From the IMG/VR virus record IMGVR_UViG_3300050034_000403, positions 1 to 64,000 of that record: 64,000 nucleotides of DNA, one strand, 5' to 3'. Origin of the DNA: a virus. Below the pieces are notes generated by a model. The model made no database searches, was not told where the DNA came from, and saw nothing but the letters and a program-made list of their open reading frames with translations. The position numbers were made by a program, and so were the translations under genes. Of the stretch, positions 1 to 64,000 are shown one piece after another; within the stretch, counting starts at the first letter, position 1; each line of letters starts with the position of its first letter.

Positions 1-3
1 CCC

Positions 4-807
4 ATGCTGCGGCGGATGCGGCGCCGCTCTACCGAGAACGTGATTGCGGAGATGCTGCACCTGCATGAAGCGTACGGCGTCAGCGCCATCAACTTCTACG
101 ACGACGAGCTGAACGTCAATCCTAACCTTGTAGATTTAATGCGAAGCATTCAATCTACCGGCATTGACTGGCGCCTGCGCGGCTTTGTCCGGTCCGATCT
201 GTTCACGGAGGAGCAGGCCGAGGCCATGTATGCAGCCGGCTTCCGTTGGCTGCTCTGCGGCTTTGAGTCAGCGCATCCACGGATGTTGCGCAACATGAAC
301 AAAAAATCCACCGTGGCCAATAATACCCGCATGTTGCACATCGCTCACCAGCACGGGCTCAAGGTCAAGGCGCTGATGAGCTTTGGCCACCCAGCGGAAT
401 CGGAAGCCACAATCCTGACCACGCGCGACTGGTTGCTTCAGGAAAAGCCCGACGACTTCGACTGCACCATCATCACCACATATCCTGGCTGCGCCTACTA
501 CGACTACGCACGCCTTCAGGAAGATGGCCTTTATGTCTTTGAAACCCACGGGGACAAGCTCTACACGCACGACGTGAACTACGCCACGGATGCCATGTAT
601 TACAAAGGCAAGCCCGGCGACTACAAGTCGTACGTCTGGACCGATGACCTTTCGCCCGAGCGGCTGGTCGAGCTGCGGGATGCGGTGGAGGCAGAAGTGC
701 GGGACAAGCTGAAAATCCCCTTCTATGCCGGTGTGGCAGCTCTTCAGTTCGAGCACTCCATGGGGCAGGGCAATATCCCAGCACAAATCTTACGGAGTTC
801 ACGATAA
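4..807 (+). CDS. Radical SAM enzyme, C-terminal part (B12-binding/class B-like); probably truncated at window edge
   Basis: RRRSTENVIAEM, FYDDELN, GFESAH, G.P.E motifs typical of radical SAM barrel; CxxxCxxC not in window. Confidence 0.75.
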   Translation: MLRRMRRRSTENVIAEMLHLHEAYGVSAINFYDDELNVNPNLVDLMRSIQSTGIDWRLRGFVRSDLFTEEQAEAMYAAGFRWLLCGFESAHPRMLRNMNKKSTVANNTRMLHIAHQHGLKVKALMSFGHPAESEATILTTRDWLLQEKPDDFDCTIITTYPGCAYYDYARLQEDGLYVFETHGDKLYTHDVNYATDAMYYKGKPGDYKSYVWTDDLSPERLVELRDAVEAEVRDKLKIPFYAGVAALQFEHSMGQGNIPAQILRSSR

Positions 808-824
808 AGTACAGCGGAGGAAGC

Positions 825-1484
825 ATGACAGACTATCGTGCCTATATTTTCCATGTAAACCGCGAAGATCTTCTCCAAAAAGCGGTGGCAAGCGCACGCG
901 ATTTGTGGAAGGAATTAACCGTCGTTGACAATTCCACAAACGGACTTGAAGTGCCGATCCCGTATGTCCACGTGCTTCGCCCTACGGTGCCGCTGACCGC
1001 AATCCAGTCCATTAATTTCGCGATGATGAATACCCGAACACAGGGCGCAAAGATTGCGATCTGGATGCATTCGGACGCTGAAGCCCATCCAGGCTCGTGC
1101 TTGGCTTTGGTGGAGTATGCTCGGCGGATGAATGTCGAAGGACGCAAGTGGGGCACTCTCTTCACCAACTATGACGCTTTGGCAGCGCTGAACACAGAGC
1201 TGATCGACACAGTCGGACTCTGGGATACAACGTTCCACTCCTACTTTGGTGATAACGACTATTACCGTCGTATTCGTCTTGCTGGCTATGAATGCATCGA
1301 TACTGGTATCCCGGTTTACCATACGGCAAGCCAGACCATCAACAGCGACCCAGAACTGCGTTTTCGCAACTCGATCACCTTTCCGTTGTACCAAGCATAT
1401 TACGTTGCCAAGTATGGCGGTTCACCGGGAAATGAAACCTACTCAACGCCTTTCAACCGGCAGGGCAGCACAAACCTCAAGTAG
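825..1484 (+). CDS. Glycosyltransferase family 2-like protein
   Basis: VVDNS, N..M, HSD (DxD-like), GLWD..F..YF.DNDYYRR, H..S.T motifs; GGAGG SD. Confidence 0.75.
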   Translation: MTDYRAYIFHVNREDLLQKAVASARDLWKELTVVDNSTNGLEVPIPYVHVLRPTVPLTAIQSINFAMMNTRTQGAKIAIWMHSDAEAHPGSCLALVEYARRMNVEGRKWGTLFTNYDALAALNTELIDTVGLWDTTFHSYFGDNDYYRRIRLAGYECIDTGIPVYHTASQTINSDPELRFRNSITFPLYQAYYVAKYGGSPGNETYSTPFNRQGSTNLK

Positions 1485-1486
1485 CC

Positions 1487-1537
1487 AAAAACCGTCCTTG
1501 ACCGTCTTTAACTCTAAAGCGTTATAATTGGCGCGCC
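1487..1537 (+). promoter_or_regulatory. Short leader/promoter of CRISPR-like array 1
   Basis: AAAAcCGTCCTTGA..N..AAAGCGTTATAAT block homologous to leader-proximal end of main array (63203-63244, minus); TATAAT at 1523-1528. Confidence 0.65.
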
Positions 1538-1981
1538 ATCACAACGTAGTCAAAGTGCGTCGTAAAGATGCAACAAAGCGCAATAATTTTCTATTTAGGA
1601 GCGTTGCAGTAGCAAAGCAGTCGCAGTGCATCGCACAGATGCAACATTTGCACCACTTGAAAAATGCACAGAATTGGTAGCAGTAAGACAGTTGAAGTGC
1701 ACCGAGCAGGTGCAACACCTGGAACTAATCGACCGTGTAGTCAAAGTGCATCGAACAGATGCAACGTTATGCGCCGTGACTTTGGCCAAAGGAATCACCA
1801 CATAGCAATGCTGTTGAAGTGCATCGGATAGATGCAACCGGCAATTGATCGCAGCAACTTTTGGGGATCTGGAGCACTAGATAGTTAAAGTGCATCGCAT
1901 AGATGCAACTCCATCTTCAGCGCAGTATCGTTGCTGACAGTTCCGTCGCAACGCAGTATGAGTGCATCGAACAGATGCAAC
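1538..1981 (+). CRISPR. Degenerate CRISPR array 1: 7 repeats, ~34-36 nt spacers (one shortened unit)
   Basis: Repeats ending ...AGTGCATCG-N4-GATGCAAC at 1574, 1645, 1716, 1765, 1838, 1909, 1981; ~71 nt period; same family as array at 61892-63195. Confidence 0.85.
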
Positions 1982-2047
1982 TGTTTGAGATTGGCCCGAC
2001 AAAAAATCACCGTTGCGTTTTAGCTGGCATCGGGGGATGATGCGGTC

Positions 2048-2716
2048 ATGGAACAAGTGACTGAACCTCTTTCCGAGTCCCCCGCCCCCGTTCTTCCCAC
2101 AGAAACGGATGCCAGCTCAAAAGTACGCGGCGGCAAAGCCAGAATGAACGAGCTGACGCCATCCAAACGGCGTGCGCTTGGCCGCAAAGCAGCGCAGGCA
2201 CGCTGGGGAAAAGACAAGAACCCAACAACCGACGAAAAGGCACCCCGCAAGCGCCGCAAAGCCAAGTTCGTCATTGAGCGTCCGGTGTCTGCGCCAAATG
2301 CACGACGTGAAACGCGAGTCTTCGGCATTGCGCTGACGGCTGCGGAGAAGCGTCTCGCTCGGGCGATCGAAGAGCGTGCGCGCGCGGCCTCTACCTGGGC
2401 TGTTTTGAATGCCGAGATCCCCAGTCTGCAAAGAACCATCGCGGCGCTGCGCAATCAGCAGAATCCAGTTGCAAACGGACAAGGCTACGAACCACAACTG
2501 CCAGACGGTTCCGGCTATCAATCCAATGCCGGCTACGACCTTACACGCGTGGTTTCGGACGCTCCTGTGCCCTTTGTCGCGCCGCAGCAAGCGGCACGCA
2601 CCTTAGCGGCTTCACGCGTCGGTGGCGGTGCCGTAGAGACTGTTCTTGACGATGCCTTAGACGACGAAGACAAGTTTCTCAACGGCAGCGGTATGGCTGG
2701 AGGAAATTGGCACTAA
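2048..2716 (+). CDS. Hypothetical protein with basic GGKAR...RKAAQARW motif and coiled coil
   Basis: 222 aa ORF, GGGGGA SD-like, recognisable basic helical motif. Confidence 0.6.
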   Translation: MEQVTEPLSESPAPVLPTETDASSKVRGGKARMNELTPSKRRALGRKAAQARWGKDKNPTTDEKAPRKRRKAKFVIERPVSAPNARRETRVFGIALTAAEKRLARAIEERARAASTWAVLNAEIPSLQRTIAALRNQQNPVANGQGYEPQLPDGSGYQSNAGYDLTRVVSDAPVPFVAPQQAARTLAASRVGGGAVETVLDDALDDEDKFLNGSGMAGGNWH

Positions 2717-2717
2717 C

Positions 2718-2999
2718 ATGCACACAGATTCAAAATTCGAATGGGCCGATAGAACCAAGGGCATCATTTCCGATCATGCGCGCGGGATGAAGACACTGGC
2801 GATTGCCACAAAATGGAACGTCTCGCGCGCTTGGGTGCTTCAGAACGTTAGCGAAAGCGATTATTACTCCAGAAGTAATAAAAACAAGTATGCTCTACAA
2901 AGAAAAATTCAATTTCAGCTTCTGGAAGAGTATCCGCAGACTTTCAAAGAAATCATGAGCGCCGATCTTCAATCGCCAGGATCTGAATCAAATCGCTAA
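2718..2999 (+). CDS. Small putative HTH protein
   Basis: GMKTLAIATKWNVSRAWV resembles helix-turn-helix; follows upstream ORF directly. Confidence 0.5.
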   Translation: MHTDSKFEWADRTKGIISDHARGMKTLAIATKWNVSRAWVLQNVSESDYYSRSNKNKYALQRKIQFQLLEEYPQTFKEIMSADLQSPGSESNR

Positions 3000-3922
3000 G
3001 CGGCTTCCCCTACCATCCGAAACACGCCCTTGCGCGGGGAACGGCCAGAGTGGCAATTCTCACGAAAGCAGCAAGGGACAGGCCAATCGCAGGTAGAAAG
3101 CTGCGGCTCGGGCAGCGAGTCCAGATTCTGGACTTTTTCGAGTTTGCTGGCCGTCAGATCAAGAATGCGCTGACGCGCCGATTTCTCTGGCACCGGAATC
3201 TCGACGGTAAAGCACAGGTCCTGAAGCACGCCATCATCGAGCATCGCCTGAAGCCAATCGTGGGTCGAAATGTCGTCAAAATCTTCCCGCCAAACTGGAA
3301 GCCAGGTGCTTTTAAAGCCCTCGCTCACATCGTTTTTCTTGCGAAAACGCAGCTTTTTGTTGACCGGATGTCTCAGGCCTCGCGTCCAAGAAGAATGCCG
3401 TTTTCCGCTCCGATTTTGGCCGAGGACAACCACCACTTGCTGCAGTGGTAGGCCATAGGCACAGACAGCACCCATGCTTTGCCAGGAGCGGCACTCGTGG
3501 TAATGGCGATCATCGTTCCAGCTCGATACCAGCACGATGCGGCGCAGATGAAGTCCATCCGGAGAGAGAAAGCACGACGGCTTCCATAGCGGAAGATCTT
3601 CAGGAATCTTCCAAGGTGGTTCGCTTGGTTTGCGGATCGCCGTTGTCACGATGTCGGCAAGGCAGGCAAGATGGGACACTTCAGCGTGCACGTCGTAGCT
3701 GGATGTGGCCAGCCCAGGCTCAACACCAAGGCCATAAACTTGTTCACCAGCCACCTCCCCCCAATCTTTCCGTTCTGCTTCCAGAACTCCTGCTCGCACT
3801 CCCGCTTGGAGCATCTGAATAGCGTCCATTTTGTATCGCTGCCAGGACAGCATCCAGAACGCCATGCGAGAACATTTTTCGAATGCAGTAAGTATTTCAG
3901 CACTTGGTTGCATATCGCCCAC
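2996..3922 (-). CDS. Cas4/AddB-like PD-(D/E)XK-fold protein with Fe-S cysteine staple, catalytic motif looks degenerate
   Basis: N-terminal S..L..F.KC.R..FW and C-terminal C.W..PC.FR..C; W-Q-x7-Y resembles the QxxxY region. Confidence 0.6.
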   Translation of the reverse strand: MGDMQPSAEILTAFEKCSRMAFWMLSWQRYKMDAIQMLQAGVRAGVLEAERKDWGEVAGEQVYGLGVEPGLATSSYDVHAEVSHLACLADIVTTAIRKPSEPPWKIPEDLPLWKPSCFLSPDGLHLRRIVLVSSWNDDRHYHECRSWQSMGAVCAYGLPLQQVVVVLGQNRSGKRHSSWTRGLRHPVNKKLRFRKKNDVSEGFKSTWLPVWREDFDDISTHDWLQAMLDDGVLQDLCFTVEIPVPEKSARQRILDLTASKLEKVQNLDSLPEPQLSTCDWPVPCCFRENCHSGRSPRKGVFRMVGEAA

Positions 3923-4532
3923 ACACCATAAAAGGTTGCGTTACCGCTTTTTCAACTGGCCATCCTTTTTTCAATCTTTGCCTCAACCTGCTTGACTTAA
4001 TTCCTACAATTCTGGCAAGATCAGTCACAGTTACTTGCAAGCCTTTCCATTCAACGTGCACATTATTGCGCTTGTTATTTTGCTGTTCAGTCCGGGTTGC
4101 CCATCTGCAATTTTCAGGAGTATAGCCTTTATCGTTATCTCTCCTATCCAGCTGCATTCCCTTGGGGCATTCGCCCATGTCTGTTCTAAAGTCGGGGAAT
4201 GACGCACGCCATCTTTCGCATACTCCGATGCCGCGTGCACCATAATACTTAAAATCGGTTCGACGAGGGTTATAGCATCTTCTCATCATATTGAACCACG
4301 CGGAGTATTCAGCTGTGGCTTTTTTGCCTACATATTCTCCATGCACAAGCACCTTTAAAGCTTTGGACATATTATTTTTTGCTTTTTCTGAATGATGGCG
4401 TTTGTGGCCAGCTACATATTTACGCGGTTCTCCGGCTTTTGTTCCATCGCGTTTGCATCCATAGCGAAAAGGAGCCGTCTTTTCTCCGCATCCACATTGG
4501 CAGTATCCGTAAGGTACGCTCGATTCAGACAA
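3897..4532 (-). CDS. HNH-family homing endonuclease
   Basis: CQCGCG; EY..W..M..RC.NP; YGARGI.VCERW; LDR.DND.GY.P.NCRWAT..EQ.NN. Confidence 0.85.
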   Translation of the reverse strand: MSESSVPYGYCQCGCGEKTAPFRYGCKRDGTKAGEPRKYVAGHKRHHSEKAKNNMSKALKVLVHGEYVGKKATAEYSAWFNMMRRCYNPRRTDFKYYGARGIGVCERWRASFPDFRTDMGECPKGMQLDRRDNDKGYTPENCRWATRTEQQNNKRNNVHVEWKGLQVTVTDLARIVGIKSSRLRQRLKKGWPVEKAVTQPFMVCGRYATKC

Positions 4533-4573
4533 TTTAATATTCTCCTTAGTCCAGAATCTGGACTTTTTCGGAC

Positions 4574-7285
4574 TTAGTCTTCTGTTCCAGAATCATCTTC
4601 CGTTGTCGTATCGTCCGTCTCTGGCTCGTCCTGGTCTGGTGAAGTCGCATCAGACTCTCCCGCATCTGGCGCTGTTTCGTCAGGCGTCTCATCCTGTGCG
4701 CCCTGCTGCTGTAGTTGTTGCTGCCGCTTCAGTGCTTCCTGCCGCAGTTGCTGCAACGTCTTGGGCGTCGACGCTGTAGCGCCGCTGCCAGCCACAAAAG
4801 CCGTAAGGGCTTGCGACACTGGAAACTTCTTTTTCTTTGCAGCTTTCACCATCGTATTCAAGTTCTGCGTAAAAACTGCTTTCTCTTCTTCCGGAAGACG
4901 ATTGAACATCGCGACTTCTCTTGGTGTAACCTTTGCAAGCCAGTTGGTCACTTCAGGTCGTTCTAACAAAGCGGCAAGTGCATGAGAACCAGCAAGAATC
5001 ACCGGAGCCATCGCAACTTCTGCAAACGCATATCCTGGATGGCCCATTCCAGCCGACATAATCGACATAGGAACTGTCCAGAAAAGCGAGTTGAGCGTAC
5101 GTCTAATACCTTGCTGGCGAAAGCTTTCTGCCGTCGACGCAATACCCGCTTTTATGTTTGCCAAACGATCTGCGGGGGTAACCGTCTGATCCTTCGGCCG
5201 GTCCGGTGGAGCAACGCGTTCGGCTGGTGCAACCGTTCCTTCAGCTGGCGCGGGAGGTTCAGGCTCCGTTTGCAGACGGTATCCTGGACGCAAGTCGTCC
5301 TCCGTCGGAGGCTCTGGCTCTGGCTTCAAGCGATAACCTTCGCGCAAATCGTCTTCCGAGGGAGGTGATGGAATCTGCTTTCTTGCCTTGCGAAGCTGAT
5401 CCTCCGTCTGCATTTTTTTCAGTTGTTCCCGCCGCGCCTGTACCTTCTCGTAGTCTTTGACTAACGAAGGGTCGTATACTTGCGCCGCATTCAAACGCTC
5501 TCGGTCATTCTCCTCGTCGAACTGCTCGGGATTGGCCTCCCGCTTGCGAATCTCGTCTTGCGTTTTTGGAACATGCCGTTCCCGTCCAAATGCCTTTTGG
5601 TATTTCTGCGTCTCCTCGCGAGCAGATTTCAAGTCATCCAGCGCCCCTGCGTTCAAAGACGCTCTTGTTTCGGCCTGATCGAGCGTCTTGAGAAGCTGCT
5701 TCATCTCGCCAAGCAAAGGACCTTCGTACTTTCCGCTGTAAACGTTACGGCCAACAATTGATCTTGCACGATGAACCTGTTCTGCCGGGATTGCAGCCCC
5801 TGCTTGCGGATTGAAATCAATAGGCTCTGGTTCAAAACCGTTGGTCGAGGCAATCTTGTCGACTTCTGCTCTTTTCTCTGGGGGAAGATCCCAATAATCT
5901 TCTTTGTACCCCTGCGATTTCATAATCGCTGCACGATCTTTTGCATACTGCGATTCGGGAGGTGCATCTTCCGGATCGGGGGTAAGCTGGTTAACCATTC
6001 TTGTCACTTCGGGGGAGATCGCAGTGATCTTTTTCAGTGGTTCAGAAATCTCCCCGCCATCGATCGTGACTCCGGCCATCTTGTCGTGCCAGGGCTTCCA
6101 TGCCTTATCTTTTGCTGCCTTGGCTTTGGCTTTGGTGGCATCTTCCTTGCCATAATAGGCGCTTGTATCCTGCTGAAGTCCCGCTTCTTCTGCACGCCGC
6201 AGTTCAAGCGCATGATCGGTTGCAGCGTTTTCCTGCGCAATCTGATCGGCAGCGGCCTTATGCTTTGCCCTAATTCTGTCGTTTTCCGCGCGAACTTTTT
6301 CGACCTCCGCAGCGTGCTTGGTACGCACGCGCGTATTATCCGCCCGCACTTTGGCGACATCGAGTCCATGCTTGGCCCGTTCGACTTCGTCGGTCGCTTT
6401 TACTTTGTCCGCACGCGTCAGCTCTTTCCCTGCCGTTTCGTGCAAAGCATCTTGCGTTTTCTCCAAGTGCTCACGTGCAGCATCCACATTGGCTTTTACT
6501 GTGCTTTGCGCAAGTTTTTTCAATCCGCGCGGCCCAGTACCGGTAATCGCTTCCGCAGCACCACGAGCCGCAGCGCCTCCTGCACCAAAAACTTTTTTAG
6601 TTGCGTGCGGCACTAAAAGCATTGCTGCATTGCCTGCAACAGTTCCGAGAGCACCAGCAATGTCGCCAGAACCCCATTGCGTACCGGCCTGTTCGCCCAC
6701 CTGCTGCCACCATGGACCCACACTAGGCACAGCCGTAGCAAGCGCATGAGCAGCCGTCTTTTGAGCATGTTCACGCGCAACGTATTTATTTGGTGCCGTA
6801 CGCGCTTGTTGAAATTCGCTGGCTGTCTGTTGCATTTGCTGCGACGTTGGATCAATCCAAAAACGCTTGGCAAGTAGACCAGCTCTGCCCGTCTTTTCAA
6901 CTACCTTTGCTTCTTCTGGATTCTGTGCCCCTTCTACTACCCCGTGATAAAGTCCGGACACTGCACCACCAACCGCCTGTCCAGCGCTTGACACAAATCT
7001 CGATGCTGCACCACCTACAGGCTTCGCAGCTTCTTCTGGCGCATACATCGGTCGTCCCGCAGCATTTTTTCCTGCGATGCGTACGCCAGGAGGAAGATTT
7101 GCGCTCCGCAATCCGGAGAGATTGCGCTTGATGACATCATCGCCCAGGTTCGAGTATTGCGGAAACGCTGCGCGGAAGCGCTTTGGATCGGAAAGGTTCT
7201 GAAGAATACGGTCATCCGACCAGTCTTTCAGACCGGGATACTTGGTGCGAACTTCCTGAACCGGATTCCATGCTTTGTCTGGCAT
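4574..7285 (-). CDS. Large helical virion protein, probable internal/ejection protein
   Basis: 903 aa Ala/Gly/charged helical protein at distal end of late operon, typical position for podovirus ejectosome genes. Confidence 0.5.
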   Translation of the reverse strand: MPDKAWNPVQEVRTKYPGLKDWSDDRILQNLSDPKRFRAAFPQYSNLGDDVIKRNLSGLRSANLPPGVRIAGKNAAGRPMYAPEEAAKPVGGAASRFVSSAGQAVGGAVSGLYHGVVEGAQNPEEAKVVEKTGRAGLLAKRFWIDPTSQQMQQTASEFQQARTAPNKYVAREHAQKTAAHALATAVPSVGPWWQQVGEQAGTQWGSGDIAGALGTVAGNAAMLLVPHATKKVFGAGGAAARGAAEAITGTGPRGLKKLAQSTVKANVDAAREHLEKTQDALHETAGKELTRADKVKATDEVERAKHGLDVAKVRADNTRVRTKHAAEVEKVRAENDRIRAKHKAAADQIAQENAATDHALELRRAEEAGLQQDTSAYYGKEDATKAKAKAAKDKAWKPWHDKMAGVTIDGGEISEPLKKITAISPEVTRMVNQLTPDPEDAPPESQYAKDRAAIMKSQGYKEDYWDLPPEKRAEVDKIASTNGFEPEPIDFNPQAGAAIPAEQVHRARSIVGRNVYSGKYEGPLLGEMKQLLKTLDQAETRASLNAGALDDLKSAREETQKYQKAFGRERHVPKTQDEIRKREANPEQFDEENDRERLNAAQVYDPSLVKDYEKVQARREQLKKMQTEDQLRKARKQIPSPPSEDDLREGYRLKPEPEPPTEDDLRPGYRLQTEPEPPAPAEGTVAPAERVAPPDRPKDQTVTPADRLANIKAGIASTAESFRQQGIRRTLNSLFWTVPMSIMSAGMGHPGYAFAEVAMAPVILAGSHALAALLERPEVTNWLAKVTPREVAMFNRLPEEEKAVFTQNLNTMVKAAKKKKFPVSQALTAFVAGSGATASTPKTLQQLRQEALKRQQQLQQQGAQDETPDETAPDAGESDATSPDQDEPETDDTTTEDDSGTED

Positions 7286-8812
7286 TTATCTCCACCCTGG
7301 CGGTAAAGCCCCCGAGGTACCCGGACGGTTTGTCTGCGGTGCAGGTGCCGGCGCGTTTCCGCCACCGCTAGGCGCATTAAGCCCCGCTTGGTGAGCCATT
7401 GCCCAAAGATTTCTTTTACGAGCCTTCATCGTCAGGTCTGCATAGTGAAGTGCGCTCTTCAGCGCCTGTGGAGAGTTTGACTCGGTAATGGATGATCTGA
7501 TCGCCGCAATTTCTCCTTGGGTTGCGCCAACGTTGGTAAACGCTCTTGCCATCTCGCCTTCAAGCGATGTTTTGACAGTTTCAAAATTCGTGGGCGCGGT
7601 TTCGCCCAAAGCTTTCGACCACGCCAAGCTTGCGCGATTAAACAAAGGAATACTTCCTGTGCCAAGGGTATCAACCAAGCTTCTGGCCAATTTCAAGTGA
7701 TCTTCAGCCGTTCCCAAAGCCGCTAAGTTTGATCCCAGTCCCTTCGGAATCAAAGCTTTATGCCCAGCGACGTTGATCTGATAACCGACGCTTGCCGGAG
7801 TAGTGTACTTACCCCGCTCGGCTTTTCCTGCAGACACGACCATGGTTTGGTTCAGATTGTCAGGATTCACGACAACCATTGGTCGTGCTTGTGCGGACGC
7901 CACCATACGAGCTTCGCCAGGGATAACGCTGGTTTGGCGGATATACTCGGGATAGCTTTTGAGCGCAGCCTGTTCCTCTGGACTTAACTCTTGCCCTTGA
8001 TTTTTTTTGACCAGGGCACGCATATACTCTGGACCAGGCGAAAGCGGGCGCTGCTCTGGGGGAGTGTAACCCTCCGGCATCGGCTCGGCGGTGATTGCTT
8101 CCGTCAGCGAATTCTGCATCGGCTGGTAATACTTACCATCAGCTCCCTTATACGGTTTTGTTCCCGCGAGGGGCTTGAGCATAGTCTTTTTGTCTGTGGT
8201 GCCCAGAACAGTATCCAGATAGTTATCCGTCAGCTTTTTAATTTCTTCTGGCGCTGCGTCTGGATGAAATCTTTTGATGGCATCCATACCACCCTGAACA
8301 GTTTCCATCATGCCAGCCGTGCCGGCTCGTGCTTTCTGAATTGCTTGATCTGCTTGCTGCTTCTCTGTCAAAGGTGCTGGCGCTGCTCCAGCCATCATTT
8401 GGGCTTCTGCTCGTGCGCGCAACTCCCCAGGCGTGCGCGGGGGCTTAACCGGCGCCGCTTGGCCTCTGGTCTGCAATGTCGGCTGATATCCGGGAGGTGC
8501 TGGAAGCTGTGTCGGTTCCGCTTTCGTCAGATGGAGCAAGTGCCCGAACTTTTGCATGGCGCCGGGCTGTTTGGCAAACATGCTGTTCCGGGCTTCAAGA
8601 GCTTGCGCAAGGTTCTGTTGCACTGCGTCTCGCTCTTTGCTTCCTTCTGGGAACGTCGCTAACTTCTGCTGCAGATTGCCAATGTTTGTCTGAAGCTCAT
8701 TGAAATTGGTGCCAAATTCCTTATCCGAAAGGTCTTCCTTCCGTGCCTGCCGATGTGCGGCAAGTTGACTTCCCAGATTCCATCCCGCATTCCATGCATC
8801 GCCGCTTGCCAT
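7286..8812 (-). CDS. Probable internal virion/DNA ejection protein
   Basis: 508 aa, abuts neighbours, Q/A/P-rich, synteny. Confidence 0.5.
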   Translation of the reverse strand: MASGDAWNAGWNLGSQLAAHRQARKEDLSDKEFGTNFNELQTNIGNLQQKLATFPEGSKERDAVQQNLAQALEARNSMFAKQPGAMQKFGHLLHLTKAEPTQLPAPPGYQPTLQTRGQAAPVKPPRTPGELRARAEAQMMAGAAPAPLTEKQQADQAIQKARAGTAGMMETVQGGMDAIKRFHPDAAPEEIKKLTDNYLDTVLGTTDKKTMLKPLAGTKPYKGADGKYYQPMQNSLTEAITAEPMPEGYTPPEQRPLSPGPEYMRALVKKNQGQELSPEEQAALKSYPEYIRQTSVIPGEARMVASAQARPMVVVNPDNLNQTMVVSAGKAERGKYTTPASVGYQINVAGHKALIPKGLGSNLAALGTAEDHLKLARSLVDTLGTGSIPLFNRASLAWSKALGETAPTNFETVKTSLEGEMARAFTNVGATQGEIAAIRSSITESNSPQALKSALHYADLTMKARKRNLWAMAHQAGLNAPSGGGNAPAPAPQTNRPGTSGALPPGWR

Positions 8813-8822
8813 GCTTTACCCC

Positions 8823-9404
8823 TTACTGCGAGTTCGACCAATAGCTGTTCAATCCGCTCATAGCGCCTGCTCCAGTACCAGAAAGCGAACCGCCAGCAGC
8901 GCCCAAACCGAAGGATTCTGCGGAAGAAATTCCGCTTGTGAGGCCGCGACCTAAGATGCTATTTGACCAGTTCGACATCTGTTCCTGCGAGAGCTGTGCC
9001 TGTTGTCCATAGGCTTGCATTCCCTGCCCCAAAAGGCTGCTGCCAGAACTGGCCAGTCCGCTGGCCGAGTTGCCAAGCAGAGAAGAGATCATCTTGTTGA
9101 TGGAAGCGCGCGATGTGTCGTCTGCAGACTGCATAGTGGCATTGGTCCCACCACCACGGTTGTTAAACTGCGAAGCGCCCATTTTTGCTGACTGGCCCTG
9201 CCCTTTGATGTTGCTGATCTCCGGACCCAAAACACCGCCGATTTTAGATTGATCACCCGACAGAATCGAGGACATGAAGTTGGACGATTGGGACAAGTTT
9301 TTCTCGCCCAGTCCAGTGGCAAATCCGCCGATCTGGCCAAACTGATTCATATCTTTCGAGAGGGTAGAATTACTGCCCCCAAATAAGCTCGACCAAAACG
9401 ACAT
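8823..9404 (-). CDS. Probable DNA pilot/ejection protein (Gly/Ser-rich)
   Basis: Start MSFWSSLFGG after GGGAGG SD; G/S/Q-rich composition typical of pilot proteins. Confidence 0.6.
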   Translation of the reverse strand: MSFWSSLFGGSNSTLSKDMNQFGQIGGFATGLGEKNLSQSSNFMSSILSGDQSKIGGVLGPEISNIKGQGQSAKMGASQFNNRGGGTNATMQSADDTSRASINKMISSLLGNSASGLASSGSSLLGQGMQAYGQQAQLSQEQMSNWSNSILGRGLTSGISSAESFGLGAAGGSLSGTGAGAMSGLNSYWSNSQ

Positions 9405-9415
9405 GCCCACCTCCC

Positions 9416-9491
9416 AAAACGAAAATGGCCCAAGGCCATTTCTGGTCTTGAGCCATTGCTTGTTCCGCAAATGCGGGGGCATGTCGCTCAA
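9416..9491 (-). ncRNA. Conserved late-leader attenuator-like RNA, copy A
   Basis: UUGAGC-GA-CAUGC-CC-[CCGC AUUU GCGG]-AACAAGCAAUGGCUCAAGACCA-GAAA-UGGCCUUGGGCCAUUUUCGUUUU. Confidence 0.75.
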
Positions 9492-9602
9492 AAAATCTTT
9501 TGCTTACCGTCATCTAGCAAACATTTCTCTAAAAGCGGAAAGCATCTTTCATCAGGATTATATGCCACATCCAAAAAGCCACCTACGCAAAAACGCTTTG
9601 GC

Positions 9603-10934
9603 TCAGTGGACAATGCAGACGGGGTCAGGATCGGAGCCTGTCCGATAGAGATCACCCGCCACAAGTCCCCCCGTGATAGCCGCCGCGTTATCGGCGTAGA
9701 CGGACAGGTTGGCAATATTTGGAATGCCAGGGATGATCGTATTGCCCGATGCGTCAAGCAGTGTAAGGCTGTGTACGATTGTGGTGAAGTCATTCGACCC
9801 AGAGTATTGCCGGACATAGATTGGCTCATCGCCATTATCAGCCGTGGCGATCTCCAGATAACCGGCATCAGAGTCTGTGACGCCAACCGCGATTCTTACC
9901 TTGTCAGTGCCCGAGAGGATGTCGCCCTCGACCAGCGTGAGCATCGCGTCTGTTCCCGACAGGCTGTTCAGTGTCTCCTTGGCGATAGCCACAGTGCCCG
10001 CTGTGATCTCCGACTCGACAAACGCCGTTGTCGCGATCTGCGTCGTATCCGTGCCAGCCGTCGCTGTTGGCGCGGTAGGTGTTCCCGTAAGCGCTGGTGA
10101 CGCCAGTGGCGCCAAAAGCGCCAGCTCATCCGACAATCCAGAAATATCGGCAATTGCCGGCTGAGAAAGTTGCGGAACACCATCGGTACTGATCGAGTTG
10201 ATCCACTCATGGCTAACGGCCGCAATGGCCTCCACACCACCCAACGTCGTAAGGGTGGGTGCTGGGATCACAGCGTTTACCGTGACCGCACCCACTCCAC
10301 TGGTGGGTGAAACCGTCACATTGGTTCCAGCAATAATCTGCGTGACCACGCCACCAACAAGCGGAACCAGCTCCGCCCAAAAATCCGTGCCGTCGTAAGC
10401 CACCGTCGCCGCACTACCCTGAGCAACAGGCATGGATGCAGCGGCAAGATTTCCCTGGTACGAAATCGTTCCATCGATCGGTGTCAGTGTCGCTGTGCCA
10501 GCACCAAAATTAAGGAAGACGGCATACCAAGGCACCGTGATTGCAGGGGCAGACGATCCAACGCTCAGTGTAACGGCAATCGCCGAAGCATCATCGAGAA
10601 TAATGAACTTGCCATAATCCGATTGCAACGTGGTGTAGGCCGTCACTCCTGTTTGATCGTTTACGTAGCCAATCGTGGTTGTCGCAGAATTGGTAACAAC
10701 CGTCTGCGTCCCCGTGGACGTACTGCTTGACGTGCTTGTACTCGAACTTGAACTCGAACTCGAACTTGTTGTTGACGTCGTCGCGGCTGTCAACTGGGTT
10801 TTCAAAGACGCGACGGCCTGATTCAAGTCAAGGATTCCCTGGAAGGCGTTGCGGTGCGCAACCTTTGCGCCATCGCTTTCGTTGGCAATCTCCGTTTCAA
10901 ACGGATAGCGAAATGATTCAAGATTGATTGTCAT
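9603..10934 (-). CDS. Tail fibre protein
   Basis: Contains classic LAPLASPALTGTPTAPT..GT.TTQIATTAFV fibre motif; N-terminal coiled coil plus poly-Ser/Thr linker. Confidence 0.75.
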   Translation of the reverse strand: MTINLESFRYPFETEIANESDGAKVAHRNAFQGILDLNQAVASLKTQLTAATTSTTSSSSSSSSSTSTSSSTSTGTQTVVTNSATTTIGYVNDQTGVTAYTTLQSDYGKFIILDDASAIAVTLSVGSSAPAITVPWYAVFLNFGAGTATLTPIDGTISYQGNLAAASMPVAQGSAATVAYDGTDFWAELVPLVGGVVTQIIAGTNVTVSPTSGVGAVTVNAVIPAPTLTTLGGVEAIAAVSHEWINSISTDGVPQLSQPAIADISGLSDELALLAPLASPALTGTPTAPTATAGTDTTQIATTAFVESEITAGTVAIAKETLNSLSGTDAMLTLVEGDILSGTDKVRIAVGVTDSDAGYLEIATADNGDEPIYVRQYSGSNDFTTIVHSLTLLDASGNTIIPGIPNIANLSVYADNAAAITGGLVAGDLYRTGSDPDPVCIVH

Positions 10935-11048
10935 TTTTGCTTAGCCTTCCAGATCGTGCATTTTGGGCATAAACCGTTCGGAGGCGGAGCGACTTGTATC
11001 GCTCCGCAGCGCGTGCATCGCCGTGCTGTAATCGTGATTTTCCCCACT

Positions 11049-14000
11049 CTATCCGCCTCCTCCACTTTCGGCAAAGGGCTGCACTTCCTTGTATTCCCCT
11101 GTCGATCCCCAGTCCTTTGTCTGCACAACAAAGCCTTCCACGTTGAGTTCGAACGGAGCTGTGGAAGTAAATTGGAACCACAGCAGCTTCCACTTGCTCG
11201 GGCCGCAAACAAGTTTCATTTTTGTCAGATCCCCGCCCGACGAGGGAATCGTGATCGCCGGTGGCCCATAGCTGCCGTTGTCCACATCCACCGCATAGCC
11301 TGTCAGCGTAATGGCAGAAGAAGACGAATATTCAACAATCAGAATCGGCCCCAGAGTCTGCCATCCCTTTCCACCAATCGCCGATGTTTGCACAATGGCG
11401 GTTCCGGTTTCTGTGCCGCTGCTGGCTAATTGCCGAATAGTTCCATCGTTGCAACCCACCAGCACTCCCTGCTGGTTCAATCCTTCGTTTGCGGCGTGGA
11501 TCGTCGCCGGCCATTCGTACACATCCCACACCCACCCCTGCGCATTGATGTCATAAACGAGGGTGTGCGGGTCTCCGTCGGTTCCGACGTAGTCGTAGTA
11601 CATGTAGCCGTTCTGAATGCTAAACTTTTGCAACTGCGGCTTCGTATCGTCGGGCGGATAAATTGTCACGCCTTGTCGCGTCACCGGCTGCGGCATGTTG
11701 GTGCCGCCATCCTCATCCTCATGCGGAAACAGCGATTCTAAATCCTGATCCGTAATCGACTTGGATGCACCGCCACCAGGCGAAACGTGAATTCCGTCAT
11801 CCACGCGGAAGAAGATAAGCCCTCCGCCCTCGATCGCCACGCAGCGAGGCATAAACAGCCCACGGTTGATGCTTGTGGCCTGCAAGGTCCAGGTTGATCC
11901 GGTAGTCCCCGTCACGGTAGCCAGCGAGTTGAAGAAGTTGGGCATGATCACCCATGCCCGCCGAATCGAGAACAGCACACCCCGGCCACCAGACATTGCG
12001 CCATTGACCAGAGGTTCACTCGGGTCAGTCACATCCATCTGGTTGGTATCTGGCGCCGCATCAAGATTCGATCCCGAGCACCAATAAAGCGTTCCAGGCC
12101 GCAGTGTATCGCCAACGCCAAAAGTGTAGTTGATGTTGTCTGTTGGGCCGAATTGATATGGCAACGGCTGGTTGGCTAAAATTGGTTCTGAAATCTCGTA
12201 GGCCAGATCGGTTCCGTCAGGAACATCCGGAATCGTAATCTCGTTGACAAAACCGTCAGGAACGACAATTCCCTTGTCCGTAAATGTCACGGTTCCGCTA
12301 ACCGTCGTGCCGCCCGTAGTGCTGAAGGTCGGAGTTATGCTGCCAGAAATTCCCGCAACTGTAACAAGCTGGTAATGGCCATTGGTATCTTCAATCACCC
12401 AGTTCAACGCAAATGCGGTCAAAGATGCAAAAGAACCAGCTGTGGGCCGCGCAATAAACGTATAGGCCAAAGAAGTCGGAGAACCAATCCGGATGATCGT
12501 TCCTGACAGCCAGCGTGTGTTAAATCCAGTGGCCGTTCCTCCAATCGCGCCTCCGCTCACCCAGGTAATCACGCTACCCGAAACCGAGCAAATGCCCTTC
12601 TGCGGCAGATCAATCGAGGGGAAAGGCTCATAGTTGGTGTAAACAAGTACGTCAGTGCCAAGCTCCGTATCCGTCAGCGAATCTGAAACCGGGGTATTTG
12701 TTCCGTCGCCTCCAAGATCGTCATTTGGCCCTGTGCAAACATACGTAAAATCCGTGATGGAGGTATCGACGCGGTAGTAGTCGACCTTATCGACCTGTGG
12801 GTCGTTGGACCAAAGCGATGTGATGGTGTTCGCGGTAACGGGAACAGCTTCTGCCGTCGATTCGGGCGAAGGATTGGAAGTTGCTCCCGTAGCGCTGGAG
12901 CGATACACATAGCGATACTGCACACTTTCCCGGACCTTGGAACTCAAGGGAAGAACAATTGACGGCGTAGTCACGCCAGCCGCCGTTGTTGAGGCAGTTG
13001 GAGACACCATCAAGAGGAGAATGCGGCCAGAATGGTACCAAAAGTCATAGTCAATCTCGATCGTATGAATCGCGGCGGCCGAAAAGTGCAGAACCACAGT
13101 CGTAACCGTGCATTGGCCAGCCTCGTTGTAATAAGTTCCGTCGTATTTCAACGGAGCAACGGGAAGAAGCGCAATACCACTTACCACCGAGATCGTTTGG
13201 CCATAGGAAGAAATCTGCGAGTCAGTCAGCGTGACAGTTCCTGCCACTGTTTCTTCGTTGCCGGTCATGTAGGTTGCTGTAGCCGAAACAACGGTGGGAC
13301 TTCCGCTGATACCCCAAATCGTTTGATCTTTGTTGGTCAGAACAAACTTGTAATATCCCGCTGCCGGAATGTAGATACTTCCAGTCAGGCAGAAGTTGAA
13401 GTTTGTATACGTCGTGCTGGTTGTGTATGTAGACGTAATGGGAGAGGCAAACACGGGGGTTTCACCTTCGACAACGCCCTCTGGGGTCAGCTCGAACCAC
13501 TCCATCGGAACCGTAATATCGCTGATGCCGCTGGAAATATCCACGCCCGGCAATCCTGGGATACCGGCAGCAAGAGCCGGAACCGCCGCCGTTCCAAACG
13601 ACGCATCGAAGATAAAAGAGTTCCCTGTCGTGCTTCCGTCCGCAGTGGACGTCGTACGAGTTGGTCCACTGCCCGCAGAATCGTCTGGATTTTTCCAGAT
13701 ATATGATCCTGTTTGGCCGGATGTCGGAGAATCCCCCCAGTAATAAAGCGTCATCGTGCTAAGAATGGATGTAACTGTTGGCAGTGCATTTGTCGTCACT
13801 GTCACCGTGATGCTAAAAGAGCCAGAATTATCGCTGAACGTGTTCCCTGTCGAGTTGATGCCGATTTGAAAATCCACGGCTGTCGAAGGGACATCAATCG
13901 CTATCGTCAACGTCCCGCCCACGTCAATGATGTTCTGTCGATAGAGCGGTGCGGCTCCGGCAGCAATCACATTGCCGTCTCCATCCGTAAATGCTCCGAT

Positions 14001-14858
14001 AATCACCGATGGCGTCGTCGTGGGAGGAGAGACTCCACCAGCAGGCTGCACATAGTACCCGGGGTTGGTTGGGGCCAGCGTCGGCCCCGTCGCCGTTGGA
14101 GTCGTGACCACGCTTCCGTTGATGATCACCGTGTCCGTGGGGTCTGGAATGGTAATCGTTATGGTCGTAGCATTTTCAACGTTGATCGTATACGGCGCAG
14201 TTCCGTCGACAGGTGCGGTGGTATTTGGATATCCTTCTGTCTCTCCGTAATCGAAGTCTGCATTTGTTCCCGTTGGATAGTTTGTCCAAGGAATCGCCGT
14301 TGCGTAGAGCACACCGGTTGTCGTAACGCTAGAATTTTCTGTGGAAACGGACGGAGCAAGTTGCGGCTCCTTGATGCCCGTTTTGTAGCAGACACCATCC
14401 GAGCGAATCTTCATCAGCCCGTTAGATGGAAAATCAACAGCGGTATGGCCACCGAGGGTATTGGTAATCAGGTATTCCGTTTCAAGAGTGACGGCTCCCT
14501 GTATAGCTGAATCACCCACATACATCCATGGCTGCACAGAAGTGTTGGGCCGAAACGGAATCTCGGAAACTGGATTGCCAGTTAGCCCTGTCGCTACAAC
14601 CGTGCTTCCGGAGTACATATTGGTTCCAGCACCGTTGATGAGCGTATAACCGTCCGATGGGCCATTGGGCGTGGAGTCGTTCAAGCGGCGAATTGAATGA
14701 ATGGCATCGGAAAGCGTAAAAAGCGCCGTTGTCAGCAAATTTCGGAAGTTGATGCTGCCAACCGAGTAGGAACGGATATTTTGGGCAATCGTCACCCGGC
14801 CGCTAGGCACTCTATTGGCTGGGTGGGTTAAGTCGACTCCGTGGAATTCAAGCGGCAT
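11049..14858 (-). CDS. Tail tubular/nozzle-like protein with inserted putative lectin-like domains
   Basis: 1269 aa, beta-rich; C-terminal propeller-like part (LYWCS, IFFRVDDGIH, WVWDVY); PA14-like and LecA-like segments. Confidence 0.55.
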   Translation of the reverse strand: MPLEFHGVDLTHPANRVPSGRVTIAQNIRSYSVGSINFRNLLTTALFTLSDAIHSIRRLNDSTPNGPSDGYTLINGAGTNMYSGSTVVATGLTGNPVSEIPFRPNTSVQPWMYVGDSAIQGAVTLETEYLITNTLGGHTAVDFPSNGLMKIRSDGVCYKTGIKEPQLAPSVSTENSSVTTTGVLYATAIPWTNYPTGTNADFDYGETEGYPNTTAPVDGTAPYTINVENATTITITIPDPTDTVIINGSVVTTPTATGPTLAPTNPGYYVQPAGGVSPPTTTPSVIIGAFTDGDGNVIAAGAAPLYRQNIIDVGGTLTIAIDVPSTAVDFQIGINSTGNTFSDNSGSFSITVTVTTNALPTVTSILSTMTLYYWGDSPTSGQTGSYIWKNPDDSAGSGPTRTTSTADGSTTGNSFIFDASFGTAAVPALAAGIPGLPGVDISSGISDITVPMEWFELTPEGVVEGETPVFASPITSTYTTSTTYTNFNFCLTGSIYIPAAGYYKFVLTNKDQTIWGISGSPTVVSATATYMTGNEETVAGTVTLTDSQISSYGQTISVVSGIALLPVAPLKYDGTYYNEAGQCTVTTVVLHFSAAAIHTIEIDYDFWYHSGRILLLMVSPTASTTAAGVTTPSIVLPLSSKVRESVQYRYVYRSSATGATSNPSPESTAEAVPVTANTITSLWSNDPQVDKVDYYRVDTSITDFTYVCTGPNDDLGGDGTNTPVSDSLTDTELGTDVLVYTNYEPFPSIDLPQKGICSVSGSVITWVSGGAIGGTATGFNTRWLSGTIIRIGSPTSLAYTFIARPTAGSFASLTAFALNWVIEDTNGHYQLVTVAGISGSITPTFSTTGGTTVSGTVTFTDKGIVVPDGFVNEITIPDVPDGTDLAYEISEPILANQPLPYQFGPTDNINYTFGVGDTLRPGTLYWCSGSNLDAAPDTNQMDVTDPSEPLVNGAMSGGRGVLFSIRRAWVIMPNFFNSLATVTGTTGSTWTLQATSINRGLFMPRCVAIEGGGLIFFRVDDGIHVSPGGGASKSITDQDLESLFPHEDEDGGTNMPQPVTRQGVTIYPPDDTKPQLQKFSIQNGYMYYDYVGTDGDPHTLVYDINAQGWVWDVYEWPATIHAANEGLNQQGVLVGCNDGTIRQLASSGTETGTAIVQTSAIGGKGWQTLGPILIVEYSSSSAITLTGYAVDVDNGSYGPPAITIPSSGGDLTKMKLVCGPSKWKLLWFQFTSTAPFELNVEGFVVQTKDWGSTGEYKEVQPFAESGGGG

Positions 14859-15597
14859 GTACCCTCCCCCTAAAATCCATCACCTTAGTGCGCTTTCTGG
14901 AGTTACACGAGCGACACAGCGGTTGAATATTGTCGATGTTTGACGTTCCGCCTAAAGACACTGGAACGATATGGTCAACCGTCAGCTTTACGTCGCTTCT
15001 TCCACACCACAAGCAGCGATGCCCGTATGAATCAAGCAACGCGTTCCATTCTTCTGCCGTATAAGCCCCTCCAGCGTTTGACTTTTTGGTGCGACGGCGC
15101 TGCTCCTTGGCAAGATACTTCGCCGGATTGCGCCTATAAAATTCTCGGTTTTTCTGGCGAACCTCCTCTGGGTGCTGTGCGCAGTATCTTGCGCGCCATT
15201 CTCGTGCTCTTTTATTACCTTTCGCGCGATGACTTATCCGATACTCTCTGTCCTTTTCAGGATGATTTTTGTGGTACGCCCGTTCCCTGTCACAAATCGC
15301 GTCTCTATTCTGAATGTGGTAAGAACGGACATACTCCTGTACCTTGTCCAGATGTTTTTCGCGATAGGTGTGCGTATACTCTGCAAATTTGCTGCGATGG
15401 CTTTTGGCCCATTGCGCATTTTTTTCCAACACCTTTTCGCGGTTGCGCTGATAGAACCGGCGATAAGAAGAACGTCTTTGTTCTCGCCTTCTCTCCGTGT
15501 CCGGTCGGGCGTGCTCCCGGCACTTTGCGCTGCAATACTTTGGGGGCCGTCCACGAGCAGCCGCCTTAAATTCTTTTTTGCATTCTTGGCAAATCAT
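14848..15597 (-). CDS. HNH endonuclease
   Basis: C-terminal CLWCG...LTVDHIVPVSLGG...NIQPLCRSCNSRK; N-terminal CxxC...CSxxC; basic repeats. Confidence 0.9.
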   Translation of the reverse strand: MICQECKKEFKAAARGRPPKYCSAKCREHARPDTERRREQRRSSYRRFYQRNREKVLEKNAQWAKSHRSKFAEYTHTYREKHLDKVQEYVRSYHIQNRDAICDRERAYHKNHPEKDREYRISHRAKGNKRAREWRARYCAQHPEEVRQKNREFYRRNPAKYLAKEQRRRTKKSNAGGAYTAEEWNALLDSYGHRCLWCGRSDVKLTVDHIVPVSLGGTSNIDNIQPLCRSCNSRKRTKVMDFRGRVHAA

Positions 15598-15625
15598 GCC
15601 CCGACGTCGCTCCCAAAAAACGCAT

Positions 15626-15701
15626 AAAAACAGCAATGGCCCAAAACCATCGCTGGTCTTGAGCCATTGCTTGTTCCCGCGTAGCGGGAGGCATGTTGCT
15701 C
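15626..15701 (-). ncRNA. Conserved late-leader attenuator-like RNA, copy B
   Basis: 18-bp stem AGCAAUGGCUCAAGACCA/UGGUUUUGGGCCAUUGCU with GCGA loop then GUUUUU; upstream GAGC-AA-CAUGC plus inner hairpin. Confidence 0.8.
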
Positions 15702-15714
15702 GTGTTCTGAACGC

Positions 15715-15743
15715 ATAGTAGGCGATTTTGTCTTTAATGGCAA
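15715..15743 (-). promoter_or_regulatory. sigma70-like promoter feeding leader copy B
   Basis: TTGCCA-17-TACTAT. Confidence 0.6.
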
Positions 15744-15753
15744 TGCTAATCGC

Positions 15754-15782
15754 TTGACATATTTATGATCGGGTGATAACGT
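15754..15782 (+). promoter_or_regulatory. sigma70-like promoter of TumE-like TA pair
   Basis: TTGACA-17-TAACGT just upstream of ATG 15789. Confidence 0.55.
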
Positions 15783-15788
15783 ACAGGA

Positions 15789-16154
15789 ATGACGAAACCA
15801 GACGCAGGCATTGATGCGTTGCTGCTGCTGGATGGTGAGAGTTTTGTCGCAGATGCAAAAGGCATTTGCTGGGTGAAATTTGAGGTAAAGCAGGTAGTGG
15901 CTTCACCTGAACGTCCGCACGGTTTGCGCTATTCGCTCACGCTACACGACAAAGACGGAACGCGATTGTTGGGATTTGACAATGCCCATCCGATTCATGA
16001 AACTTCCGGCCCAGGCGCACGAACTTTTATCGAATACGATCACAAGCACAGCGGGAAAAGAATTCGATTCTATCCCTACACGGATGCAGCAACACTGATG
16101 GCCGATTTTTGGACAGAAGTTGAAGCCATCTTGCAAAAAAGGAGCACACCATGA
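15789..16154 (+). CDS. DUF6516/TumE-family putative toxin
   Basis: RPHGLRYSLTLH...RLLGFDNAH, YDHKH, L..DFW.EV motifs. Confidence 0.75.
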   Translation: MTKPDAGIDALLLLDGESFVADAKGICWVKFEVKQVVASPERPHGLRYSLTLHDKDGTRLLGFDNAHPIHETSGPGARTFIEYDHKHSGKRIRFYPYTDAATLMADFWTEVEAILQKRSTP

Positions 16155-16507
16155 CTACTTTGAAAATTGGAATTGCCAGCCTCGAACAGTACAAAAAGCG
16201 GACAATGGATATCGTGTGCGGACAGTACGTTCCAAGTCCACAAGAACCGAAGGTATGGTTTCAGTCTCTTGAAACAATGGCTCAGGTTTTGTCCGATAAA
16301 AATCGGGCTCTTCTGGCGTTAATCGTAAAAACACAACCGGAGTCGCTTACGGAACTCGCGACACAGACGGGTCGTGCCAAGTCAAATCTTTCCAGAACGC
16401 TTAAAACAATGCAGCAATATGGTTTAATTCGTTTTGAAAAAAGGCCGGGACGTCAACTTGCTCCACGAACCAATTATTCCCGTGTCGAACTGGAGATGAC
16501 TTTTTAG
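16151..16507 (+). CDS. Winged-HTH antitoxin-like regulator (HVO_A0114-like)
   Basis: P.VWF.S...AQVLS..NR.LL..I....P.S..ELA..TGR..SNLSRTLK; ATGA overlap with toxin. Confidence 0.75.
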   Translation: MTTLKIGIASLEQYKKRTMDIVCGQYVPSPQEPKVWFQSLETMAQVLSDKNRALLALIVKTQPESLTELATQTGRAKSNLSRTLKTMQQYGLIRFEKRPGRQLAPRTNYSRVELEMTF

Positions 16508-17820
16508 CCCTGCTTTTGCTGGTTCGCGGAGTTGTACCGCTCCTGGTTAAAATCTTGCGCCTGTCCGCGCTGCACCAGAATGTCGCTGAAGCTGCCCGTG
16601 CTCTTGAGCCGAGAGTTCTCCGCAGAGCACGCTTGAATGGCGCGCGACTCCAGCGCCAACGCCTGTTGAAACTCTGCGCCGCCCAGCTTAAAGCAGGCCA
16701 TGCTCTGCGCCAAATCGAGCACCGCATCCCAGTTGCTGCGGGATACCTGCACGTAGTCCGCATCCAGCGTCGGCACCGGCGCATTGGCCAGCACGGTCAA
16801 TCCGATACCGCTCGACGTTGGAGCTGCCAGAAAATCGATGCCACCCAACACGATGCAAGGTCCAAAGCTGGTAGGTGTTGAATCCCATTCCGGCATGTAG
16901 CGATCCATCGCTGCAATCGAGGGCATATCGCAGGCAACGTTATTCACTCTCCCCAGCATCGCCCAAGGCGTCTTCAGCAGCAGATTCAACCCATCCTGGT
17001 AGCGCCGCAGGCAGTAGGCCGATCGTTCCTGATCTGTGGCTTCGGGCTCTCTTCCCAGCAGATCGGCGATCGCTCCCCACTCCAATGCCCAGGCAAAGTC
17101 ATTGGGAATGCCCAGCAGCGCCGCCGTGGGAGGGCTGAAGGCCGCGCCCGACTGCAGCACGACTGCTTCATACGTCCCCGGCTGGTTGGGAGGCACATCG
17201 ACATCCCAAGAAAGCGGCGGCTCGGAGGAAAGGCTGAAGGTCTGCGGCGTTCCGGAGTTTTGTTGATAAAGCGGCGGTTCGTAAAACTCCTGCGCCACTG
17301 TGTCGTCGCGATAAAGCGTGTTGGGCGAACCAGTCACAGGGATGTAGCGCACACGTTCCACGTCGATCACCGTATCGGGCAGCGTCGTCCGTCGCGTGTT
17401 TGCCATCACTTTGATGTTGGCCAGCAAGTTTTGGTTGCAATTTGAAACTTGCAGCATCTCATCGCGGCGCCGCTGCAATGCCTGAGCAAAATCGCTGATG
17501 GTGAATTGTGTCGTCCCAGTCCACGTTCCTCCGGTAGGCGGCTCCAGCAGCATGTATTCCATCATCGTGAACGCGTCATTGCAGGTCAGCGTGCGCACTC
17601 GCGGAGAGGTGGTCAAAAGTCCCAGCGAGTTCCACAAAGACGAGGAATTGTAGATAAAGTCATTTTTCCAGGTAAAAGTCAGGGCATTGAATTCGCGCAG
17701 CGCTTGCTTGATGTACAAGCCATTCTCAGCGTCTGTCCAAAACACATTTGAGCTATCAGCCAGCCGGGAGGCTAGTTGTTGCCGTGCTGTCACGTAGGTC
17801 AGCCAACTGTACGAAGCCAT
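16504..17820 (-). CDS. Head-tail adaptor / tail tubular protein A-like
   Basis: 438 aa, W...EN..YI..A.REF N-terminus typical of adaptors; synteny. Confidence 0.5.
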   Translation of the reverse strand: MASYSWLTYVTARQQLASRLADSSNVFWTDAENGLYIKQALREFNALTFTWKNDFIYNSSSLWNSLGLLTTSPRVRTLTCNDAFTMMEYMLLEPPTGGTWTGTTQFTISDFAQALQRRRDEMLQVSNCNQNLLANIKVMANTRRTTLPDTVIDVERVRYIPVTGSPNTLYRDDTVAQEFYEPPLYQQNSGTPQTFSLSSEPPLSWDVDVPPNQPGTYEAVVLQSGAAFSPPTAALLGIPNDFAWALEWGAIADLLGREPEATDQERSAYCLRRYQDGLNLLLKTPWAMLGRVNNVACDMPSIAAMDRYMPEWDSTPTSFGPCIVLGGIDFLAAPTSSGIGLTVLANAPVPTLDADYVQVSRSNWDAVLDLAQSMACFKLGGAEFQQALALESRAIQACSAENSRLKSTGSFSDILVQRGQAQDFNQERYNSANQQKQG

Positions 17821-17823
17821 TCA

Positions 17824-18105
17824 TCACCGTTTGCTTGTTGCGATCTTGCTCTTGCCTTTTTTGCCTTTGCCTTTTTTGCCCTTTGCCTTGGGGCCACAGC
17901 TTTCGATGTGCGCCGAGGCAATCCGAAGCGCCGCTGCATGATCTGGGGCAACAAAAGTCTTACTGACGTACGAGCTGCCGGGGCCACTGCCTTCACTGCT
18001 CGTGTGCACAATGAAGCCGTTCTCCGCGCTATCAATCGACGTTGTCACTCTGCCAGATCTGCCACCCATACTGGGGGATGCTGCTTCCGCTTTCTTCTTC
18101 GCCAT
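17824..18105 (-). CDS. Small basic protein with KGKKGKGKKGK tail
   Basis: GAGGTG SD; directly downstream of leader copy C. Confidence 0.65.
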   Translation of the reverse strand: MAKKKAEAASPSMGGRSGRVTTSIDSAENGFIVHTSSEGSGPGSSYVSKTFVAPDHAAALRIASAHIESCGPKAKGKKGKGKKGKSKIATSKR

Positions 18106-18123
18106 CTCTCACCTCTTCGACGC

Positions 18124-18204
18124 AAAAACAGCAATGGCCCAAAACCATCGCTGGTCTTGAGCCATTGCTTGTTCCCCCCCATGTAGGAGAAGGCATGTTG
18201 CTCA
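18124..18204 (-). ncRNA. Conserved late-leader attenuator-like RNA, copy C
   Basis: Same terminator stem as copy B; inner hairpin UUCUCCU-ACAU-GGGGGGG; promoter TTGTCA-18-CATAAT at 18247-18218. Confidence 0.8.
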
Positions 18205-18230
18205 GTGATTCTGCATCATTATGTTCGCAA

Positions 18231-18425
18231 TCATCTCTTGCTGACAACCCTTTTTTGGCGCCCGCGCTTCTTCGTCTTGCCTTTCTGCGGGCCGATTTTT
18301 CCTTCACGCCGCAAATAGCTTAAAAGGATCGCTTTCGCCTGACTCTTGTTCCGTACAATCTTGCCGCCTTTGCCAGAGTGCAGCTTGTGCTTGCGGAACA
18401 ATCCCATGATCTCGCTGGATGGCAT
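18231..18425 (-). CDS. Small basic protein
   Basis: M.LFRKHKLHSGKGGKIV.NK.QA.AI.LS motif common in phage late regions; K/R tail. Confidence 0.65.
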   Translation of the reverse strand: MPSSEIMGLFRKHKLHSGKGGKIVRNKSQAKAILLSYLRREGKIGPQKGKTKKRGRQKRVVSKR

Positions 18426-18442
18426 GAGTTTCCCCTTTCGCA

Positions 18443-18481
18443 GAGCCATTGCTGGTTCCCTTAAAGGGGGGCATGCCGCTC
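18443..18481 (-). ncRNA. Partial leader RNA copy D (5' domain only, no terminator)
   Basis: GAGC-GG-CAUGCCCCCCUUUAAGGGAACCAGCAAUGGCUC then diverges. Confidence 0.6.
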
Positions 18482-18495
18482 GGCATCAGAAATTG

Positions 18496-18580
18496 TTGTG
18501 CGGCTGGCCAGGATTCCCACCTGGCAGGGGGTTATAGGCATCTAAGCCCGCCCCGCGCTGCTCAAAGCACAGCCGCGCAA
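18496..18580 (-). ncRNA. tRNA-like cloverleaf, non-canonical
   Basis: Closing stem UUGCGCGGCUG/CAGCCGCACAA, small hairpin, extended central arm, T-arm-like GCCAGG-UGGGAAU-CCUGGC. Confidence 0.4.
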
Positions 18581-18584
18581 GCTA

Positions 18585-19127
18585 CTACAGCTTCACCTTA
18601 TCGAGAATGCCAAGTCCATTCGCGAGGTTATCCCATTGCGCTTTGTATGCGCCCACCTTGCTTTGCAAGAAGTGCGGATTCTTCAACGGCACCACACCGC
18701 GATGCGGATTGGCCTCAGCCAGAGCCTTTACCTTTACCGTTGTCACGCTGGTTTTCACAAACGTAGTCAGAACCGTTTCAATCGCTGAAACCAGCAGATC
18801 GATCAGCGCCGAGTAGGAAGACGTGACCGGGATAACCGCCAAAACCGCCTCCAGCGTGTCCAGAGCGCTCACCACAACATCGACGGCAGTGCTGCTATCC
18901 CAATTGCTCTCTGTTGCCTTCAGAGAGGTAATGGCATCCACCAAGGTGGTATACCAGCTATCGCTCGAACTCGACAACGCCAGAATCTTCTCGGCCGACT
19001 CAAGAACGGCGTTCAAGTACGACTTCAAAGTCGACAAGTCGCAACCTTCCACAGCAAGCAGCGAGGGAGACGCAAGCACCGCCACGCCGCCGATTCCCGA
19101 AGACATCAAGAATTTTCTGCGATTCAT
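18585..19127 (-). CDS. Tat-signal putative lipoprotein
   Basis: MNRRKFL twin-arginine motif, hydrophobic stretch, VEGC lipobox-like; AAGGAG SD. Confidence 0.6.
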   Translation of the reverse strand: MNRRKFLMSSGIGGVAVLASPSLLAVEGCDLSTLKSYLNAVLESAEKILALSSSSDSWYTTLVDAITSLKATESNWDSSTAVDVVVSALDTLEAVLAVIPVTSSYSALIDLLVSAIETVLTTFVKTSVTTVKVKALAEANPHRGVVPLKNPHFLQSKVGAYKAQWDNLANGLGILDKVKL

Positions 19128-19136
19128 GTTTCTCCT

Positions 19137-19595
19137 TTATCCCAAAACCGGCCCAAACATCGCCAATGAAACAATCAGGCTATCGTTCGGGGTAAACGCG
19201 TTGATGGTTGTTCCCAGCTTCCCAATCAAGTGCCCCGCTTCCAAGGTCGCGGCCCACAGTTCGCTGCATATCCAGGAAGAGCCCTTGTGCCAATCCCTAT
19301 TCAGCAAAATTCCTGCGATGTTGGTCAGGTCATATGGTTTCCCAACCTGCCAAGAAAGGAAGTCCATCGCGCTGGTGTACTGCTCATCCGTGCATTGGGC
19401 TTGGAAACGATAATCCACAGCGCATTTTTCAAGTGGACGGATCGCCACTCCGCCATCCAGATGCGCACCGATGGTTTGTGTTCCATCCGGCAGAATGAAT
19501 TCGACATGGCTTACTTGTCCACGGGAGATAAATCGGATGCAGTCAGAAACCACATCGTCCGCCGTCACAAGTCGCCATTGAAGAATTTTGCTCAT
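19137..19595 (-). CDS. Permuted papain-like amidase (YiiX/YaeF-like)
   Basis: SHVE...GKPYD...WICSEL: His before Cys. Confidence 0.75.
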   Translation of the reverse strand: MSKILQWRLVTADDVVSDCIRFISRGQVSHVEFILPDGTQTIGAHLDGGVAIRPLEKCAVDYRFQAQCTDEQYTSAMDFLSWQVGKPYDLTNIAGILLNRDWHKGSSWICSELWAATLEAGHLIGKLGTTINAFTPNDSLIVSLAMFGPVLG

Positions 19596-19611
19596 TCCCC
19601 TCACTCGCCGA

Positions 19612-19869
19612 CTACGAGTTGATGTGCAAGCTGTTTGCGCCATCCACAGGAACGACTGCTTCTGGTTGTCCTTTGCGATACCAGGCGTAAAGCGCAATTG
19701 CCGCAACAACAACTTTTTCTGCCCATCCAGGCAACGCGTGGTAGAGTTCAACAACCAAAGCGTGGAATGGCGGGACAAAGTAAAATCCGCTGGTCAAAAA
19801 GGCAATGGCGACAACCACGCTGTGCGTCGTAATGTTGTAGGAAGCTAACCAGTTTTTGATGCTGCTCAT
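19612..19869 (-). CDS. Putative holin (2 TM)
   Basis: Two hydrophobic helices, GGAGG SD, next to amidase. Confidence 0.5.
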   Translation of the reverse strand: MSSIKNWLASYNITTHSVVVAIAFLTSGFYFVPPFHALVVELYHALPGWAEKVVVAAIALYAWYRKGQPEAVVPVDGANSLHINS

Positions 19870-20076
19870 AAGTCCCTCCAAAGCACTTTCTTTGACTTCG
19901 AACGGCAGTACGGGCACGGAAATGTTCCAGCAATTGTGCTGATCTTGCCTCTGCCCCCGCAGTGCGGGCAACCGAAAATCAGAATGCGTAATTTATTCCA
20001 CCAAGCCATTGCGCTCTCACCTTCACGTTGCTCGAATCCATGTTGACGGCTTCTGTTTCAGCGGTCAACGCTAAAA

Positions 20077-20454
20077 TCACTTCGAATTTTTGTTAGTTTC
20101 CTTGCTTGAATTTTTGTCAGTTGAAGAGTCTTTTTGCGGATTTTTTTGCGCATCCGCAACCAGCAAAGATAGAACTCTCGCTTGAGAGTTTTGCTCAAGA
20201 GCTGCCCGGGGATGATCGCGGTAATAGTCCTCGACCACGACCTTGGCAGCGGGAACAACAACTCCAAGAGCCCAGATAGCAGTAGCCAAAAAAGCAGTCC
20301 ACACAATGCCCAAAACCCAAGAAGCACCGTACATAAAACTGATCTTGCGATTAATGCTTATCTGAAATCGCAGAAGGCTATTTACGCCTTTTTCGACGAC
20401 GACTAAACGGTCATTGTGATTGGTAAGTTCTCTTGCCATTTCTTCGTTTGTCAT
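20077..20454 (-). CDS. Membrane protein, coiled coil + TM (holin/antiholin-like)
   Basis: RLVVVEK coiled coil then long hydrophobic segment; GGGAGG SD. Confidence 0.5.
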   Translation of the reverse strand: MTNEEMARELTNHNDRLVVVEKGVNSLLRFQISINRKISFMYGASWVLGIVWTAFLATAIWALGVVVPAAKVVVEDYYRDHPRAALEQNSQARVLSLLVADAQKNPQKDSSTDKNSSKETNKNSK

Positions 20455-20466
20455 TGCCGCCTCCCG

Positions 20467-21477
20467 CTAGTAGGTTTCAAAAACTCCGTTGTCTTGCGAT
20501 GCATAGGTCGGGGTCCCGACTGAATAAACCGCTACGGCGTTACCCGTGTTCAAAGTTACATACAGACGATCGTTTGTGGGATAGTAGACTGCAAGGAATG
20601 GCTCACCGGCTCTCGACGTGGAGGACAGCACTGTATTCCTTAGTCCGTCAACAGTCGAGATCGTGAGCGCTGCTCCGTTTGCAGTATAAATAAGATTTGA
20701 TTGGCCATTGATCGCGCTTCCTATATTTCGCGGATTACCACTGGTTGCGACTGATATAGCTGTGACTATTGAATTCGTAAGCGTGTTGATGACAATCAAA
20801 TATCCTGCCAAAGTGGCAGAGACATACAGCCTGTCTGTCGTCGAGTTGAAAGACAACCCCTCTAAGTACGCATACGTTGTCGTTATCGTGGTCGACACGG
20901 CATTTGTAGAAGCATCAATTACATCCACATGTGAAGCGCTGCTTGAGGCTTGAGATACATAAACCACCCCAAGGCTTTCGTTAAATAAGACCTCATAAGG
21001 GTCAGCGAAAGTTGAAATCGTGGCAGAAAGGGTGTTTGTTGAAGTGTTGATTACACTTACCGATGACGAGCCATAATTTGCGACAAAAAGCTTTGCATCG
21101 CTCGCATCAAATGCCAAGCCAACAGGGTTAGTCCCTACCGTCACCGTTGTGGTGATAGTGTTGGTGGCACCATCCACCACGGACACCTTCGCACCAGTGT
21201 AGTTGGTGACATATAAGATGTTTGCGCTGGTATCTATAACGATGGAGCGCGGCCCGGAAAATCCGGTGATCGTCGCGGTCACAGCGTCAGTCGATATGTC
21301 TATCACCGAGACGGTAGTTCCTCCCTCGTTGGCAACATACATAAGCCCAGTCGTCGGATTGATCGCAATGCCCTGCGGGTCTGATCCGACAGCGATGGTC
21401 GTTATCAGTGTCAATGCAGCTTCCGAGCGGGATGCCAGCATCAAAGCGAGAATCATAAGCGCGAAGATTTTCTTCAT
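20467..21477 (-). CDS. Secreted YVTN/YncE beta-propeller protein
   Basis: MKKIFALMILALMLASRSEA signal; repeated YV(A/T)N..G..VSVID..TN.VT.TI. Confidence 0.85.
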   Translation of the reverse strand: MKKIFALMILALMLASRSEAALTLITTIAVGSDPQGIAINPTTGLMYVANEGGTTVSVIDISTDAVTATITGFSGPRSIVIDTSANILYVTNYTGAKVSVVDGATNTITTTVTVGTNPVGLAFDASDAKLFVANYGSSSVSVINTSTNTLSATISTFADPYEVLFNESLGVVYVSQASSSASHVDVIDASTNAVSTTITTTYAYLEGLSFNSTTDRLYVSATLAGYLIVINTLTNSIVTAISVATSGNPRNIGSAINGQSNLIYTANGAALTISTVDGLRNTVLSSTSRAGEPFLAVYYPTNDRLYVTLNTGNAVAVYSVGTPTYASQDNGVFETY

Positions 21478-21484
21478 AATTCTC

Positions 21485-24400
21485 CTAGTTGTGCGTCCCG
21501 TAAATGGAAACTGCGACGTTGCCAAACGTAGTGTCTGCCGTGGCCGGCGCGACGATGTACAGCCCATTGCTTGCCACGCCAGAGAGAGTAATCGCGGACG
21601 AGCATGTGAATGTCCCCACCGTGCCGCTCGCCGCGAACACGATAGTCCCTACCACACTGCAAGATGAGAATCCAGAAGTGCATTGCGTGATCGACAAGGT
21701 TGTTGAAGCCGTTGCCGCCGTTGCTGCCACGGCACGACTATTCGTGCAGCCAGATGGAATGGTGATGATCTGATCTGCGGATGGCAGGAAATAGCCAAAC
21801 ACTTGTCCGGCCGCCAACGGTGCCCCGTTGTAACCCAGATGGATCACATCACGCGCCGATGTCGCAGCCGCGCATGAGCTTCCAGTGTTGGTGATGTTGC
21901 CGCTGGCATCAATCTGAAGGCAATAGTCACCGCTGGTTGCCGCTGCGCCCGTATCCACCAATGAGGTTGCCGTGGCTGCACCAATGTTCGGCGTGACCAA
22001 TGTCGGGCTGGTTGCTCGCACAATCGCTCCAGTGCCTGTTGGCGTTGTGGCCCACACTGCCGTGAGTGTTCCTGTCGTCGTAACAGGCGAATTGCTCACC
22101 GTAAAGTCACTTGGGAGGCTCAATCCAACACTGGACACTGTCCCCGTTCCGCCAGAGCCTCCCGAGTCACCCAAGTCGCCGCTGCTCGTCCATGTCACAA
22201 GATGGCCCGAGGTCCCTTTTACCGAGGCGGTTGCAAGCAAATCTCCCGTGCCCGTTCCATTGATGCCGAACGCCAGTGTTCCGCTCGTAGTGATCGGGCT
22301 TCCAGAAATTGTCATCTGTGCCGGCACCGTAACTGCCACGCTGGTCACAGTTCCCGATTGGCAAGCCAAAGAAGCGCTAACCAGCACGCCACCAGTGGTA
22401 GCTTGCACGCAATTGCCTGCCGTCAGGCTTCCCAACGCAATCGTATAGCTGCTACCAACAATTACGTCCCCATTGAATGTCTGTGCTCCCGTCCAACTTT
22501 GCGCTACATCCAGGTAAGCTACATCGGTTGGCAGATCACTAGAACCGATTGCCTCAAACGCAGGAGTCGCAGTAGCCGATGTATTGTTGCCGAAGAAGGT
22601 ATGCGCTGCCGCGGTGGACAGAGTAAAGGTCAAGGCTGGAGTGGTTGTTGGGTTCGTGACGGTAGTCGTGAAAAGTGGTGACAGGTTACCCGCACTAAAG
22701 GTTGATACCGTTCCACCAGCTTCCGTACCGCAGTTCTGTCCGTTGCTCAAAACGTTGCCCGAAGAATCTGCATACAAGCATCCGGTCAAGCCCGTTAGCT
22801 GTGCGCTTGGAAGAACAACTGTGTGAGAACTGACTCCCGTTCCCGTGTCTGCAAAAGAGAACACAAGATTGTTTGCCGGCGTTGTTCCGGTTCCAATCGT
22901 GGTCGCGATTGTCCACTTGGGCGTTTGTACTGCGCTGCTCGCGTCATAGTAGCTTGAGTTAAAATTCAAGTTGTTGCTGGCATAGTTATTGCTGGAAGTC
23001 GCCGTATTCAGAGCCGATAGGGTGGCTGTGCTGTCAAAGTTGGTGGTGTTCATGGTGGCTGTGCCGCCAACATTCAACGCACCATTCAGAATGGTTGTTC
23101 CTTCAACCGTCAGACTGTTATTGAGGTGAGTCGTCCCGCCAGTAACGTAGAATTCCTGGCCGCTTGGAATCGTTAACTCAAGGACATTGACCAACACACT
23201 GTTCTCGGTAATCTGAGTGCCTGTGAATGTTCCATCGAGCGTTGGAACGGAGGAATAGATTTTGAGGCTATTCTGAAAGTCCGTCACGCCTTGGAAGGTG
23301 TTTGTCCCCGTAAAGGTCTGGCTAGACAGCAAGAATGCAGCGCTATCCGTCGAGCAGTAGGCATTCCCGGCTGCAGTAATGCCGTAGGACACATGGTTCA
23401 GACTGCAATCTGTCGGTGTCGTCGCCAACGCAGTTGCCGTCGCGGCGTTGCCAGATGTGCTGGCCGTAAGCGTGGTCGGCAGATCGGCGTTTACAATTGC
23501 GCGAAAAGTGGGTATTGCCGCTGATCCACTGGCCGGCCCAGCAAATACAGTGTTCGCCGTCTCTGTGGCCAAAGTAATCGCAAATGTCCCAGTCGTTGTG
23601 ATGGGACTGCCCGTGACAGATAAAATGGACGGCACAGTCAACGCCACCGATGTGACAGAACCTCCCGTGCAGGTCTGGTAGCTCGTCCCCGTGCCCGTGG
23701 AAATCAGGCACTGGCCACTCGTGCCATAGCTTCCGCTGATTTCAAATCCAGTGGTAGCGTTGAAGACCGGGGCCGTCTGGGTGCCGGTGAAGGTGTTGGC
23801 CGTAGCCAGCCCTGCCGCGCCCAAGTTGGTCAAAGCAACCGCAGCAGTTGTGGCGCCTGTTCCGCCGTTGGCAATCGCGACCGTGCCCGTAAGTGTCCCC
23901 GCCGAACCGGTAGTGTTACTCGTGATATTTGCAGGGATGTCTGCGGCCACAAGTGCGCGGAAAGTAGGCGTGCCGGCACTGCCAGACCCTGGCCCTGCAA
24001 ACACGGTGTTGATTGCCTCTGAGGCCAGGGTCATCGTCAGGGTGCCCGAGGACGTAACCGGGCTATTGGTCACCGTGAAGATGCTCGGAGCCGACAAGCC
24101 AACGCTCGTCACCGATCCCGCCGCCACACAAACTGCATCGCCATACGCGTCAATGCCTGTGGCATATTCTCCGCTGCACAGCGTTGGAGCAGTGCTAAAC
24201 AGCGGGGATGGCATATCTGTCGCTGTCAAGACGCGGAAGGTGGGTACAGCAGCCGAACCCGATACTGGGCCGGCAAAAAACGTTTTGGCGGTTTCAGTGT
24301 TCAGCGTCAGGGCCAAAGTCCCAGATCCTGTAACTGGACTATCCGACACGGTGAAGATGTCGGGTGCCGACAGACCCACACTTGTCACCACACCAGACGA

Positions 24401-26131
24401 AATGCAGACAGCATTGCCGCTCGAATCAATGCCAATGGAGAATTGGTCTACGCACTGTGTCGGAGTGGTTTTGAACACCACAGAGGGCATGTCCGCGGTC
24501 GTTAAATCTCGGAAGATGTCGGTGTAGCAAGTCCCAGTAGTGCAGGTGTAAGACTCCGAGGTCAGGAAGGCGTGGGTATCTGTGGTCGTAGGCAGATCGG
24601 CCAAAACCAAGTCCCGATACTCCGCAGCGTAGCAGGTGTCGACTCCACCCGTACCGCAAGAGTATGAGCGGGAGGTCAGGAAGGCGTTCAGATCCGAGGA
24701 TGTGGGCAGATCAAGAAGCACCATATCGCGGAAGGTCGGAGCCACCGCCGTTGTTCCCGAGGCAGGGCCTGCGTAGATCACGTTGGGATTTTCCACATCC
24801 GCCGAAATGGTAATCACGCCCGAACTTGTGATCGGCGTATTCGATACGCTAAATCCCGTAGGAACCTCAATGCCGACACTGGTTACCGTGCCATTTTCTC
24901 CGCACCCTGCCCCTGTGGAGTTGATGGTTCCAGAAGTATCTGTGTACAAGCAGCCAGCATCGGTAGATCCCAGTGCAACAATCGAGAGCGAGTTCGACAA
25001 TTGCAGTGTCTTGGCGGTCATGTCTCCCGTTGCATCCAACGTGGCAGACGACGCGCTCAGAATCATGCCACTGGGCGACACAGAATAGTACGGCATCGCA
25101 TGTACTGTGCCCGCATCAACCTGACCCGTAATCGACACAGGGCTGATGCAGCTCAAGGTATTCACGTCGTTGAGCGTGAAGCTGGTTATAAGCTCCCCTG
25201 TTGGGCAGGTGAATGCGGACGCGGGCAACCTGGCAGCGGCCAGCGTTCCGCTTGTAATGTTGCTGGCATTCGTCGTATCCGTCGTTGCCGAGGTTGCAAG
25301 CCCAGTTACCTGCGAGGCTGTGATAGTCCCCGTGAAAATCCCAGAAAAGATAGAGCTGGAAGTTGCTGCAATGAGGTTTCCGTCGCTATCCCAGGCTACA
25401 ACGACATTTGTGCCCACCGTTCCTGACACGGTGGCCAATTCGGCAGTTGAGCCAGAATAGCTGAACGGAAAATCGGACGTGGTAAGACGGCGGAAAGTAG
25501 GAATCCCTGACGTCCCGTCTGGAGAGGCAAACACAAGGTTTTCTGATTCACTCGCTAATGTGACCGCGAACGTGCCCGCCGTTGTGATTGGCGAACCGGA
25601 AACAGAGAAAATGCTCGGCATCGTCAAGCCAACAAAGGTCACACCGCCGCTTCCGCTTCCCGTTCCGCAAGGTGACCCGGTCGACGTGAAGTTCCCATCC
25701 ACGTCGGTTCCAACGCACTCGTTGGCGACAGCGCCGGGAAAAGTAGTGGCTATGCCAGCAGAACTCGGATAAGTGCTGAGCAGCGTCACAGGAGACGGAT
25801 AGGTGTTTGGAGAAACGCCTCCGCTTAACACAATATCGTATGCTTGGGAGGACAAAGCATAGAGCAACCAGGACGCATCTTCATTTGCCGTAAACGGGTT
25901 TGTGAGTGGCGTACTGGAAGAATCCGAGTAAATTGTCGCCAGCGTGGTCGTCCCGGTAAGGTACACCGTTACCGTGCAGTAAGGAATCAGACCTTGCTGA
26001 TAGTTTGAAGAAAGCAAACCCGACACTGTAGCTTGAGACGCGCCAAGGTCGCAATATCCCGAGATGGGATCAACAGCACCCATTGCGACAGCCGGCGAGA
26101 TCAATAACAATGCAAGGATAAACTTCTTCAC
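21485..26131 (-). CDS. Long fibre/adhesin-like protein with signal peptide, repeated shaft units and Cys pairs
   Basis: MKKFILALLLISPAVAMGA; TVYLTGTTTLATIYSD...NPFTA head-binding-like domain; ~7-8 GTVTSV.L..P..F.VS.SP.T.SGT repeats. Confidence 0.7.
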   Translation of the reverse strand: MKKFILALLLISPAVAMGAVDPISGYCDLGASQATVSGLLSSNYQQGLIPYCTVTVYLTGTTTLATIYSDSSSTPLTNPFTANEDASWLLYALSSQAYDIVLSGGVSPNTYPSPVTLLSTYPSSAGIATTFPGAVANECVGTDVDGNFTSTGSPCGTGSGSGGVTFVGLTMPSIFSVSGSPITTAGTFAVTLASESENLVFASPDGTSGIPTFRRLTTSDFPFSYSGSTAELATVSGTVGTNVVVAWDSDGNLIAATSSSIFSGIFTGTITASQVTGLATSATTDTTNASNITSGTLAAARLPASAFTCPTGELITSFTLNDVNTLSCISPVSITGQVDAGTVHAMPYYSVSPSGMILSASSATLDATGDMTAKTLQLSNSLSIVALGSTDAGCLYTDTSGTINSTGAGCGENGTVTSVGIEVPTGFSVSNTPITSSGVITISADVENPNVIYAGPASGTTAVAPTFRDMVLLDLPTSSDLNAFLTSRSYSCGTGGVDTCYAAEYRDLVLADLPTTTDTHAFLTSESYTCTTGTCYTDIFRDLTTADMPSVVFKTTPTQCVDQFSIGIDSSGNAVCISSGVVTSVGLSAPDIFTVSDSPVTGSGTLALTLNTETAKTFFAGPVSGSAAVPTFRVLTATDMPSPLFSTAPTLCSGEYATGIDAYGDAVCVAAGSVTSVGLSAPSIFTVTNSPVTSSGTLTMTLASEAINTVFAGPGSGSAGTPTFRALVAADIPANITSNTTGSAGTLTGTVAIANGGTGATTAAVALTNLGAAGLATANTFTGTQTAPVFNATTGFEISGSYGTSGQCLISTGTGTSYQTCTGGSVTSVALTVPSILSVTGSPITTTGTFAITLATETANTVFAGPASGSAAIPTFRAIVNADLPTTLTASTSGNAATATALATTPTDCSLNHVSYGITAAGNAYCSTDSAAFLLSSQTFTGTNTFQGVTDFQNSLKIYSSVPTLDGTFTGTQITENSVLVNVLELTIPSGQEFYVTGGTTHLNNSLTVEGTTILNGALNVGGTATMNTTNFDSTATLSALNTATSSNNYASNNLNFNSSYYDASSAVQTPKWTIATTIGTGTTPANNLVFSFADTGTGVSSHTVVLPSAQLTGLTGCLYADSSGNVLSNGQNCGTEAGGTVSTFSAGNLSPLFTTTVTNPTTTPALTFTLSTAAAHTFFGNNTSATATPAFEAIGSSDLPTDVAYLDVAQSWTGAQTFNGDVIVGSSYTIALGSLTAGNCVQATTGGVLVSASLACQSGTVTSVAVTVPAQMTISGSPITTSGTLAFGINGTGTGDLLATASVKGTSGHLVTWTSSGDLGDSGGSGGTGTVSSVGLSLPSDFTVSNSPVTTTGTLTAVWATTPTGTGAIVRATSPTLVTPNIGAATATSLVDTGAAATSGDYCLQIDASGNITNTGSSCAAATSARDVIHLGYNGAPLAAGQVFGYFLPSADQIITIPSGCTNSRAVAATAATASTTLSITQCTSGFSSCSVVGTIVFAASGTVGTFTCSSAITLSGVASNGLYIVAPATADTTFGNVAVSIYGTHN

Positions 26132-26142
26132 GTTCTGCTCTC

Positions 26143-27600
26143 CTAGTTATGATGAAGATGGCACCACACGGTAGGCGTCACTGTTGCCGATGTTGCATTG
26201 TATCGGTCTACATTTTCAGCGTAGTCAAAGCCTGTTGTCCTCACTGTGTTGACGCCTGTTGAACTTCCCCAGCCTTCGGTCGTGTAGGTCGTGCACCCAA
26301 TGTAGTAATCTGTGTCAGCCTGTGTAGCAACAACCGGTGAAACCCCACTGAATAGTTGCGTTCCTTGGCAATCAACGCTATTTCCCCCCACGGTCAAGGT
26401 GCATCCAGTGAAGCTGAAGTAGTAGTCGGTTCCCCCCGGGTTTACGCACCCAGAATTAGTAACGGTGCCGGCTGTCGTTGTGCAAAGAGGGTTGGTAGAA
26501 GGACCGATAGCCGACAAAATCAACGTGCCAGACAGCGTAGTCGCACCGCTAACCGCCAAGCTGGTCAGAGTGCCTAAACTGGTCAACGAAGAATTCACCA
26601 CGGAGGAATTTAGCGTCGTGCCGCTCAATGTGCCTGCCGGCGCAATCACTGCATCGGTGCTTATCGCAGTAATCAGTCCTTTGCCATTCACGGTAATCGA
26701 TGGAATTGCAGTCGAGGAACCAAAGGTACCAACGTCTGTGTTTACCGTCGCCAAAGTCAACACCAAGCTACCTGCGGAATTGGTTACATCGCCCGTATGC
26801 GCAGGTTCTGCGGCAGCGGGTAATATCGAGGACAAACTCAAAACCCCATCCGTGTCATAAAGAAAACCGGTTACGGCAGTCAAGGTAGGCAAGGTAATGT
26901 TTTCCAGCGCAACAACTGTGGTTGCGCTTTGGGTCCCGATCACATCTCCGCTTAATACTCCAGAAAATCCTGGGCCTGCCAAATACACATCCGTAATTGT
27001 TACCGGCGAAGGATAGACATAAGGCAAGATTCCGCCGCTCATGGAAATGTCATATCCCATATTGTCCGCAGCATAAAACAGCCAAGAAGCATCGGTATTG
27101 GCCGTAAATGGGTTGGACAATACAGTATCGCTGGAATCCGCATAGAGCGTTGCCAACGCCGGTGTCATCGTCGCGGAAACCGATGCTGTCCCCGAGCAAG
27201 TCGCTGTCCCGCTAGAAAGCGTTGCAGTTGTCGGCGCCGTGGAATAGTCGCCACCTGAAGAAATGGTGATCGCCGCCCCGCTTCCAATCGTGTTTGTGCC
27301 CGTCAGCGTAACCGTACCGACAGCGTCTGTCGTGCCCGTCAAGAATGTAACCGTGCAAGTTTGCCCTGTGGTTCCAGTTGCTGTGCCGCCGCTTGTGTAG
27401 GAAGAGTTTTTGACGGAGTAGACGGAATCGATATACACAGTCACCGTGCAGCTCGGCACCAGGCCTTGGAAACTATTGGAAGAATTCAAGCCAGAAGTCA
27501 GCGCCTTGGTTGCGCCAAGGTCACAGTAGCCGTTCAGCGCTGTTGTCTGCGCGAATAGCGAAGTCGTGAAAAGAAAAATCGCGAATATTGTCTTTTTCAT
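26143..27600 (-). CDS. Shorter paralogous fibre-like protein with signal peptide
   Basis: MKKTIFAIFLFTTSLFAQ; N-terminal GYCDLGA...QGL.P.CTVTVY...NPFTAN.DASWL.YA shared with 21485-26131. Confidence 0.7.
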   Translation of the reverse strand: MKKTIFAIFLFTTSLFAQTTALNGYCDLGATKALTSGLNSSNSFQGLVPSCTVTVYIDSVYSVKNSSYTSGGTATGTTGQTCTVTFLTGTTDAVGTVTLTGTNTIGSGAAITISSGGDYSTAPTTATLSSGTATCSGTASVSATMTPALATLYADSSDTVLSNPFTANTDASWLFYAADNMGYDISMSGGILPYVYPSPVTITDVYLAGPGFSGVLSGDVIGTQSATTVVALENITLPTLTAVTGFLYDTDGVLSLSSILPAAAEPAHTGDVTNSAGSLVLTLATVNTDVGTFGSSTAIPSITVNGKGLITAISTDAVIAPAGTLSGTTLNSSVVNSSLTSLGTLTSLAVSGATTLSGTLILSAIGPSTNPLCTTTAGTVTNSGCVNPGGTDYYFSFTGCTLTVGGNSVDCQGTQLFSGVSPVVATQADTDYYIGCTTYTTEGWGSSTGVNTVRTTGFDYAENVDRYNATSATVTPTVWCHLHHN

Positions 27601-27606
27601 GATTCC

Positions 27607-28041
27607 TTAATAAACTCTGCGCGCTGTGAGACTTCCGTACGCCGATACCGTACCCGCCGTGAACGTTGCCTCGGCAACCAAATAAACCATCGTTGTAGAC
27701 GTGATATTGATGACCTTGCGCGGAATGGTGACCGTGGCATTAAACGTAGTTGTTGCAATCGCTGCTGGCGTTGCAAAAAATGCTTCCGTTCCATCCGTAG
27801 GAAGAGTGGCCGTTGTTGTGCTAATTCCACCTTCCCAAGCGGCGGAGATCACAAACGTAGCCGACGTAGCCATGAAGGTGATTTGTCCCGTCACATCCCA
27901 ATTGCCTACGGTAAGCTCGATTGATGCAACATCGGCTGGTGTCGCCGTAGTCAACGAAATTGCTGAATCAGAAGCGATCGATCCATCAATGGTTTTTGTT
28001 TTCACGCTTCCGTAATTTGCAACTTGGGCCAATCCGCTCAT
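27607..28041 (-). CDS. Virion structural protein (beta-rich)
   Basis: 144 aa, S..LT.G.WDV.G and L.ARR end; AAGGA context; synteny. Confidence 0.5.
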   Translation of the reverse strand: MSGLAQVANYGSVKTKTIDGSIASDSAISLTTATPADVASIELTVGNWDVTGQITFMATSATFVISAAWEGGISTTTATLPTDGTEAFFATPAAIATTTFNATVTIPRKVINITSTTMVYLVAEATFTAGTVSAYGSLTARRVY

Positions 28042-28045
28042 GCTT

Positions 28046-28423
28046 TTACCTCGTTAACAAAACAGTGATGGCTACAGCATTGGTTAACGTAACCACTTGC
28101 ACACGCACAAACTTTGCCCAGAAAGATGGCAATTCGATCCGGCCGACATAGGAAGAATTCAACCCGTCAGTCAACGTGTTGATGGTGACGTAGTGCGTAT
28201 CTTCGTCCGTATCCGCAGTTTCAACGTCCACTTCAAACGTTCCTGGATCGGCGCTAAACGCAAATTCCAGCGACATGCCCCACGGATAAAATGCACCGCG
28301 TTCCCGACGAAGCTGGTAGGCAATGCTTGCGACTCCAGCCGCTACCGTTTCGTTTTGGAAGAGAAACACTTGGCGATTCTCGTAAAGAAGCTGCGCTCTT
28401 GATGTCCCTGCATAACCGGGCAT
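28046..28423 (-). CDS. Hypothetical structural protein
   Basis: GGGGGA SD, beta-rich, in late operon. Confidence 0.55.
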   Translation of the reverse strand: MPGYAGTSRAQLLYENRQVFLFQNETVAAGVASIAYQLRRERGAFYPWGMSLEFAFSADPGTFEVDVETADTDEDTHYVTINTLTDGLNSSYVGRIELPSFWAKFVRVQVVTLTNAVAITVLLTR

Positions 28424-28425
28424 TG

Positions 28426-29439
28426 TTAATCCCCCCATCCGCCGACATTTAATTGGCCTTCGACGGTGCTGTACGGTTCACCAAATGCCGATGGGAACCG
28501 CTGCATTTTGGTGAAGTAAAGATCCACGAGGTTCTTGTCCATCACGCGGATAATTCTCAAGCGATCGCTATATTCAGCGCGCGCAGCCTGCGTGAGGAAT
28601 TGCCAGTTTGCACCGGCGCCGCGCTCCATCTCGTCGCCCTTTTGCGATTCCTTCCACAGGTAGAGCATCTCGTAGGCGCGCAGCTTCACCAGTTCTTCCG
28701 TCAGAGGAAATGGCAACGTGTCGGAGTTCTTGACCAGCGGCGGCCAATTCACTTGGCAACCAAAGGTGTACGGCAACTGCGAAATCGGATGTGGCCACAG
28801 TTCATAAAGCATCTGGCCCAATGTCGCCGATCCTGGCCGAGTATCTTGGGCATAAGGAACAACGTAGAGCGGCTCGTCGAAATCGGTTCGCTCCGCGTCT
28901 TCGTTGGCCAAATCGATCTGCGTCTTGCTCCACCAGTCCAACTGGTTGTTGTTGGTGGTGTCGCGGACGTTGTACCAGCGTTTAAAGCCAGCCGGTGCTG
29001 GATAGTAGGCCTGATAGGCCATGTAGGTGCCGTTGGTTTGCTTAGGTTCCATCCACGGTCGATCAATCGTCAGCACTACCGCAGAAGTATCCGTCGAATC
29101 CAACGAGATGATGGAGTAGAGCGAATAGTAAGGAACGCGGATCTGGTACTGCGTGATCAATGGAGGATTGGTGATCGTGGCCAGCCACGCGGCCGAGGCA
29201 ATCGCGTCACCGGTGATCGTGTTCGTGAAAGGTGTCACCGTAATCGTTCCAGGGCTAAGAAACGTGCGCGTCGGCGCACCCAACAACGACGGCGTCAGCC
29301 ATCCACCCGTCTGCAACTGGAACGACCACACGTTTTCGTTTTGAATCGTGGCATATGATTCATTGATCTTGGTTTTGACCAAGCCGAGGTTGCAACCGGG
29401 AATCCCGAGCAACTCCTGGATCATGTTGAAAAAAGCCAC
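28426..29439 (-). CDS. Head completion/connector-like protein
   Basis: 337 aa, IN..Y..I....WSF N-terminus typical of adaptors; synteny after capsid genes. Confidence 0.5.
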   Translation of the reverse strand: MAFFNMIQELLGIPGCNLGLVKTKINESYATIQNENVWSFQLQTGGWLTPSLLGAPTRTFLSPGTITVTPFTNTITGDAIASAAWLATITNPPLITQYQIRVPYYSLYSIISLDSTDTSAVVLTIDRPWMEPKQTNGTYMAYQAYYPAPAGFKRWYNVRDTTNNNQLDWWSKTQIDLANEDAERTDFDEPLYVVPYAQDTRPGSATLGQMLYELWPHPISQLPYTFGCQVNWPPLVKNSDTLPFPLTEELVKLRAYEMLYLWKESQKGDEMERGAGANWQFLTQAARAEYSDRLRIIRVMDKNLVDLYFTKMQRFPSAFGEPYSTVEGQLNVGGWGD

Positions 29440-29448
29440 GTTTCACTC

Positions 29449-29736
29449 CTACTTTCTTGAAGTCCGCTTCGCCGTTCTCTTCGTTCCACGCTTGGCACGT
29501 GTTCTGTCCGGTGCCGCAAAGCTACGAACCGTAATTTCTCTGCGGATACGGCTTTTGTTGCCTCTCGACTTGGAACGCTCTGGGCCATACAAAGCGCCAA
29601 AGCCTTTTTCTGCCTTAACGTCTTTTGTCTCCGTATAGGGACGTTTGGTGCCGGCTTCAGACAGTTGGTGATACGCGCCGCGCTTAAACCGCCGTCTGCC
29701 GTGAAGAACCAGTTCCGTATTTTTTGATTCCGCCAT
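29449..29736 (-). CDS. Small Arg/Lys-rich protein
   Basis: AGGAGG SD, highly basic 95 aa. Confidence 0.6.
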   Translation of the reverse strand: MAESKNTELVLHGRRRFKRGAYHQLSEAGTKRPYTETKDVKAEKGFGALYGPERSKSRGNKSRIRREITVRSFAAPDRTRAKRGTKRTAKRTSRK

Positions 29737-29868
29737 TTTCCCTCCTAATCGCCAGACGACAAGTTCGCATTCTGTTTACCAAGCCAAAGTTGCAACTGAA
29801 AATAATGTCTCTGACCGTGTAAAATGGAAAGCTGCTAAGATTGATTTCCACGCAAGCGAGGCTTGTTT

Positions 29869-30420
29869 ATGCAACCTTTGCGCCAAAAAGTAATTCAACC
29901 CGAGAATCAATCTATTAAATTGATTCCGCTTACTAAAAACCAAGTTGCTATCGTTGACGCGCACTGGTTCGAGGCACTTAATCGATTCAATTGGTGCGCT
30001 TCCTGGGACAAACGAGCACAGACGTTTTACGCTTCCCGGTATGCCGTTGTGGACGGAAAAGAGACTAGTGTCCTGATGCACCGTGTTATTGCTGGAGATG
30101 ATTTTCCACATGTTGATCACCGAAACCGAAACGGTTTGGACAATCGGGAAGAAAATCTTCGTAAATGCAGTTGCTCTCAAAATGGCGCAAATTGTGGAAA
30201 GCGCAAGAACAACACCACGGGCTTTAAAGGCGTGTATGCAATCAAAGGAACTGCAAAGTTTGCGGCTTCCATAAAGTTTCACGGAAAAACAAAAAGTCTT
30301 GGGAGATTCCGAAGTAAAGAACTTGCCGCACGTGCCTACGATCGTGCAGCTATTCTTTTCTTCGGCGAATTTGCATCCCCAAATTTTCCGCATTCCGATT
30401 ACTCCATACCTATTACGTGA
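29869..30420 (+). CDS. HNH-AP2 homing endonuclease, antisense to late operon
   Basis: MHRVI...VDHRNRNGLDNR..NLR; TG.KGV...LGRF...E.AARAYDRAA...FGEFA. Confidence 0.9.
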   Translation: MQPLRQKVIQPENQSIKLIPLTKNQVAIVDAHWFEALNRFNWCASWDKRAQTFYASRYAVVDGKETSVLMHRVIAGDDFPHVDHRNRNGLDNREENLRKCSCSQNGANCGKRKNNTTGFKGVYAIKGTAKFAASIKFHGKTKSLGRFRSKELAARAYDRAAILFFGEFASPNFPHSDYSIPIT

Positions 30421-30487
30421 TACCAAAAGCGGCTCTGCAGATCGCTCCGCAAGAGCCGCTTTTGTGCCTTCGGGAGAGAAGACCTCG

Positions 30488-31495
30488 TTAAAACTGTCCG
30501 ACAAATGCGCTGAGTTGGACTGCTTCTCCGGATAAATTCTGGCCAGATACAACCTCTGTTCCAACTGAAGATGCTGCGCTAACAGTCACAGCGGTAGCTC
30601 CCGCAATGGCGACTGCGCCTGTCGTGACAAGTGCTCTGCCATTGAGTGTGCCGCCACCAAGAGTAATTCCGCTTACTGCCAGAATGTTTCCGTTCACCGT
30701 CGAAGTCGCTACCGAAGTAAAAGCGCTTCCAGCCACAAAAACCACATTCGCGGCCTGTGCACCATTGACCAATGCAATTGTCTGTCCACTGGCAAGATTG
30801 ATCGTCGATCCTGCCACAAAAACAAACACAGCACTGGAGTTATTCTGCGCATCCAGAATGATGCCTGTAGGCATCGTCAAGCTGGTCGACCCAAAATAGT
30901 TGCCTGCCGTGTACGTCGCTGCCGTCGAACCATTGCCACCCGTGCTTAGGTTGGTAAGTCCGGACAGGGTCGGCGTCAATCCCTGGTAGTAGATGATTGC
31001 CGCTGTCAATGCAGTCTGGGCGGCAGACGCAGCAGCATTGTCAATCACTGCGGGAGAGGTCAGAGTGCCTGGAGGGAAACCACTAATACTCGTGGTCGGA
31101 TAGCTTCCAATGTTTCCACCCGTAATGACTGAACTTCCCACATTCGTGATGCCGGAATATGCCAGCAATGCATAGTTAGCGGCAGTGCCAAGACGTGTCG
31201 TGACAACAGAACCACCGGCGCTGGTGCTTGCAGCAAACCACCGCAAATACCATTGCTGACGGGCGCCAGTTCCCGTGGGGTCAGCATAAACCACGTAATT
31301 TTTGCTTAAACTTATTACGCCACCGATAAGCACATCGATGTAGTAGTTCGTCAGGGCCAGTGTCACCAGATCTCCCGTGCCGGCAACGTAGGACACGGGA
31401 CCAGTGCCACTTCCAACAAAGAGTCCCCGCCGTCCAGCAAAGTCTGGATAGAGTGGACCGGCACCGGTACCTTTTCCAATTGCTGTGAGAATCAC
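30488..31495 (-). CDS. Capsid-region protein carrying inserted DUF3494 ice-binding domain
   Basis: LGTAANYALLA.SGITN.G.S.ITG.IG..P...I.GFPPG; LDAQNNSSAVFVF; LVNGAQAANV.F..GS; GNILA...ITL...LNGRAL...GAV. Confidence 0.85.
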   Translation of the reverse strand: MILTAIGKGTGAGPLYPDFAGRRGLFVGSGTGPVSYVAGTGDLVTLALTNYYIDVLIGGVISLSKNYVVYADPTGTGARQQWYLRWFAASTSAGGSVVTTRLGTAANYALLAYSGITNVGSSVITGGNIGSYPTTSISGFPPGTLTSPAVIDNAAASAAQTALTAAIIYYQGLTPTLSGLTNLSTGGNGSTAATYTAGNYFGSTSLTMPTGIILDAQNNSSAVFVFVAGSTINLASGQTIALVNGAQAANVVFVAGSAFTSVATSTVNGNILAVSGITLGGGTLNGRALVTTGAVAIAGATAVTVSAASSVGTEVVSGQNLSGEAVQLSAFVGQF

Positions 31496-31516
31496 GATGA
31501 CTCCTTGCTTCGGTTA

Positions 31517-31876
31517 TTAAAACTGGCCGACGAATGCACCAAGCTGAACCGACTCGCCCGAAAGATTCGTTGTGCTTGTCACTTCAGCCCCAACTGTGCC
31601 AGCAGTGGCCAAAGCGACAAACCAGCGGAGATACCACTGCTGTCGCGCACCAGTTCCTGCGGGATTCGGGTAAACCACATACTTACCGCTCACGCTTGTC
31701 ACGCCACCGAGAAGAGCATCGATGTAGTAGTTCGGCAGGTTCAGCGTCACCAGATCCCCTGTGCCAAGGACATAGGACGCGGGGCCAGTACCACTCCCGA
31801 CAAAGGTCGCGCGTCGACCGATAAAGTCTGGATAAAGTGGACCGCCGCCGCCTTTTGTGATCGCTGTAAGAACCAT
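31517..31876 (-). CDS. Small capsid-associated/decoration-like protein, paralog of the flanks of 30488-31495
   Basis: Near-identical N-terminal ~88 aa and C-terminal G.EV....NLSGE.VQL.AFVGQF. Confidence 0.7.
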   Translation of the reverse strand: MVLTAITKGGGGPLYPDFIGRRATFVGSGTGPASYVLGTGDLVTLNLPNYYIDALLGGVTSVSGKYVVYPNPAGTGARQQWYLRWFVALATAGTVGAEVTSTTNLSGESVQLGAFVGQF

Positions 31877-31947
31877 GATTGCTCCTTGCTGCAATGACTC
31901 GATGACAATGTGCAGGGACGAGCATTGCTGCCCGTCCCCAACCGTAA

Positions 31948-32790
31948 TTAGTCCTGAACCACCGGCACGTATTGCAACTCGACCTTGAAGAGCTGGGATG
32001 CAATCGGCGTGTCGATAGCTACGCCAATCGTTGATCCAACGGGCGACCCAGTAGATGCCGTTGTGGCTACAGTTCCGCCGGTTGCTACGTTCACATAGCC
32101 TCCAGGGCTGTTTCCAGGTCCAATGGTCCCGTTACCCAGCACCGTCGCCGTGCCCAGTTCCTGAATGAATCCGTAGTTGCCAGGCGTAATCGAATTCAGG
32201 TACACGACTGGGCGAACTGGAATGGCTGTGCCAGCAGCAACCTGATCAAAGCTGGTCACCAAGTTCGGCGTGGTGCTCAGCTGCGCCACCACCGTGCCAA
32301 CCGTGCCGCCAGTGACAAGTGTGAAGGTCGGGGGTGTCGAGTAGCCGTAGCCACCCAGCAACACCGTCGCCGAGGTCACCGTGCCGCCCGAGCCGACTGC
32401 CACCTGAATCAAAGCACCGCTTCCACCGCCACTACCCACCGTGGCTGCGACGTTATAGGTGCCTGCCGTCTGACCAGAACCCGCACCTGTAATCACGACC
32501 GACTGCACAGTAGTGCCAGCGCGCAGGTAACCGACAGTGCCGGTCTTGACGTTGGCCGCAGTTGCACCCGAGTCAACCTGCACAAGGCGGTAGCGACCGG
32601 AGAACAGAGTGCCGTTGGTCGTGTATGACGCCTGAAACGCTTCCTGGTTGGTCGCGTCAAAGAAGTCACCAAGATTCAGGCCACCGGCAGCGAACGGTTG
32701 ACCGGTACGGACGTCCGTAAGCCCGGTCGGCGAAGTGAAGTTAGCGTTGTTCCATGCCAACCATGTAGGCAAAATAGGCTGAAAAGGCAT
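31948..32790 (-). CDS. Capsid cement/decoration protein
   Basis: Directly after MCP; GRYRLVQ and ITPGNYGFIQ motifs; G/T-rich. Confidence 0.55.
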   Translation of the reverse strand: MPFQPILPTWLAWNNANFTSPTGLTDVRTGQPFAAGGLNLGDFFDATNQEAFQASYTTNGTLFSGRYRLVQVDSGATAANVKTGTVGYLRAGTTVQSVVITGAGSGQTAGTYNVAATVGSGGGSGALIQVAVGSGGTVTSATVLLGGYGYSTPPTFTLVTGGTVGTVVAQLSTTPNLVTSFDQVAAGTAIPVRPVVYLNSITPGNYGFIQELGTATVLGNGTIGPGNSPGGYVNVATGGTVATTASTGSPVGSTIGVAIDTPIASQLFKVELQYVPVVQD

Positions 32791-32799
32791 TCCGTCCTC

Positions 32800-34032
32800 C
32801 TATGCCGTAAATCCAAACGCGTAATTGGAATGACGCGGCTGCACGTTGTACAGATTGATACCCAACCGCATGAACAAAGCGTCGATGCTGACGTTGTTCG
32901 GCATCGGGGCGCGACGAAGGCCAAAGTTCCAGCCCTTTTTGTTGGTCGGCCGAATCTTGAAGCTTTCCGGCTCCAAGAAGTACAAAACTTCCGAAGGCTG
33001 AATCGTGGTGAGCGAAGGCAGGCCGGAACCAGTCGGCGAGACAGTGACGGCCGCACCGTTCTTGGTGAACTGCGGAGTTGTGAACGCCACGGTCGTGGTG
33101 CTCGATCCAACGCCATCTGCCAAGTTCGTGTTGCCAGCCGCACCGTTTGCCGGAGCCAGCTCAATGAAGTTCTGAGCCTGCGCCGAAGGAGCCAGCGGGT
33201 CAGCGTAAATATCCACGCCGTTGAAGTTCAAACCATCCCACTTGATGTCGTGGCGAGTGTTCGAAATATCGCGGCGCTGCGCATCGAGCGCAACGGCAAT
33301 GGCCTTGAATCCGAAAACGTTGGTGATACCCAGCGTCGGATTGCCGCCCGTCACCTTGCACTGCGACCACAACTGCATCAAGGCAGCAAAATCAATCTGC
33401 CCCGTGCCACCTGTCGAGGTGCCCAGGTAAAGCGGCGTCGAGTTCAGCGCGGTTCCGATGTTTCCGTTGCGCGCCTGGCCACCGTAGTTCGCGTAGATGT
33501 TGCCATACACGGACGGATCGATGCCGTTATTCAGAGCTTCATCCAGACCATTGATGGTCTTGATGCGATTGTCCTGAATCGTCGCGGCAGAGGCTTGGCC
33601 GTGGCGGAACGAATCCATCTCCTGCATGGTGTTCATGGTCATCACCATGGCTTCCATGTAGAGCTGGTACTCGTCGACAATCTTCGACGGACCGGAGTTA
33701 ATCACACCACCGGTGCCGGAACCGTCATCCATCTCCCAGTCGTCCAGCGGATACCAAGTGGCATACGCCTTCGGCAGGAATTTGATGCCGGTGTTGATCT
33801 GCTGGCGAGTCACGGTAACAGTCTGGCCGGGATTCACCGCAGCGCCCTGAGTGCGCCCGTAGAGAATGCCTTCCATCATGCCCGCGCCGCCCAGGAATTC
33901 ATCCCACACACCGGCTCGGCGGAGCTTCGCCTGGAAAGGAGTGTCCACGAACAAGTTGTTGAATACTACATTCTTGCGGACACTTTCCAAGTTAGATGCG
34001 TCAATTTCGTTATACAATGGGTCCGTAGGCAT
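32800..34032 (-). CDS. Major capsid protein
   Basis: 410 aa between scaffold and cement genes; INGL..A, YGG..R, GLNFNGVDIYAD patterns of HK97-fold capsids. Confidence 0.7.
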   Translation of the reverse strand: MPTDPLYNEIDASNLESVRKNVVFNNLFVDTPFQAKLRRAGVWDEFLGGAGMMEGILYGRTQGAAVNPGQTVTVTRQQINTGIKFLPKAYATWYPLDDWEMDDGSGTGGVINSGPSKIVDEYQLYMEAMVMTMNTMQEMDSFRHGQASAATIQDNRIKTINGLDEALNNGIDPSVYGNIYANYGGQARNGNIGTALNSTPLYLGTSTGGTGQIDFAALMQLWSQCKVTGGNPTLGITNVFGFKAIAVALDAQRRDISNTRHDIKWDGLNFNGVDIYADPLAPSAQAQNFIELAPANGAAGNTNLADGVGSSTTTVAFTTPQFTKNGAAVTVSPTGSGLPSLTTIQPSEVLYFLEPESFKIRPTNKKGWNFGLRRAPMPNNVSIDALFMRLGINLYNVQPRHSNYAFGFTA

Positions 34033-34092
34033 ATCTGGTTTCCTTTCAGCGACTTACGCTGCATTCTCCGTTTCGAGAACTTTCGATTGCTC

Positions 34093-34164
34093 AAACAAAA
34101 ATGGCCCAAGCCATTTCTGGGCTTGAGCCATTGCTGATTCCCTCGAAAGGGGGGCATGCGTCTC
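34093..34164 (-). ncRNA. Conserved late-leader attenuator-like RNA, copy E (upstream of MCP)
   Basis: GAG-ACG-CAUGCC-[CCCU UUCG AGGG]-AAUCAGCAAUGGCUCAAGCCCA-GAAA-UGGCUUGGGCCAUUUUUGUUU. Confidence 0.75.
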
Positions 34165-34195
34165 GACTGATCTTCACGTCTTCAAACTGCAAAAA

Positions 34196-35221
34196 TTACG
34201 CTGCGGTAGACTCAGAAACTTCCTGCCGAATCGCCTGCGATGTTGCCTGCCGGCGCTGCGATTCATTCAAGTTCAACGGATCAGGACGCTCGTTGGCCTT
34301 CACAGCACGTGCCACATCAGCAAAGCGAGAAGGCTGCGCAATCCGCACATCCGGATTCGATCCAATCTTTTCGGCCCACTTGCGATCTGTTTCTTCAATC
34401 GCCTTCTGCCGCGCTTCTTCCGCTTCCTTCAGCTTTGCTTCAAAAGGTGCCGAAGCTTCCAGCCGAACCTTTGCGTCGTGCTCTTCCTGCGACTTGCGCT
34501 GAATCTCAGCCTGCTTGCCGGCAAAGTCGTACTTCCGTGCCACGTAATCGCGGAACGGCAACCGGGAGTTGCTGGCTTCTTCTGAGAGTTTGTCGAAGGA
34601 ATCGGGAAGGAACTGTCCACCGCTCAATCGCTGGTATTCCTGCATGGCCCAGCCGACATTGCTAATTCCGGCACCCAGGCGCTGATCGATGGCTTCCATC
34701 GTGAACGTTGGGCTACCAGGCGTTCCACCCTGCGCACCGGCCACATAGCGGCCTTGTGCATCGCGCTGCTGGTTTGCTGCCTGTGCTTCCTGCGGCTTGT
34801 AATTCGGCGCTTCTGTCGGAACAAATCCGGCGGAGCGTGCGGCTTCATTCTGCGCACGATAGAAAGCGGCTTGCGCTTCCAAATTCGCCTTTTCGGTTCC
34901 CCAATTGTTCAATGCCGGCGCAATCTCTTTGTCGTAAAATTCTGCGTTGGAACGCTGAGCAACTTCGGCCGCTTCTTTTGCTTCTGCCGCAGCCTTTCGT
35001 TCCTGTTCAGCTTTTTCGATAGCCTGCTGTGCTGCCTGGCGCTCTTGCTCTGCCTTTGCGGCAGATTCTTGGGCCTTGGTGGCAGATTCCTGAGCAGTCT
35101 TCCGTTCCTGTTCCGCAGTAGTCAGGACTCCGGTGAATGCAGTAATCGCCTTTGCATCGAGTGCAGCGATCTGCTCGTCGTTCAATCCGGATTGCTTCAA
35201 AATTTCGTTTACTGTCGGCAT
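34196..35221 (-). CDS. Capsid scaffolding protein
   Basis: A/E/Q/K coiled coils, RDAQGRY motif, upstream of MCP. Confidence 0.65.
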   Translation of the reverse strand: MPTVNEILKQSGLNDEQIAALDAKAITAFTGVLTTAEQERKTAQESATKAQESAAKAEQERQAAQQAIEKAEQERKAAAEAKEAAEVAQRSNAEFYDKEIAPALNNWGTEKANLEAQAAFYRAQNEAARSAGFVPTEAPNYKPQEAQAANQQRDAQGRYVAGAQGGTPGSPTFTMEAIDQRLGAGISNVGWAMQEYQRLSGGQFLPDSFDKLSEEASNSRLPFRDYVARKYDFAGKQAEIQRKSQEEHDAKVRLEASAPFEAKLKEAEEARQKAIEETDRKWAEKIGSNPDVRIAQPSRFADVARAVKANERPDPLNLNESQRRQATSQAIRQEVSESTAA

Positions 35222-35242
35222 GTCACTTGTTCTCCCGAAGCG

Positions 35243-35560
35243 TTAGTATTGCGGTTGCTGACCCATCGGTGTTGGCTGTGGCGGACTTACCAAAGCCGTT
35301 TGCATCTCTTGAATTCCCTGCGATACCTTTTCCGCACCAGAGGCAAGACGCGGATCGGAGGCAGCCATTTGCTTGGCTGTCTGATACCAACGTGCGAGCA
35401 ACATCTGCATTGGATTGGCAGGAGCTTGCGAAGGAGCACCTTGCTGCGGGGCATTTTGGTCAGGTGCGCCTTGCGGCTGAGCGCCAGCTCCTTGATCGGG
35501 AGGCGGTGTACCTGCACCTTGTCCTTGGTCCTGCGGCATTGGTTGTGCACTTGTAGCCAT
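35243..35560 (-). CDS. Small Gln/Pro-rich protein
   Basis: AAGGAG SD, low complexity, between portal and scaffold. Confidence 0.55.
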   Translation of the reverse strand: MATSAQPMPQDQGQGAGTPPPDQGAGAQPQGAPDQNAPQQGAPSQAPANPMQMLLARWYQTAKQMAASDPRLASGAEKVSQGIQEMQTALVSPPQPTPMGQQPQY

Positions 35561-35623
35561 TACTGGAATCTCCTTGAGCGAGATTCCCCAACGGCAGCAT
35601 AGCTACCGTTGGGGAAAAGGTAA

Positions 35624-35731
35624 CTACGCCTTGATGGCGCTGCGCTTGCCGCGGCCCTTGCGACCACGACTCTTGCGGCCCTTCTTCAGATGGCTTGCCT
35701 TCATTGCACTAGCCTTGCGACGTTTTGCCAT
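35624..35731 (-). CDS. 35-aa protamine-like K/R-rich peptide
   Basis: AAGGAGG SD; MAKRRKASAMKASHLKKGRKSRGRKGRGKRSAIKA. Confidence 0.65.
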   Translation of the reverse strand: MAKRRKASAMKASHLKKGRKSRGRKGRGKRSAIKA

Positions 35732-35752
35732 GATGTTTTCCTCCTTGGTGTG

Positions 35753-35830
35753 AAATAGAAATGGCCCAAGGCCATTTCTGGTCTTGAGCCATTGCTGATT
35801 CCCCAAGGAGGGGGGGCATGCCGCTCAAAA
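35753..35830 (-). ncRNA. Conserved late-leader attenuator-like RNA, copy F
   Basis: Full consensus; promoter TTGACG-17-TATAGC at 35871-35843. Confidence 0.8.
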
Positions 35831-35880
35831 GATTCTGTTAGAGCTATAAGCCGAATTCTTTTTCGCGTCAAGTGTTATTT

Positions 35881-36120
35881 TTACAAAATCGTTTCGTCTA
35901 CATCCAGAATCTTACGAATCTCTTCCGCTTGTGCATCAGAAATCTTAGTGCGCTGTTCGAGATTTACTCCCTGCACAGAACCCTGGTTATACTGAACAAC
36001 CATCTTTCCGGTTGTTCTTGTAGCTTGGAGTAACTCGTCGGTCTGCTGAATATCGGCAGGTAATTCGACGCTTACTTCGGTCAAATAGTAGTCTTTTTGA
36101 ACCTTGATTTGGACTGCCAT
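35881..36120 (-). CDS. Hypothetical protein
   Basis: AAGGAG SD, 79 aa after portal. Confidence 0.6.
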   Translation of the reverse strand: MAVQIKVQKDYYLTEVSVELPADIQQTDELLQATRTTGKMVVQYNQGSVQGVNLEQRTKISDAQAEEIRKILDVDETIL

Positions 36121-36129
36121 GTCTTCTCC

Positions 36130-38214
36130 TTAGCTTTCGCTTACTACCGTGCGCGGTTCTCCACCTTGCGCGCCTTTTTGCTTGATCTTGGGCGGCTTTC
36201 CTCCGCTCGATGGCCGACCGCCACCAGCGCCCTTGCCACCGCCGCCGCCCTTACCACCGCCCTTACCACCGCCACCTTCTTCTGGTGGCTGAATTCCGAG
36301 CTGCTTCATAAACTGCTGTGCCGCAGCAGCCGCAAGAATCTTCAGCTTTTGCGATTCCAGCTCTTCGTTGAACCATTTTTCATGTTCGGTATTTCCCTGC
36401 ACCTCGCCATAGTTGGGGATATCGAGGTTCTTCATCACCGTCGACCAAGAAATCGGCGCACCACCACGCTTCAGTTGCAGCATCATCAATTGACGTTGCA
36501 TCTGCGTCACCTTCAACAGCGTGCTCGGCACCGATACCAACCGAATCTGCTTGGCAAACCAACGCGCACGCGTCAGCTGGTTGTAATGCGATGGATCTTC
36601 GGGAAAATTACCGCTGATCATCTCGTCGGGCATGTGGCTCGGAACCAGATCGTCTGGATTAAAGTCAAAAACCTCTCGTGCAATGCTGTCTGGTCCCACA
36701 TACTCCATGATTCGTCCGACGTTGAACCATTGCAGGATCAGGAATTTCATGCGGTAACCAACCGCCTTATTGCCTTTTTCAATGCGTGCGGCAATGCCCT
36801 TTGCAATTGGGCCAATGGACTCCAGCATCTTGTCGGCCGTGTCATTGGCAATGTTCATCTTCATGTTCTGAAGATTGCCAAGATCCGTCAGGCCCAACTG
36901 CGACTGCTTGCACTCCTTCAAATACTTCAAAAACGTGAAATGCTCCGAGCTAACACGAACTTCTTCAGGAAGAATCGACTGAAGGATGTCTCTCGGCTTG
37001 CCGTCTACGCCGTAGCGCACGTCTTGCTCAAAGATGTCAAAATGCTCAATCTTTGCGCCGCCTGTGGCGGTGTGGTCATAACCGATCGGCGGATTCAACG
37101 TAATCGTGATTACGTCGTCTATCTTGCGCTCGATCTTGCGCGTCGTTGTTTCAATCGATGCCACATCACCTACTAAAGAACGTCCCAGAGGCTCCCAAGC
37201 CCAATCATCCACGGTGTACTGAATCACTGGAATCTTTCCATCCCAGTCAAAGCTTGGTCCGTCGTACATGGGCCGATCGAGTCCAGTGGAAGTAATGATG
37301 AGTCGCAGGTTCGGATACACGCGGCAATCTTCTACCGTCGCCGGTCGCATGTACGCCAAGCCGTTGCGCATGCCGCCAAAAATCATTTGGCCAACATAGG
37401 GAACTTTGTAGAACCAACTGGTGCCAACATCTCCCATTGGCAATTCATAACCGGTATTGTTGATTCGGAGGTCGCGAATAAACGTGTAGCGAATTTCGCA
37501 ATAAAGATTGCCAAAACTCCGGTTTGGGCCACCATAGCGGAAGCGCTCGGCGTAATCCATCCGTCGCGCTTGAACCTGCGTTTTGTAACTACGCGGTCCA
37601 ACTGTCTGCAATTGTCCCTGGAAAAGCGGGAAACGACCGTGAGCTTCTGCGATCGGCATGTAGTCGTAGACCGTGACGGCGTAAGCATCCTGCACGTCGT
37701 TGCTTCGAGGAATCTGAACAGGAACTACATCCAGCAGGCCCAACGCATCGAACACCATCTTGCGTTCGCCATAGCCATATTCGTCCGCGCGCACCTTTGG
37801 CCACAGATAACCGATACCGGTAACGCTGGCATACTGCAAAACTTTCAAAATCTGGAAAGGAAAATCGGATTCCAGGTAGACGCACTTTGATACCTTGGTC
37901 AGCATCTCTGCCATTTGCTTATATGCAGGGATATCCGACCCATATCCGGCAATTTCGCGCACTTCGGAAAGAGTTTCGCAGAACTTGCGGATGTCGTATT
38001 TCAGTTCATTGGTGACAAGAATTGACCGCGACTTATCTCTGAAGATGGCATCGAAAATGCGCATATTCGTGCCCAGGTTCTTGTAGCATGTCTGCCCTTC
38101 AAGAAACCCTTCACCTTCTTCGATTTGTTCCTCGACCCATCCAGCACGCGAACTCGGCGAGGATTCAAACTTTGGGCATTGCCAGCAGGTAGTTTCTAGC
38201 TCCATTGCGGTCAA
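36130..38214 (-). CDS. Portal protein
   Basis: 694 aa downstream of terminase, G.GYL, W...LG.SL, NPPI patterns, G/K-rich tail; synteny. Confidence 0.7.
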   Translation of the reverse strand: MTAMELETTCWQCPKFESSPSSRAGWVEEQIEEGEGFLEGQTCYKNLGTNMRIFDAIFRDKSRSILVTNELKYDIRKFCETLSEVREIAGYGSDIPAYKQMAEMLTKVSKCVYLESDFPFQILKVLQYASVTGIGYLWPKVRADEYGYGERKMVFDALGLLDVVPVQIPRSNDVQDAYAVTVYDYMPIAEAHGRFPLFQGQLQTVGPRSYKTQVQARRMDYAERFRYGGPNRSFGNLYCEIRYTFIRDLRINNTGYELPMGDVGTSWFYKVPYVGQMIFGGMRNGLAYMRPATVEDCRVYPNLRLIITSTGLDRPMYDGPSFDWDGKIPVIQYTVDDWAWEPLGRSLVGDVASIETTTRKIERKIDDVITITLNPPIGYDHTATGGAKIEHFDIFEQDVRYGVDGKPRDILQSILPEEVRVSSEHFTFLKYLKECKQSQLGLTDLGNLQNMKMNIANDTADKMLESIGPIAKGIAARIEKGNKAVGYRMKFLILQWFNVGRIMEYVGPDSIAREVFDFNPDDLVPSHMPDEMISGNFPEDPSHYNQLTRARWFAKQIRLVSVPSTLLKVTQMQRQLMMLQLKRGGAPISWSTVMKNLDIPNYGEVQGNTEHEKWFNEELESQKLKILAAAAAQQFMKQLGIQPPEEGGGGKGGGKGGGGGKGAGGGRPSSGGKPPKIKQKGAQGGEPRTVVSES

Positions 38215-38783
38215 CCCTCGATTTCATTCAGTACGGCAAAATTTCCAAACAATTTCACCGCTGCCAGGTTGTACAACACAGCAGCTTCCTCGGGACTGCT
38301 ACAGATTCCGAGATGATTGTTCTTCCCGTTGTGCTCAATCTGTGCTGCGAATTTCTTTCCTTTTTTTACTACGCCCCTATATCCCGTACTGCTTTTGTAC
38401 TTGCGATTAGCTGCGTTTTGACTTGACGTTGCTACGCGCATTTCGGAACAGCGACAATCCAGTCCGTTCCCGTGGATGTGATCAACCTGAACGCCTTTGC
38501 TGACCCCCATAATTACGCGGTGCAACGAAACGTGTTTTCCATACTCCTCGCGCAATTCTTCCGTCGAAAGTGCTTCTGCATAAAACTTTTTCTTGCTTGG
38601 ATGTAAATGCCAAAGAAATTGTGCCGCCAATTCCTTTTTGTCTGCATCGATAAGCGCTTCATGCCCATCGCCAAAAGGAATATGAACGACACCGTCGTCG
38701 TCAGTTATCCATGTCGCAGCAAACTCGGCCCGCTTTTTGCGGAAGTATTCTTTGCGTCCGCGAATTGTTTCCGGTTGAATCAA
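38211..38783 (-). CDS. HNH-AP2 homing endonuclease
   Basis: LHRVIM...VDHI.GNGLD.R; TGYRGV...HLG....EEAA..YN.AA..LFG.FA.LN; own promoter TAGACG-17-TACTAT. Confidence 0.85.
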   Translation of the reverse strand: MIQPETIRGRKEYFRKKRAEFAATWITDDDGVVHIPFGDGHEALIDADKKELAAQFLWHLHPSKKKFYAEALSTEELREEYGKHVSLHRVIMGVSKGVQVDHIHGNGLDCRCSEMRVATSSQNAANRKYKSSTGYRGVVKKGKKFAAQIEHNGKNNHLGICSSPEEAAVLYNLAAVKLFGNFAVLNEIEG

Positions 38784-38872
38784 GCCTTCACCTGATAACT
38801 TCTATTGCGCATAGTAGGCAAAATTTGCCTACACGTCTACGCTAATTTCACATAGCGTAAGTTATGCGTAAC

Positions 38873-39262
38873 CTATCGTCCTTTCTCATACGCTTCTGCA
38901 TGCAGATAGCTTTCGCGCCGCATTTTTGTCTTGTCCGGTCGATTGCCATACGATTCCAAATGTTGGCGCAAGAAGTCACGGTTCAGGTTATTCCGTGCGT
39001 TTGCCATCTGGTGGCGCATGTAGCTGCGCAAGTTGGCGCGGATGGGTCCTTCAATCATTTCTCGCTGCTCGTCTTCCATCTGGTACTTGTAGGCTTCCCA
39101 CTTACGCATCCGTTCCGACCACACTTCGGCTTCATGCATGGTGTTGCAGACAATCTTTTCGAAACCCGCTGGTGCCGGGAACTGTTCAGGAAGGCCCATA
39201 CGGATTTCGCCGCGAGTTCCATCGTGCCAAAACACGATTTTGGTTGCTAACTGTGCGTTCAA
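38873..39262 (-). CDS. Hypothetical protein
   Basis: TTG start with GGAGG SD overlapping terminase stop. Confidence 0.55.
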   Translation of the reverse strand: MNAQLATKIVFWHDGTRGEIRMGLPEQFPAPAGFEKIVCNTMHEAEVWSERMRKWEAYKYQMEDEQREMIEGPIRANLRSYMRHQMANARNNLNRDFLRQHLESYGNRPDKTKMRRESYLHAEAYEKGR

Positions 39263-41409
39263 TCGAGACCTCCCACAGAAACCATGTTCGAAGAACATAC
39301 GGCTTTGCTCAACGGAGGTGCTTTCTCCGTTGGCAATGCATAGCGCTTTTGCGATCTATCCGCAAGAATGTCGAAATCGTGCGCAGTAAAGAAAGATTGC
39401 GCCGCAGCACGCACGCGATCATCATGCTGACCGCTGCGATGCTCCAACTTGGAAACTCTGCCAGCCGCTGCATGCCGCTCCAGCGTTTTCAACTCTTCAA
39501 TTAACCATCTGGATGTCGGGCGATACCAGCCACCATTCACAGCTTCCGTAAAGCGCGTCATCAGGATTGGCACACTCCATACGTTGGAATACCAGCCCTG
39601 TTTTTTGCCAGAATCATCCTTGATCTTTTTGCTGTCGTAGCGACGTGGAACGTGATGCCAATGGAAGCCCATCAGCTTCAACTGGTGCTGGCATGTATCA
39701 CCTGGTCTTCCGATCTGCTCCACGCAAAACTTCACGCCACGTGGATCTTTTGCATTTTCGCCATACCAGGCGGCAATGCAAGCTGCAAATCCGACAACTT
39801 GTGCAGAGTTGATGCGGTTCGATACCAGCTCAGCCACCTGATAGTCATATTCATCGCCAAAACGGTTGCGCGTTACCGATACGCAGGTTCTGTCTTCATC
39901 CTCTTTGCCAAGACCATCTGCCGTGTCGATGCCGCAACTGTAGGTGTATCCAGGGTTGGGCTCTTCATATACCAGCAGCTTGTCAAAGGTTTCCAGCTCC
40001 ACATCTTCGTCAATCGGAAGGAGAGGAACCAAAACCCAGTCATAGCGTTGTCCGCGATCCGATTTCCATGTCACGCGGATATGCGCTTTGTCGTAATCAA
40101 TCAATGGCTCTGGTGGCTCAAAACCATCGTCGATGGAATCACCAGTAATGGCGTAGGCTTGCACCTGCTTCTTTCTTTCCTTGGTGTCGCCTTGCACTTC
40201 ATAAATGTTGTCTTCGATCTCCTGAATCGTTTCCACATCGAACACGCTGTCATGCACACCTGTCAGCGCTTCATAGTCGTCAGCCGGCATCTGCGCAAGC
40301 CAAATCTTCTGACTGTGATTTTTGCAAGATTTGGCGTAATTGAATTCCCAAAACCACTGCTGCTCCAGCGGCATCCGCCAATCTTTTCCAACAATCCGTG
40401 ACAAAAACGGCGTATTGCGAATGTAGGACTCGGCACGGATCACATGCTTGCGCGTTGCTTCCATGCGCTTCTTGTAAAAGTCTTCTGGAACCGGGAACTG
40501 ACGAATCCATGCCTTTTCAGGGTAAAGATCCGTCGCCATTGCCCAAGGAATAAATACAGGGCAAAGATCATGCAATCCTTTGGGGAAGTCTTCTTTCGCA
40601 GCGCGCCACGTCTCGGCCAACCAGCCGGTGTTTCCACCACCTGTGCCTTCAAACACCATGAAGAGGTTGGGAGTGGCGTGCGTGGCGCGCAACAGGCCTT
40701 CTTCAATCACCTTCTTAGGCTTGGGGATATCCGCCAACTCCGAAACGTGAATTAATGTGGGAGTCCAACCTTGCGCGATACCCGTTGCCTGCATACCAGA
40801 TTGAATGGACAACACAGATCCGTTATCGAATGAGCCTTTGGGTCCACGGCGCGGCACCAGCCACCAGGGGCATTGGTTGTAGGCAATATCCAGGATGCGA
40901 CCGATCAGCTCGGACTTATCCGACTGCACCGAGGCCATCACAGCCTGAGTGTGCGGAATGAACAACATCCTTTGAAGAAACTTCAGAGCGGTTTTTGTGG
41001 TGATGCCCACCTGCCGCGCTTTCAAAATCAAAAGGCGAATAGCAACTTGCTTTTCGTCGAAATCGGCGATTACGGAATCGAAAACTTCTTGCGATTTCCG
41101 GTTTTTGAATTTGAAAATCTCGCCGCCTTCGTTGCAGACGTAGGCGTAGCAATCGTCAAAGTAGTTGCTATCGAGGGCACACATCACCTGCTCGTTCTCT
41201 ACCCACCGCCAAATTTCCTTTTGGCGCTTTTGCGTGATGGGACGCACAAGGGAGATATACGAGGACTTCGAGTTTGATTCGATTTTTACGATGGAATCGA
41301 TGTAGTGCTTGAATTCTTCCACCTGGGCAAACGTATGAGGGGTAGGCATCCACCCCTCACGCGCGGCGAACTTGTCCAGGTTCTGTACGATAATCTTTTC
41401 GGAATACAT
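39259..41409 (-). CDS. terL: Terminase large subunit
   Basis: ILKARQVGITT Walker A, IHVSE Walker B, FEGTG, GIDTADG and HDDRV RNase H-type nuclease motifs. Confidence 0.9.
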   Translation of the reverse strand: MYSEKIIVQNLDKFAAREGWMPTPHTFAQVEEFKHYIDSIVKIESNSKSSYISLVRPITQKRQKEIWRWVENEQVMCALDSNYFDDCYAYVCNEGGEIFKFKNRKSQEVFDSVIADFDEKQVAIRLLILKARQVGITTKTALKFLQRMLFIPHTQAVMASVQSDKSELIGRILDIAYNQCPWWLVPRRGPKGSFDNGSVLSIQSGMQATGIAQGWTPTLIHVSELADIPKPKKVIEEGLLRATHATPNLFMVFEGTGGGNTGWLAETWRAAKEDFPKGLHDLCPVFIPWAMATDLYPEKAWIRQFPVPEDFYKKRMEATRKHVIRAESYIRNTPFLSRIVGKDWRMPLEQQWFWEFNYAKSCKNHSQKIWLAQMPADDYEALTGVHDSVFDVETIQEIEDNIYEVQGDTKERKKQVQAYAITGDSIDDGFEPPEPLIDYDKAHIRVTWKSDRGQRYDWVLVPLLPIDEDVELETFDKLLVYEEPNPGYTYSCGIDTADGLGKEDEDRTCVSVTRNRFGDEYDYQVAELVSNRINSAQVVGFAACIAAWYGENAKDPRGVKFCVEQIGRPGDTCQHQLKLMGFHWHHVPRRYDSKKIKDDSGKKQGWYSNVWSVPILMTRFTEAVNGGWYRPTSRWLIEELKTLERHAAAGRVSKLEHRSGQHDDRVRAAAQSFFTAHDFDILADRSQKRYALPTEKAPPLSKAVCSSNMVSVGGLD

Positions 41410-41422
41410 CAGCCCTCATGAG

Positions 41423-41533
41423 CTAGCCCTTGACGGCGATCGTCTTGCTGGCTCTCTTACCGAGCTTCTTGACACGCGGCGTCATTTTCTTCGTTTCGCA
41501 CAGCTTGCTTGAAACGCGCTTTGTTTTTGCCAT
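41423..41533 (-). CDS. 36-aa basic peptide (not in ORF track)
   Basis: AAGGAGG SD; MAKTKRVSSKLCETKKMTPRVKKLGKRASKTIAVKG. Confidence 0.6.
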   Translation of the reverse strand: MAKTKRVSSKLCETKKMTPRVKKLGKRASKTIAVKG

Positions 41534-41599
41534 GACGTTCCTCCTTGGAACTTACGATCCCGCCAACTTGGTTGTTGCGGGAGGGTTGCAATAGGCCGG

Positions 41600-41675
41600 A
41601 AAACAGAAATGGCCCAAGGCCATCTCTGGTCCTGAGCCATTGCTTGTTCCCGCTTGAGCGAGGGGCATGTGTCTC
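41600..41675 (-). ncRNA. Conserved late-leader attenuator-like RNA, copy G (head of terminase module)
   Basis: GAGA tetraloop variant, inner hairpin CUCGC-UCAA-GCGGG; TTGACG at 41717-41712 upstream. Confidence 0.75.
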
Positions 41676-41726
41676 GGTAATTGCTTTACATTTATACCGA
41701 ATTACATCTTGCGTCAAGCGTAACTT

Positions 41727-42569
41727 TTAGTTCTCCGAGCGTAACTGTCGGATCGGTACAAGCTTTTGCAATGTATCGCTGGGCGAGGGGAAGAGTTCAT
41801 CAATGTCATCGTCAAGGCCAAAAACGCCCTTCTCTTCATGCTCTTCCTTTTCACTGTCACTGGCAGATCCAAACACTGCTTTCCCGATGAATGTTGGACC
41901 TTTGGGCGTGGGAAGGAAGCCAAGCGCCTGGTGGATCATCGTGCGATCCTTCTCGCCGCCGGCCAACTGGGCAAACTGGATTGTCTTTTTCATAATCATC
42001 GGATGAGAGCTGAGCGCGATCACCTTCACCGCATTCACGGAAGAAGCCTGAAGCGCAAACAAGATGGCACCAGTCAATCGTTGCAGATCGATTTTGGCAG
42101 AATAGGCGATCGCTTCCCAGGGCAACATCTTACGATCGCTTGTCGGGAGAGAGTCATATTTCCCCAAAAAAGCCGCAATCACTTCATCCTGAGCGCAAAA
42201 ACGCATGGCGTTTAAAACAGTCGGCAACCCACCCTCGGCATTTTTAAACAGTGGGGTGATCTCCGGCAGGGACGCCATCACTTCCGGCTTGATCTTCAGG
42301 CGCCGCAGTGCTTCGTCCCTCCGTTTCATCCTCATCGAGAGCTTGGGCACTGGCAGCGGATCTTGGGTGGGTTTTAAGGAATTCCCGCTCGCGTTCGCCG
42401 ATGTATTCTTCTTCCTCGGGGACCGTGAGCCAATCGTCAAGGGATTCGTCGCTGGCTCCCTGCTCTTCACGGATAAGGTCTTCTGTGGTGGGGACGCGAG
42501 AGTAAACAGCTTCGTGGACTTCTTTTCGTTCTGGCCATTGCTTGGCGAATTGTTTTTCTTGTGTGTCAT
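41727..42569 (-). CDS. Hypothetical protein (terminase small subunit candidate by position); true start uncertain
   Basis: Globular C-terminal ~200 aa; upstream of terL. Confidence 0.45.
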   Translation of the reverse strand: MTHKKNNSPSNGQNEKKSTKLFTLASPPQKTLSVKSREPATNPLTIGSRSPRKKNTSANASGNSLKPTQDPLPVPKLSMRMKRRDEALRRLKIKPEVMASLPEITPLFKNAEGGLPTVLNAMRFCAQDEVIAAFLGKYDSLPTSDRKMLPWEAIAYSAKIDLQRLTGAILFALQASSVNAVKVIALSSHPMIMKKTIQFAQLAGGEKDRTMIHQALGFLPTPKGPTFIGKAVFGSASDSEKEEHEEKGVFGLDDDIDELFPSPSDTLQKLVPIRQLRSEN

Positions 42570-42639
42570 GAATGCCTGTCAGTGCAGTTGCCATCTGTTC
42601 AAATGCCGCCACAAGTCGCTCTTCAAAGTCTTCTGTCAT
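42244..42639 (-). CDS. Acidic hypothetical protein overlapping next ORF
   Basis: GGAGG SD, ATGA coupling with upstream gene. Confidence 0.5.
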   Translation of the reverse strand: MTEDFEERLVAAFEQMATALTGIHDTQEKQFAKQWPERKEVHEAVYSRVPTTEDLIREEQGASDESLDDWLTVPEEEEYIGEREREFLKTHPRSAASAQALDEDETEGRSTAAPEDQAGSDGVPAGDHPTV

Positions 42640-42926
42640 GGCTTCGGCTCCTCCACCCAATCGCCAGTTCCCTTGCCAAAGTCTGGCCGAACCAAGCGAG
42701 AACGCCATTCTCCGGTTTCTTCATCCAGGACAGACGGCAATGGTGGATCATTCAGCATCGCATCAAGCCGTGCGCGCAGGGTTGTTGGCGTTGTCCACAA
42801 CCCTACTTCACTGTGCACTTCAAACAGCTGTCCATCACTGCGAAGGGCGCGAAGGAACTGAAAACGATGCGTGTCCACAGTGACTGGCTTCATCCATTCT
42901 GTCCGCAACCAACGCAGTTCGCTCAT
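42636..42926 (-). CDS. Hypothetical protein
   Basis: AGGAG SD before MSELRW. Confidence 0.5.
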   Translation of the reverse strand: MSELRWLRTEWMKPVTVDTHRFQFLRALRSDGQLFEVHSEVGLWTTPTTLRARLDAMLNDPPLPSVLDEETGEWRSRLVRPDFGKGTGDWVEEPKP

Positions 42927-43245
42927 TGGTTTTCTCCTGAGGAACGTCTCCGTATTCTGGCCAAATTGGAGTCGATAGCTCTTCGATGGAGCTTGGAATG
43001 CTTGTTCCATCGAATGGAAGCTCAGGCGTCAAGTTTTGCACCAGGTGGTAGGGCTTTCCAAGCGTCGGGTTAGCGCAATTTCTGTGCTCGACCTGATCTG
43101 CCCAGAAAAGCCCTGCCTTGACGTGGCGATACTTGTGCGCCTTCAAAATGCGCTTATGGCACAGCCAGCAAGTCCGATGATGAACGGTCTCCAGGTGGAA
43201 AATCCCGATCAAGCGTTCAAACCAGGACTGTTTTTTCTCTCCCAT
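42835..43245 (-). CDS. Hypothetical protein with CxxC...HxxC (LIM/Zn-ribbon-like)
   Basis: TCWLCHKRI...EHRNC; AAGGA SD. Confidence 0.45.
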   Translation of the reverse strand: MGEKKQSWFERLIGIFHLETVHHRTCWLCHKRILKAHKYRHVKAGLFWADQVEHRNCANPTLGKPYHLVQNLTPELPFDGTSIPSSIEELSTPIWPEYGDVPQEKTNERTALVADRMDEASHCGHASFSVPSRPSQ

Positions 43246-43254
43246 TGCGCATCC

Positions 43255-43539
43255 TTACTTCTTCACCGGCAGTGCAGGCTTGGGCTGTTCCGGTTCCACG
43301 ATAAAGTTCTGTGGATTCACGCGGTAGCCGGGATGGCTGGCAGCGAACTCTGTCAGGATGGTTTGTTCCTGCTGCAGCGCATCCTGCCACTGCTTCTGCA
43401 CGTCCTGCTTGATCTTTTCGCAGCTCTGAAGAGCAATACGATCTGCGGTGCTCAGCTGCGGTACCTGATTCGGTTTCGGTGCCTGTTGCGCAAATGCCGG
43501 CGTCAATGCCAGCACGAAAATCGCCAACCAACGTTTCAT
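43255..43539 (-). CDS. Small secreted coiled-coil protein
   Basis: AAGGAG SD; MKRWLAIFVLALTPAFA signal peptide. Confidence 0.65.
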   Translation of the reverse strand: MKRWLAIFVLALTPAFAQQAPKPNQVPQLSTADRIALQSCEKIKQDVQKQWQDALQQEQTILTEFAASHPGYRVNPQNFIVEPEQPKPALPVKK

Positions 43540-43558
43540 TGTCTTCTCCTTTGAACTT

Positions 43559-43662
43559 TGCGCGGGCCAAAGGCAGGAATTCGAACCGACGACCCTCTCC
43601 GCAACAGGTGCGCCCACCTTTACACGGAGCCGCTCTACCACTGAGCTACTAAGGTCCGCGCG
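43559..43662 (-). tRNA. Aberrant tRNA-like element (GUA/Tyr-like) with hairpin insert in anticodon loop
   Basis: UAGCUCAGUGGUAGAGC D-arm, GGUUCGAAU T-loop, CUCC/GGAG stem enclosing AGGUG-GGCG-CACCU; imperfect acceptor, no CCA. Confidence 0.5.
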
Positions 43663-43692
43663 TTCCTCCGGGTACAAGGCCGGAGAACTTCG

Positions 43693-44100
43693 TTACGCCT
43701 GCTTCTGCTTTTTGGCGTAATGCCGTTTCTTCACGACGACGGCACCTTCCTCATTCTTGCCAAGGGTAGGCACGTCCTGGCCGCTGCGTTCGCGCACAAC
43801 GTTGAGATGCGGTTCAAGCGCAATCTCAACATCGGCATCAACTTCTGTGTTGATGATTGGAGATTCTCCGTCTACGGGAAAGTCTTCGCTCGCCGGAGCA
43901 CTGACATGGACGTCAACCTTGACTTCTGCTGTGTCGAGTCCGCGCAGATTCAGATGGACCTTGACTGATCCGTCGTAACCGCCTGTGTAGGCATCCATCT
44001 CGCGCAGATTGCAATCACCGCGCAGTTTTTCAGCGACTTGATCGAGCACGTCGTTGATAATCTCTTCTCCCGTCAAACCCTCTACGTAATCGTCTTCCAC
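43693..44100 (-). CDS. Acidic hypothetical protein
   Basis: GGAGAGG SD, 135 aa. Confidence 0.6.
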   Translation of the reverse strand: MEDDYVEGLTGEEIINDVLDQVAEKLRGDCNLREMDAYTGGYDGSVKVHLNLRGLDTAEVKVDVHVSAPASEDFPVDGESPIINTEVDADVEIALEPHLNVVRERSGQDVPTLGKNEEGAVVVKKRHYAKKQKQA

Positions 44101-44118
44101 TGAAGCACCTCTCCTGAT

Positions 44119-44361
44119 TTATTCCTTCGCGTCGCTCTTGCATCTCAAAAGAAACCAAAACTTCGCCATCTCCAGCATCCCAAGGAAGTGCGAATTTTCC
44201 AACTGGTTGGATGACCATGCCAAGTCGCCATTTTGCGTTTTGTAAATCACCACAATCTCTGTCGGCTCGTCGTTTCCAAAGTCTTCCATGCAATCGATCA
44301 GCACCTGGGTTGGGCTGCGTGGAGTTTTCTTTTCTTCTTCCACCCTATGCAGCCTCTTCAT
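44119..44361 (-). CDS. Hypothetical protein
   Basis: LGMLEMAK motif, operon context. Confidence 0.5.
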   Translation of the reverse strand: MKRLHRVEEEKKTPRSPTQVLIDCMEDFGNDEPTEIVVIYKTQNGDLAWSSNQLENSHFLGMLEMAKFWFLLRCKSDAKE

Positions 44362-44578
44362 TGCTGTACTTCGCCTTGAGCGCCAAAAACTTTCTTAACG
44401 TATCAGGAAACGGAATTACCTTTCCTGCTTCGATCAGCTGCACCGTGCGCCGACTCAAGCCCAGCACTTCAGCCAGCTTGACCTGCGTAAACAGATGATC
44501 GTGACGAAACTTGCGCCACTCTTTCTGGCGAGCGTCTCGTTCTTGCAAATCTTCTTCGGTTGGCTTGGGTCTTGGCAT
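44345..44578 (-). CDS. XRE/Cro-family HTH regulator
   Basis: FTQVKLAEVLGLSRRTVQLIEAGK..P. Confidence 0.85.
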   Translation of the reverse strand: MPRPKPTEEDLQERDARQKEWRKFRHDHLFTQVKLAEVLGLSRRTVQLIEAGKVIPFPDTLRKFLALKAKYSNEEAA

Positions 44579-45042
44579 TGTTTACGCTCCCTTGAGCACC
44601 CGCATTACTTCCATCTCCATAAATTGGCGGGAAACCAATTTCGTGTCAACGGTAATTTTGTGCCTACCACACATCCTGCCGAAATTGCGCCGGCCGACGA
44701 ACGCGCTTTGCCGCGCGGTATCGCTGCATACTCTTCCGTCCCCGTCCGCCACGCATCAGATACCGCTGCAACGGAGTTTCCGCATAAAAATTGTCGCAAA
44801 GAAGCTTCAGCAACTTTGCCATTTTTGTCGGATTGGTCTTACGCAAAGCACACATAACTTCGCTTCCCCACTTTGCGCATAACCTACGCCAGTCTTGGTT
44901 TTCTGTCTACTGTGATTTTTCATTGCGCAAGGATTGCGCTCACTTAGCGAACTGTAACTGCATTCGCTAAAGCATCAGTGTAGATAAAGGCCAAAACCTT
45001 TATTTTTAAGTAGTGCGATTTTAGTGCGATTTACGTGATAAT

Positions 45043-45261
45043 ATGCATTCAGGAGATTTTATGGCACGCATGACAATTGCACTTCCCGCTGAGATTGTAA
45101 AAATCGTCAATGACACTGCCCAAAAAGAGTCGGTTCCAAAAACAGAGATCATTCGACGTATGTTCACTGTGTTGAAGGTAGCCCAGGAAGAAAAAGACAA
45201 GGGGAACTCTCTTGGAATCATCAACGGAGAGAAGGTTATTGCCCGCATTGTTGGTGTATAA
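45043..45261 (+). CDS. Ribbon-helix-helix (CopG-like) regulator
   Basis: RMTIALP...K.EIIRR pattern; AGGAG SD before ATG 45061. Confidence 0.65.
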   Translation: MHSGDFMARMTIALPAEIVKIVNDTAQKESVPKTEIIRRMFTVLKVAQEEKDKGNSLGIINGEKVIARIVGV

Positions 45262-45266
45262 ACTTC

Positions 45267-45539
45267 ATGGAAAATGAGAACAAAGAAAAACCGATCATCG
45301 TCGATCTTGGCCAACGCGAAGACGTGCCTCGTCCTGAACTCGATCCACAAAAGCTATTGTCTTTTGCGCAGCAAATCCTGATGGTTTTAGTCTTTTTAAT
45401 GTTTCTGGCTTGCGGGGTTTTATTGCGTTGGCCCGGATCAAAAGAAGCTCAAACCATCTTTGAACAAGCAAGAACGATTCTCCCGCCAATGGTGACGCTT
45501 GTTCTTGGCTTTTACTTTGGCGGTCGTCATTCTCGATAA
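45267..45539 (+). CDS. Small 2-TM membrane protein
   Basis: Two hydrophobic helices, VLGFYFG end. Confidence 0.6.
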   Translation: MENENKEKPIIVDLGQREDVPRPELDPQKLLSFAQQILMVLVFLMFLACGVLLRWPGSKEAQTIFEQARTILPPMVTLVLGFYFGGRHSR

Positions 45540-45550
45540 TTTTTCAGAAC

Positions 45551-45590
45551 AGGAATAGCCTGTATGTCTTGTTCATGCGGGCTATTCTTT
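45551..45590. terminator. Hairpin between convergent units
   Basis: AGGAATAGCCTGTATG/CATGCGGGCTATTCTT inverted repeat. Confidence 0.55.
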
Positions 45591-45637
45591 ATCACTATTC
45601 AGAAATTTTCAGGGCAAAAAAGCTGAGCATGGCTAAT

Positions 45638-46250
45638 GTTGCGTCTATTCGGCGCACTGTAGAAGCTGTTTGATTGTTGCGCTTATCCAGCGCACTATGA
45701 CTATCTTGCAACCTTTTTATAGCCAAAAAGCCGTGATGATTCTCGTGTTGCATCTACTCGATGCACTGAAACTGCCTTGTGACTTTGTGCTATTCCTTGA
45801 CGCGTTGCGCTTTCTCGGCGCACTCATACGTCTATAAATATCCCTTGTGTATTATTGCGCTTATTCAGTGTATTGTTGCGCTTATCCAGCGCACTCCTAC
45901 TTTGTCGCACATGTTGCATCTCTCCGATGCACTTTGACTGTACACCCCTACCTATCCATGTTGCATCTGCTCGATGCACTCATACTGTGCTCCTCAACCT
46001 ATCCATGTTGCGCCTATGCGGTGCACTGAAACCGCATTACTGCGAAATCCAAGGCTCACGTACGTTGCATCTTCTCGATGCACTTCAACCAGTCTGCTAT
46101 ACAGCAGACAAAAACGAATGCCAATGGAGGTTGCATCTGTTCGATGCACTCATACGGATTTGGTACGGGATGCTGTTGTTGCGCTTATCCAGCGCACTAG
46201 AACATCTTGTCAGCTCATTCTTCAGGTTGCGCCTGCTCGACGCACTCATA
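45638..46250 (-). CRISPR. Compact atypical CRISPR-derived array 2: ~13 repeat hairpins with short spacers
   Basis: GTTGC-N11-GCACT cores at 45638, 45676, 45747, 45804, (45854), 45875, 45913, 45960, 46007, 46064, 46130, 46178, 46226; two keep the full 37-nt repeat. Confidence 0.8.
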
Positions 46251-46299
46251 TGACACCTCAATACTTTGCGCCAAGCCCCCGCGTTGTCAACAAATTTCT

Positions 46300-46827
46300 T
46301 TAGCTCCGCGATGCCAGAATTTTGGTTGCCTCAGTCAATGTAATCATAAGCGTTTGTGGATTGATCGGCGAAGCGATGAAGCCGTATTTCTCGTAGAACT
46401 GTTTTGCATCCTTAGAAATTGCATTTACCAAAACCGCACGAATGCCGGCAATCTCAGCAGCCTGCAAAGTGCGCAAAACCGCATCCCGCAAAAGATCCGC
46501 CCCAATCCCGCGATGCTGAAAGTGTTCATCCACAGCCAGTCGTCCGATCAGCATCACGGGCACTGGATCGGGCATGTTGCGCTTGATGCGTGTGGGTGCC
46601 TCGACATGTGCCACAGCACCAGTCGCCAGCGCATAAAAACCAACGACATGACCTTCTGAGCACACCACTTTAGTACGCGATGCTCCATTCTTCTCGTTTT
46701 GAAGTGCCCGCGTCTTCAACCACAGATTGAGAGATGATTCGCCACAGCAGAATTGCGTAAGATCATGTTCCACTGTCAGCTTTTCTGGAGCGGTAATACG
46801 GATCTTGGACGCCTCTACTCCTCCCAC
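46300..46827 (-). CDS. GNAT acetyltransferase toxin (TacT/AtaT-like)
   Basis: F.CG..SLN.WL; PDPVPV.LIGRLAVD...Q.RGIG..LL.DA; FYEKYGF. Confidence 0.9.
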   Translation of the reverse strand: MGGVEASKIRITAPEKLTVEHDLTQFCCGESSLNLWLKTRALQNEKNGASRTKVVCSEGHVVGFYALATGAVAHVEAPTRIKRNMPDPVPVMLIGRLAVDEHFQHRGIGADLLRDAVLRTLQAAEIAGIRAVLVNAISKDAKQFYEKYGFIASPINPQTLMITLTEATKILASRS

Positions 46828-47099
46828 GATGGTTTCCTCGCTAGCAGCTTTGCCAGTTTTGGGTTGGACTTGGGAGGATTGTCTAGCATGTCATTGAAGC
46901 GTTGGAACTCTTCTTTCCCGAGACGGAAGTAGCAGCGATCAAGCAAAATCGCTTCCGCTTCCCTGCACGCCGCATCCAGCATGAAATCCGTGCGGTTCCT
47001 TCCCAGCACTTCTGCTGCACTATCAATTAATGTCTTTTGCCGCAGATTGGCACGCAAATTGATGTTCGTAGCCCGCAATTCAGCAACGACAGAACCCAT
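46815..47099 (-). CDS. DUF1778 RHH antitoxin (TacA/AtaR-like)
   Basis: INLR....QK.LI..AA..LG..RTDFML.AA..EAE..L; F..ML.NPP..N..L. Confidence 0.9.
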   Translation of the reverse strand: MGSVVAELRATNINLRANLRQKTLIDSAAEVLGRNRTDFMLDAACREAEAILLDRCYFRLGKEEFQRFNDMLDNPPKSNPKLAKLLARKPSWEE

Positions 47100-47161
47100 G
47101 ACCCACCTCCTGAATGTATACACAATGAGCGTACAGCATCGTGCGCACAATGTAAAGCGCC

Positions 47162-47443
47162 TTAGTACAGCTTGCGGCAGTCATAACACCAGAACCCGTC
47201 AGGCCGCTGGAAACCCTTGTGCCCCTTGTCGTGTGGGCATCTGGCAAGGCCAGCAGGACTCGAATCCGCGACAGGCCGATTATGAGTCGGTTGCTCTACC
47301 GGCTGAGCTACAGTCCCGCTGTTCCACTTCCGCGTGCGACACTCGGGATTACGGCATTGCGCGGGTATCGGTTTACGAACGTCTACCGGCCAAAGATACC
47401 CACACACGTCGCATCGATATGCCTCCATCTTAGTTTTGCCCAT
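47162..47443 (-). CDS. Small Zn-ribbon protein
   Basis: CDVCG..W...P.QC...C...W and C-terminal C.H...WCYDC. Confidence 0.6.
   Translation of the reverse strand: MGKTKMEAYRCDVCGYLWPVDVRKPIPAQCRNPECRTRKWNSGTVAQPVEQPTHNRPVADSSPAGLARCPHDKGHKGFQRPDGFWCYDCRKLY
47242..47317 (-). tRNA. Degenerate tRNA-Met/Ile2 (CAU) nested inside the Zn-ribbon ORF
   Basis: 76 nt, D-arm UAGCUCAGCCGGUAGAGC, CCGA-CUCAUAA-UCGG, UUCGAGU loop, 3' CCA; weak acceptor and T stems. Confidence 0.6.
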
Positions 47444-47513
47444 GAGTAGATTCTACTCACCAGCCTGAGTAGAATCTACTCAGCACTACCACCATTTGAG
47501 TCGAGCCGACTCA
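47443..47513. promoter_or_regulatory. Three tandem 17-bp palindromic operators TGAGTAGA-W-TCTACTCA
   Basis: 47443-47459, 47466-47482 (perfect), 47497-47513 (degenerate). Confidence 0.7.
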
Positions 47514-47576
47514 GCATGCCATAAACAATGCACACCGCAGTTCGTAAGCTGGCAGCTTATATCGTGCAGCACCGCG

Positions 47577-47894
47577 TTACTCATCCCATGAATCTGCAAA
47601 ACCAATAGCCCCATACCCGTCTATCGTAATAATGAAAAGGTCCTGCCACCCAATGCGCGGATCACCATCCTTGCTGTACCGCCTTGCATGTATCGCATCA
47701 GGAGCAACATCGATGAAATGAGCAAGATCCTGTGCAATATGCCGCTTCACATCATCCACACTCGCAAACGTCCGAACCGTCTCCATCGACTCTGCCAAAC
47801 CACCACGATGAAACCTAAAACGTATTCCCACTTCCCCACCCCTCCTAACACCGCAGCGCATAAACTGACAACTCCTATCCTGCCACATACGCAA
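47577..47894 (-). CDS. Hypothetical protein (start uncertain)
   Basis: RFHRGGLAESM.TV...D.RIGW...I...G..GF motif seen in phage proteins. Confidence 0.5.
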   Translation of the reverse strand: MRMWQDRSCQFMRCGVRRGGEVGIRFRFHRGGLAESMETVRTFASVDDVKRHIAQDLAHFIDVAPDAIHARRYSKDGDPRIGWQDLFIITIDGYGAIGFADSWDE

Positions 47895-48864
47895 CGCTCA
47901 AGCATATCAACTTTGCGCTTCCGTTGCGCTCTATCCACTACGCTACCTAAATTTTCATAGATTTTCCTTTGCGCTTCCGTTGCGCTTCTAGCTTCGGAAT
48001 TTCTATATTTTTTCCGGGTGAGGGCTAAGGCGTCATAGACGTCGGGCCACCCCCCCAGCCCGGACAACTAAGGAAACGCGCGCGACTATAGACGCGACAA
48101 TTGACTAGGATCTACCACCGCCGGCAGCATTGCGCAGACCGGCCGGCAGGCCACCGCCGCTAAATCTGTAGAATTGGCGACAGACTACCACCCCGGACAG
48201 CCACACACCCCTGAAACTGGCCTACAGACGGCTCTAGAGCACTGCTAGAGGCGCTAGGTGCGCTCTGTAGCGCCATTGCCGCGCCAGCCTATGCGCGCAC
48301 CCGTGGCAGGCCGCACAGCGCTTGCATTGCGCCTGTTTACGCGTTTTGATAGGGGCCCATGAATCTTGGATAGGCGAGCAAAGGCTTTGTTCCTCCCATC
48401 ATGTATTGCGCCTTTTGCGCCTGTTGCCCTGTACCGCCGCACACAGAGAACCGGCATTTTGCCGCTTTGCCGGTAGCGCAGAGTATCGCACCAAACCCGC
48501 ATAGGCGTTAGGCTTGCGGCTCTTATGCTTGCACCACGCTGGTATACGTACGCCAACTAAATCGAAACGAATCGTCACAGCACAACGATTTATACTTGCA
48601 ATGCTGTTACGTTTCGGGCATAGTAATAACAGCACGGGAGACGACACACAATGACGGCACAGGGAATCATGCAGAACGTACGAATCTTGGAATACCTGAA
48701 GAAAGAGGTTCGCATCCTCACCAACCGCACGTCGCGTGACCAATCACTGTATGACGCTATCCGCATTGTGAGCGGCGTTACTCGCGGAAACCTTTAACCA
48801 ATGCGCCCGCTCGTGGGCATGGTACGCGAGCAAGAATCTACAAGGCACACGGGAGAGAGACACA

Positions 48865-49389
48865 ATGCTTACACCTGAACCTGATACCAAACTGACGTTG
48901 ATTAACAGCAAAGGGCGCATTGTCGCCTATGCGTTTCCGTGCCGTGTTGAGGCGTTTGCTTCCGATTTTAACTATCGGCTGGAGAATGGCGCGGGTTGCG
49001 GCTGTGACAAGGAATGTTTGTTTAAGGCGTTCGCGTATGTTTGGTTAGACGCAACGTCCTGCAATGCTTCGGGACCGCTTGCGGCGGAATGGGTCGAGTA
49101 CATGAAAACCAAACTGCGCGACACTAAACGGTTTCCGGTCGTCATTCTTGAACGGAAGGAACAGAGCGCAAACACGGAAGAGCGCAAGGTAAAAATCGTT
49201 GCGCAGTTTGGGCCGGAGTACAGCTTTGTGTCTGACAGCCAAGATACAGCGCCGATCAAGGAATCTGTACCGGACGCGAAAAACTATGATGCGTTCTTTG
49301 TGTTGTCGGGAGACGGCGAGTATACGGCAGTTTGGGGCATGGTTGGGATTGTCCCGTACCGCTCGAAGCTTGTAACGCGGCTGCTGTAA
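48865..49389 (+). CDS. Hypothetical early protein
   Basis: GGGAG SD; near start of plus-strand early cluster. Confidence 0.55.
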   Translation: MLTPEPDTKLTLINSKGRIVAYAFPCRVEAFASDFNYRLENGAGCGCDKECLFKAFAYVWLDATSCNASGPLAAEWVEYMKTKLRDTKRFPVVILERKEQSANTEERKVKIVAQFGPEYSFVSDSQDTAPIKESVPDAKNYDAFFVLSGDGEYTAVWGMVGIVPYRSKLVTRLL

Positions 49390-49464
49390 TCAACGCGCCC
49401 GCTCGCACACAGCGCAAACTATCACGCACGACTAACAGAGGCAAAGCCTCAAGGACACAAGGCA

Positions 49465-49830
49465 ATGGCATACGAAACGGCAGAGCAACTTGCAGCGGTA
49501 CAGGCATGGGCAAAGCAGCACGGGCGCACGTGGAAAGCGGCATTGCGCGCGGCATGGGCGAGCGGAGACTATCAGGGTTTCGACGGCGCGCCGCTTTTGC
49601 AGCAACTACGAAACGCGTTTGGGCCGTCGTGGCTTTTGTCGTTTCGTTTGCCGGTTGACGCGCCCGCGCCGGTAGATCCTGCCCGCGTGAAGTGGATGGA
49701 GTCCATCTTGGCGAACGATACGCGCTCAACAGACTATGAGCTGGGGCTGTTTTTCATCGCGCATGCCGTGCCGGAAGCCATGGCGAAAAGTTACATTGCG
49801 CATCGTACCGATTACCGCAACTCGCTCTAG
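49465..49830 (+). CDS. Hypothetical early protein
   Basis: HGR.WK..L..AW..G....LQQLRN.FGP.WL motif found in mobile elements. Confidence 0.6.
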   Translation: MAYETAEQLAAVQAWAKQHGRTWKAALRAAWASGDYQGFDGAPLLQQLRNAFGPSWLLSFRLPVDAPAPVDPARVKWMESILANDTRSTDYELGLFFIAHAVPEAMAKSYIAHRTDYRNSL

Positions 49831-49866
49831 GGCGCATAGCAGGCCATAGGCCAAGGATTACGAATT

Positions 49867-50091
49867 ATGCCTTACACAGATGCAGAGCGGGTTATCGTAC
49901 AGCGGCGCATTTTCGGCTGCACGTCTGAAGAGCTGGAAACCATCGTAGATGCGCAGCATCCGCGCTTAGAGATTGCACTCTCTGTGCTGTCGGACGCGCA
50001 AGAGCTGATACGGCGCGGGCAGGCGGAGAGCGCACGGCAAGCCATTAACAGAGCAAAATACATGATCAACGCGGCGGAGCACAGAGCATGA
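49867..50091 (+). CDS. Hypothetical protein
   Basis: S.LSDAQE.I......ARQ.IN.AKY motif; AAGGA SD. Confidence 0.55.
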   Translation: MPYTDAERVIVQRRIFGCTSEELETIVDAQHPRLEIALSVLSDAQELIRRGQAESARQAINRAKYMINAAEHRA

Positions 50092-50403
50092 GCGAAACGG
50101 AAAAAGCCGTGGTTGCCTTATGGCGCAAGGGCCGCACTTCGCAAGACATTGCGCGAGAGACGGGTATCCCGCTCTATCGCGTGCGCGCCATCCTTGCCGA
50201 TCTTGCAGCGATTCTTTAATCGCGCAAAAACGCTTGGCGCATAAGGTCGCGGACAAGTGGGCAAAAGAAGCGTACTAATACTCGCCGGGATACGTCCCGG
50301 CATTACTTTTGCACATAATCTGTTACGGCATTACGATTTATAGTTGCAATGCCGTAACTATCATGATAGGGTTATATCAGTTCAGGAGAGAGAGGAACAC
50401 ACA

Positions 50404-50604
50404 ATGAGCACGGAAAAAGGTTTGTGCGGTTACGTTTGTTTTTATCAGGGAAAGCGCGTGGAAGTCTACGCGGAATCAATGCTTGCAGCACAGAAGCTTG
50501 TGGCGGCGCAATTGCAAGTGCCTGCCAGAAAGCAGTATTTAATCTCTGTGAATCTTTGCGAGCGCGAAGACGGCTCGGACGTGATTCATACGGCAACGTT
50601 CTAA
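50404..50604 (+). CDS. Hypothetical protein
   Basis: GAGG SD; GY..FY.GKR.EVYA.....AQ motif. Confidence 0.6.
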   Translation: MSTEKGLCGYVCFYQGKRVEVYAESMLAAQKLVAAQLQVPARKQYLISVNLCEREDGSDVIHTATF

Positions 50605-50714
50605 GACGGGTTTTTCCCGTCTACGTGGTAATCGGTCCACGTGCTGAATGAGCGCAAGTCAGAGACTTTAAGCGCGAAACGGGAACCTAGTTCCGAGTCC
50701 TATAGGGGGACAGA

Positions 50715-51662
50715 ATGAACAACTTTGCACACAATTTTTCTATCGGCGCGGCAATCAATCCTAGCGTAGCTCTTCGCCTGCAGAACCCACTTTCCATGGA
50801 TGAATTGCGCCATTACGCGCCTAGCGCGTTCGCCACTTCCGCGCATGAATCCCGCTCTGCCCGCTATACCTATATTCCCACGTCAGACGTTATTGACGGC
50901 CTTATGAAAGAGGGTTTCCAGCCCTTCAAGGCTACGCAAGGCCGCTCGCGTGTCGCGGGCAAGGCCGAATACACAAAGCATATGATTCGCTTCCGTCACC
51001 CCGATTCTTTCTCCGCAATTCAGAAAGTCGGCGATTCCGTTCCCGAAGTCGTGCTTGTGAACAGCCACGACGGCACGAGCGCGTATAAATTGAGCGCCGG
51101 TCTTTTCCGTCTCGTTTGCTCGAATGGCCTTATGGTTTCAGATTCCACGGTTGAAATGCTCTCCATCCAGCATAAGGGCGACATTGTTCGCGATGTGATT
51201 GAAGGATCTTTTCAGATTGTCGGCCAGAGCGAAAAAGCGCTCGCGCGCGCCGATGAATGGAATCAGTTGCAACTCACGGCAGGCGAGCAAGGCGCATTCG
51301 CCGATGCGGCGCGCCAGCTTCGCTTTGCCGATGTAGAGGGCAAGATTGCAACGCCGATTACCGCCGAGCAACTTCTTCGCCCGCGTCGTGAGGCAGATGC
51401 TACCGGCCTGATCAACTGGCGCACCCCTACCGCGCCGAAACCGGACCTCTGGCACACTCTGAACGTCGTACAGGAAAACGTTGTGCGCGGCGGCCTGCAT
51501 GGCATGCAGCACGGCACAGACCCGCAGACCGGCCGCCGCACCATGCGCCGCGTTACGACGCGCGAGGTTCGCGGCATCGATCAAGATGTACGCCTGAACA
51601 GAGCTTTGTGGCAACTGGCGGAACGCATGGCGGAGCTGAAGGGCGCGGCTGTAGCTGCCTAG
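50715..51662 (+). CDS. DUF932/DUF945 family protein
   Basis: HESRS.RY.YIPT; TKHMIRFR; NSHDG.S.Y....G.FR.VC.NG; DLW...N.VQEN...GG; LNRALW. Confidence 0.9.
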   Translation: MNNFAHNFSIGAAINPSVALRLQNPLSMDELRHYAPSAFATSAHESRSARYTYIPTSDVIDGLMKEGFQPFKATQGRSRVAGKAEYTKHMIRFRHPDSFSAIQKVGDSVPEVVLVNSHDGTSAYKLSAGLFRLVCSNGLMVSDSTVEMLSIQHKGDIVRDVIEGSFQIVGQSEKALARADEWNQLQLTAGEQGAFADAARQLRFADVEGKIATPITAEQLLRPRREADATGLINWRTPTAPKPDLWHTLNVVQENVVRGGLHGMQHGTDPQTGRRTMRRVTTREVRGIDQDVRLNRALWQLAERMAELKGAAVAA

Positions 51663-51739
51663 CTCGCACGTATCGGGCAGGCGCAATGCCTGCCCATTTT
51701 CTTTATCGATCACAGCCACAACATTCAAAGGATGCGCCC

Positions 51740-52546
51740 ATGTTCAGGATTGAATTCCATCTTAGCTATCAAGACGAAGTTTGCTACGACGTTTTAGGCC
51801 ACGACACAATTAGGCAGATTGAGGCATACTCCGCCCCACAGCATACGCTCGATTACATGCGCACCACGTTCAACCATAACGGGGATGCAACGGCATTCGA
51901 GCGCAACATTTTGAGCCGTCAAGGTGGCGCGGTGATTCGCGCTGTTTACGGTGACCACGAAAGTTATCCCTATCGTTGGACGCCGGAAGCGTACGCGCTT
52001 TTCGTGGGCGAGCTGTACCGCATGCGCGCCGATTATATGGCCGATTACGCGCTCAAAGTCGAAAAGTATGGTCTTGCCGACTGGGGCGAACCCGCGCCCA
52101 TGCGCCCGGTTCCGCGCCCTATTTACTTTGATAGGAGCATGGAACAAAACCGCTTTCAGGTCGAGCCGTGGTTTAACTCTGCCGTCTCTGCCAGCATCAA
52201 AAACGCGATTATTCTTGCGGAACGTATGCGCGCCTATGACGCGATTCAAGGGCCGCGCGTTGGCGATTGGCTGGACACTCCCAAGGGGCAATTCAGGATT
52301 GCGTACCGTATGACGGATGCAGTCCAGCCCACCATGTACACGGCCGAAGAGAATCAAGGCTTTTACTTGGGCGGCGCTATTTCCTATAGCGGTAGCCTAG
52401 ACGAGCCCGTCCAGCTCGACCGCCTGCAGCCCACGGAAGAAAAGCGCGCGGCGCTTGTTTGGTTTTTCAGCGAGAATGACGTGCGCGCGCATAACAGCGT
52501 TTATCAGAAGGCCGATTTTCGCGTCTTCCGTTTGATCGGAGAGTAA
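51740..52546 (+). CDS. Hypothetical protein, C-terminal DUF4121-like
   Basis: GPRVGD, FYLG...SYSG, VWFF....RAHN.V. Confidence 0.5.
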   Translation: MFRIEFHLSYQDEVCYDVLGHDTIRQIEAYSAPQHTLDYMRTTFNHNGDATAFERNILSRQGGAVIRAVYGDHESYPYRWTPEAYALFVGELYRMRADYMADYALKVEKYGLADWGEPAPMRPVPRPIYFDRSMEQNRFQVEPWFNSAVSASIKNAIILAERMRAYDAIQGPRVGDWLDTPKGQFRIAYRMTDAVQPTMYTAEENQGFYLGGAISYSGSLDEPVQLDRLQPTEEKRAALVWFFSENDVRAHNSVYQKADFRVFRLIGE

Positions 52547-52551
52547 CGGCT

Positions 52552-52788
52552 ATGTACACAACTTTTGAAGATGAGCGCGCGGTATACGTTGCCGCGAACG
52601 GTGAAGCGCTGGTAACGGCAACGATCAACGGCAAGCGCGAGTATGTTGCCGCAACGAAAGACGGCTATCGCACCGATTATCCGCTCAACTATGGTAACGG
52701 GCAAGTGGGATGGGATAACCCGGAATGGTTCACGGATGGATTCAAGAAGCATGCGCGCGCGGCGATTCTCGCCGGAAAGGGGCTCTAG
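52552..52788 (+). CDS. Hypothetical protein
   Basis: GGAG SD, operon context. Confidence 0.5.
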   Translation: MYTTFEDERAVYVAANGEALVTATINGKREYVAATKDGYRTDYPLNYGNGQVGWDNPEWFTDGFKKHARAAILAGKGL

Positions 52789-53226
52789 ATGGGTTATTGC
52801 TACAGTCAAAGCGGCCGTTTGTTGTGCGACTATTGCGGCGCAGAAGGCGCGAGAAAGTATCGGTGCCCGTTTGAATGGTGCCAACCCGTCGCGGCCTGTC
52901 CAGCTTGCCGCAAGAATCACGCGGAACACTTCGGGCGCGCGGCTCACCGTGAGAACGGATGCGAAAAAAGGCATCTGCAATTTGCCGCTGAACTGGCGGA
53001 GCGCGCGGCGGCAATCGCTGCAGGCGAGTTTGTTCTTTCCGCTGGCCTGACCGCTGGAAACGATATGGTTCACGCCCTTTTTCACAGCGCCACCGGCGAA
53101 AAAGGTAAACTGATTCCACGCGCAATTTATGCGCAACGCGAGAGTTTTTCCGGCTGCATGACCATTGGAAAGTTCGAAGAGCTGGCCGGGCATGCTTTGC
53201 CCGATGCGCCTGCGAGTTTTCACTAA
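52789..53226 (+). CDS. Cys-rich hypothetical protein
   Basis: LCDYCG...CP..WC....C..C. Confidence 0.55.
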   Translation: MGYCYSQSGRLLCDYCGAEGARKYRCPFEWCQPVAACPACRKNHAEHFGRAAHRENGCEKRHLQFAAELAERAAAIAAGEFVLSAGLTAGNDMVHALFHSATGEKGKLIPRAIYAQRESFSGCMTIGKFEELAGHALPDAPASFH

Positions 53227-53833
53227 CGTGATTGTTTACGTCGATCATGTTGACGGTTTTTTCAACGGTATGGTTTGGTGCAGGCGCAAGGATGGCACGC
53301 CGATACTGCTAGAGATTGAGGATTACCAGAGTCTAGCGTCTCTAGTGGGCAAAGTTATATCTGTCGGAGTGGCGCCCGATGGCTTGAGTACGTTTGACCC
53401 TTGCGTGTTGGATACGTTGCCCGAGTGGGCGCAACGTTGGGCAGCGAGATAACCGGCCCGCCCGTGGGCATAGAGTACGCGGGCAAGGATGGCAGCATGC
53501 TGAACACTGAAACCAATACCCCGGCGATGGAAGCGCGCATTTTGCGCGCAGTGAATACGCAATTGGTGAACCCGGCCCGCTCCTACGTGGAATTCAGCGC
53601 AGTTTTCGAGCATGGCCAGTGGTGGATTACGCATCTACCGAGTGGCGCGCAGTGGTCTGTCTGCGATGCGTCCGGCCCGAATGGATTCGACTTCGAGCAG
53701 GTAACGCTCGGGAGCGAAGAGTAGGCGCATAGTCCAGATTCCGGACTCGCTTATGATAGCGGTCACTTTTTTGATAGGTGCCCAAACTTTTCACCTTTAG
53801 CGGCGGCACAGCCGCAAGAATGGAGCTTTCACC

Positions 53834-54145
53834 ATGGCACAGGAACCGAAACAGATTATCGCAATTCCGGAGTTGGACAGCGCGGCAGGCGCGGCACAGA
53901 TGGAAATCAGCACCGAAAAGTATGACGACGGCCGCCTTGTTTCCGCCGCTCACCTGCATTTTGTGAAAGATGGCTCACTCACGTTTAGAGTGTACGGCGA
54001 TTTTCGTAAGGTCCTTTTGCGCACCGTTGCCCGCGCAACGCAGAAGAATCTGAACACGCAACACGCCAGCGTGTTCACGCCTGCAGCCATCGACGCATTG
54101 AAAGCGGAAGCGCTCGCCTTCTACGCCGAAAAGAGGAAAAAGTGA
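53834..54145 (+). CDS. Hypothetical protein
   Basis: Follows boundary motif; GGAG SD. Confidence 0.55.
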   Translation: MAQEPKQIIAIPELDSAAGAAQMEISTEKYDDGRLVSAAHLHFVKDGSLTFRVYGDFRKVLLRTVARATQKNLNTQHASVFTPAAIDALKAEALAFYAEKRKK

Positions 54146-54277
54146 AAATTCAAGCTTTGCGCTTTGGCTTGCCTCTTTCCATTGCGCTGTACGCGCTAGG
54201 CTATGTCCTAGTCCGGCATTTTCTCCAGCACTAGCACCCTGCCCGCCCGTGGGCAGATACGCGGGCATAGAGGGAGC

Positions 54278-54547
54278 ATGAAAGCTCATTTTAACTACCC
54301 TGTGGAATTCCAGACACACCCCGATTACAGGGCACATTCCGGACAAGTCGTGGAAATTGTGCGTGCACTAAGCAGATTAGAAGCAGACTTTCATGACGAC
54401 CCGCAACTTGAACGCATGTTCAAAATTCGCGCGGCCGATGGATGGCAGGGCGATGCTTTTGAAAGCGAACTTTCGCGCCCGAAGAATATCACGGTGAAAG
54501 AGTTTGCAAAATTCTGCGATGGCCTTGTCAGAGACGCAGCGAAGTAA
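54278..54547 (+). CDS. Hypothetical SH3-like protein
   Basis: GQVVEIVR.L...MFKIR.ADG...DAF..EL; GGGAG SD. Confidence 0.55.
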   Translation: MKAHFNYPVEFQTHPDYRAHSGQVVEIVRALSRLEADFHDDPQLERMFKIRAADGWQGDAFESELSRPKNITVKEFAKFCDGLVRDAAK

Positions 54548-54813
54548 CAGCTCCGCCCGTGGGCTAGTACGCGGGCAAGGAACGGCGATGTATAACGACA
54601 CGGTTTTACTCCTTGCTCTAGGCGTTGTGGGTTTTTGGTGCTGGCGACTGGACGAGCATCTGCACACGACAAAAGAAAGCATTCTCGAACGCTTGGACGA
54701 GCTGGAAAAGCAACTCAAGGAAAGCCGGAAAGCGTAATCTAACAGAGTCCAGATTCCAGACTTTGATAGGCAACAGATTTTTAACGGCGGCACAGCCGCA
54801 AGGAGAAAAGAGT

Positions 54814-55266
54814 ATGTCTGCATTTATGGTCAGCAAAGAACACATTGACGCAATTATTGCCGTAGTGGCACAGGGTCCGGCACAGTCGGAACAAGACCGG
54901 CAGCAGTGGGAAGATTCCATGAAATACGGTATTCTCCCGGACTCTTCAGATCCGCTTGGCGAGTTGGGAAATACGCTCATCCGCGAGAATCTGGCCAGCA
55001 TCAATGCGCGCTATCCCGATACGGTTAACCACCCCGAGCGCGTACCCGGCCCGTGTGAGCCTTATTGGCTGGTCCCGTACGTCTTCCACAGCCCGAAGCG
55101 CATCCCTACCGTTGTTGAGGCATTCAAGCTGATTCATTCCTATCAGTATCAGAGCTGCGAACATAACGGTTGGGAAACCTCGCAGGCAAAGCGCACTTGT
55201 GAAAAGTTGATTAACCTCTTGATTATGGCGCTGCCCGGCTACAAAAGCGCCAAGTGGGAAATCTAG
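54814..55266 (+). CDS. Hypothetical protein
   Basis: MSAF.VS..HID; L..EN..S..ARY; Y.YQSCE...W..S.A motif family of mobile elements. Confidence 0.65.
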   Translation: MSAFMVSKEHIDAIIAVVAQGPAQSEQDRQQWEDSMKYGILPDSSDPLGELGNTLIRENLASINARYPDTVNHPERVPGPCEPYWLVPYVFHSPKRIPTVVEAFKLIHSYQYQSCEHNGWETSQAKRTCEKLINLLIMALPGYKSAKWEI

Positions 55267-55334
55267 GCATATTTGATAGGCGACCAATTCACGCGTAACA
55301 GTCGGGTTTTTCCCCGGCAGAATCGAGGAGCACC

Positions 55335-55733
55335 ATGGAATTTCAATTAAAAATCGAATTAGGCAATGACGCCATGCAGACGGCTGACGACATTCGCGCA
55401 GCCGTAAAGGACGTGGCCAAGTATCTCAAGGATTGGCGCCCCGGCGAGCTGCCCGAAGCTGGGGACAATGCGCCTATCCGCGACGTAAACGGGAACACTG
55501 TGGGCGGGTGGGAGATAGTCAAGCACGCGCCCGCGTCTAATCCGCTCGAAGATCCAAGCAACCTGGCCACCGTTCTAGCTGCCTTGCGCCTGTTCCAACG
55601 CACCTATGACGGCTACGCCGCAAAGCACATCTATGATGCGTTCCCGGATCACTTCACGGCCGCCGACGGCAGCACTATCGAGCCGCTTAGCACCGATGAC
55701 ATTGACGCGCTTTGTGTGGATCTGAACGCGTAA
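55335..55733 (+). CDS. Hypothetical protein
   Basis: GAGGAG SD; IRDVNGNTVG and T.LAALR motifs. Confidence 0.6.
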   Translation: MEFQLKIELGNDAMQTADDIRAAVKDVAKYLKDWRPGELPEAGDNAPIRDVNGNTVGGWEIVKHAPASNPLEDPSNLATVLAALRLFQRTYDGYAAKHIYDAFPDHFTAADGSTIEPLSTDDIDALCVDLNA

Positions 55734-56053
55734 ACTTGCCCTTTTGATAGGCGACCAACTTTTTCCAACTATCCGGAATTTCCGGAGGCATGAGGTAACA
55801 CAATGAAAACGAAAACCTATGTTTTTTCTGTGACTCTGAAAGGCAAAGGCGACAACCCGGACGACGCCTGGAAGGATGCAGTCGACGCATTTTCACTCGA
55901 CGCCGGCATTACGCCCGACGCCTACGAAGAAGAGGACGAAGACAGCGACGACGACGAAGACAGCTAGCGCACCCCATTTGATAGGGGACACTTTTTTCAT
56001 GACAATCACGATTTTTTAGCAGGGGCTCAGCCCCAAGAATGGAAGAAAACACC

Positions 56054-57049
56054 ATGGCAACCATGACCATGCCCGCCGTCCGCACCGCCACCACCCCCAC
56101 CAGCAAACTCGTTATCCGTTTCCGCACCTGGGCCGATGCCCTGCAGCCGAAGATCGAGCACGCAGGCCGACCGATGACGCAGAACCCGACGCCGAAGCGT
56201 CAACGGGAATATCAGGGCCGGATGCACGATTGCCGCAACCTGGAGCGCACACAGCGGGCACTGCGCGCCCTGGCCGATGCGCTCGAAGCCGGAACGGTTC
56301 CGCCCGAGCTGGCCGCGCTTACCAAGAAAGCTGAAATTGAACACATGGTGCATAAGGGAATCGATTGCGGCAGGGGCGGCTATTATTCCGTGATGGAATC
56401 GGACGACTACGCCGAGACTTCGCCAGCGGCGCGGCTCCTGCAAGGCATGATCGAGGGCAATTCCGCCGAGCGCACCGAACGCGAACGGCTGCGCAAGATT
56501 GACGCGCTCGCGGCCGAAATCAAGCTCAGTAGCTACCCTGGCTATTTCCCCACGCAGAAACCCGTGATTGAAATCATGCTGCGCCGTGCGCACATTCAGC
56601 CCGGCATGAGGGTATTAGAGCCGGAAGCCGGTAGCGGAGACATTGCCGATGGCGTGAGCGCGGCGGTCCCTGGCGTCATTTTGGAAGTGATCGAGCCGGT
56701 TTTCAAGCTCCGCGAGCTGCTGGAGCTGAAGGGCTACAAGCTGGTAGGCGAGGACCTGATGCAGCTTTCACGCTCCGAGCTGGGCCAGTATGACCGCATT
56801 GTTATGAACCCGCCTTTTGAGCGGCAGCAAGACCTCGACCACATCCGCCGCGCCTACAATCTGCTCGCCCCGCGCGGTATCCTGGTCTCTGTCTTGAGTC
56901 CAAGTTTTGAATTCCGCTCAGACCGCAAGAGCACCGATTTTCGCGCGTGGCTGGATGAGGTAAGCGCCACGTGGGAAAACCTGCCCGAAGGATCTTTCAA
57001 GGCCAGCGGTACAGGCGTCAGCACGCGGCTTTTAGTCGTTGAGCGATAG
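56054..57049 (+). CDS. SAM-dependent (probable DNA adenine) methyltransferase
   Basis: YFPT, VLEP.AG.G.IA, D.IVMNPPF, LP.G.F..SGT.V. Confidence 0.85.
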   Translation: MATMTMPAVRTATTPTSKLVIRFRTWADALQPKIEHAGRPMTQNPTPKRQREYQGRMHDCRNLERTQRALRALADALEAGTVPPELAALTKKAEIEHMVHKGIDCGRGGYYSVMESDDYAETSPAARLLQGMIEGNSAERTERERLRKIDALAAEIKLSSYPGYFPTQKPVIEIMLRRAHIQPGMRVLEPEAGSGDIADGVSAAVPGVILEVIEPVFKLRELLELKGYKLVGEDLMQLSRSELGQYDRIVMNPPFERQQDLDHIRRAYNLLAPRGILVSVLSPSFEFRSDRKSTDFRAWLDEVSATWENLPEGSFKASGTGVSTRLLVVER

Positions 57050-57425
57050 GAGACTCATGGGCTACGCGCAGGCGATGAAATGGCAACGCACCCACCGCAA
57101 GGGAACTCGGCAGCCGGTTCTGATGTCCACCGGCTCCGGGTTCTGGCCCGCTCATTCCTGGCTGGAAAGAATCTTCTGGCCATACCTCAAACGGTGCGAG
57201 GCGGCTGGTATCGAGCCGATGGAATGCCAAGCCTATTACAATGCAACGCTCAGCGGCGGCGCAGGCGACCCGCGCCTCTCTGAACAGGATTAACACCCCA
57301 TTTTGATAGGGGACACTTTTTTCACGCATAGACGCGTTTTTAACTAGGACCCAGCCCTAGCCCAAACGTATAACCAAATTTATGCTCAAATGGGTGCTAT
57401 AGTTGGTTCACGGAGGAAACAAGGC

Positions 57426-57623
57426 ATGAGAGCAACCGTATCCCTTGACGACAATCTGTTACGAACAGCAGAAGAGTACAGCGGCTTGACAGAAAGGGCA
57501 GCATTGATTCGCGCCGCATTAAAGTCACTGATTGCGAGAGAAGCCGGTCGTAGACTTTTGGCTTTGGCCGGAACCGCCCCGGACATTGAGGACGTGCGGA
57601 GATTGCGAGTAGCTGAACAGTGA
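57426..57623 (+). CDS. vapB: VapB antitoxin
   Basis: MR.TV.LDD.LL..A....G..E...L.R.AL..LI.RE..RRL..L.GT. Confidence 0.85.
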   Translation: MRATVSLDDNLLRTAEEYSGLTERAALIRAALKSLIAREAGRRLLALAGTAPDIEDVRRLRVAEQ

Positions 57624-57991
57624 TTCTCGCAGACACTTCAATCTGGATAGCCATGTTTCGAACTGGCGCTTACAGTGCAGAGCTGCACACATTGATTGCC
57701 AATGATCAACTCTGCACGCACCCTTTTTTGATTGCGGAGCTAGCACTCGGCACATTGCCAGAACGCAAAAAGACACTGGCGTATCTTGACCAGCTAATTT
57801 CTATTCCTCCCGTGCAATTGGAGGACATTCGGTACATGATCGAGGCACGGGGATTTGCTTCAAAGGGAATCGGCTTAACGGATGCGCATTTAATTGCATC
57901 TTGTTTGGCAATTCCGGGAACTCTGCTTTGGACTCTTGATCGCAAACTGGGCAATGTCGCTGAATCTCTGAACATTCGCGCTACTCTCTAA
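57620..57991 (+). CDS. vapC: VapC PIN-domain toxin
   Basis: ILADTSIWI, HP...ELALG, GIG.TDAHL.AS, LWTLD. Confidence 0.9.
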   Translation: MILADTSIWIAMFRTGAYSAELHTLIANDQLCTHPFLIAELALGTLPERKKTLAYLDQLISIPPVQLEDIRYMIEARGFASKGIGLTDAHLIASCLAIPGTLLWTLDRKLGNVAESLNIRATL

Positions 57992-58011
57992 CACCCCAAG
58001 GAGCCAACACC

Positions 58012-58563
58012 ATGAGCAAGCCTGAAGTATCCCGACGCAACGAAGACGGAGACCGCATCGCCGTCATTCACTCATACGCGCCTGGAGACGGTAACCTGTC
58101 TTTTGTGGCCGCCGATGTCGAGCATCCTCACAGCGCCGTTTCTCCCAGTCCAACCCGCGAAGAGTGCGAGGCCGCGTGTCCCGATGGCTGGGAACTCTAT
58201 CAGGAAGGGCCGTCCTGGCGCGCTCGCAGGTTCGCGACTGCCTCGCCAATTACCGCACCGATTCTGCTCCCGCTTCCGGCGCTGAAGGAAAAAGACTTTT
58301 CCATTGAAGCCGACGCACAAGGCTACCGGATCATTTACAAGGGTCACAACATCGGCGGAGCCGGTACTCTCGGCAAATTCAAAGGAGCGGGAAGACCACG
58401 CGCCGGTTTTCCAAACCGCGCAGTCGAACAGACGGCGGATTACCACCAACAGGCGCAATCTGAAATAAAGAGTCTCCTTGCCGGTCATGGACAGGCACGC
58501 TTTCAAACCATCATCGACGAAATCGACGCTGAACCAGTCCCGGACTTCAAGCAACCCTCATAG
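58012..58563 (+). CDS. Hypothetical protein
   Basis: AAGGAG SD. Confidence 0.55.
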   Translation: MSKPEVSRRNEDGDRIAVIHSYAPGDGNLSFVAADVEHPHSAVSPSPTREECEAACPDGWELYQEGPSWRARRFATASPITAPILLPLPALKEKDFSIEADAQGYRIIYKGHNIGGAGTLGKFKGAGRPRAGFPNRAVEQTADYHQQAQSEIKSLLAGHGQARFQTIIDEIDAEPVPDFKQPS

Positions 58564-58642
58564 CACGTTTTGATAGGGGACACTTTTTCAACGACAGAAA
58601 CGCATTTTAACGGGGGCTCAGCCCCAGAAAGGCTTTTGCCTT

Positions 58643-59224
58643 ATGCCTCTTTTGGCTACCGTTCCTACTCCTCCCACGCCGATCAGCGCACCGGAACCAG
58701 AACGCCACAGAGGCCGACCAGCCCTCACAGATGAAGAGCGCGAAGAGCGGCGACTTGCACGGAACAAAGCACGGCGCGAACAGCGCCAAGCCGCGCACGT
58801 TGCCGTAGAACCCCCGCCGCCTGCCGTGGAAGTCGAAGAACCCCAGCCCACTCCACCACCAGCGCCACCACACGTTTACTTTGCGCTGGGCCAACGTGCC
58901 CGCGCTTTGCTGGGCTTTGGTCTAGGGGCATTCGTGCCCCTGGCCAGCTACATGGAAATTCACTTTGAAGTGGGTCACCACCCGCAGCTCTGGTTTCTCG
59001 TGGCCGGGGCGCTTGCTTACTCCGCGATCAGCGTCTACACCTGGGCCGTCGAGGCCTTTCATTACCAGCTCAAGGCACTCGGCTTTGTCGTGCTGCTTGA
59101 AGGCACCATGACGTTCTGCAGCATCCTCTGGCTGAGTTTGGCCGGGCTGGCAATTCTCATGATCCTGAACGCCATCACCGCCGCTGTTACGTTGCAGGCG
59201 CGCAGTCCGGATTCCGGACTCTAG
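58643..59224 (+). CDS. Membrane protein (4 TM) with basic/Pro-rich N-terminus
   Basis: RGRP motif, Pro linker, four hydrophobic helices. Confidence 0.6.
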   Translation: MPLLATVPTPPTPISAPEPERHRGRPALTDEEREERRLARNKARREQRQAAHVAVEPPPPAVEVEEPQPTPPPAPPHVYFALGQRARALLGFGLGAFVPLASYMEIHFEVGHHPQLWFLVAGALAYSAISVYTWAVEAFHYQLKALGFVVLLEGTMTFCSILWLSLAGLAILMILNAITAAVTLQARSPDSGL

Positions 59225-59355
59225 CAAATCGCTCGGCGGTGCGAATACAAGTTGACGCATTGATACGACAGGCGCAAAGTATTGGATAGGCCCTATTTGA
59301 TAGGGGACCAAGTTTTTTTGAATACTCCGGCAATTCAAAGAACCGAGGCGAAAGA

Positions 59356-59571
59356 ATGTATTTGTTTCCTGACATGCTCAATTTGACTGAAGTCAAGTGG
59401 CCCACAGATGCACATCGCGATGTGGCCGAAAAGGCACTGCTTGGCAATCGCAACTACAGCCGTCTTTCTGATCTGACAGAGGCGACAAGGATTATCTCCC
59501 ATATTCCTGCCGACAAGATCAAAACGGTAACCGCCGTGGACCTTATGCGTCTTGGCATCATGATCGATTAA
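59356..59571 (+). CDS. Hypothetical protein
   Basis: Follows boundary motif; GAGG SD. Confidence 0.5.
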   Translation: MYLFPDMLNLTEVKWPTDAHRDVAEKALLGNRNYSRLSDLTEATRIISHIPADKIKTVTAVDLMRLGIMID

Positions 59572-59586
59572 CGAAAGCGAGACTCA

Positions 59587-60192
59587 ATGAGCGTTGAAAA
59601 AGTCGAAAAGATTTTCAGCAAATGCGTTTGCGAACGGCCGGATTGCCCTGGCAAGGGCAAACCCTGGTACTTCAAGGGGGGAGAGCTTCCCGACCGTTGC
59701 CACTGGTGCAAGCGCATCAAGTGGTGGGGCATCGATCTTTCTCTTGAAGAGCGTAACAAGGTGCGGCAACAGTACATCCAAGACGTTGTAAAAATCGTCA
59801 ACAAATGCGTATGCGAGCACGACGATTGCCCGGGGCAGGGCAAGCCCTGGTACTCGAAGAATGAGGCGATTCCCGCTCGTTGCCACTGGTGCAATCGTAC
59901 AAGCTGGAACGGCGTCGACCGCCGACTGCTCAGCCAGAAATCCATCTGGGTGCGTGTCCAACAGTGCACCGTATGCGGCGGCACGGAATGGGCCACGGAT
60001 GAGGCAGGCGAATCGGTCTGCGTACACTGCACGAAATCGGCTTCGCCGCGGCTCAAGCCAAAAGAGCGAAAGATTGTGCCTGCCGCTCATGCACCTGGCT
60101 GCACCTGCGCACTGTGCCGCAAGAAGCGCGCCAAGAAACCCGCTGCAGCCATTGCGCTGCCCAAACCCAAGAGAGTGAGGAACCCGGAATGA
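59587..60192 (+). CDS. Multi Zn-finger protein with tandem duplicated module
   Basis: Two copies KCVCE..DCPG.GKPWY.....P.RCHWC; further CxxC pairs. Confidence 0.7.
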   Translation: MSVEKVEKIFSKCVCERPDCPGKGKPWYFKGGELPDRCHWCKRIKWWGIDLSLEERNKVRQQYIQDVVKIVNKCVCEHDDCPGQGKPWYSKNEAIPARCHWCNRTSWNGVDRRLLSQKSIWVRVQQCTVCGGTEWATDEAGESVCVHCTKSASPRLKPKERKIVPAAHAPGCTCALCRKKRAKKPAAAIALPKPKRVRNPE

Positions 60193-60432
60193 ACATGCAG
60201 ATCATCTTGCGGCAACTCGACAGCGACGACTTTGGAAAGATGCTGAAAGTCTGCAAAAGCTCACGCGAACGGTTTTACCTGGAAGCCGCGCGCATTAATC
60301 CAAACTTTGAATACCACATCGATCTGCCCGGCCCCGATGGCCCTACCAAACCCGTCGACATGCAAACGTGGCTTGCCGACAAAGAAAGGTTCCCCGACGA
60401 CTGAGCAAAATGATGGCACAATGGGAGGTCAA

Positions 60433-61140
60433 ATGACGGAAAAAGTACACTTTCGCAAGGATCTGACAGGCAAAGTCTTTGGTCGGCTTACTGTAACGGG
60501 ATACTCGCATCAAGCCGGAAAGTCATCGGTTTGGAACTGCCTTTGCGTCTGCGGAAATACGACTCAAGTTCGCCAAAGCAATCTTACGAGGGGCGGCGTT
60601 GTTTCCTGTGGTTGCCGCAGAAAAGAAATTCAAAATCACATCAAGTTCTATTCTCCAGAATCTGCTCTTACGCATGGCTGCGCTCGCACACGGTTAGGAA
60701 AAAGGACTGCTGTCTATACGATATGGTGTGGGATGAAACGGCGTTGTTCTTCACCAAAATGCAAATGCTTTTCGTACTACGGCGGACGTGGAATCAAAGT
60801 CTGCAAACGATGGGAAAAGTTTGAAAACTTCCTGGCGGATATGGGTAAGCCAAAACCGGGAATGACACTTGACCGCTTTCCGGATAAAGACGGCGATTAT
60901 GAACCGACAAATTGCCGATGGGCTACATGGAAAGAGCAGGCAAACAATCAACGCCCCCGTTCATTTTTCATTGACAAGCCTGAACATGCTGACATTTTGC
61001 AGAAAATCTTATCGCTGCACTCTTTGGGCAAAACTACCAGAGATATTGCAGACGTGCTGAATTCTATGAAAATTATGTCACCCCGTGGAAAATGCTGGTG
61101 GGGATCAGGCATTGATCGTATCTTGCGCAATCATCGATAG
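60433..61140 (+). CDS. HNH-family endonuclease with C-terminal recombinase-type HTH
   Basis: DLTGK.FGRLTV, W.C.C.CG, SCGC, YGGRGI.VC.RW, NCRWAT..EQ.NN. Confidence 0.85.
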   Translation: MTEKVHFRKDLTGKVFGRLTVTGYSHQAGKSSVWNCLCVCGNTTQVRQSNLTRGGVVSCGCRRKEIQNHIKFYSPESALTHGCARTRLGKRTAVYTIWCGMKRRCSSPKCKCFSYYGGRGIKVCKRWEKFENFLADMGKPKPGMTLDRFPDKDGDYEPTNCRWATWKEQANNQRPRSFFIDKPEHADILQKILSLHSLGKTTRDIADVLNSMKIMSPRGKCWWGSGIDRILRNHR

Positions 61141-61147
61141 GAGAAAA

Positions 61148-61828
61148 ATGGAAGCTGTTTCATATATGCGGTGTTCTGGCGAAAGCCAAGTTCTCGGCGA
61201 TACGTGGGAACGTCAGCGCGCAGTTATCGTTAAATATGCCGCCGCCAATGAAATTGCAATTGTCGATGAATTCCGGGATGAAGGCGTAACAGGCAAGATG
61301 GAGTTGGAAGGACGTGCCGGTCTTTCAGCCTGCATACAATTCATCCGTGAAAAGGGAATCAAGCTTGTTTTGGTTGAGTCCAGCGACAGATTGGCCCGCG
61401 ACATGATCGTGGCAGAAGTTGTTGTACGCGAGTTTCAAAAGATTGGAGTTCGCGTCATTTCTGCGTCTGGCGGTATCGATCTAACCGAGGGAGACGATTC
61501 CAACCCCACGGCTAAACTAATTCGTCAGATTCTAGCGGCCGTCGCCGAGTTTGATCGCTGCGTAATCGTACTTAAGCTACGCGGTGCGCGCCAGCGCAAA
61601 AAGGCTAGGGGAGAACGAGGAGATGGCCGGCACGCCTTTGGAGAAAAGCCTGGAGAAGCCGTGGTTCTCGCACAGATTCGTGCGTTAAAGGCCCAAGGAG
61701 AGACGATCAGGACCATTGCCGACACCTTGAACGCCGCCGCCATTCCAACGCGCATGGGGGGCACCTGGAAGGCCGGGACGGTGGCAAAGATCCTTGCTCG
61801 TGAGAAATTTCACAGCGCTTGCGCGTGA
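61148..61828 (+). CDS. Serine recombinase (resolvase/invertase family)
   Basis: YMRCS, D.G.TG...R.GL, V...DRLARD, AEF.R..I..KL..AR; C-terminal IA..LN....TR.G..W. Confidence 0.9.
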   Translation: MEAVSYMRCSGESQVLGDTWERQRAVIVKYAAANEIAIVDEFRDEGVTGKMELEGRAGLSACIQFIREKGIKLVLVESSDRLARDMIVAEVVVREFQKIGVRVISASGGIDLTEGDDSNPTAKLIRQILAAVAEFDRCVIVLKLRGARQRKKARGERGDGRHAFGEKPGEAVVLAQIRALKAQGETIRTIADTLNAAAIPTRMGGTWKAGTVAKILAREKFHSACA

Positions 61829-61891
61829 ATTACGCGTTTTCATCGGAATTAGGGTATTTGAAAGCAAAAAGGTAGTTGAGCTATATCAAGA

Positions 61892-63195
61892 GTTGCATCT
61901 ATGCGATGCACTTCAACTGCATTGCTACCGATATGGTAGCGCTGTCGCTACGGATTTCGCGTTGCACTTATCCAGTGCACTTCAACTGCATTACTACGCT
62001 GGTGGGTCCTTGTAAGTTGCATCTACGCGATGCACTCAAACTGCTTTGATGCTTGCTACCTTTTGGCACATTTCCATTTTTCCAGTAGTTGCATCTATGC
62101 GATGCACTGAGACTATTTTGCGACACGGAGTTGAATCAAGAAGCAATAAGCCTGTTGCATCTATGCGATGCACTTTGACTGCTTTGCTATCCCACTAATA
62201 AGCCTTTGCAGGATCATTTTCCCAGTTGCATCTGCTCGATGCACTTTAACTACCTTGCGACCATGTGAGAATGCTGGTGGCTCTCTCTTGACGAAGTTGC
62301 ATCTGCTCGATGCACTCAAACTACATTGCGACACGGCTACGGAAGCCGTCTTGCTGCTGCTATGAATGTTGCATCTGTTCGATGCACTTTAACTACCTTG
62401 CGACGACTGTTTATGCTTTTGAACTCACACACTACGACCGTTGCATCTGTTCGATGCACTGAAACTACATTGCGACAGCAGAAAAAATCGAGAAATGATT
62501 CCGATACCATGTTGCATCTGCTCGATGCACTGAAACTACCTTGCGACGAAACCTGGAAAACCTGTCCACCGGGACCGTAATAGTTGCATCTGCTCGATGC
62601 ACTAAAACTATCTTGCGACGTTCGACTTCAGCCAAGAGAGACATGACCGCGAGTGTTGCATCTGTTCGATGCACTTAAACTATCTTGCGACCCTATAATT
62701 TGTCCAGACACTAGCGTCCACAACCGTTGCATCTGTTCGATGCACTGAAACTGCCTTGCGACGCATGTACTCCCAAAGCGTGTACTCTTGATGCAAGTTG
62801 CATCTGTTCGATGCACTGAAACTACATTGCGGCTTGGTGAGCCCTTGGAAAGTGTTAGCAGGTCATCAAGGTTGCATCTGTTCAATGCACTGAAACTATC
62901 TTGCGGCATGATCGAGCAGTTGAGCAATACAAGGTGCGATACGCGTTGCATCTGTTCGATGCACTTTAACTACCTTGCGACACGAAATTGCGGGACTCTT
63001 TTACCAGGTGATGGATGTTGCATCTGTTCGATGCACTGAAACTACATTGCGACCTAAACATCACCATGCAGGACAAGCTCGACCTCCAGTTGCATCTGTT
63101 CGATGCACTGAAACTACATTGTGACTCGCCACCTTCGGAAGAAACAAGAAGACCAGAAGTTGCATCTGTTCGATGCACTGAAACTACATTGCGGC
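61892..63195 (-). CRISPR. CRISPR array 3: 19 repeats/18 spacers, consensus GTCGCAATGTAGTTTCAGTGCATCGAACAGATGCAAC (37 nt)
   Basis: ~71-72 nt period, mostly 33-37 nt unique spacers; degeneration increases leftwards (trailer), leader on right. Confidence 0.97.
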
Positions 63196-63372
63196 TGCGC
63201 TCATTATAACGCTTTGCGATTGAAGAAGATCAAGGACGTTTTTCGCGAACCTCGCAAATCTGCGCTCTTCTAGTTGGGATGCTCGATACAATGCCCTCAT
63301 TATCTCCTTCAAAATCATTTTCTTACGCCTTGCGCGAACCTCCCGCCTTTTTCCGGCCGCTTAGGGTTCGCG
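63196..63372 (-). promoter_or_regulatory. CRISPR leader
   Basis: CGCGAACC/GGTTCGCG inverted and direct motifs at 63244, 63333, 63365 as seen in I-C-type leaders; TATAAT at 63208-63203. Confidence 0.8.
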
Positions 63373-63382
63373 GAAAACCAGC

Positions 63383-63928
63383 TCAAATCGTCGGTTGATA
63401 CGTGCCGGCCATCAATTGCTTGGCGATCACGTCGTTTTGGTTGGGCCATGCCGCACGGCGCGCCAACCCTTCTCGCTGCGCTTCCCGCACCGCATCCGCT
63501 TTGATCCATCGATCATAACTCTGGTACTGGATCAGCCGCATCCATTCCAGCACCAGCGTGCTGATCGCTTGATTCACAGCCGCCAGCGTGCCCGGTCCAA
63601 AAAGGCCATCCACCTCCACAGTGTGGCCCGCATGGATCAGCGCGGCCTGCAAATGCTCAATACCGGTCTCTGTGCCCTGGTTTACCCCATCGTCAAGCAG
63701 CTTGGTGGCCACGTCCTGGTTCACGATCTGGCTGTAGAGCGGATTCCAAAAATACTTCAGATAAAGCGCGGTCGCTTCCTCGGCCGTCTTTGGCTGGGCA
63801 ATCTTAAGAAGCTTGCACGTGGCCGCTGACCATCCGAACTTGGTCTTGCCGCCAGGGTCACCCTTCAGGGTTCCCACGCCCCCCTCATGCGCCAGCACCA
63901 CCTTGATCGCCACATTGAAATCAGCCAT
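63383..63928 (-). CDS. Glycoside hydrolase family 108 lysozyme with peptidoglycan-binding domain
   Basis: HEGG....DPGG.TKFG; D.GVN.G; LQ.AL....VDG.FGP.TL.A. Confidence 0.9.
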   Translation of the reverse strand: MADFNVAIKVVLAHEGGVGTLKGDPGGKTKFGWSAATCKLLKIAQPKTAEEATALYLKYFWNPLYSQIVNQDVATKLLDDGVNQGTETGIEHLQAALIHAGHTVEVDGLFGPGTLAAVNQAISTLVLEWMRLIQYQSYDRWIKADAVREAQREGLARRAAWPNQNDVIAKQLMAGTYQPTI

Positions 63929-64000
63929 GCACCAGCTCTCCCTGCCCCAGCAAAAAGCTTTCGTACGCCCGCAAGACGTGCGCCTTGCCCACAGGCTGGC

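Follow-up and report, generated by a model that had tools for sequence, protein, structure and literature searches.

What are CRISPR-like arrays doing in a phage genome in which no cas gene can be recognised? Most known examples of CRISPR systems carried by phages come from huge lytic phages and the Vibrio phage ICP1, and Acidobacteria are a dominant, poorly studied group of soil and peat. The DNA analysed here (the window) covers bases 1–64,000 of a contig from peat that is 89,228 bp long and carries terminase, tail fibre, integrase, RecT and other phage genes alongside five arrays. It derives from a temperate phage of Acidobacteriaceae and is ~82% complete according to CheckV, with 89 kb out of an estimated ~109 kb. 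The original prediction, made from the window alone, described three dispersed arrays of one repeat family as a graded series, from an acquiring array to fixed guides, and proposed either that host Cas machinery is hijacked or that a compact effector is encoded elsewhere. Our preferred reading, to which we assign a probability of roughly 60%, is that the arrays serve a phage-borne system resembling type V-M, with the effector gene located just past the contig end.

Five scattered arrays share one repeat family

The three arrays in the window do belong to a single repeat family, all of them far beyond chance, but for the contig the count of three is too low: inspection of the rest of the sequence revealed two further arrays beyond 64 kb, and neither an effector nor any other cas gene (Table 1). 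All five share a 37-nt repeat.

Table 1. Arrays and leaders. Strand and coordinates of arrays 1–3 and their leaders refer to the window; arrays 4 and 5 are given in contig positions.
Feature	Position	Strand	Description
Short leader of array 1	1487..1537	+	TTGACC 1498-1503, 19-nt gap, TATAAT 1523-1528; promoter-like
Array 1	1538..1981	+	7 units; 3' halves with hairpin, 5' halves degenerate; spacers 34-36 nt and one of 12 nt
Array 2	45638..46262	-	irregular cluster; 12 hairpin units and at least 1 degenerate unit; spacing 38-72 nt; spacers 1-36 nt
Array 3	61892..63195	-	19 units of the 37-nt repeat; spacers mostly 32-37 nt; two trailer-side gaps of 18 and 29 nt
Leader of array 3	63196..63310	-	TATAAT 63203-63208, TTGATC 63228-63233, GCGAGGTTCGCG 63244-63255
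Array 4	contig 66481-67222		11 units; outside the window
Array 5	contig 88621-89228		9 units, runs to contig end; outside the window

Arrays 3, 4 and 5 have the regular build of CRISPR arrays in general (repeats of 23–50 nt separated by regular, unique spacers), with a period of 70–74 nt and unique spacers of mostly 32–37 nt. Array 1 largely shares this build, and array 2 departs from it through its uneven spacing. Within array 3, the 14 leader-side repeats are near-uniform (1–5 differences between neighbours) and the five trailer-side repeats degenerate (6–12 differences); in array 1, adjacent repeats differ at ~11 of 37 positions. Array 3 looks recently extended, and arrays 1 and 2 look frozen. 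As a description, the proposed gradation from array 3 through array 1 to array 2 stands, except that array 2, an irregular cluster of hairpins, is not wholly truncated to them, some of its units retaining a recognisable 5' half.

The leaders follow the same gradation. Array 3 combines full units with a full leader, as had been noted, and shares with array 1 the ~50 nt beside the first repeat (CCTTGAyC, 19 nt, TATAAT), a promoter-like arrangement missed by a consensus promoter scan because of its 19-nt gap. The GCGAGGTTCGCG motif further upstream is found in the array 3 leader only and is missing from that of array 1, which is, as proposed, a promoter-proximal remnant (~50 nt) followed by repeats with degenerate 5' halves. 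The same motif recurs in the leader of a 22-unit array of a related phage record (G002), in the effector-adjacent leader of G003/G005 and in the cas2-adjacent leader of G004, and array 3 hence has a leader of the type found beside cas genes in relatives.

A polymorphic repeat with a conserved 3' hairpin

In transcript sense, the 37-nt repeat reads GTCGCAAGGTAGTTTCAGTGCATCGAACAGATGCAAC and is predicted to fold into a hairpin of a 6-bp stem and a 5-nt loop followed by AC, which bears out the type V-like layout, with the hairpin at the 3' end, seen in the original prediction. Across 58 units (preselected for at least five of six pairs), 99.1% of stem cells are paired and 25 cells carry double changes, a pairing and covariation score reached by 0 of 500 shuffles. 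The repeat plan is that of type V-M (Cas12m, formerly V-U1): a 5' end GTAGCAAYGC and a 3' stem-loop closed by G and A, then AC. Published Cas12m repeats have the 5' GTAGCAACGC, the 3' stem-loop and the terminal AC in common with the phage repeat (PMC11013384 supplement). The length of 36–37 nt, the conserved 5' end, the position of the stem-loop directly before the spacer and the apparent independence of a tracrRNA all agree with V-M repeats, and the sequence compares well with those of Ms and Tf Cas12m. A literature search with the repeat string returned nothing relevant.

Might these repeats not be CRISPR at all, but structured elements, at the RNA or DNA level, that are scattered over the phage genome as, for instance, terminators or sites of processing or recombination? 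Their polymorphism is unusual, with 54 distinct sequences among 58 units, and no Rfam CRISPR-DR family matched at gathering score (Rfam returned a tRNA only). We nevertheless consider this extremely improbable, given the regularity of arrays 3, 4 and 5 with their unique spacers; moreover, it is contradicted by relatives in which repeats of the same family immediately adjoin a Cas12-like gene and Cas4-Cas1-Cas2, and by a host-genome spacer of this family that matches the phage (both described below).

No cas gene on the contig

The claim that 64 kb hold no recognisable Cas1, Cas2 or effector extends to the whole 89-kb contig. Six-frame searches gave no match to Cas1, Cas12u1 or the TNB domain, and the effector of related phages, used as query, found no translated match. 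We considered whether an effector could be hidden in one of the large unknown ORFs and rejected this, as Pfam, PHROGs and PADLOC revealed nothing Cas-like in them (ten such ORFs had no PADLOC match). By synteny, the ORFs of 694, 716, 1548 and 485 aa lie in a conserved block of virion genes; for the remaining large ORFs, the relatives compared contain no homologue.

The contig stops inside array 5. Logan contigs placed on this end gained only 63 further bases, a contig from the likely source run adding one more spacer and another repeat of array 5. A peat run of high depth covers the contig at about 750x. Neither IMG/VR nor the JGI metagenome contigs contained the last spacer of array 5 or the next, read-derived one, and IMG/VR also lacked the array-5 repeat variant.

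Relatives carry a Cas12m-like gene where the contig breaks off

Related phages of the G003/G005 and G004 lineages are collinear with the contig, their capsid, portal and terminase proteins being 82–95% identical. Three related phage lineages (among them G003/G005 and L093) have integrase, RecT, PD-(D/E)XK nuclease, array and effector in this order, and the array in question is orthologous to array 5, whose trailer can be aligned at the nucleotide level with those of G005 (70%) and G002 (86%). Since the Cas12m-like gene of these relatives sits exactly where our contig ends, the arrays are most likely part of a type V system carried by the phage. This lends weight to the proposal of an effector outside the window, with the reservation that the gene has not been recovered for this phage.

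In the fetched viral loci, the effector genes encode Cas12m-like proteins of 737–753 aa (694–785 aa among 30 aligned family members), the one in locus L073 spanning 2907-5141, and the family is unnamed in the databases searched. As in V-M systems, where a single protein combines a RuvC-like and a zinc-ribbon (TNB) domain, the relatives' effector matches the TNB domain PF07282, and its best HMM match is the PADLOC profile for Cas12u1 (E 2e-26 to 2e-28); this contig carries no such gene. An AlphaFold model of the protein (mean pLDDT 84) retrieved Cas12m2 (8hhl, E 3.9e-19) and GoCas12m (8pm4) as top Foldseek matches. The likeness has limits. The protein exceeds the compact ~600 aa of Cas12m, its N-terminal ~390 residues lie outside the Cas12u1 profile, and its identity to the solved Cas12m structures is only 13–14%. 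V-U systems typically come without adaptation genes (PMC11013384), whereas two further lineages (G004 and L094) encode Cas4c, Cas1c (E 5e-142) and Cas2c, an I-C-type module, between effector and array. The repeat family thus adjoins a Cas12-like gene in relatives with or without Cas4-Cas1-Cas2, and the carriers are temperate phages with up to five dispersed arrays, a further departure from type V-M. The adaptation genes fit the earlier remark that the leader motifs resemble those of type I-C. With Cas1 and Cas2 absent both here and in G003/G005, growth of array 3 would require an integrase supplied in trans.

How might such a system work? Transcription of each array would place the repeat hairpin directly 5' of the spacer, and a single Cas12m-like protein of ~750 aa would process the transcripts without tracrRNA. 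In line with this, no opposite-sense repeat-like unit was seen near the relatives' effector genes, which, albeit a weak test, makes a tracrRNA unlikely. As the syntenic relatives have it, the effector gene would most likely follow soon after base 89,228 and adjoin array 5. Array 3 carries a leader of the type that accompanies Cas4-Cas1-Cas2 in other lineages. The guides would be used against competing mobile elements, either by DNA binding and silencing as in Cas12m or possibly by cutting. Most family members have the RuvC triad D-E-D, and the clade to which this phage is closest has E-E-D; sequence cannot decide between binding and cleavage here, because published D-E-D variants of Cas12m do not cut either (PMC11013384).

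Cas-phi (Cas12j) and Cas-lambda offer another comparison, as these, too, are single phage-encoded effectors of ~700–800 aa that are expected to process their own guides, often lack Cas1 and Cas2 and are thought to act on competing elements. They derive from huge lytic phages, in contrast to the integrase-bearing, temperate phage of roughly 100 kb considered here, and in the fold search Cas-lambda ranked 16th and lower (TM scores ~0.27), so these are not the closest relatives.

Arrays often occur without an effector

The main rival to an effector past the contig end is that this phage carries arrays only, with guides that would be loaded onto a Cas12m-like effector made in trans, either by a related prophage in the same cell or, in rare cases, by the host itself. 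That 89 of an estimated ~109 kb hold no effector speaks for this, and so does G002, the closest relative of the contig's right arm, whose record of 26.9 kb contains 28 units but lacks an effector (order: nuclease, array, leader, endolysin). The complete genome of Telmatobacter bradus likewise has 6+2 units and neither effector nor Cas1, and an Acidobacteriales MAG carries an orphan array between nuo genes. Together, these cases show that the uncoupling of arrays from effectors is common in this system. We still regard an array-only phage as rather unlikely: in three lineages the effector lies directly beside the orthologue of the very array in which the contig stops, and a host supplier would be rare, given that an effector homologue was found in just one of 301 sampled Acidobacteriaceae genomes, as a fragmentary copy. 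The latter also renders the proposed hijacking of host Cas machinery less likely. G002, moreover, is no safe evidence for a closed element that carries arrays only: its terminal repeat of 95 bp falls within an array leader that may be duplicated, and the record may represent an assembly break or a fragment rather than a closed circle. What tempers our estimate for the effector just past the contig end is that spacer and repeat probes of the missing flank found nothing in IMG/VR or JGI metagenome contigs, that G002 is without an effector, and that the phage's spacers had no match in the sets searched (see below).

Spacers and their targets

One spacer in a chromosomal array of an Acidobacteriales MAG, which is of the same repeat family, matches the phage at 30 of 33 positions (contig 75742-75774) and provides a link to the host. 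Among 219 spacers pooled from all fetched arrays, just one had a protospacer, whose 5' flank reads CACATCC. The spacers of this phage matched neither the fetched loci nor G002–G005, those of array 3 found no protospacer in the 301 Acidobacteriaceae genomes, and the three tried against IMG/VR (A1_4, A3_1 and A3_2) were not present there. Two 15-nt self-matches of spacers were at chance level and were discarded. Division of labour between immunity and regulation arrays had been suggested; arrays 1 and 2 do look fixed, but the short spacers of arrays 1–3 have no meaningful match in the phage itself or upstream of the relatives' effector genes, and no regulatory target was found.

Array 2: decaying array, decoy or regulator?

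Array 2 stands apart. Virus-borne orphan mini-arrays, solitary repeat units and Racr RNAs likewise place repeat units in viral genomes with no cas gene nearby, and array 2 resembles a string of such units; arrays 3, 4 and 5, in contrast, are long (9–19 units or more) with full-length unique spacers, and the matching effector is itself phage-borne rather than part of a mimicked host system, and is rare in the sampled host genomes (1 of 301). Possibly, though we hold it only tentatively, array 2, unlike the others, does not serve immunity but acts as an RNA decoy or regulator. It could sequester a Cas12m-like effector much as an RNA anti-CRISPR would, for which Racr RNAs are a precedent (PMC10651486), or provide crRNA-like repressors with short guides, akin to phage crRNA-like regulators (bioRxiv 10.1101/2024.10.29.618823). 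Its irregular spacing, spacers of 1–20 nt in 8 of 12 gaps, too short to guide, and compensatory changes that keep the hairpins while the 5' halves decay would all fit. Many of its stems are of a GCGC type that is enriched in array 2, and three other phage contigs (L039, L045 and L059) contain an identical copy of one of its modules, composed of a GCGC-stem repeat, a 20-nt spacer and a GCATC-stem repeat. The same appearance is, however, expected from a decaying array that sheds spacers by deletion. Nor did the spacers of up to 20 nt have a meaningful match in the phage, in four relatives (G002–G005) or in the regions that precede the effector genes in five relatives, where the partial match to a cas or toxin promoter that characterises CreA and crlRNAs would be sought.

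Discussion

An effector just past the contig end, our favoured reading, suggests a family of temperate Acidobacteria phages of ordinary size that combine up to five arrays per genome with an enlarged Cas12m relative. If the binding-only mode of Cas12m holds for this protein, a prophage could silence its rivals without DNA damage. At ~750 aa and probably tracrRNA-free, the effector may also interest tool builders.

A broader and quite unlikely scenario would have the decoupling extend across the community: effector-less arrays in temperate phages, possible satellites and host chromosomes (Telmatobacter bradus, the Acidobacteriales MAG) would compete for the few phage-borne Cas12m-like proteins in a cell, and a host's orphan array could turn an incoming phage's effector on that very phage. 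Array 2 would then be a decoy or regulator, and repeat polymorphism would stem from recombination between elements, not from Cas1-Cas2. Either way, the uncoupling of arrays and effectors and the variability of the repeats raise a testable question, namely how such arrays are built and shared. Parts of them recur elsewhere: the junctions of array 1 spacers 4 and 6 are found in contigs of two other peat studies, and a further locus (L034) contains a cluster syntenic with array 2.

Five arrays of one repeat family on a contig without cas genes

Repeat finders and a structure-aware scan detected a single repeat family at five sites on the 89,228-bp contig, a tailed temperate phage with a CheckV completeness of 82% and no terminal repeats; the window covers its bases 1-64000. 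The three arrays originally predicted are thus real, and two more lie further along (Table). The absence of a recognisable Cas1 or effector holds for the contig as a whole: six-frame family searches for Cas1, a Cas12f-like TNB domain and Cas12u1, a translated search using the effector of related phages as query, and PADLOC run on 10 large unannotated ORFs all returned no match. The original observation therefore stands and is extended; its interpretation holds in part, as detailed below.

Table. Coordinates of arrays, phage genes and repeated elements on the contig, and of DUF7873 genes at related loci
Feature	Coordinates	Strand	Details
Array 1	contig 1538-1981	+	7 units
Array 2	contig 45638-46262	-	at least 12 units
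Array 3	contig 61892-63195	-	19 units
Array 4	contig 66481-67222	-	11 units
Array 5	contig 88621-89228	-	9 units; stops exactly with contig end
Tail fibre	9603-10934		Pfam/PHROGs
Large terminase	39259-41409		Pfam/PHROGs
Late-gene element copies	window 9415-9499, 15626-15689, 18124-18187, 18443-18482, 34090-34174, 35751-35835, 41599-41683		
DUF7873 gene	L090 980-1744; L092 8475-9338; L094 5443-6252; L095 5194-5949	same as Cas12m-like gene	

Related phages carry a Cas12m-like effector beside the array

Where might the effector reside? An exact-pattern hairpin scan retrieved 32 IMG/VR loci, many on multi-array contigs, and 27 genome loci, several of them from Acidobacteriaceae or Acidobacteriales (e.g. 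Telmatobacter bradus, Terracidiphilus). Among the viral relatives, our contig is collinear with G004 and with G003/G005 (the same phage, present as two records), at 82-95% identity for capsid, portal and terminase proteins, and each of these relatives encodes a Cas12-like ORF of 745-753 aa. The gene order in G003/G005 and at locus L093 is integrase, RecT, PD-(D/E)XK nuclease, array, effector; the right end of our contig presents the same nuclease (87238-88287), then array 5, and then stops. The array 5 trailer aligns with those of the related record G002 (86%) and of G005 (70%), and in the likely source run (peat, ~750x depth) one contig reaches 63 nt beyond the end, adding one spacer and one repeat. 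Our best reading, to which we assign a probability of roughly 0.6, is that the arrays belong to a V-M-like system borne by the phage, with the effector gene just past the contig end.

The main rival, in which the phage carries arrays only and relies on an effector supplied in trans, is less probable. G002, a 26.9-kb record marked complete by IMG/VR on the basis of a 95-bp direct terminal repeat, matches our contig over the stretch spanning the array-3 leader through array 5. This terminal repeat sits inside an array leader (L076/L077); G002 is probably a fragment with duplicated leaders at its ends, and for this reason we did not count it as proof that a closed element with arrays alone exists. 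As to the originally proposed hijacking of host Cas machinery, an effector homologue occurs in just 1 of 301 sampled Acidobacteriaceae genomes, as a fragmentary copy. Phages are thus the main carriers of the effector, and the hijack idea is weakened. The complete genome of Telmatobacter bradus carries neither effector nor Cas1, and harbours an orphan array of 6+2 units from the same repeat family (L015/L020, chromosome 1031940-1034154) with ordinary chromosomal neighbours. An Acidobacteriales MAG likewise has an orphan array of five units between nuo genes, one spacer of which matches the phage at contig 75742-75774 (30/33) as well as a G002-like contig (31/33), with CACATCC as the 5′ flank at both protospacers.

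The relatives' effector contains a TNB domain, and its C-terminal half is matched by PADLOC's Cas12u1 (E 2e-26 to 2e-28), the former name for V-M. Its best PDB sequence matches are Cas12m proteins, and for an AlphaFold model based on 30 homologues (mean pLDDT 84) the top Foldseek matches are Cas12m2 (E 3.9e-19) and GoCas12m (E 3.6e-17), at 13-14% identity. The family comprises >100 clusters at 90% identity, the fullest name given being "zinc ribbon domain-containing protein", and at 50% identity 46 clusters with E < 1e-30, beyond which come proteins of 500-680 aa matching in the C-terminal half only. At the RuvC positions most members have D-E-D, and the clade nearest our phage has E-E-D; the first carboxylate (position 447 of the first sequence in alignment A1) is E, not D, in 9 of the 30 aligned members, including that clade. 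Cas12m proteins process their own pre-crRNA, and they bind DNA but do not cut it (PMC11013384, PMC10442227).

In G004 and at locus L094, Cas4, Cas1 (I-C type, E 5e-142) and Cas2 sit between effector and array. In four lineages a DUF7873 gene, which may be an accessory of the CRISPR system, lies upstream of the Cas12m-like gene at a distance of 0.7-4 kb; none is present on our contig.

Repeat structure and leaders

The repeat consensus in transcript sense is GTnGCAAnGnAGTTTnAGTGCATCGAACAGATGCAAC, with a stem pairing positions 19-24 with 30-35 around a 5-nt loop, followed by AC. Three of its features recur in published Cas12m repeats (Ms: GUAGCAACGCCUAGCUCAGGGGCUCGAAAACUGAGAC): the 5′ GTAGCAACGC, a stem-loop on the 3′ side and the terminal AC (supplement of PMC11013384). 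Compensatory changes leave the stem intact (e.g. GCATC/GATGC, GCACT/AGTGC, GCGCT/AGCGC). Of the alignment cells in the stem, 99.1% were paired and 25 were double-change cells, a result reached by 0 of 500 shuffles; our picking of units with at least 5/6 pairs inflates the paired fraction, though not the double changes. Repeat variability is unusually high (54 distinct sequences among 58 units). Neighbouring repeats differ at ~4 positions in arrays 3 and 5 and at ~6 in array 4, with higher values for array 1 (11) and array 2 (15).

Beside the first repeat, arrays 1 and 3 have ~50 nt in common, including CCTTGAyC, a 19-nt gap and TATAAT. Array 3 alone carries the motif GCGAGGTTCGCG further upstream, and this motif recurs in the leaders of the 22-unit G002 array, the effector-adjacent G003/G005 array and the cas2-adjacent G004 array. 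Array 4 comes directly after a gene. The sequence upstream of it and the 5′ half of its first unit form a strong 13-bp hairpin (z = -6.4; L001 4186-4262, i.e. contig 67186-67262, -), resembling leader-repeat hairpins that are reported to prevent extraneous crRNAs (PMC13187072).

A graded series of arrays

As a description, the proposed series from acquiring array to fixed guides is upheld. In array 3 the leader is full and the leader-side repeats are near-uniform. The three trailer-side spacers of array 5 also occur in strains sampled by two other peat studies; in those strains the adjacent nuclease gene diverges by ~5% and the leader-side spacers differ, the usual polarity of a growing array. 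Array 1 looks fixed, since the junctions of its spacers 4 and 6 recur in the same two studies. Three other phage contigs contain an identical copy of one array 2 module that has a 20-nt spacer, and a cluster syntenic with this array occurs at locus L034. A search for regulatory targets of the short spacers found none for any of them. A division of labour between immunity and regulation arrays is conjecture, and a role of array 2 as decoy or regulator, a separate question, is possible but less likely than not.

Additional features of the contig

Immediately upstream of array 2 and sharing its strand (window 46300-47150, -), a 111-aa ORF together with a GNAT acetyltransferase (Pfam Acetyltransf_7, E 1.7e-10) makes up a toxin-antitoxin-like pair. 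The 5′ end of the contig (window 1-1484, +) cuts a radical SAM gene; a family 2 glycosyltransferase-like gene comes next, and array 1 starts immediately past its stop codon. Outside the window, Pfam/PHROGs identified an integrase, a primase-helicase, RecT, a PD-(D/E)XK nuclease, a DNA methylase and an antirepressor. The primase-helicase has 886 aa (L002 2498-5158, i.e. contig 78498-81158, -), compared to an open frame of 577 aa for its G002 homologue, and may, judging from a weak Hint-domain match at residues 172-261, contain an intein. A conserved element of 50-80 nt, AATGGCCCAAGGCCAT...GAGCCATTGCT...GGGGCATG, occurs in 6-7 copies between late genes and bears no relation to the CRISPR repeat. 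Finally, TTTGATAGGGGACAC followed by a T-run is found six times across a + strand gene block (window 53752-59335), and these copies resemble a recurring promoter or operator motif.

Follow-up and report, generated by a model that had tools for sequence, protein, structure and literature searches.

A repeated leader RNA that points to an uncatalogued on/off gate for the late genes of a temperate phage from peat

The same RNA leader of about 80 bases stands ahead of seven blocks of virion genes in a temperate phage from peat, and its structure suggests an RNA on/off gate for late genes that is not yet catalogued. We consider it moderately likely that this leader acts in cis as an RNA switch, a transcription attenuator whose copies recur along the late region. 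The type of mechanism is already known; what is new is the leader family and its use in many copies ahead of phage late genes.

The stretch of DNA analysed here (the window) is 64,000 nucleotides long. An initial annotation had described six full copies and one partial copy of the leader on a single strand, and we found all seven sites: six full copies and one variant copy, every one on the minus strand, which is the late-gene strand. The G of the 5' GAG lies at 9489, 15701, 18203, 34164, 35826 and 41675 in the full copies and at 18481 in the variant. The consensus given in that annotation is correct. The pattern CATGCC..GGAA..AGCAATGGCTC has seven matches in the window, compared to none in 100 shuffles, and the rest of the 89-kb record (25 kb outside the window) contains no additional leader copies. 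In the element, the 5' strand GAG..CAUGC pairs with GC-A-AUG-G-CUC to form a helix, P1 (GAG/CUC, CAU/AUG and GC/GC, with a bulged A), which is capped by a variable hairpin, P2. The 3' strand of P1 is itself also the 5' arm of a terminator-like hairpin. The copies are the following:

41600..41675, minus strand: copy c6; P1 5' strand 41664-41675, P2 41645-41663, P1 3' strand and terminator 5' arm 41634-41644; full terminator hairpin 41608-41641 with a GAGA loop, and a U-rich tail to about 41600; followed by a basic 36-aa ORF (start 41533) and then TerL (start 41409).
35753..35826, minus strand: copy c5; P1 5' strand 35815-35826, P2 35797-35814, P1 3' strand 35786-35796; hairpin 35760-35793 with a GAAA loop, then a U-rich tail; next ORF basic, 35 aa (start 35731).
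34093..34164, minus strand: copy c4; P1 5' strand 34153-34164, P2 34136-34152, P1 3' strand 34125-34135; hairpin 34100-34132 of 13 bp with a 7-nt loop; next gene the major capsid protein (start 34032).
18418..18481, minus strand: variant copy p, with an intact 5' domain; P1 5' strand 18470-18481, P2 18454-18469, P1 3' strand 18443-18453; next ORF basic, 58 aa (start 18407), directly adjoining 18418.
18124..18203, minus strand: copy c3; P1 5' strand 18192-18203, P2 18170-18191, P1 3' strand 18159-18169; 18-bp hairpin 18130-18169 with a GCGA loop, then GUUUUU; next ORF 93 aa (start 18105).
15626..15701, minus strand: copy c2; P1 5' strand 15690-15701, P2 15672-15689, P1 3' strand 15661-15671; 18-bp hairpin 15632-15671 with a GCGA loop, then GUUUUU; next gene an HNH endonuclease (start 15597).
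9416..9489, minus strand: copy c1; P1 5' strand 9478-9489, P2 9461-9477, P1 3' strand 9450-9460; hairpin 9424-9457 with a GAAA loop and a U-rich tail; next ORF 193 aa (start codon at 9404).

The variant copy p has neither a terminator nor a U tract, just weak AUGGC/GCCAU pairing that reaches 18418. This form is also retained in one relative (L018), with a compensating change.

The leader is not confined to this phage. Two complete relatives of about 130 kb each carry seven to eight co-oriented copies within 33-37 kb, and the element is also found in three MAGs, two of Acidobacteriota and one of Methylacidiphilales. Altogether we gathered about 100 non-identical leader copies, with about 79 sense copies from related viral contigs. 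When the whole window was scanned against Rfam, a tRNA alone passed and no family matched the leader. With permissive filters on the c4-c5 region, the best E value was 0.37 or worse, at scores far under the gathering threshold, which none of the Rfam families reached, riboswitches, Acido-1 and Acido-Lenti-1 included.

The two mutually exclusive folds proposed in the initial annotation are real: double changes keep both helices paired, and the nucleotides that the helices have in common covary with both partners. P1 and P2 together are 87.4% paired, with eight pairs changed on both sides, compared to 25-44% in slid controls; the terminator helix has 85.5% of its cells paired, with 15 pairs changed on both sides. 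Each helix beat all 500 of its shuffles. In the diverged set, the terminator helix is 82.6% paired with 18 pairs changed on both sides, while a key pair of P1 occurs as AU 11 times, GC 7 times and UA once, and another as GC 8, AU 7 and GU 6 times. The shared nucleotide, read together with both of its partners, is A-U-A in 54 copies, G-C-G in four diverged copies and G-C-U in one; L147 reads U-A-U here, provided that a gap in the alignment at the third position is taken into account. The outer helix changes from GAG/CUC to UAG/CUA in two diverged copies, and P2, as had been claimed, keeps its pairing while its sequence and length vary. The tip loops are GNRA across copies, and the closing pairs of the loops covary. 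The claim that the terminator loop varies within GNRA alone stands for c1 and c5 (GAAA), c2 and c3 (GCGA) and c6 (GAGA), but not for c4, which has lost one base. P1 is short and interrupted, and the independent lineages with double changes are few (about 6-8), all from one phage clade.

These patterns support a strand-specific RNA structure. Alternatively, a core that is an inverted repeat conserved in sequence could be a DNA site to which a phage protein binds as a dimer, for instance a repressor or a packaging protein. We regard this as extremely improbable. Every copy is co-oriented with the genes, and the P2 pairing is kept through its changes in sequence and length. Furthermore, the changes follow RNA rules: conserved G.U wobbles, which on the other strand would be A.C mismatches, alternate with U-A (column 60-89: UG 49, UA 16).

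The hairpins of the full copies are 13-18 bp long, lie on the coding strand with U-rich tails and, c4 excepted, bear GNRA caps; no other terminator-like site between 4 and 44 kb is as long as those of c2, c3 and c4. These hairpins, their tails and the covarying helix bear out the view that the 3' half resembles an intrinsic terminator. The U tracts are interrupted, e.g. UUUCUAUUUC. The general hallmarks of an attenuator are seen: a G+C-rich hairpin with a U-rich tract, a selected alternative helix, and a leader position before an ORF. Fold energies are -8 to -16 kcal/mol for the 5' domain and -21 to -30 kcal/mol for the terminator. Because the terminator fold is 10-15 kcal/mol more stable, the modelled default state should be "stop".

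As an attenuator, the leader would work as follows. During transcription the 5' domain would fold first, as P1 capped by P2. The 3' strand of P1 would then double as the 5' arm of the far more stable GNRA-capped hairpin, which is followed by the U-rich tract. Without help, this terminator hairpin would displace P1 and RNA polymerase would stop, both on transcripts from the leader's own sigma-70-like promoter and on those arriving from upstream blocks. A trans-acting factor that holds P1-P2 together would let polymerase proceed into the gene block. Both the P2 loop and the internal loop differ between copies in length and sequence, and this speaks against a tight pocket for a small molecule. 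A sequence-specific RNA-binding protein made earlier in infection would be the likelier factor.

Such an architecture would also function with no factor at all. The leaders could be constitutive terminators of tuned, partial strength, in which P1 lowers efficiency to a fixed level and so sets the dosage and insulation of gene blocks with no trans signal. Copies do sit inside operons, the one ahead of the capsid gene among them, and phages commonly control dosage at such places; no effector appeared among the proteins we scanned. The large stability gap in favour of the terminator speaks against this, however, and dosage setting gives no reason for one sequence to recur at seven places or to be complementary to the start region. 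In addition, P1 and the internal loops keep their sequence, and not pairing alone, across paralogous copies, which suggests specific recognition. We therefore rate fixed terminators as quite unlikely. Against the attenuator reading itself, a terminator right before the capsid gene, the most highly expressed virion gene, is odd unless its relief is very efficient. Assembled RNA contigs bridge c5; they show only that c5-spanning RNA exists, not where RNAs end.

The 15-18-bp imperfect hairpins between gene blocks, some of them within operons and one ahead of the strongly expressed capsid gene, might instead be RNase III-type sites or protective ends that yield one stable mRNA per late block, as in T7. 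Processing would have no need of a conserved U tract, GNRA caps or a competing P1, and we hold a processing or stability element to be very unlikely.

Promoter-like sites precede four of the seven window copies:

41689..41717, minus strand: promoter-like site of c6, TTGACG-17-TAAATG, found by eye; orthologous copies have the same layout.
35843..35871, minus strand: promoter-like site of c5, TTGACG-17-TATAGC, found by eye; it recurs in relatives.
18218..18247, minus strand: promoter-like site of c3, TTGTCA-18-CATAAT, found by scanner.
15715..15743, minus strand: promoter-like site of c2, TTGCCA-17-TACTAT, found by scanner.

The three promoters named in the initial annotation are thus present, and the fourth site, that of c6, recurs in relatives, but c1 has at best a weak promoter-like site, and c4 and the variant copy p have none. 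Copy c4 starts about 30 nt past the stop codon of the upstream gene. With a clear promoter at just four of seven copies, the leader element is not promoter-dependent. Among 66 non-redundant copies, 29 have CTTGAC(A/G)-17-TAnnnn ending 13-16 nt before GAG, and about one third of copies have no promoter. The leader promoters have an atypical -10, with no T at the last position. As for the genes that the earlier labels cover, only TerL and the major capsid protein receive family names, but the scaffold, adaptor, tail and ejection labels assigned earlier are mostly not verifiable, and the HNH endonuclease gene behind c2 was not among the modules named. The conserved gene at 41727-42326 that lies just upstream of the first leader gave no match in Pfam, to PDB sequences or by fold.

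The position of most copies just downstream of a conserved promoter architecture raises the question of processive antitermination, as by N/nut or Q in lambda. In that case the leader would be a loading site (5' box plus GNRA hairpin) for a phage factor that makes polymerase terminator-resistant; the adjacent terminator would block unmodified polymerase only, and P1 would be a recognition structure rather than a competitor of the terminator. Several features fit. The tip hairpin, a short stem with a GNRA loop, is boxB-like; an arginine/lysine-rich ORF of 35 aa lies right behind c5, the most conserved copy, and in lambda N follows nutL; the gene at 41727-42326 is placed as Q is before PR'; and polymerase modified further upstream would pass the promoter-less copies. 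Nevertheless, we judge this reading unlikely. The P1 3' strand is the terminator 5' arm and covaries with both partners, as expected from direct competition but not required of a loading site. A single such site per promoter would be enough, yet promoter-less copies retain the full 5' domain. Finally, no protein of CAT, ANTAR, Q or N type (Pfam or PHROGs) and no Nus-type family was found among the roughly 65 phage proteins scanned, a set that took in part of the small ORFs.

A promoter, a short RNA and a terminator are also the anatomy of a small-RNA gene. The promoter-bearing copies could encode trans-acting RNAs of about 85 nt, with a C-rich seed, a terminator hairpin and a U tail, that block ribosome-binding sites or titrate an RNA-binding protein of the host; their site before late genes would then be secondary. 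The C-rich 5' part is complementary to Shine-Dalgarno (SD) regions, and the leader has an A-rich stretch and then a U-tailed hairpin, an arrangement reminiscent of Hfq-binding RNAs. We consider small RNAs highly improbable, however: many copies lack a promoter, nearly all adjoin a start region in cis, the best complementarity is to the copy's own downstream gene, and P1 covariation would be purposeless in a finished RNA whose terminator hairpin has formed.

This complementarity in cis bears on the attenuator reading as well. In almost every copy the ribosome-binding site or start region lies within about 25 nt after the leader end, with the start codon a median of 12 nt past the modelled element. 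In c5, the P2 sequence CCCCUCCUUGGGG is complementary to the downstream SD CCAAGGAGG; in c1, the 5' strand CGACAUGCCC is perfectly complementary to GGGCAUGUCG, a stretch that covers the start codon of the 193-aa ORF. Across 37 representatives, the 5' domain pairs with its own start region at -18.4 kcal/mol, compared to -16.2 kcal/mol for the start regions of others (0 of 5000 permutations). In the model, the start region has a probability of 0.54 of being unpaired if P1-P2 is forced and of 0.40 if the terminator is forced; it is more open with P1-P2 in 42 copies and the other way in five. Since the leader adjoins the ribosome-binding site, to which its 5' domain is complementary, the switch probably also acts on translation, by masking the start region. 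Once the terminator has formed in read-through RNA, the freed C-rich 5' domain would pair with the SD and start-codon region, and the same switch would mask translation as well. The basis of this translational effect is energy models, and the copies are not independent of each other.

How does the leader compare to known systems? It invites comparison to RAT, the target of BglG/SacY/LicT, in having a weak imperfect hairpin, with internal loops and a bulge, whose 3' part is common to the 5' arm of a stronger terminator; termination would be the default, relieved when the weak hairpin is bound. Unlike that system, the phage has 7-9 copies per genome, ahead of virion genes instead of sugar operons, the leader also lies against the ribosome-binding site and is complementary to it, the phage proteins scanned include none with a CAT domain, and no sequence likeness to RAT is apparent. 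We rejected an ANTAR-regulated leader, as the element consists of a single long helix, interrupted and variably capped, rather than of tandem hexaloop hairpins. As in lambdoid late control (PR'/6S/tR'/Q), late genes are preceded by a promoter that looks constitutive and a terminator close to it, a short leader RNA should arise as a by-product, and the first leader has a conserved gene just upstream. Lambda, however, has one such unit and this phage seven or more, and Q, which has no family match among the phage proteins scanned, works via DNA and paused polymerase without a competing RNA helix, whereas here the competing helix covaries with the terminator. With lambda N/nut it shares several RNA-element copies downstream of promoters, a small GNRA-type hairpin and a tiny, very basic ORF behind one copy, but nut sites are separate from the terminators on which they act, nothing in the leader matches boxA, and the basic ORFs here are 35-36 aa long. 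The Bacillus subtilis trp leader likewise uses alternative pairings of one leader for termination and for ribosome-binding-site access in read-through RNA; its RNA is unrelated, it is not a many-copy phage element, and TRAP binding promotes termination, whereas binding here would be expected to prevent it. ON-type transcriptional riboswitches also have a P1 that closes a small structured domain and shares its 3' strand with a terminator, but they precede metabolic rather than virion genes, and no Rfam family matches the phage leader.

The leaders may, tentatively, form an RNA-based late regulon, in which one dedicated factor binds P1-P2 of all 7-9 leaders and unlocks transcription and translation of every virion block together. 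The most interesting candidate factor is the 35-aa mini-protein behind c5, which, if true, would make for positive feedback. Alternatively, a metabolite could be the trigger, which would make this a phage riboswitch class. Either way, such a regulon would do the job of Q, late sigma factors or DNA-binding activators in known phages.

We aligned six full copies of the leader (c1 to c6: 9416-9489, 15626-15701, 18124-18203, 34093-34164, 35753-35826 and 41600-41675) and one variant copy (18418-18481) on the minus strand, and this alignment of seven stretches reproduced the consensus proposed in the initial annotation. In order, the leader comprises GAG-N3-CAUGCC followed by a variable hairpin, and GGAA-NN-AGCAAUGGCUCA(A/G)G followed by a short GNRA-looped stem; UUGGGCCAUU and then a U-rich tail complete it. 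The pattern of conserved boxes matched exactly these seven places and had no match in 100 shuffles; the other 25 kb of the 89-kb viral record contained no further copies. Sub-part coordinates were computed anew for all copies. Because the genes of the region run on the minus strand, the copies are sense-oriented. The hairpin of c2 is identical to that of c3.

The copies had been described as preceding a series of named late modules, from terminase to ejection. This holds for TerL and the major capsid protein, but these are the only two virion genes that could be named. Two HNH endonuclease genes also lie in the region, and the leader of the first, c2, looks like a duplicate that either came with the endonuclease or was made for it.

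39259-41409, TerL, late region
32800-34032, major capsid protein, late region, its gene preceded by c4
14848-15597, minus strand, HNH endonuclease gene directly behind c2, with its own leader copy
38211-38783, minus strand, second HNH endonuclease gene, inside the late region

In one relative (G005), an insert splits the TerL match into two pieces. The phage is temperate, with genes for an integrase, RecT, a Rha/ANT antirepressor and a primase-helicase, and other genes seen in the window include two tRNAs and several accessory functions.

43564-43655, minus strand, tRNA-Tyr (GTA anticodon, 92 nt, ARAGORN only), non-structural region
47242-47317, minus strand, tRNA-Met (CAT), non-structural region
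4-1484, plus strand, radical SAM protein, adjoining a weak family-2 glycosyltransferase match just below the Pfam cut-off
46300-46827, minus strand, GNAT acetyltransferase, accessory gene
50715-51662, plus strand, DUF932, accessory gene
57620-57991, plus strand, PIN-domain protein, accessory gene
20467-21567, minus strand, beta-propeller (lactonase/NHL-like) protein, among the virion genes

We then asked where else the leader occurs. Its sequence had not been recognised at first sight, and indeed it has no Rfam family at gathering or permissive thresholds, a tRNA being the sole match in the window; literal-sequence and keyword searches of papers found no published description of it. Megablast with 20 kb found no close relative in the phage collection. 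A pattern scan of IMG/VR returned 50 loci, in which R1, a covariance model based on all six full copies, identified 79 sense copies, 64 of them distinct. Capsid-protein matches down to 65% identity led to further relatives, and a search of these with R1 and a second model, R2, added about 20 diverged copies. In each of two complete relatives (132.7 and 134 kb) there are 7-8 sense copies, on one strand and within 33-37 kb; a third relative, of 122 kb, has two. In species genomes (185,579 scanned), the pattern matched 42 times against the approximately 27 matches that our own arithmetic predicts by chance. Only L067, L090 and L091 among these 42 passed the covariance model, and true copies were confined to three MAG contigs, two from Acidobacteriota and one from Methylacidiphilales; the remaining matches, being at chance level, were rejected as leaders. 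The phage DNA is present in peat and permafrost metagenomes.

The leader can form two helices that share a strand. We assessed both in an alignment of 66 non-redundant copies. In the terminator helix, 85.5% of cells are paired and 15 pairs have changed on both sides, values reached by none of 500 shuffles; when the partner was slid by 1-3 columns, pairing fell to 36-53%. A conserved U.G alternates with U-A, and the closing pairs of the GNRA caps covary (CCA/UGG to CCG/CGG). The variable hairpin, P2, keeps its pairing while its sequence and length change (CCCC/GGGG, CCGC/GCGG, CGCC/GGCG, CUCGCC/GGCGAG and others). Together these three features show selection on the RNA of this strand rather than on a DNA palindrome.

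The competing 5' helix proposed in the initial annotation, P1, was borne out by the same alignment: P1 and its cap P2 are paired in 87.4% of cells, versus 25-44% when slid. P1 consists of GAG/CUC, CAU/AUG and GC/GC with one bulged A. At its key pairs, two-sided changes convert A-U to G-C five times and to U-A once, U-A to C-G twice, and G-C to A-U twice. The diverged copies, whose alignment is unbiased towards P1 because it was fitted to the terminator, show AU 11, GC 7 and UA 1 at one pair and GC 8, AU 7 and GU 6 at another. The U of AAUGG has one partner in each helix, an A supplied by CAUGCC in P1 and by GCCAUU in the terminator. Across these three positions, A-U-A is found in 54 copies, G-C-G in four and G-C-U in one; L147, a related locus, has U-A-U if an alignment gap is allowed. 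The outer helix GAG/CUC becomes UAG/CUA in the diverged copies L145:2849-2927 and L149:3373-3456 and is otherwise invariant, with none evident in L167:2701-2796. All three of these copies are shortened by three bases at the 5' end.

The covariation indicates that both helices, which are mutually exclusive, are maintained. In isolation, the 5' domain folds at -8 to -16 kcal/mol against -21 to -30 kcal/mol for the terminator, and by such modelling the terminator fold should win unless P1-P2 is stabilised. We also considered that the AUGs of CAUGCC and AAUGGC might start a leader peptide. This was rejected because both vary as base pairs, not as start codons, and are lost in diverged copies (CUUGCC, CGCGCC and CAGACU; GAGG and GCGG).

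The most likely reading is that the leader is a terminator/antiterminator with a copy ahead of each late block. By default it would be in the state “stop”, or “masked” where read-through RNA exists, and release would come from a factor that holds P1-P2 together. The copies could alternatively belong to a processive system of the nut/N or Q kind, act as tuned terminators that require no factor, encode sRNAs, mark processing sites, or serve as a site in the DNA. The main argument against all five is that the shared strand covaries with both of its partners. Among known systems, RAT/BglG-type antitermination is nearest to the terminator/antiterminator reading by mechanism and the lambdoid PR'-tR' leader by layout; the likeness is one of mechanism and of layout, respectively, and CAT_RBD and Q-family proteins, which mark these two systems, had no match among the roughly 65 phage proteins scanned. 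As judged from sequence comparison, this is a well-supported, uncatalogued two-state RNA family, present in 7-9 copies per phage genome as a proposed gate of late genes.

The genomic setting bears on how such a gate would work. Three copies had been credited with clear sigma70-like promoters and a fourth with a weaker one. Promoter-like sites do lie ahead of c2, c3, c5 and c6, but about a third of the copies in the family have none, which marks the element as an RNA module in its own right. The promoter-less copies include c4 and its orthologues, which begin about 30 nt past the upstream stop codon and precede the capsid gene. In 29 of the 66 copies, a nearly perfect CTTGAC(A/G) is followed after 17 nt by a weak TAnnnn whose end lies 13-16 nt ahead of GAG, so that P1 would lie within the transcript. 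The -10 TAnnnn of the leader promoters (e.g. 35843-35871 and 41689-41717, minus strand) lacks the usual final T and often has ATTCGG before it; these atypical promoters may depend on an activator or a particular sigma factor. The stretch from the upstream gene to the c5 promoter has no separate terminator, so that incoming transcripts from upstream would be stopped by the leaders too. Nearly every copy is directly followed by a Shine-Dalgarno sequence and start codon (median 12 nt past the modelled element). The ORF behind the copy is at most 75 aa long in 29 of 65 cases, and 28 of these 29 are very basic. Peat metatranscriptome contigs cover the late genes, though as contigs they cannot show where RNAs end; an adapter-flanked 275-nt RNA piece (35818 to 35544) spans the c5 terminator, with the same limit on its ends.

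Complementarity also links the 5' domain of the leader to its own gene's start region: CGACAUGCCC with GGGCAUGUCG across the start codon in c1, CCUCCUUGG with CCAAGGAGG in the c5 type, and ACAGACUCC with GGAGUCUGU in L127 and L130, whose 5' strand has changed to CAGACU. Across 37 representatives, own pairs of 5' domain and start region are better than foreign pairs, at -18.4 versus -16.2 kcal/mol, with none of 5000 permutations as good. The modelled openness of the start region is 0.40 with the terminator forced and 0.54 with P1-P2 forced, 42 copies agreeing versus 5. These values support a second, translational layer in which the 5' domain would mask its own start region; we infer rather than observe it, because the evidence is model-based and the copies are related.

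What might release the leader? Approximately 65 scanned phage proteins included no known antiterminator or RNA-binding family. We favour a protein over a metabolite because the sequence of P1, not just its pairing, is kept across paralogous copies, because the internal loop and P2 loop vary in length, and because the controlled genes are virion genes. A trans-acting RNA from tandem repeat arrays or elsewhere in the genome was rejected, as only chance-level 11-13-mers are common with the leaders. The two arrays, which have no complementarity to the leaders that we could find, and the candidate genes, with one further basic ORF, are as follows.

45847-46011 and 63017-63193, two tandem arrays (47- and 70-nt periods), hairpin-containing repeat GTTGCATC....GATGCAC
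41727-42326, minus strand, gene X, about 200 aa (longest ORF 280 aa), immediately preceding the first leader and TerL
35627-35731, minus strand, basic ORF of 35 aa (MAKRRKASAMK...SAIKA), directly behind c5
41426-41533, minus strand, basic ORF of 36 aa (...LGKRASKTIAVKG), directly behind c6 and just before TerL
18234-18407, minus strand, basic ORF of 58 aa, directly behind the variant copy

The position of gene X is kept in five relatives. None of its 243 homologues is named, and it has no sequence match in the PDB. Its AlphaFold model is all-alpha (mean pLDDT 75), with nothing in Foldseek at an E of 0.001 or better and, by VIA-align, only weak helix-turn-helix-like rows at a Z of 4 or less. 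Gene X thus belongs to no recognisable family or fold and may encode a small terminase or a (late) regulator. The three tiny, extremely basic ORFs have strong ribosome-binding sites and no Pfam match. Every relative, down to a capsid identity of 65%, keeps both the c5 leader copy and the 33-40-aa family behind it. These ORFs could encode packaged DNA-binding proteins or RNA-binding peptides.

To our knowledge, the switching-on of late genes is understood in only a few model phages, and almost all of these cases involve proteins whose target is DNA or RNA polymerase. Here, the same small RNA switch appears to gate every virion module throughout a clade of large temperate phages of peat Acidobacteria. 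If true, this is a compact, portable, multi-copy RNA control device, and the leader would count as a new family of structured RNA whose two-state fold is defined and testable. With the leader as a handle, a new RNA-binding regulator or ligand could be sought, and late transcription units could be predicted in uncultured phages.

Follow-up and report, generated by a model that had tools for sequence, protein, structure and literature searches.

Is a compact run of truncated CRISPR repeats in a phage genome a working set of guide RNAs, the remains of an ordinary array, or a device directed at another genome's effector? The question is raised by A2, an array on the minus strand of the stretch of DNA analyzed here (hereafter the window). 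The window takes in the opening 64 kb of an IMG/VR record, 89,228 bp long, that belongs to a temperate tailed phage from peat-soil Acidobacteria. The phage encodes a terminase, portal, capsid, tail fibre, integrase, RecT, PD-(D/E)XK nuclease, primase-helicase and methylase. The 21-nt core of A2 corresponds to the 3'-terminal part of a repeat of 37 nt, from which four regular arrays with ~34-nt spacers are also built in the same phage, comprising 46 regular units:

1538-1981, plus strand: array A1, 7 units of the same repeat family
61892-63195, minus strand: array A3, 19 canonical units of the same repeat family, with a leader at ~63196-63380
66481-67206: regular array of 11 units of the same repeat family
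88621-89212: array A5, 9 units, 16 nt from the contig end

A2 consists of 12 intact units (45638-46246, minus strand; pattern AGTGC-N3-G-N7-GCAAC, 21 nt) and one broken copy at 45854-45874, the product of a 21-nt tandem duplication, which agrees with the roughly 13 copies of the 3' repeat part counted in the initial annotation. Across the whole 64-kb window the pattern has 39 matches, against 1.9 expected by chance. The regular repeat-spacer period is present in A1 and A3-A5, and gaps between cores in the other arrays of this phage are ~50 nt, corresponding to a 34-nt spacer and a 16-nt 5' repeat half. A2 lacks this 37 + ~34 nt period: its core-to-core gaps are 27, 27, 45, 36, 26, 26, 17, 50, 36, 50 and 17 nt, of which three of eleven are canonical, and its start-to-start spacings run from 38 to 71 nt. 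Bearing out an earlier remark on shortened separations, 8/11 gaps in A2 fall below normal, as opposed to 14/254 elsewhere (Fisher p = 8e-8; comparison set of 296 other units at 25 loci, 254 gaps). The compaction is specific to the A2 locus.

Plus-strand ORFs of 109-132 aa overlap A2. No CRISPR-DR family in Rfam matches the repeat, and its sequence was not found in the literature. The ORFs and the Rfam result could be taken to mean that A2 has no CRISPR ancestry and is either a coding repeat or a member of a different family of structured repeats. We consider this highly improbable, given that the only matches of these ORFs are other arrays, which they match by way of the repeat, and that arrays with cas12-cas4-cas1-cas2 at their side have exactly the same 21-nt core.

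These arrays also bear on the type of system. In the relatives G306 and G308 a 745-aa ORF (P0001) directly precedes the array on the same strand, and a copy 61% identical to it precedes the repeats on an Acidobacteriaceae MAG contig (L038). The order of effector then array recurs in L093-L095, and in L089 the genes effector-cas4-cas1-cas2 come before 11 identical repeats that contain the A2-type core (domains PF01930, Cas4; PF01867, Cas1, 8e-93; and PF09827, Cas2). Cas loci with this repeat, which the initial annotation proposed to look for, are therefore at hand, and judged by its genomic neighbors the A2 repeat is a real type V CRISPR repeat. The effector of the relatives is 745-753 aa long and, in P0001, carries a Cas12f1-like TNB domain (PF07282). 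An AF2 model of P0001 (pLDDT 81.7) has Cas12m2 as its best Foldseek match (8hhl, E = 4e-18), and its top four matches are all Cas12m or Cas12m2 (TM by target 0.51-0.62), ahead of Cas12f and TnpB; by phmmer, the effector matches Cas12m with E = 2e-5 over the RuvC/TNB end. Since the RuvC carboxylates are largely conserved (in most members motif I is D or E, motif II E and motif III D), the effector could still cleave DNA. The protein family has more than 100 clusters, none with a CRISPR-related name where a source names it.

In the phage itself, searches of all large ORFs of the 89-kb record with Pfam, PHROGs, PADLOC and NCBIfam found no cas or effector gene, and tblastn, profile and PF07282 searches of the same record, which is 82% complete, found no effector. 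PF07282 and P0001 searches of this phage and of Telmatobacter bradus were also negative (T. bradus is in addition without Cas1), and the MAGs from which L050, L040 and L026 derive gave no match to the effector profile. The gene order RecT-PDDEXK-array-effector of G308 is the same as the order RecT-PDDEXK-A5-contig end found here, which suggests that the effector gene of this phage was cut off by the assembly and probably lies just beyond the contig end. A homologue of the effector (P0004, 80% identity) is encoded on a 99.5-kb contig that may be a fuller relative of this phage.

What, then, has A2 kept of the repeat? The 21-nt core forms a hairpin whose stem has 6 bp and whose loop has 5 nt, and 12 positions are invariant across the 12 cores. 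In the stems 95% of cells are paired, with compensatory changes in 3/6 pairs; the three inner pairs vary on both sides (A-U/G-C, U-A/C-G, C-G/U-A). The covariation score was reached by 0/500 shuffles, so that the claim of covarying stems is upheld and the substitutions are more compensatory than random. Among the variants are TGCGTC/GGCGCA and, in three cores with one stem mismatch each, TGCACC/GGCGCA, TGCGCC/AGCGCA and TGCGCC/GACGCA; a pair quoted earlier, TGCGCC/GGTGCA, is absent from A2 and was a misreading. At least five stem alleles (GCATC, GCGCT, GCGCC, GCGTC, GCACC) are interleaved along the array. An MFE fold of the whole of A2 forms 5-7/12 hairpins, because the repeats pair with each other, and is uninformative.

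The 5' half of the repeat was assessed with a position-weight matrix built from 79 distinct 5' halves of regular units, which was used to score the 16 nt upstream of each A2 core. By this test the full 16-nt half is kept in 4/12 units (46064, 46007, 45747, 45676), just its last 7 nt in 3/12, and nothing detectable in 5/12, in line with the view that it was deleted in most units. A GT at -5/-4 is kept in 9/12 units (p = 3e-9) and survives in units that lack the rest of the 5' half, from which we take the retained handle to be ~26-28 nt long. In normal units the 5' half is moderately conserved (up to 1.5 bits), a point that weighs against a working cassette. The units, in the order in which they would be read, are as follows:

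46199-46246, minus strand: unit 1, core at 46226-46246 with stem TGCGTC/GGCGCA including a G-U pair; the 27-nt gap, read on the minus strand, is the 20-nt guide CTGAAGAATGAGCTGACAAG plus 7 nt
46151-46198, minus strand: unit 2, core TGCGCT/AGCGCA and a 27-nt gap, guide AACAGCATCCCGTACCAAAT plus CCGTATG
46085-46150, minus strand: unit 3, consensus core and a 45-nt gap, a 29-nt spacer plus the 16-nt 5' half of unit 4
46028-46084, minus strand: unit 4, core and a 36-nt gap, guide GTACGTGAGCCTTGGATTTC of 20 nt, then the complete 5' half belonging to unit 5 (p = 0.0006)
45934-46027, minus strand: units 5 and 6, a 47-nt tandem duplication with guides ATGGATAGGTTGAGGAGCA and ATGGATAGGTAGGGGTGTA, each plus a 7-nt remnant
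45896-45933, minus strand: unit 7, core and a 17-nt gap, the last 7 nt of which are weakly repeat-like
45825-45895, minus strand: unit 8, core TGCGCT/AGCGCA, then the broken 21-nt copy at 45854-45874, then a 29-nt gap, AATACACAAGGGATATTTATAGAC plus GTATG
45768-45824, minus strand: unit 9, core, the 20-nt guide GCGTCAAGGAATAGCACAAA and the full 5' half of unit 10
45697-45767, minus strand: unit 10, core and a canonical 50-nt gap, a 34-nt spacer plus 5' half
45659-45696, minus strand: unit 11, core TGCGCT/AGCGCA and a 17-nt gap
45600-45658, minus strand: unit 12, the last core, with one stem mismatch, and trailing sequence with a T6 run and no clear terminator

The guides fall into a class of 20 nt followed by a full 5' half (gap 36; units 4 and 9), a class of 19-20 nt followed by a 7-nt remnant (gaps 26-27; units 1, 2, 5 and 6) and a class of ~29-34 nt (units 3, 8 and 10), in addition to the two 17-nt gaps. 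Guide length thus clusters at 19-20 nt by two routes, 20+16 and 20+7, and this clustering disfavors erosion to random lengths. The assignment of unit 2 is supported by a chromosomal array of two units in T. bradus (L053:9635-9728), where the start of a full-length spacer matches AACAGCATCCCGTACCAAAT at 19/20 positions, so that the gap is read as a 20-nt guide and a 7-nt repeat remnant and not as 11 + 16. A by-eye reading in which the 16-nt 5' half was kept and the spacers were cut to 10-11 nt was dropped after the position-weight test and in view of this T. bradus homologue of guide 2. The duplicated units 5 and 6 have identical guides over the first 10 nt and have diverged in the distal part alone. 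In all, A2 keeps a ~26-28-nt 3' handle and a ~20-nt guide, which matches what a mature type V crRNA should contain, and what it has lost is what type V maturation discards. Guides of 19-20 nt are long enough for the 18-bp heteroduplex of published Cas12m, and the two 17-nt gaps are too short for it; these two gaps and the broken unit are the sole guide-less candidates in the array.

The same anatomy has features that would be expected of a neutral wreck, that is, of an old array at a recombination-prone locus, eroding by slippage and deletion and giving RNAs without a role. The phage carries RecT and a PD-(D/E)XK nuclease; A2 shows tandem duplications of 21 and 47 nt, one unit that is broken, stem mismatches in three cores and two gaps of 17 nt; and the sporadic short gaps in the otherwise normal arrays of relatives (14/254) indicate that truncation does occur as a mutational process. 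Hairpins could even persist in such a wreck by default, since units that lose them cease to be recognizable. Mere erosion does not readily account, however, for 12 invariant positions and compensatory stem changes across 12 cores, for a GT that is kept at -5/-4 where the rest of the 5' half is gone, or for guide lengths that cluster at 19-20 nt, and we regard this reading as rather unlikely. Further observations, on the relatives of A2 and on the targets of its guides, bear on it below.

Upstream of unit 1, on the minus strand, lie a short leader and an insertion:

46284-46289, minus strand: TTGACA, the -35-like hexamer of the A2 leader, read directly
46260-46266, minus strand: AAAGTAT, candidate -10, with the same spacing and sequence in L096
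46300-47317, minus strand: upstream insertion with tRNA-Met (47242-47317), the tacA antitoxin (46815-47150) and the GNAT tacT toxin (46300-46827)

The TTGACA reported earlier at 46289-46284 is indeed there. The initial annotation had also stated that there is no acquisition leader, which needs amending to the extent that a short promoter-like leader, TTGACA-N17-AAAGTAT, does exist and is conserved in L096. A consensus scan called no promoter at the leader, because the -10 matches at 3/6 positions only, and no terminator was called after A2. The orthologous L096 locus lacks the tRNA-Met-tacA-tacT block, and there the leader comes immediately after a homologue of the 47577-47894 gene. We conclude that the leader goes with the array and that the toxin-antitoxin pair was inserted later and is part of the context. 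The exact A2 sequence occurs in 14 DNA runs from peat and permafrost, and two studies have metatranscriptome assemblies that contain parts of it (contigs, depth 3-8); one contig extends from tacT through the leader into unit 1 (46205-46460). Such contigs establish that the sequence is present in RNA libraries; they do not inform on strand, ends or processing, and may reflect DNA carry-over. Uncovered stretches and chimeric joints within A2 were also seen in the RNA-library contigs and are uninformative.

L096 is the closest relative reached (94% amino acid identity in portal and terminase, ~80% nucleotide identity in the flanks of the A2 locus). It has the same leader at the same locus, differing in the 17 nt between the two elements, and the first-core allele after the leader is the same in A2, L096 and T. 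bradus. Its compact units have gaps of 23 and 18 nt, and the last guide is followed by a GC-rich, terminator-like hairpin. Leader, first core and compact form have thus persisted in L096 even though the flanks have diverged to ~80%, which speaks against a neutral wreck, although the failure of the A2 body itself to be conserved in this closest relative speaks for one. The two orthologous arrays have no guides in common. Of the earlier proposal of a fixed guide cassette, then, the compact locus finds support, as it persists with its leader and first core, and the fixity of its guides does not.

Sharing of content is seen elsewhere, with phages of ~40 kb (G002-G004) that have few genes in common with this phage, no effector, and a mini-array of 3-5 units alone. 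A ~95-nt block of A2 (core, GCGTCAAGGAATAGCACAAA, 5' half, core) is near-identical in all three, and the unit 9 guide GCGTCAAGGAATAGCACAAA is identical at 20/20 positions in each of them (16/20 in T. bradus). G002 also shares the unit that precedes the block, and has the unit 8 guide AATACACAAGGGATATTTATAGAC with 2 differences; the unit 11 gap resembles, at 14/17 positions, the sequence directly after the G003 mini-array. Long-term conservation of guides is not what this block indicates: its near-identity extends to the supposedly dispensable 5' half, and this points to recent horizontal transfer and is not proof of selection on the guide. The spread of an A2 block into unrelated phages is also more than would be expected of a neutral wreck. 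On these comparisons, A2 appears as a persistent compact guide cassette, stable in form and fluid in content, at a locus that looks to be shaped by duplication, deletion and recombination and not by Cas1-Cas2.

What the guides might be aimed at was addressed by searches against host and phage genomes. Canonical spacers of the family match rival elements, and the 5'-TYC PAM assigned to the family (5'-TTC or 5'-TCC) is based on three protospacers. An Acidobacteriales MAG (L050) has a chromosomal array with a spacer that matches this phage at 27/28 positions (75742-75769) and also matches G306, and a spacer of G305 matches G002. For the guides of A2, the search for targets and a common PAM that had been recommended gave no target above chance in the phage itself, its relatives, 301 Acidobacteriaceae genomes, IMG/VR or JGI data. 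Against its own genome and eight related phages, matches with ≤4 mismatches equaled those of reversed-sequence controls. Among seeds of ≥11 nt, only one stands out: guide 3 matches the phage's own sequence over 13 nt at 24440, next to an ATT flank, possibly by chance (~0.03-0.3); guide 1 matches the methylase gene (77736) at 16/20 positions with a CAC flank, which is at chance level. Guide 9, as an exact 18-mer or 20-mer, was found in IMG/VR and JGI metagenomes in the arrays themselves only, and with ≤2 mismatches in the 301 Acidobacteriaceae genomes it had four matches against two for the control, none in a common gene, one of the four being in G029. Guide 2 had no match in IMG/VR. No seed of ≥10 nt was found near tacAT, and in six effector loci, a small sample, the guides had no seed of ≥10 nt and 9-mers at chance level. 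That no target was found for any guide is again what a neutral wreck would predict.

The spacer in L050 indicates that this phage is under attack by the same repeat family, and raises the possibility that A2 is a counter-defence RNA of the Cracr or Racr kind. Its units would load into, or soak up, host or prophage Cas12m-like effectors that target the phage, so that the effectors are redirected to repress their own genes or toxins, or hostile crRNAs are out-competed; the mixed stem alleles would then serve several effector variants. In keeping with this idea, stem alleles differ between effector clades (L094, L095) and at least five are interleaved in A2; the effector-less phages G002-G004 carry their mini-array of 3-5 units with the same guide; and, in the L038 effector gene, codons 5-9 contain a 10-nt seed match, flanked by GTC, to the trailing guide of the G002 mini-array. 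Published precedents exist in Cracr arrays (10.1101/2024.10.29.618823) and in the solo vrRNAs of VIPR-null phages (10.64898/2026.10.15.759431). The G002 match, however, would turn up by chance with an overall probability of ~0.03 and does not involve A2, whose own guides have no seed of ≥10 nt in the six effector loci, and there is no terminator after single A2 units. Moreover, the 46 normal units of the phage presumably need the same effector, and a pure decoy would work against them. We therefore think counter-defence an unlikely role for A2.

The reading that we prefer, and to which we would give about an even chance, is that A2 works as a streamlined guide cassette and belongs to a type V system carried by phages, with a Cas12m relative of ~750 aa as its effector. 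It draws on the four regular arrays, the linkage to Cas12 in relatives, the synteny with G308 and the Cas12m2-like model of the effector; on hairpins that are intact and covarying, enriched compaction, guides of ~20 nt, the retained GT and the L096 locus; and on family spacers that match rivals with 5'-TYC, RNA-library contigs that cover A2 and the published properties of Cas12m. It is weakened by the failure to find an effector gene in the record or a target for any guide, and by the broken unit, the mismatched stems and the two 17-nt gaps.

If A2 is such a cassette, minus-strand transcription would start from its own leader (TTGACA-N17-AAAGTAT), possibly with read-through from tacT in addition. 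An effector, encoded past the end of the incomplete record or supplied by a co-resident prophage, would bind each 3' repeat hairpin and cut a few bases upstream. The products would be crRNAs of ~45-48 nt, made of a 26-28-nt handle and a 19-20-nt guide, with little or no trimming. The array would not grow by Cas1-Cas2 acquisition and would change by duplication, internal deletion and recombination with the arrays of other phages, and deletions would persist only in the parts that maturation discards, namely the 3' end of the spacer and the 5' half of the repeat. The guides would most likely direct the binding or silencing of unsampled competing mobile elements or host loci. It is also tempting to speculate, though we hold this to be improbable, that A2 is a polyvalent guide or decoy cassette in which each hairpin allele fits a different Cas12m-like orthologue. 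A single transcript might then arm or jam several rival effectors, and unrelated phages would exchange hairpin-guide blocks horizontally, as a currency of inter-phage conflict.

Should the units prove to be processed and loaded, A2 would be a natural multiplex array at the footprint of the mature crRNA for a compact Cas12m-like family. It would reveal which repeat bases the effector really needs, and it would mean that phages maintain sets of guides by recombination, without Cas1-Cas2, and that blocks of guides pass from one phage to another that is unrelated to it. A design rule for short multiplex arrays with a small DNA-binding effector would follow as well. If A2 is inert, it still records the decay of an array once acquisition stops.

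Several known systems invite comparison. Cas12m, the effector of type V-M (PDB 8hhl, 8hio, 8pm4), uses no tracrRNA, processes its own pre-crRNA, forms an 18-bp heteroduplex, recognizes T/C-rich 5' PAMs and binds DNA without cutting it (PMC11013384). It is the best structural match of the relatives' effector, and its heteroduplex and PAMs fit the ~20-nt guides of A2 and the 5'-TYC flanks of the family. Unlike Cas12m, which is ~600 aa long, the relatives' effector has 745-753 aa and 13-15% identity to it; a further difference is the cas4-cas1-cas2 set at L089, and the present record has no effector. A truncated unit of the Cas12k transposon, with ~13 nt of the repeat 3' end and a 17-nt spacer, stands beside normal 37+35 arrays (10.1101/2021.02.06.429022). 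It resembles A2 in being a natural unit of the size of a processed crRNA, whereas it is single, depends on a tracrRNA and has a perfect chromosomal target for transposon homing; A2 has 12 units with no known target, and there were no transposon genes among the ORFs scanned in the phage.

Cas-less viral arrays or solitary repeats are reported, by Medvedeva et al. 2019 and Camara-Wilpert et al. 2023, to exploit or jam the effector of another genome. Virus-borne mini-CRISPR arrays and RNA anti-CRISPRs are also treated in the reviews PMC11656645 and PMC7099407. The 3-5-unit arrays of G002-G004 fit this Cas-less picture. Mini-arrays keep full repeats and spacers and Racrs, as repeat mimics that inhibit the cognate Cas, have no guides, whereas the units of A2 combine truncated repeats with guide-sized inserts. 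Cracr arrays are closer: these viral crRNA-like units pair the hairpin part of the repeat with a short guide, are sometimes stacked, and have their effector encoded elsewhere; their guides match cas or toxin promoters over ≥9 PAM-proximal nt and are followed by a terminator, and those described have 2-3 units, with none in type V-A (10.1101/2024.10.29.618823). A2 is likewise viral, lies outside a cas locus and keeps the hairpin part of the repeat, and it differs in its 12 units, in the four full arrays of the same family in the phage and in having no promoter-type match in six effector loci. VIPR-null phages have lost the effector and kept guide RNAs for use with a rival's effector (10.64898/2026.10.15.759431), although the RNA and protein family of their solo vrRNAs is unrelated and is marked by GGYNN repeats, a tail that forms a pseudoknot and recognition that is noncontiguous. 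In the mode of working proposed here A2 is like Cracr arrays, Cas12k units and VIPR solo vrRNAs, but it belongs to none of them. What is new in A2 is the scale of 12 units, the interleaving of stem alleles, the coexistence with four full arrays and an unnamed Cas12m-like family.

The guides of the compact array A2 (12 type V-like units; window 45638-46246) are biased at their first position, as 8 of the 12 begin with A (p = 0.002); judged by eye, the regular spacers of the same phage are without a starting-A bias. Guide 3 also has a self-match, which may be due to chance: its first 13 nt (CTCCATTGGCATT) are found, beside an ATT flank, in the large virion gene of the phage itself. A block directly upstream of the A2 leader has no counterpart at the orthologous locus in L096, a close relative, and is thus a recent insertion.

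Window 24428-24440, minus strand: 13-nt match of A2 guide 3, within a 1548-aa ORF
Window 46300-47317, minus strand: tRNA-Met(CAT), TacA antitoxin and GNAT TacT toxin

In the phages of about 40 kb that share one A2 block, the mini-array is located in the lysis region, as illustrated by the G003 locus.

L055:1151-1887: G003 mini-array; its neighbours on either side are a hydrophobic ORF (41 aa) and, in convergent orientation, a phage lysozyme gene

The trailing guide of a second such phage, G002 (locus L054), lies just past the last core of the mini-array, and its 10-nt seed (CTTGAACGGT), with a GTC flank, is common to L038:170-179, which covers codons 5-9 of a Cas12m-like gene in the bog_218 MAG. 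A frameshift near residue 45 also splits this gene.

Arrays of the same repeat family were also detected in bacterial chromosomes, including that of a cultured strain.

L050:3973-4276: array of an Acidobacteriales MAG, adjoining NADH dehydrogenase genes
L053:9635-9728 and L037/L042: orphan arrays at about 861.6 kb and 1031.9-1034.2 kb in Telmatobacter bradus DSM 23630

One spacer of the Acidobacteriales array matches the phage at 27 of 28 positions (75742-75769 of the whole record G000, outside the window) and the related phages G306 and G308 at 18 of 18, and its protospacers carry the 5' flanks ATCC and ATTC. The 2-unit array of T. bradus abuts a truncated M16 peptidase gene, and searches of this strain for Cas1, a TNB-domain protein and a homologue of the Cas12m-like effector P0001 found none.

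Within single regular arrays of the phage, the repeats are strikingly heterogeneous, with a variable GNNNA loop, two stem alleles and a variable 5' half.

Window 1554-1981 and 61892-63179; G000 66481-67206 and 88621-89212: regular arrays examined for repeat variation
Window 60307-61828, plus strand: overlapping pair of serine-recombinase ORFs with Resolvase and Recombinase domains, adjoining the distal end of regular array A3

Homologues of these recombinases also lie beside arrays in L013, L016, L024 and L026. Unlike the regular arrays of the phage, those adjoining cas4-cas1-cas2 at two effector loci (L089, L094) have homogeneous repeats, and this difference in repeat sequence fits a loss of acquisition in the phage.
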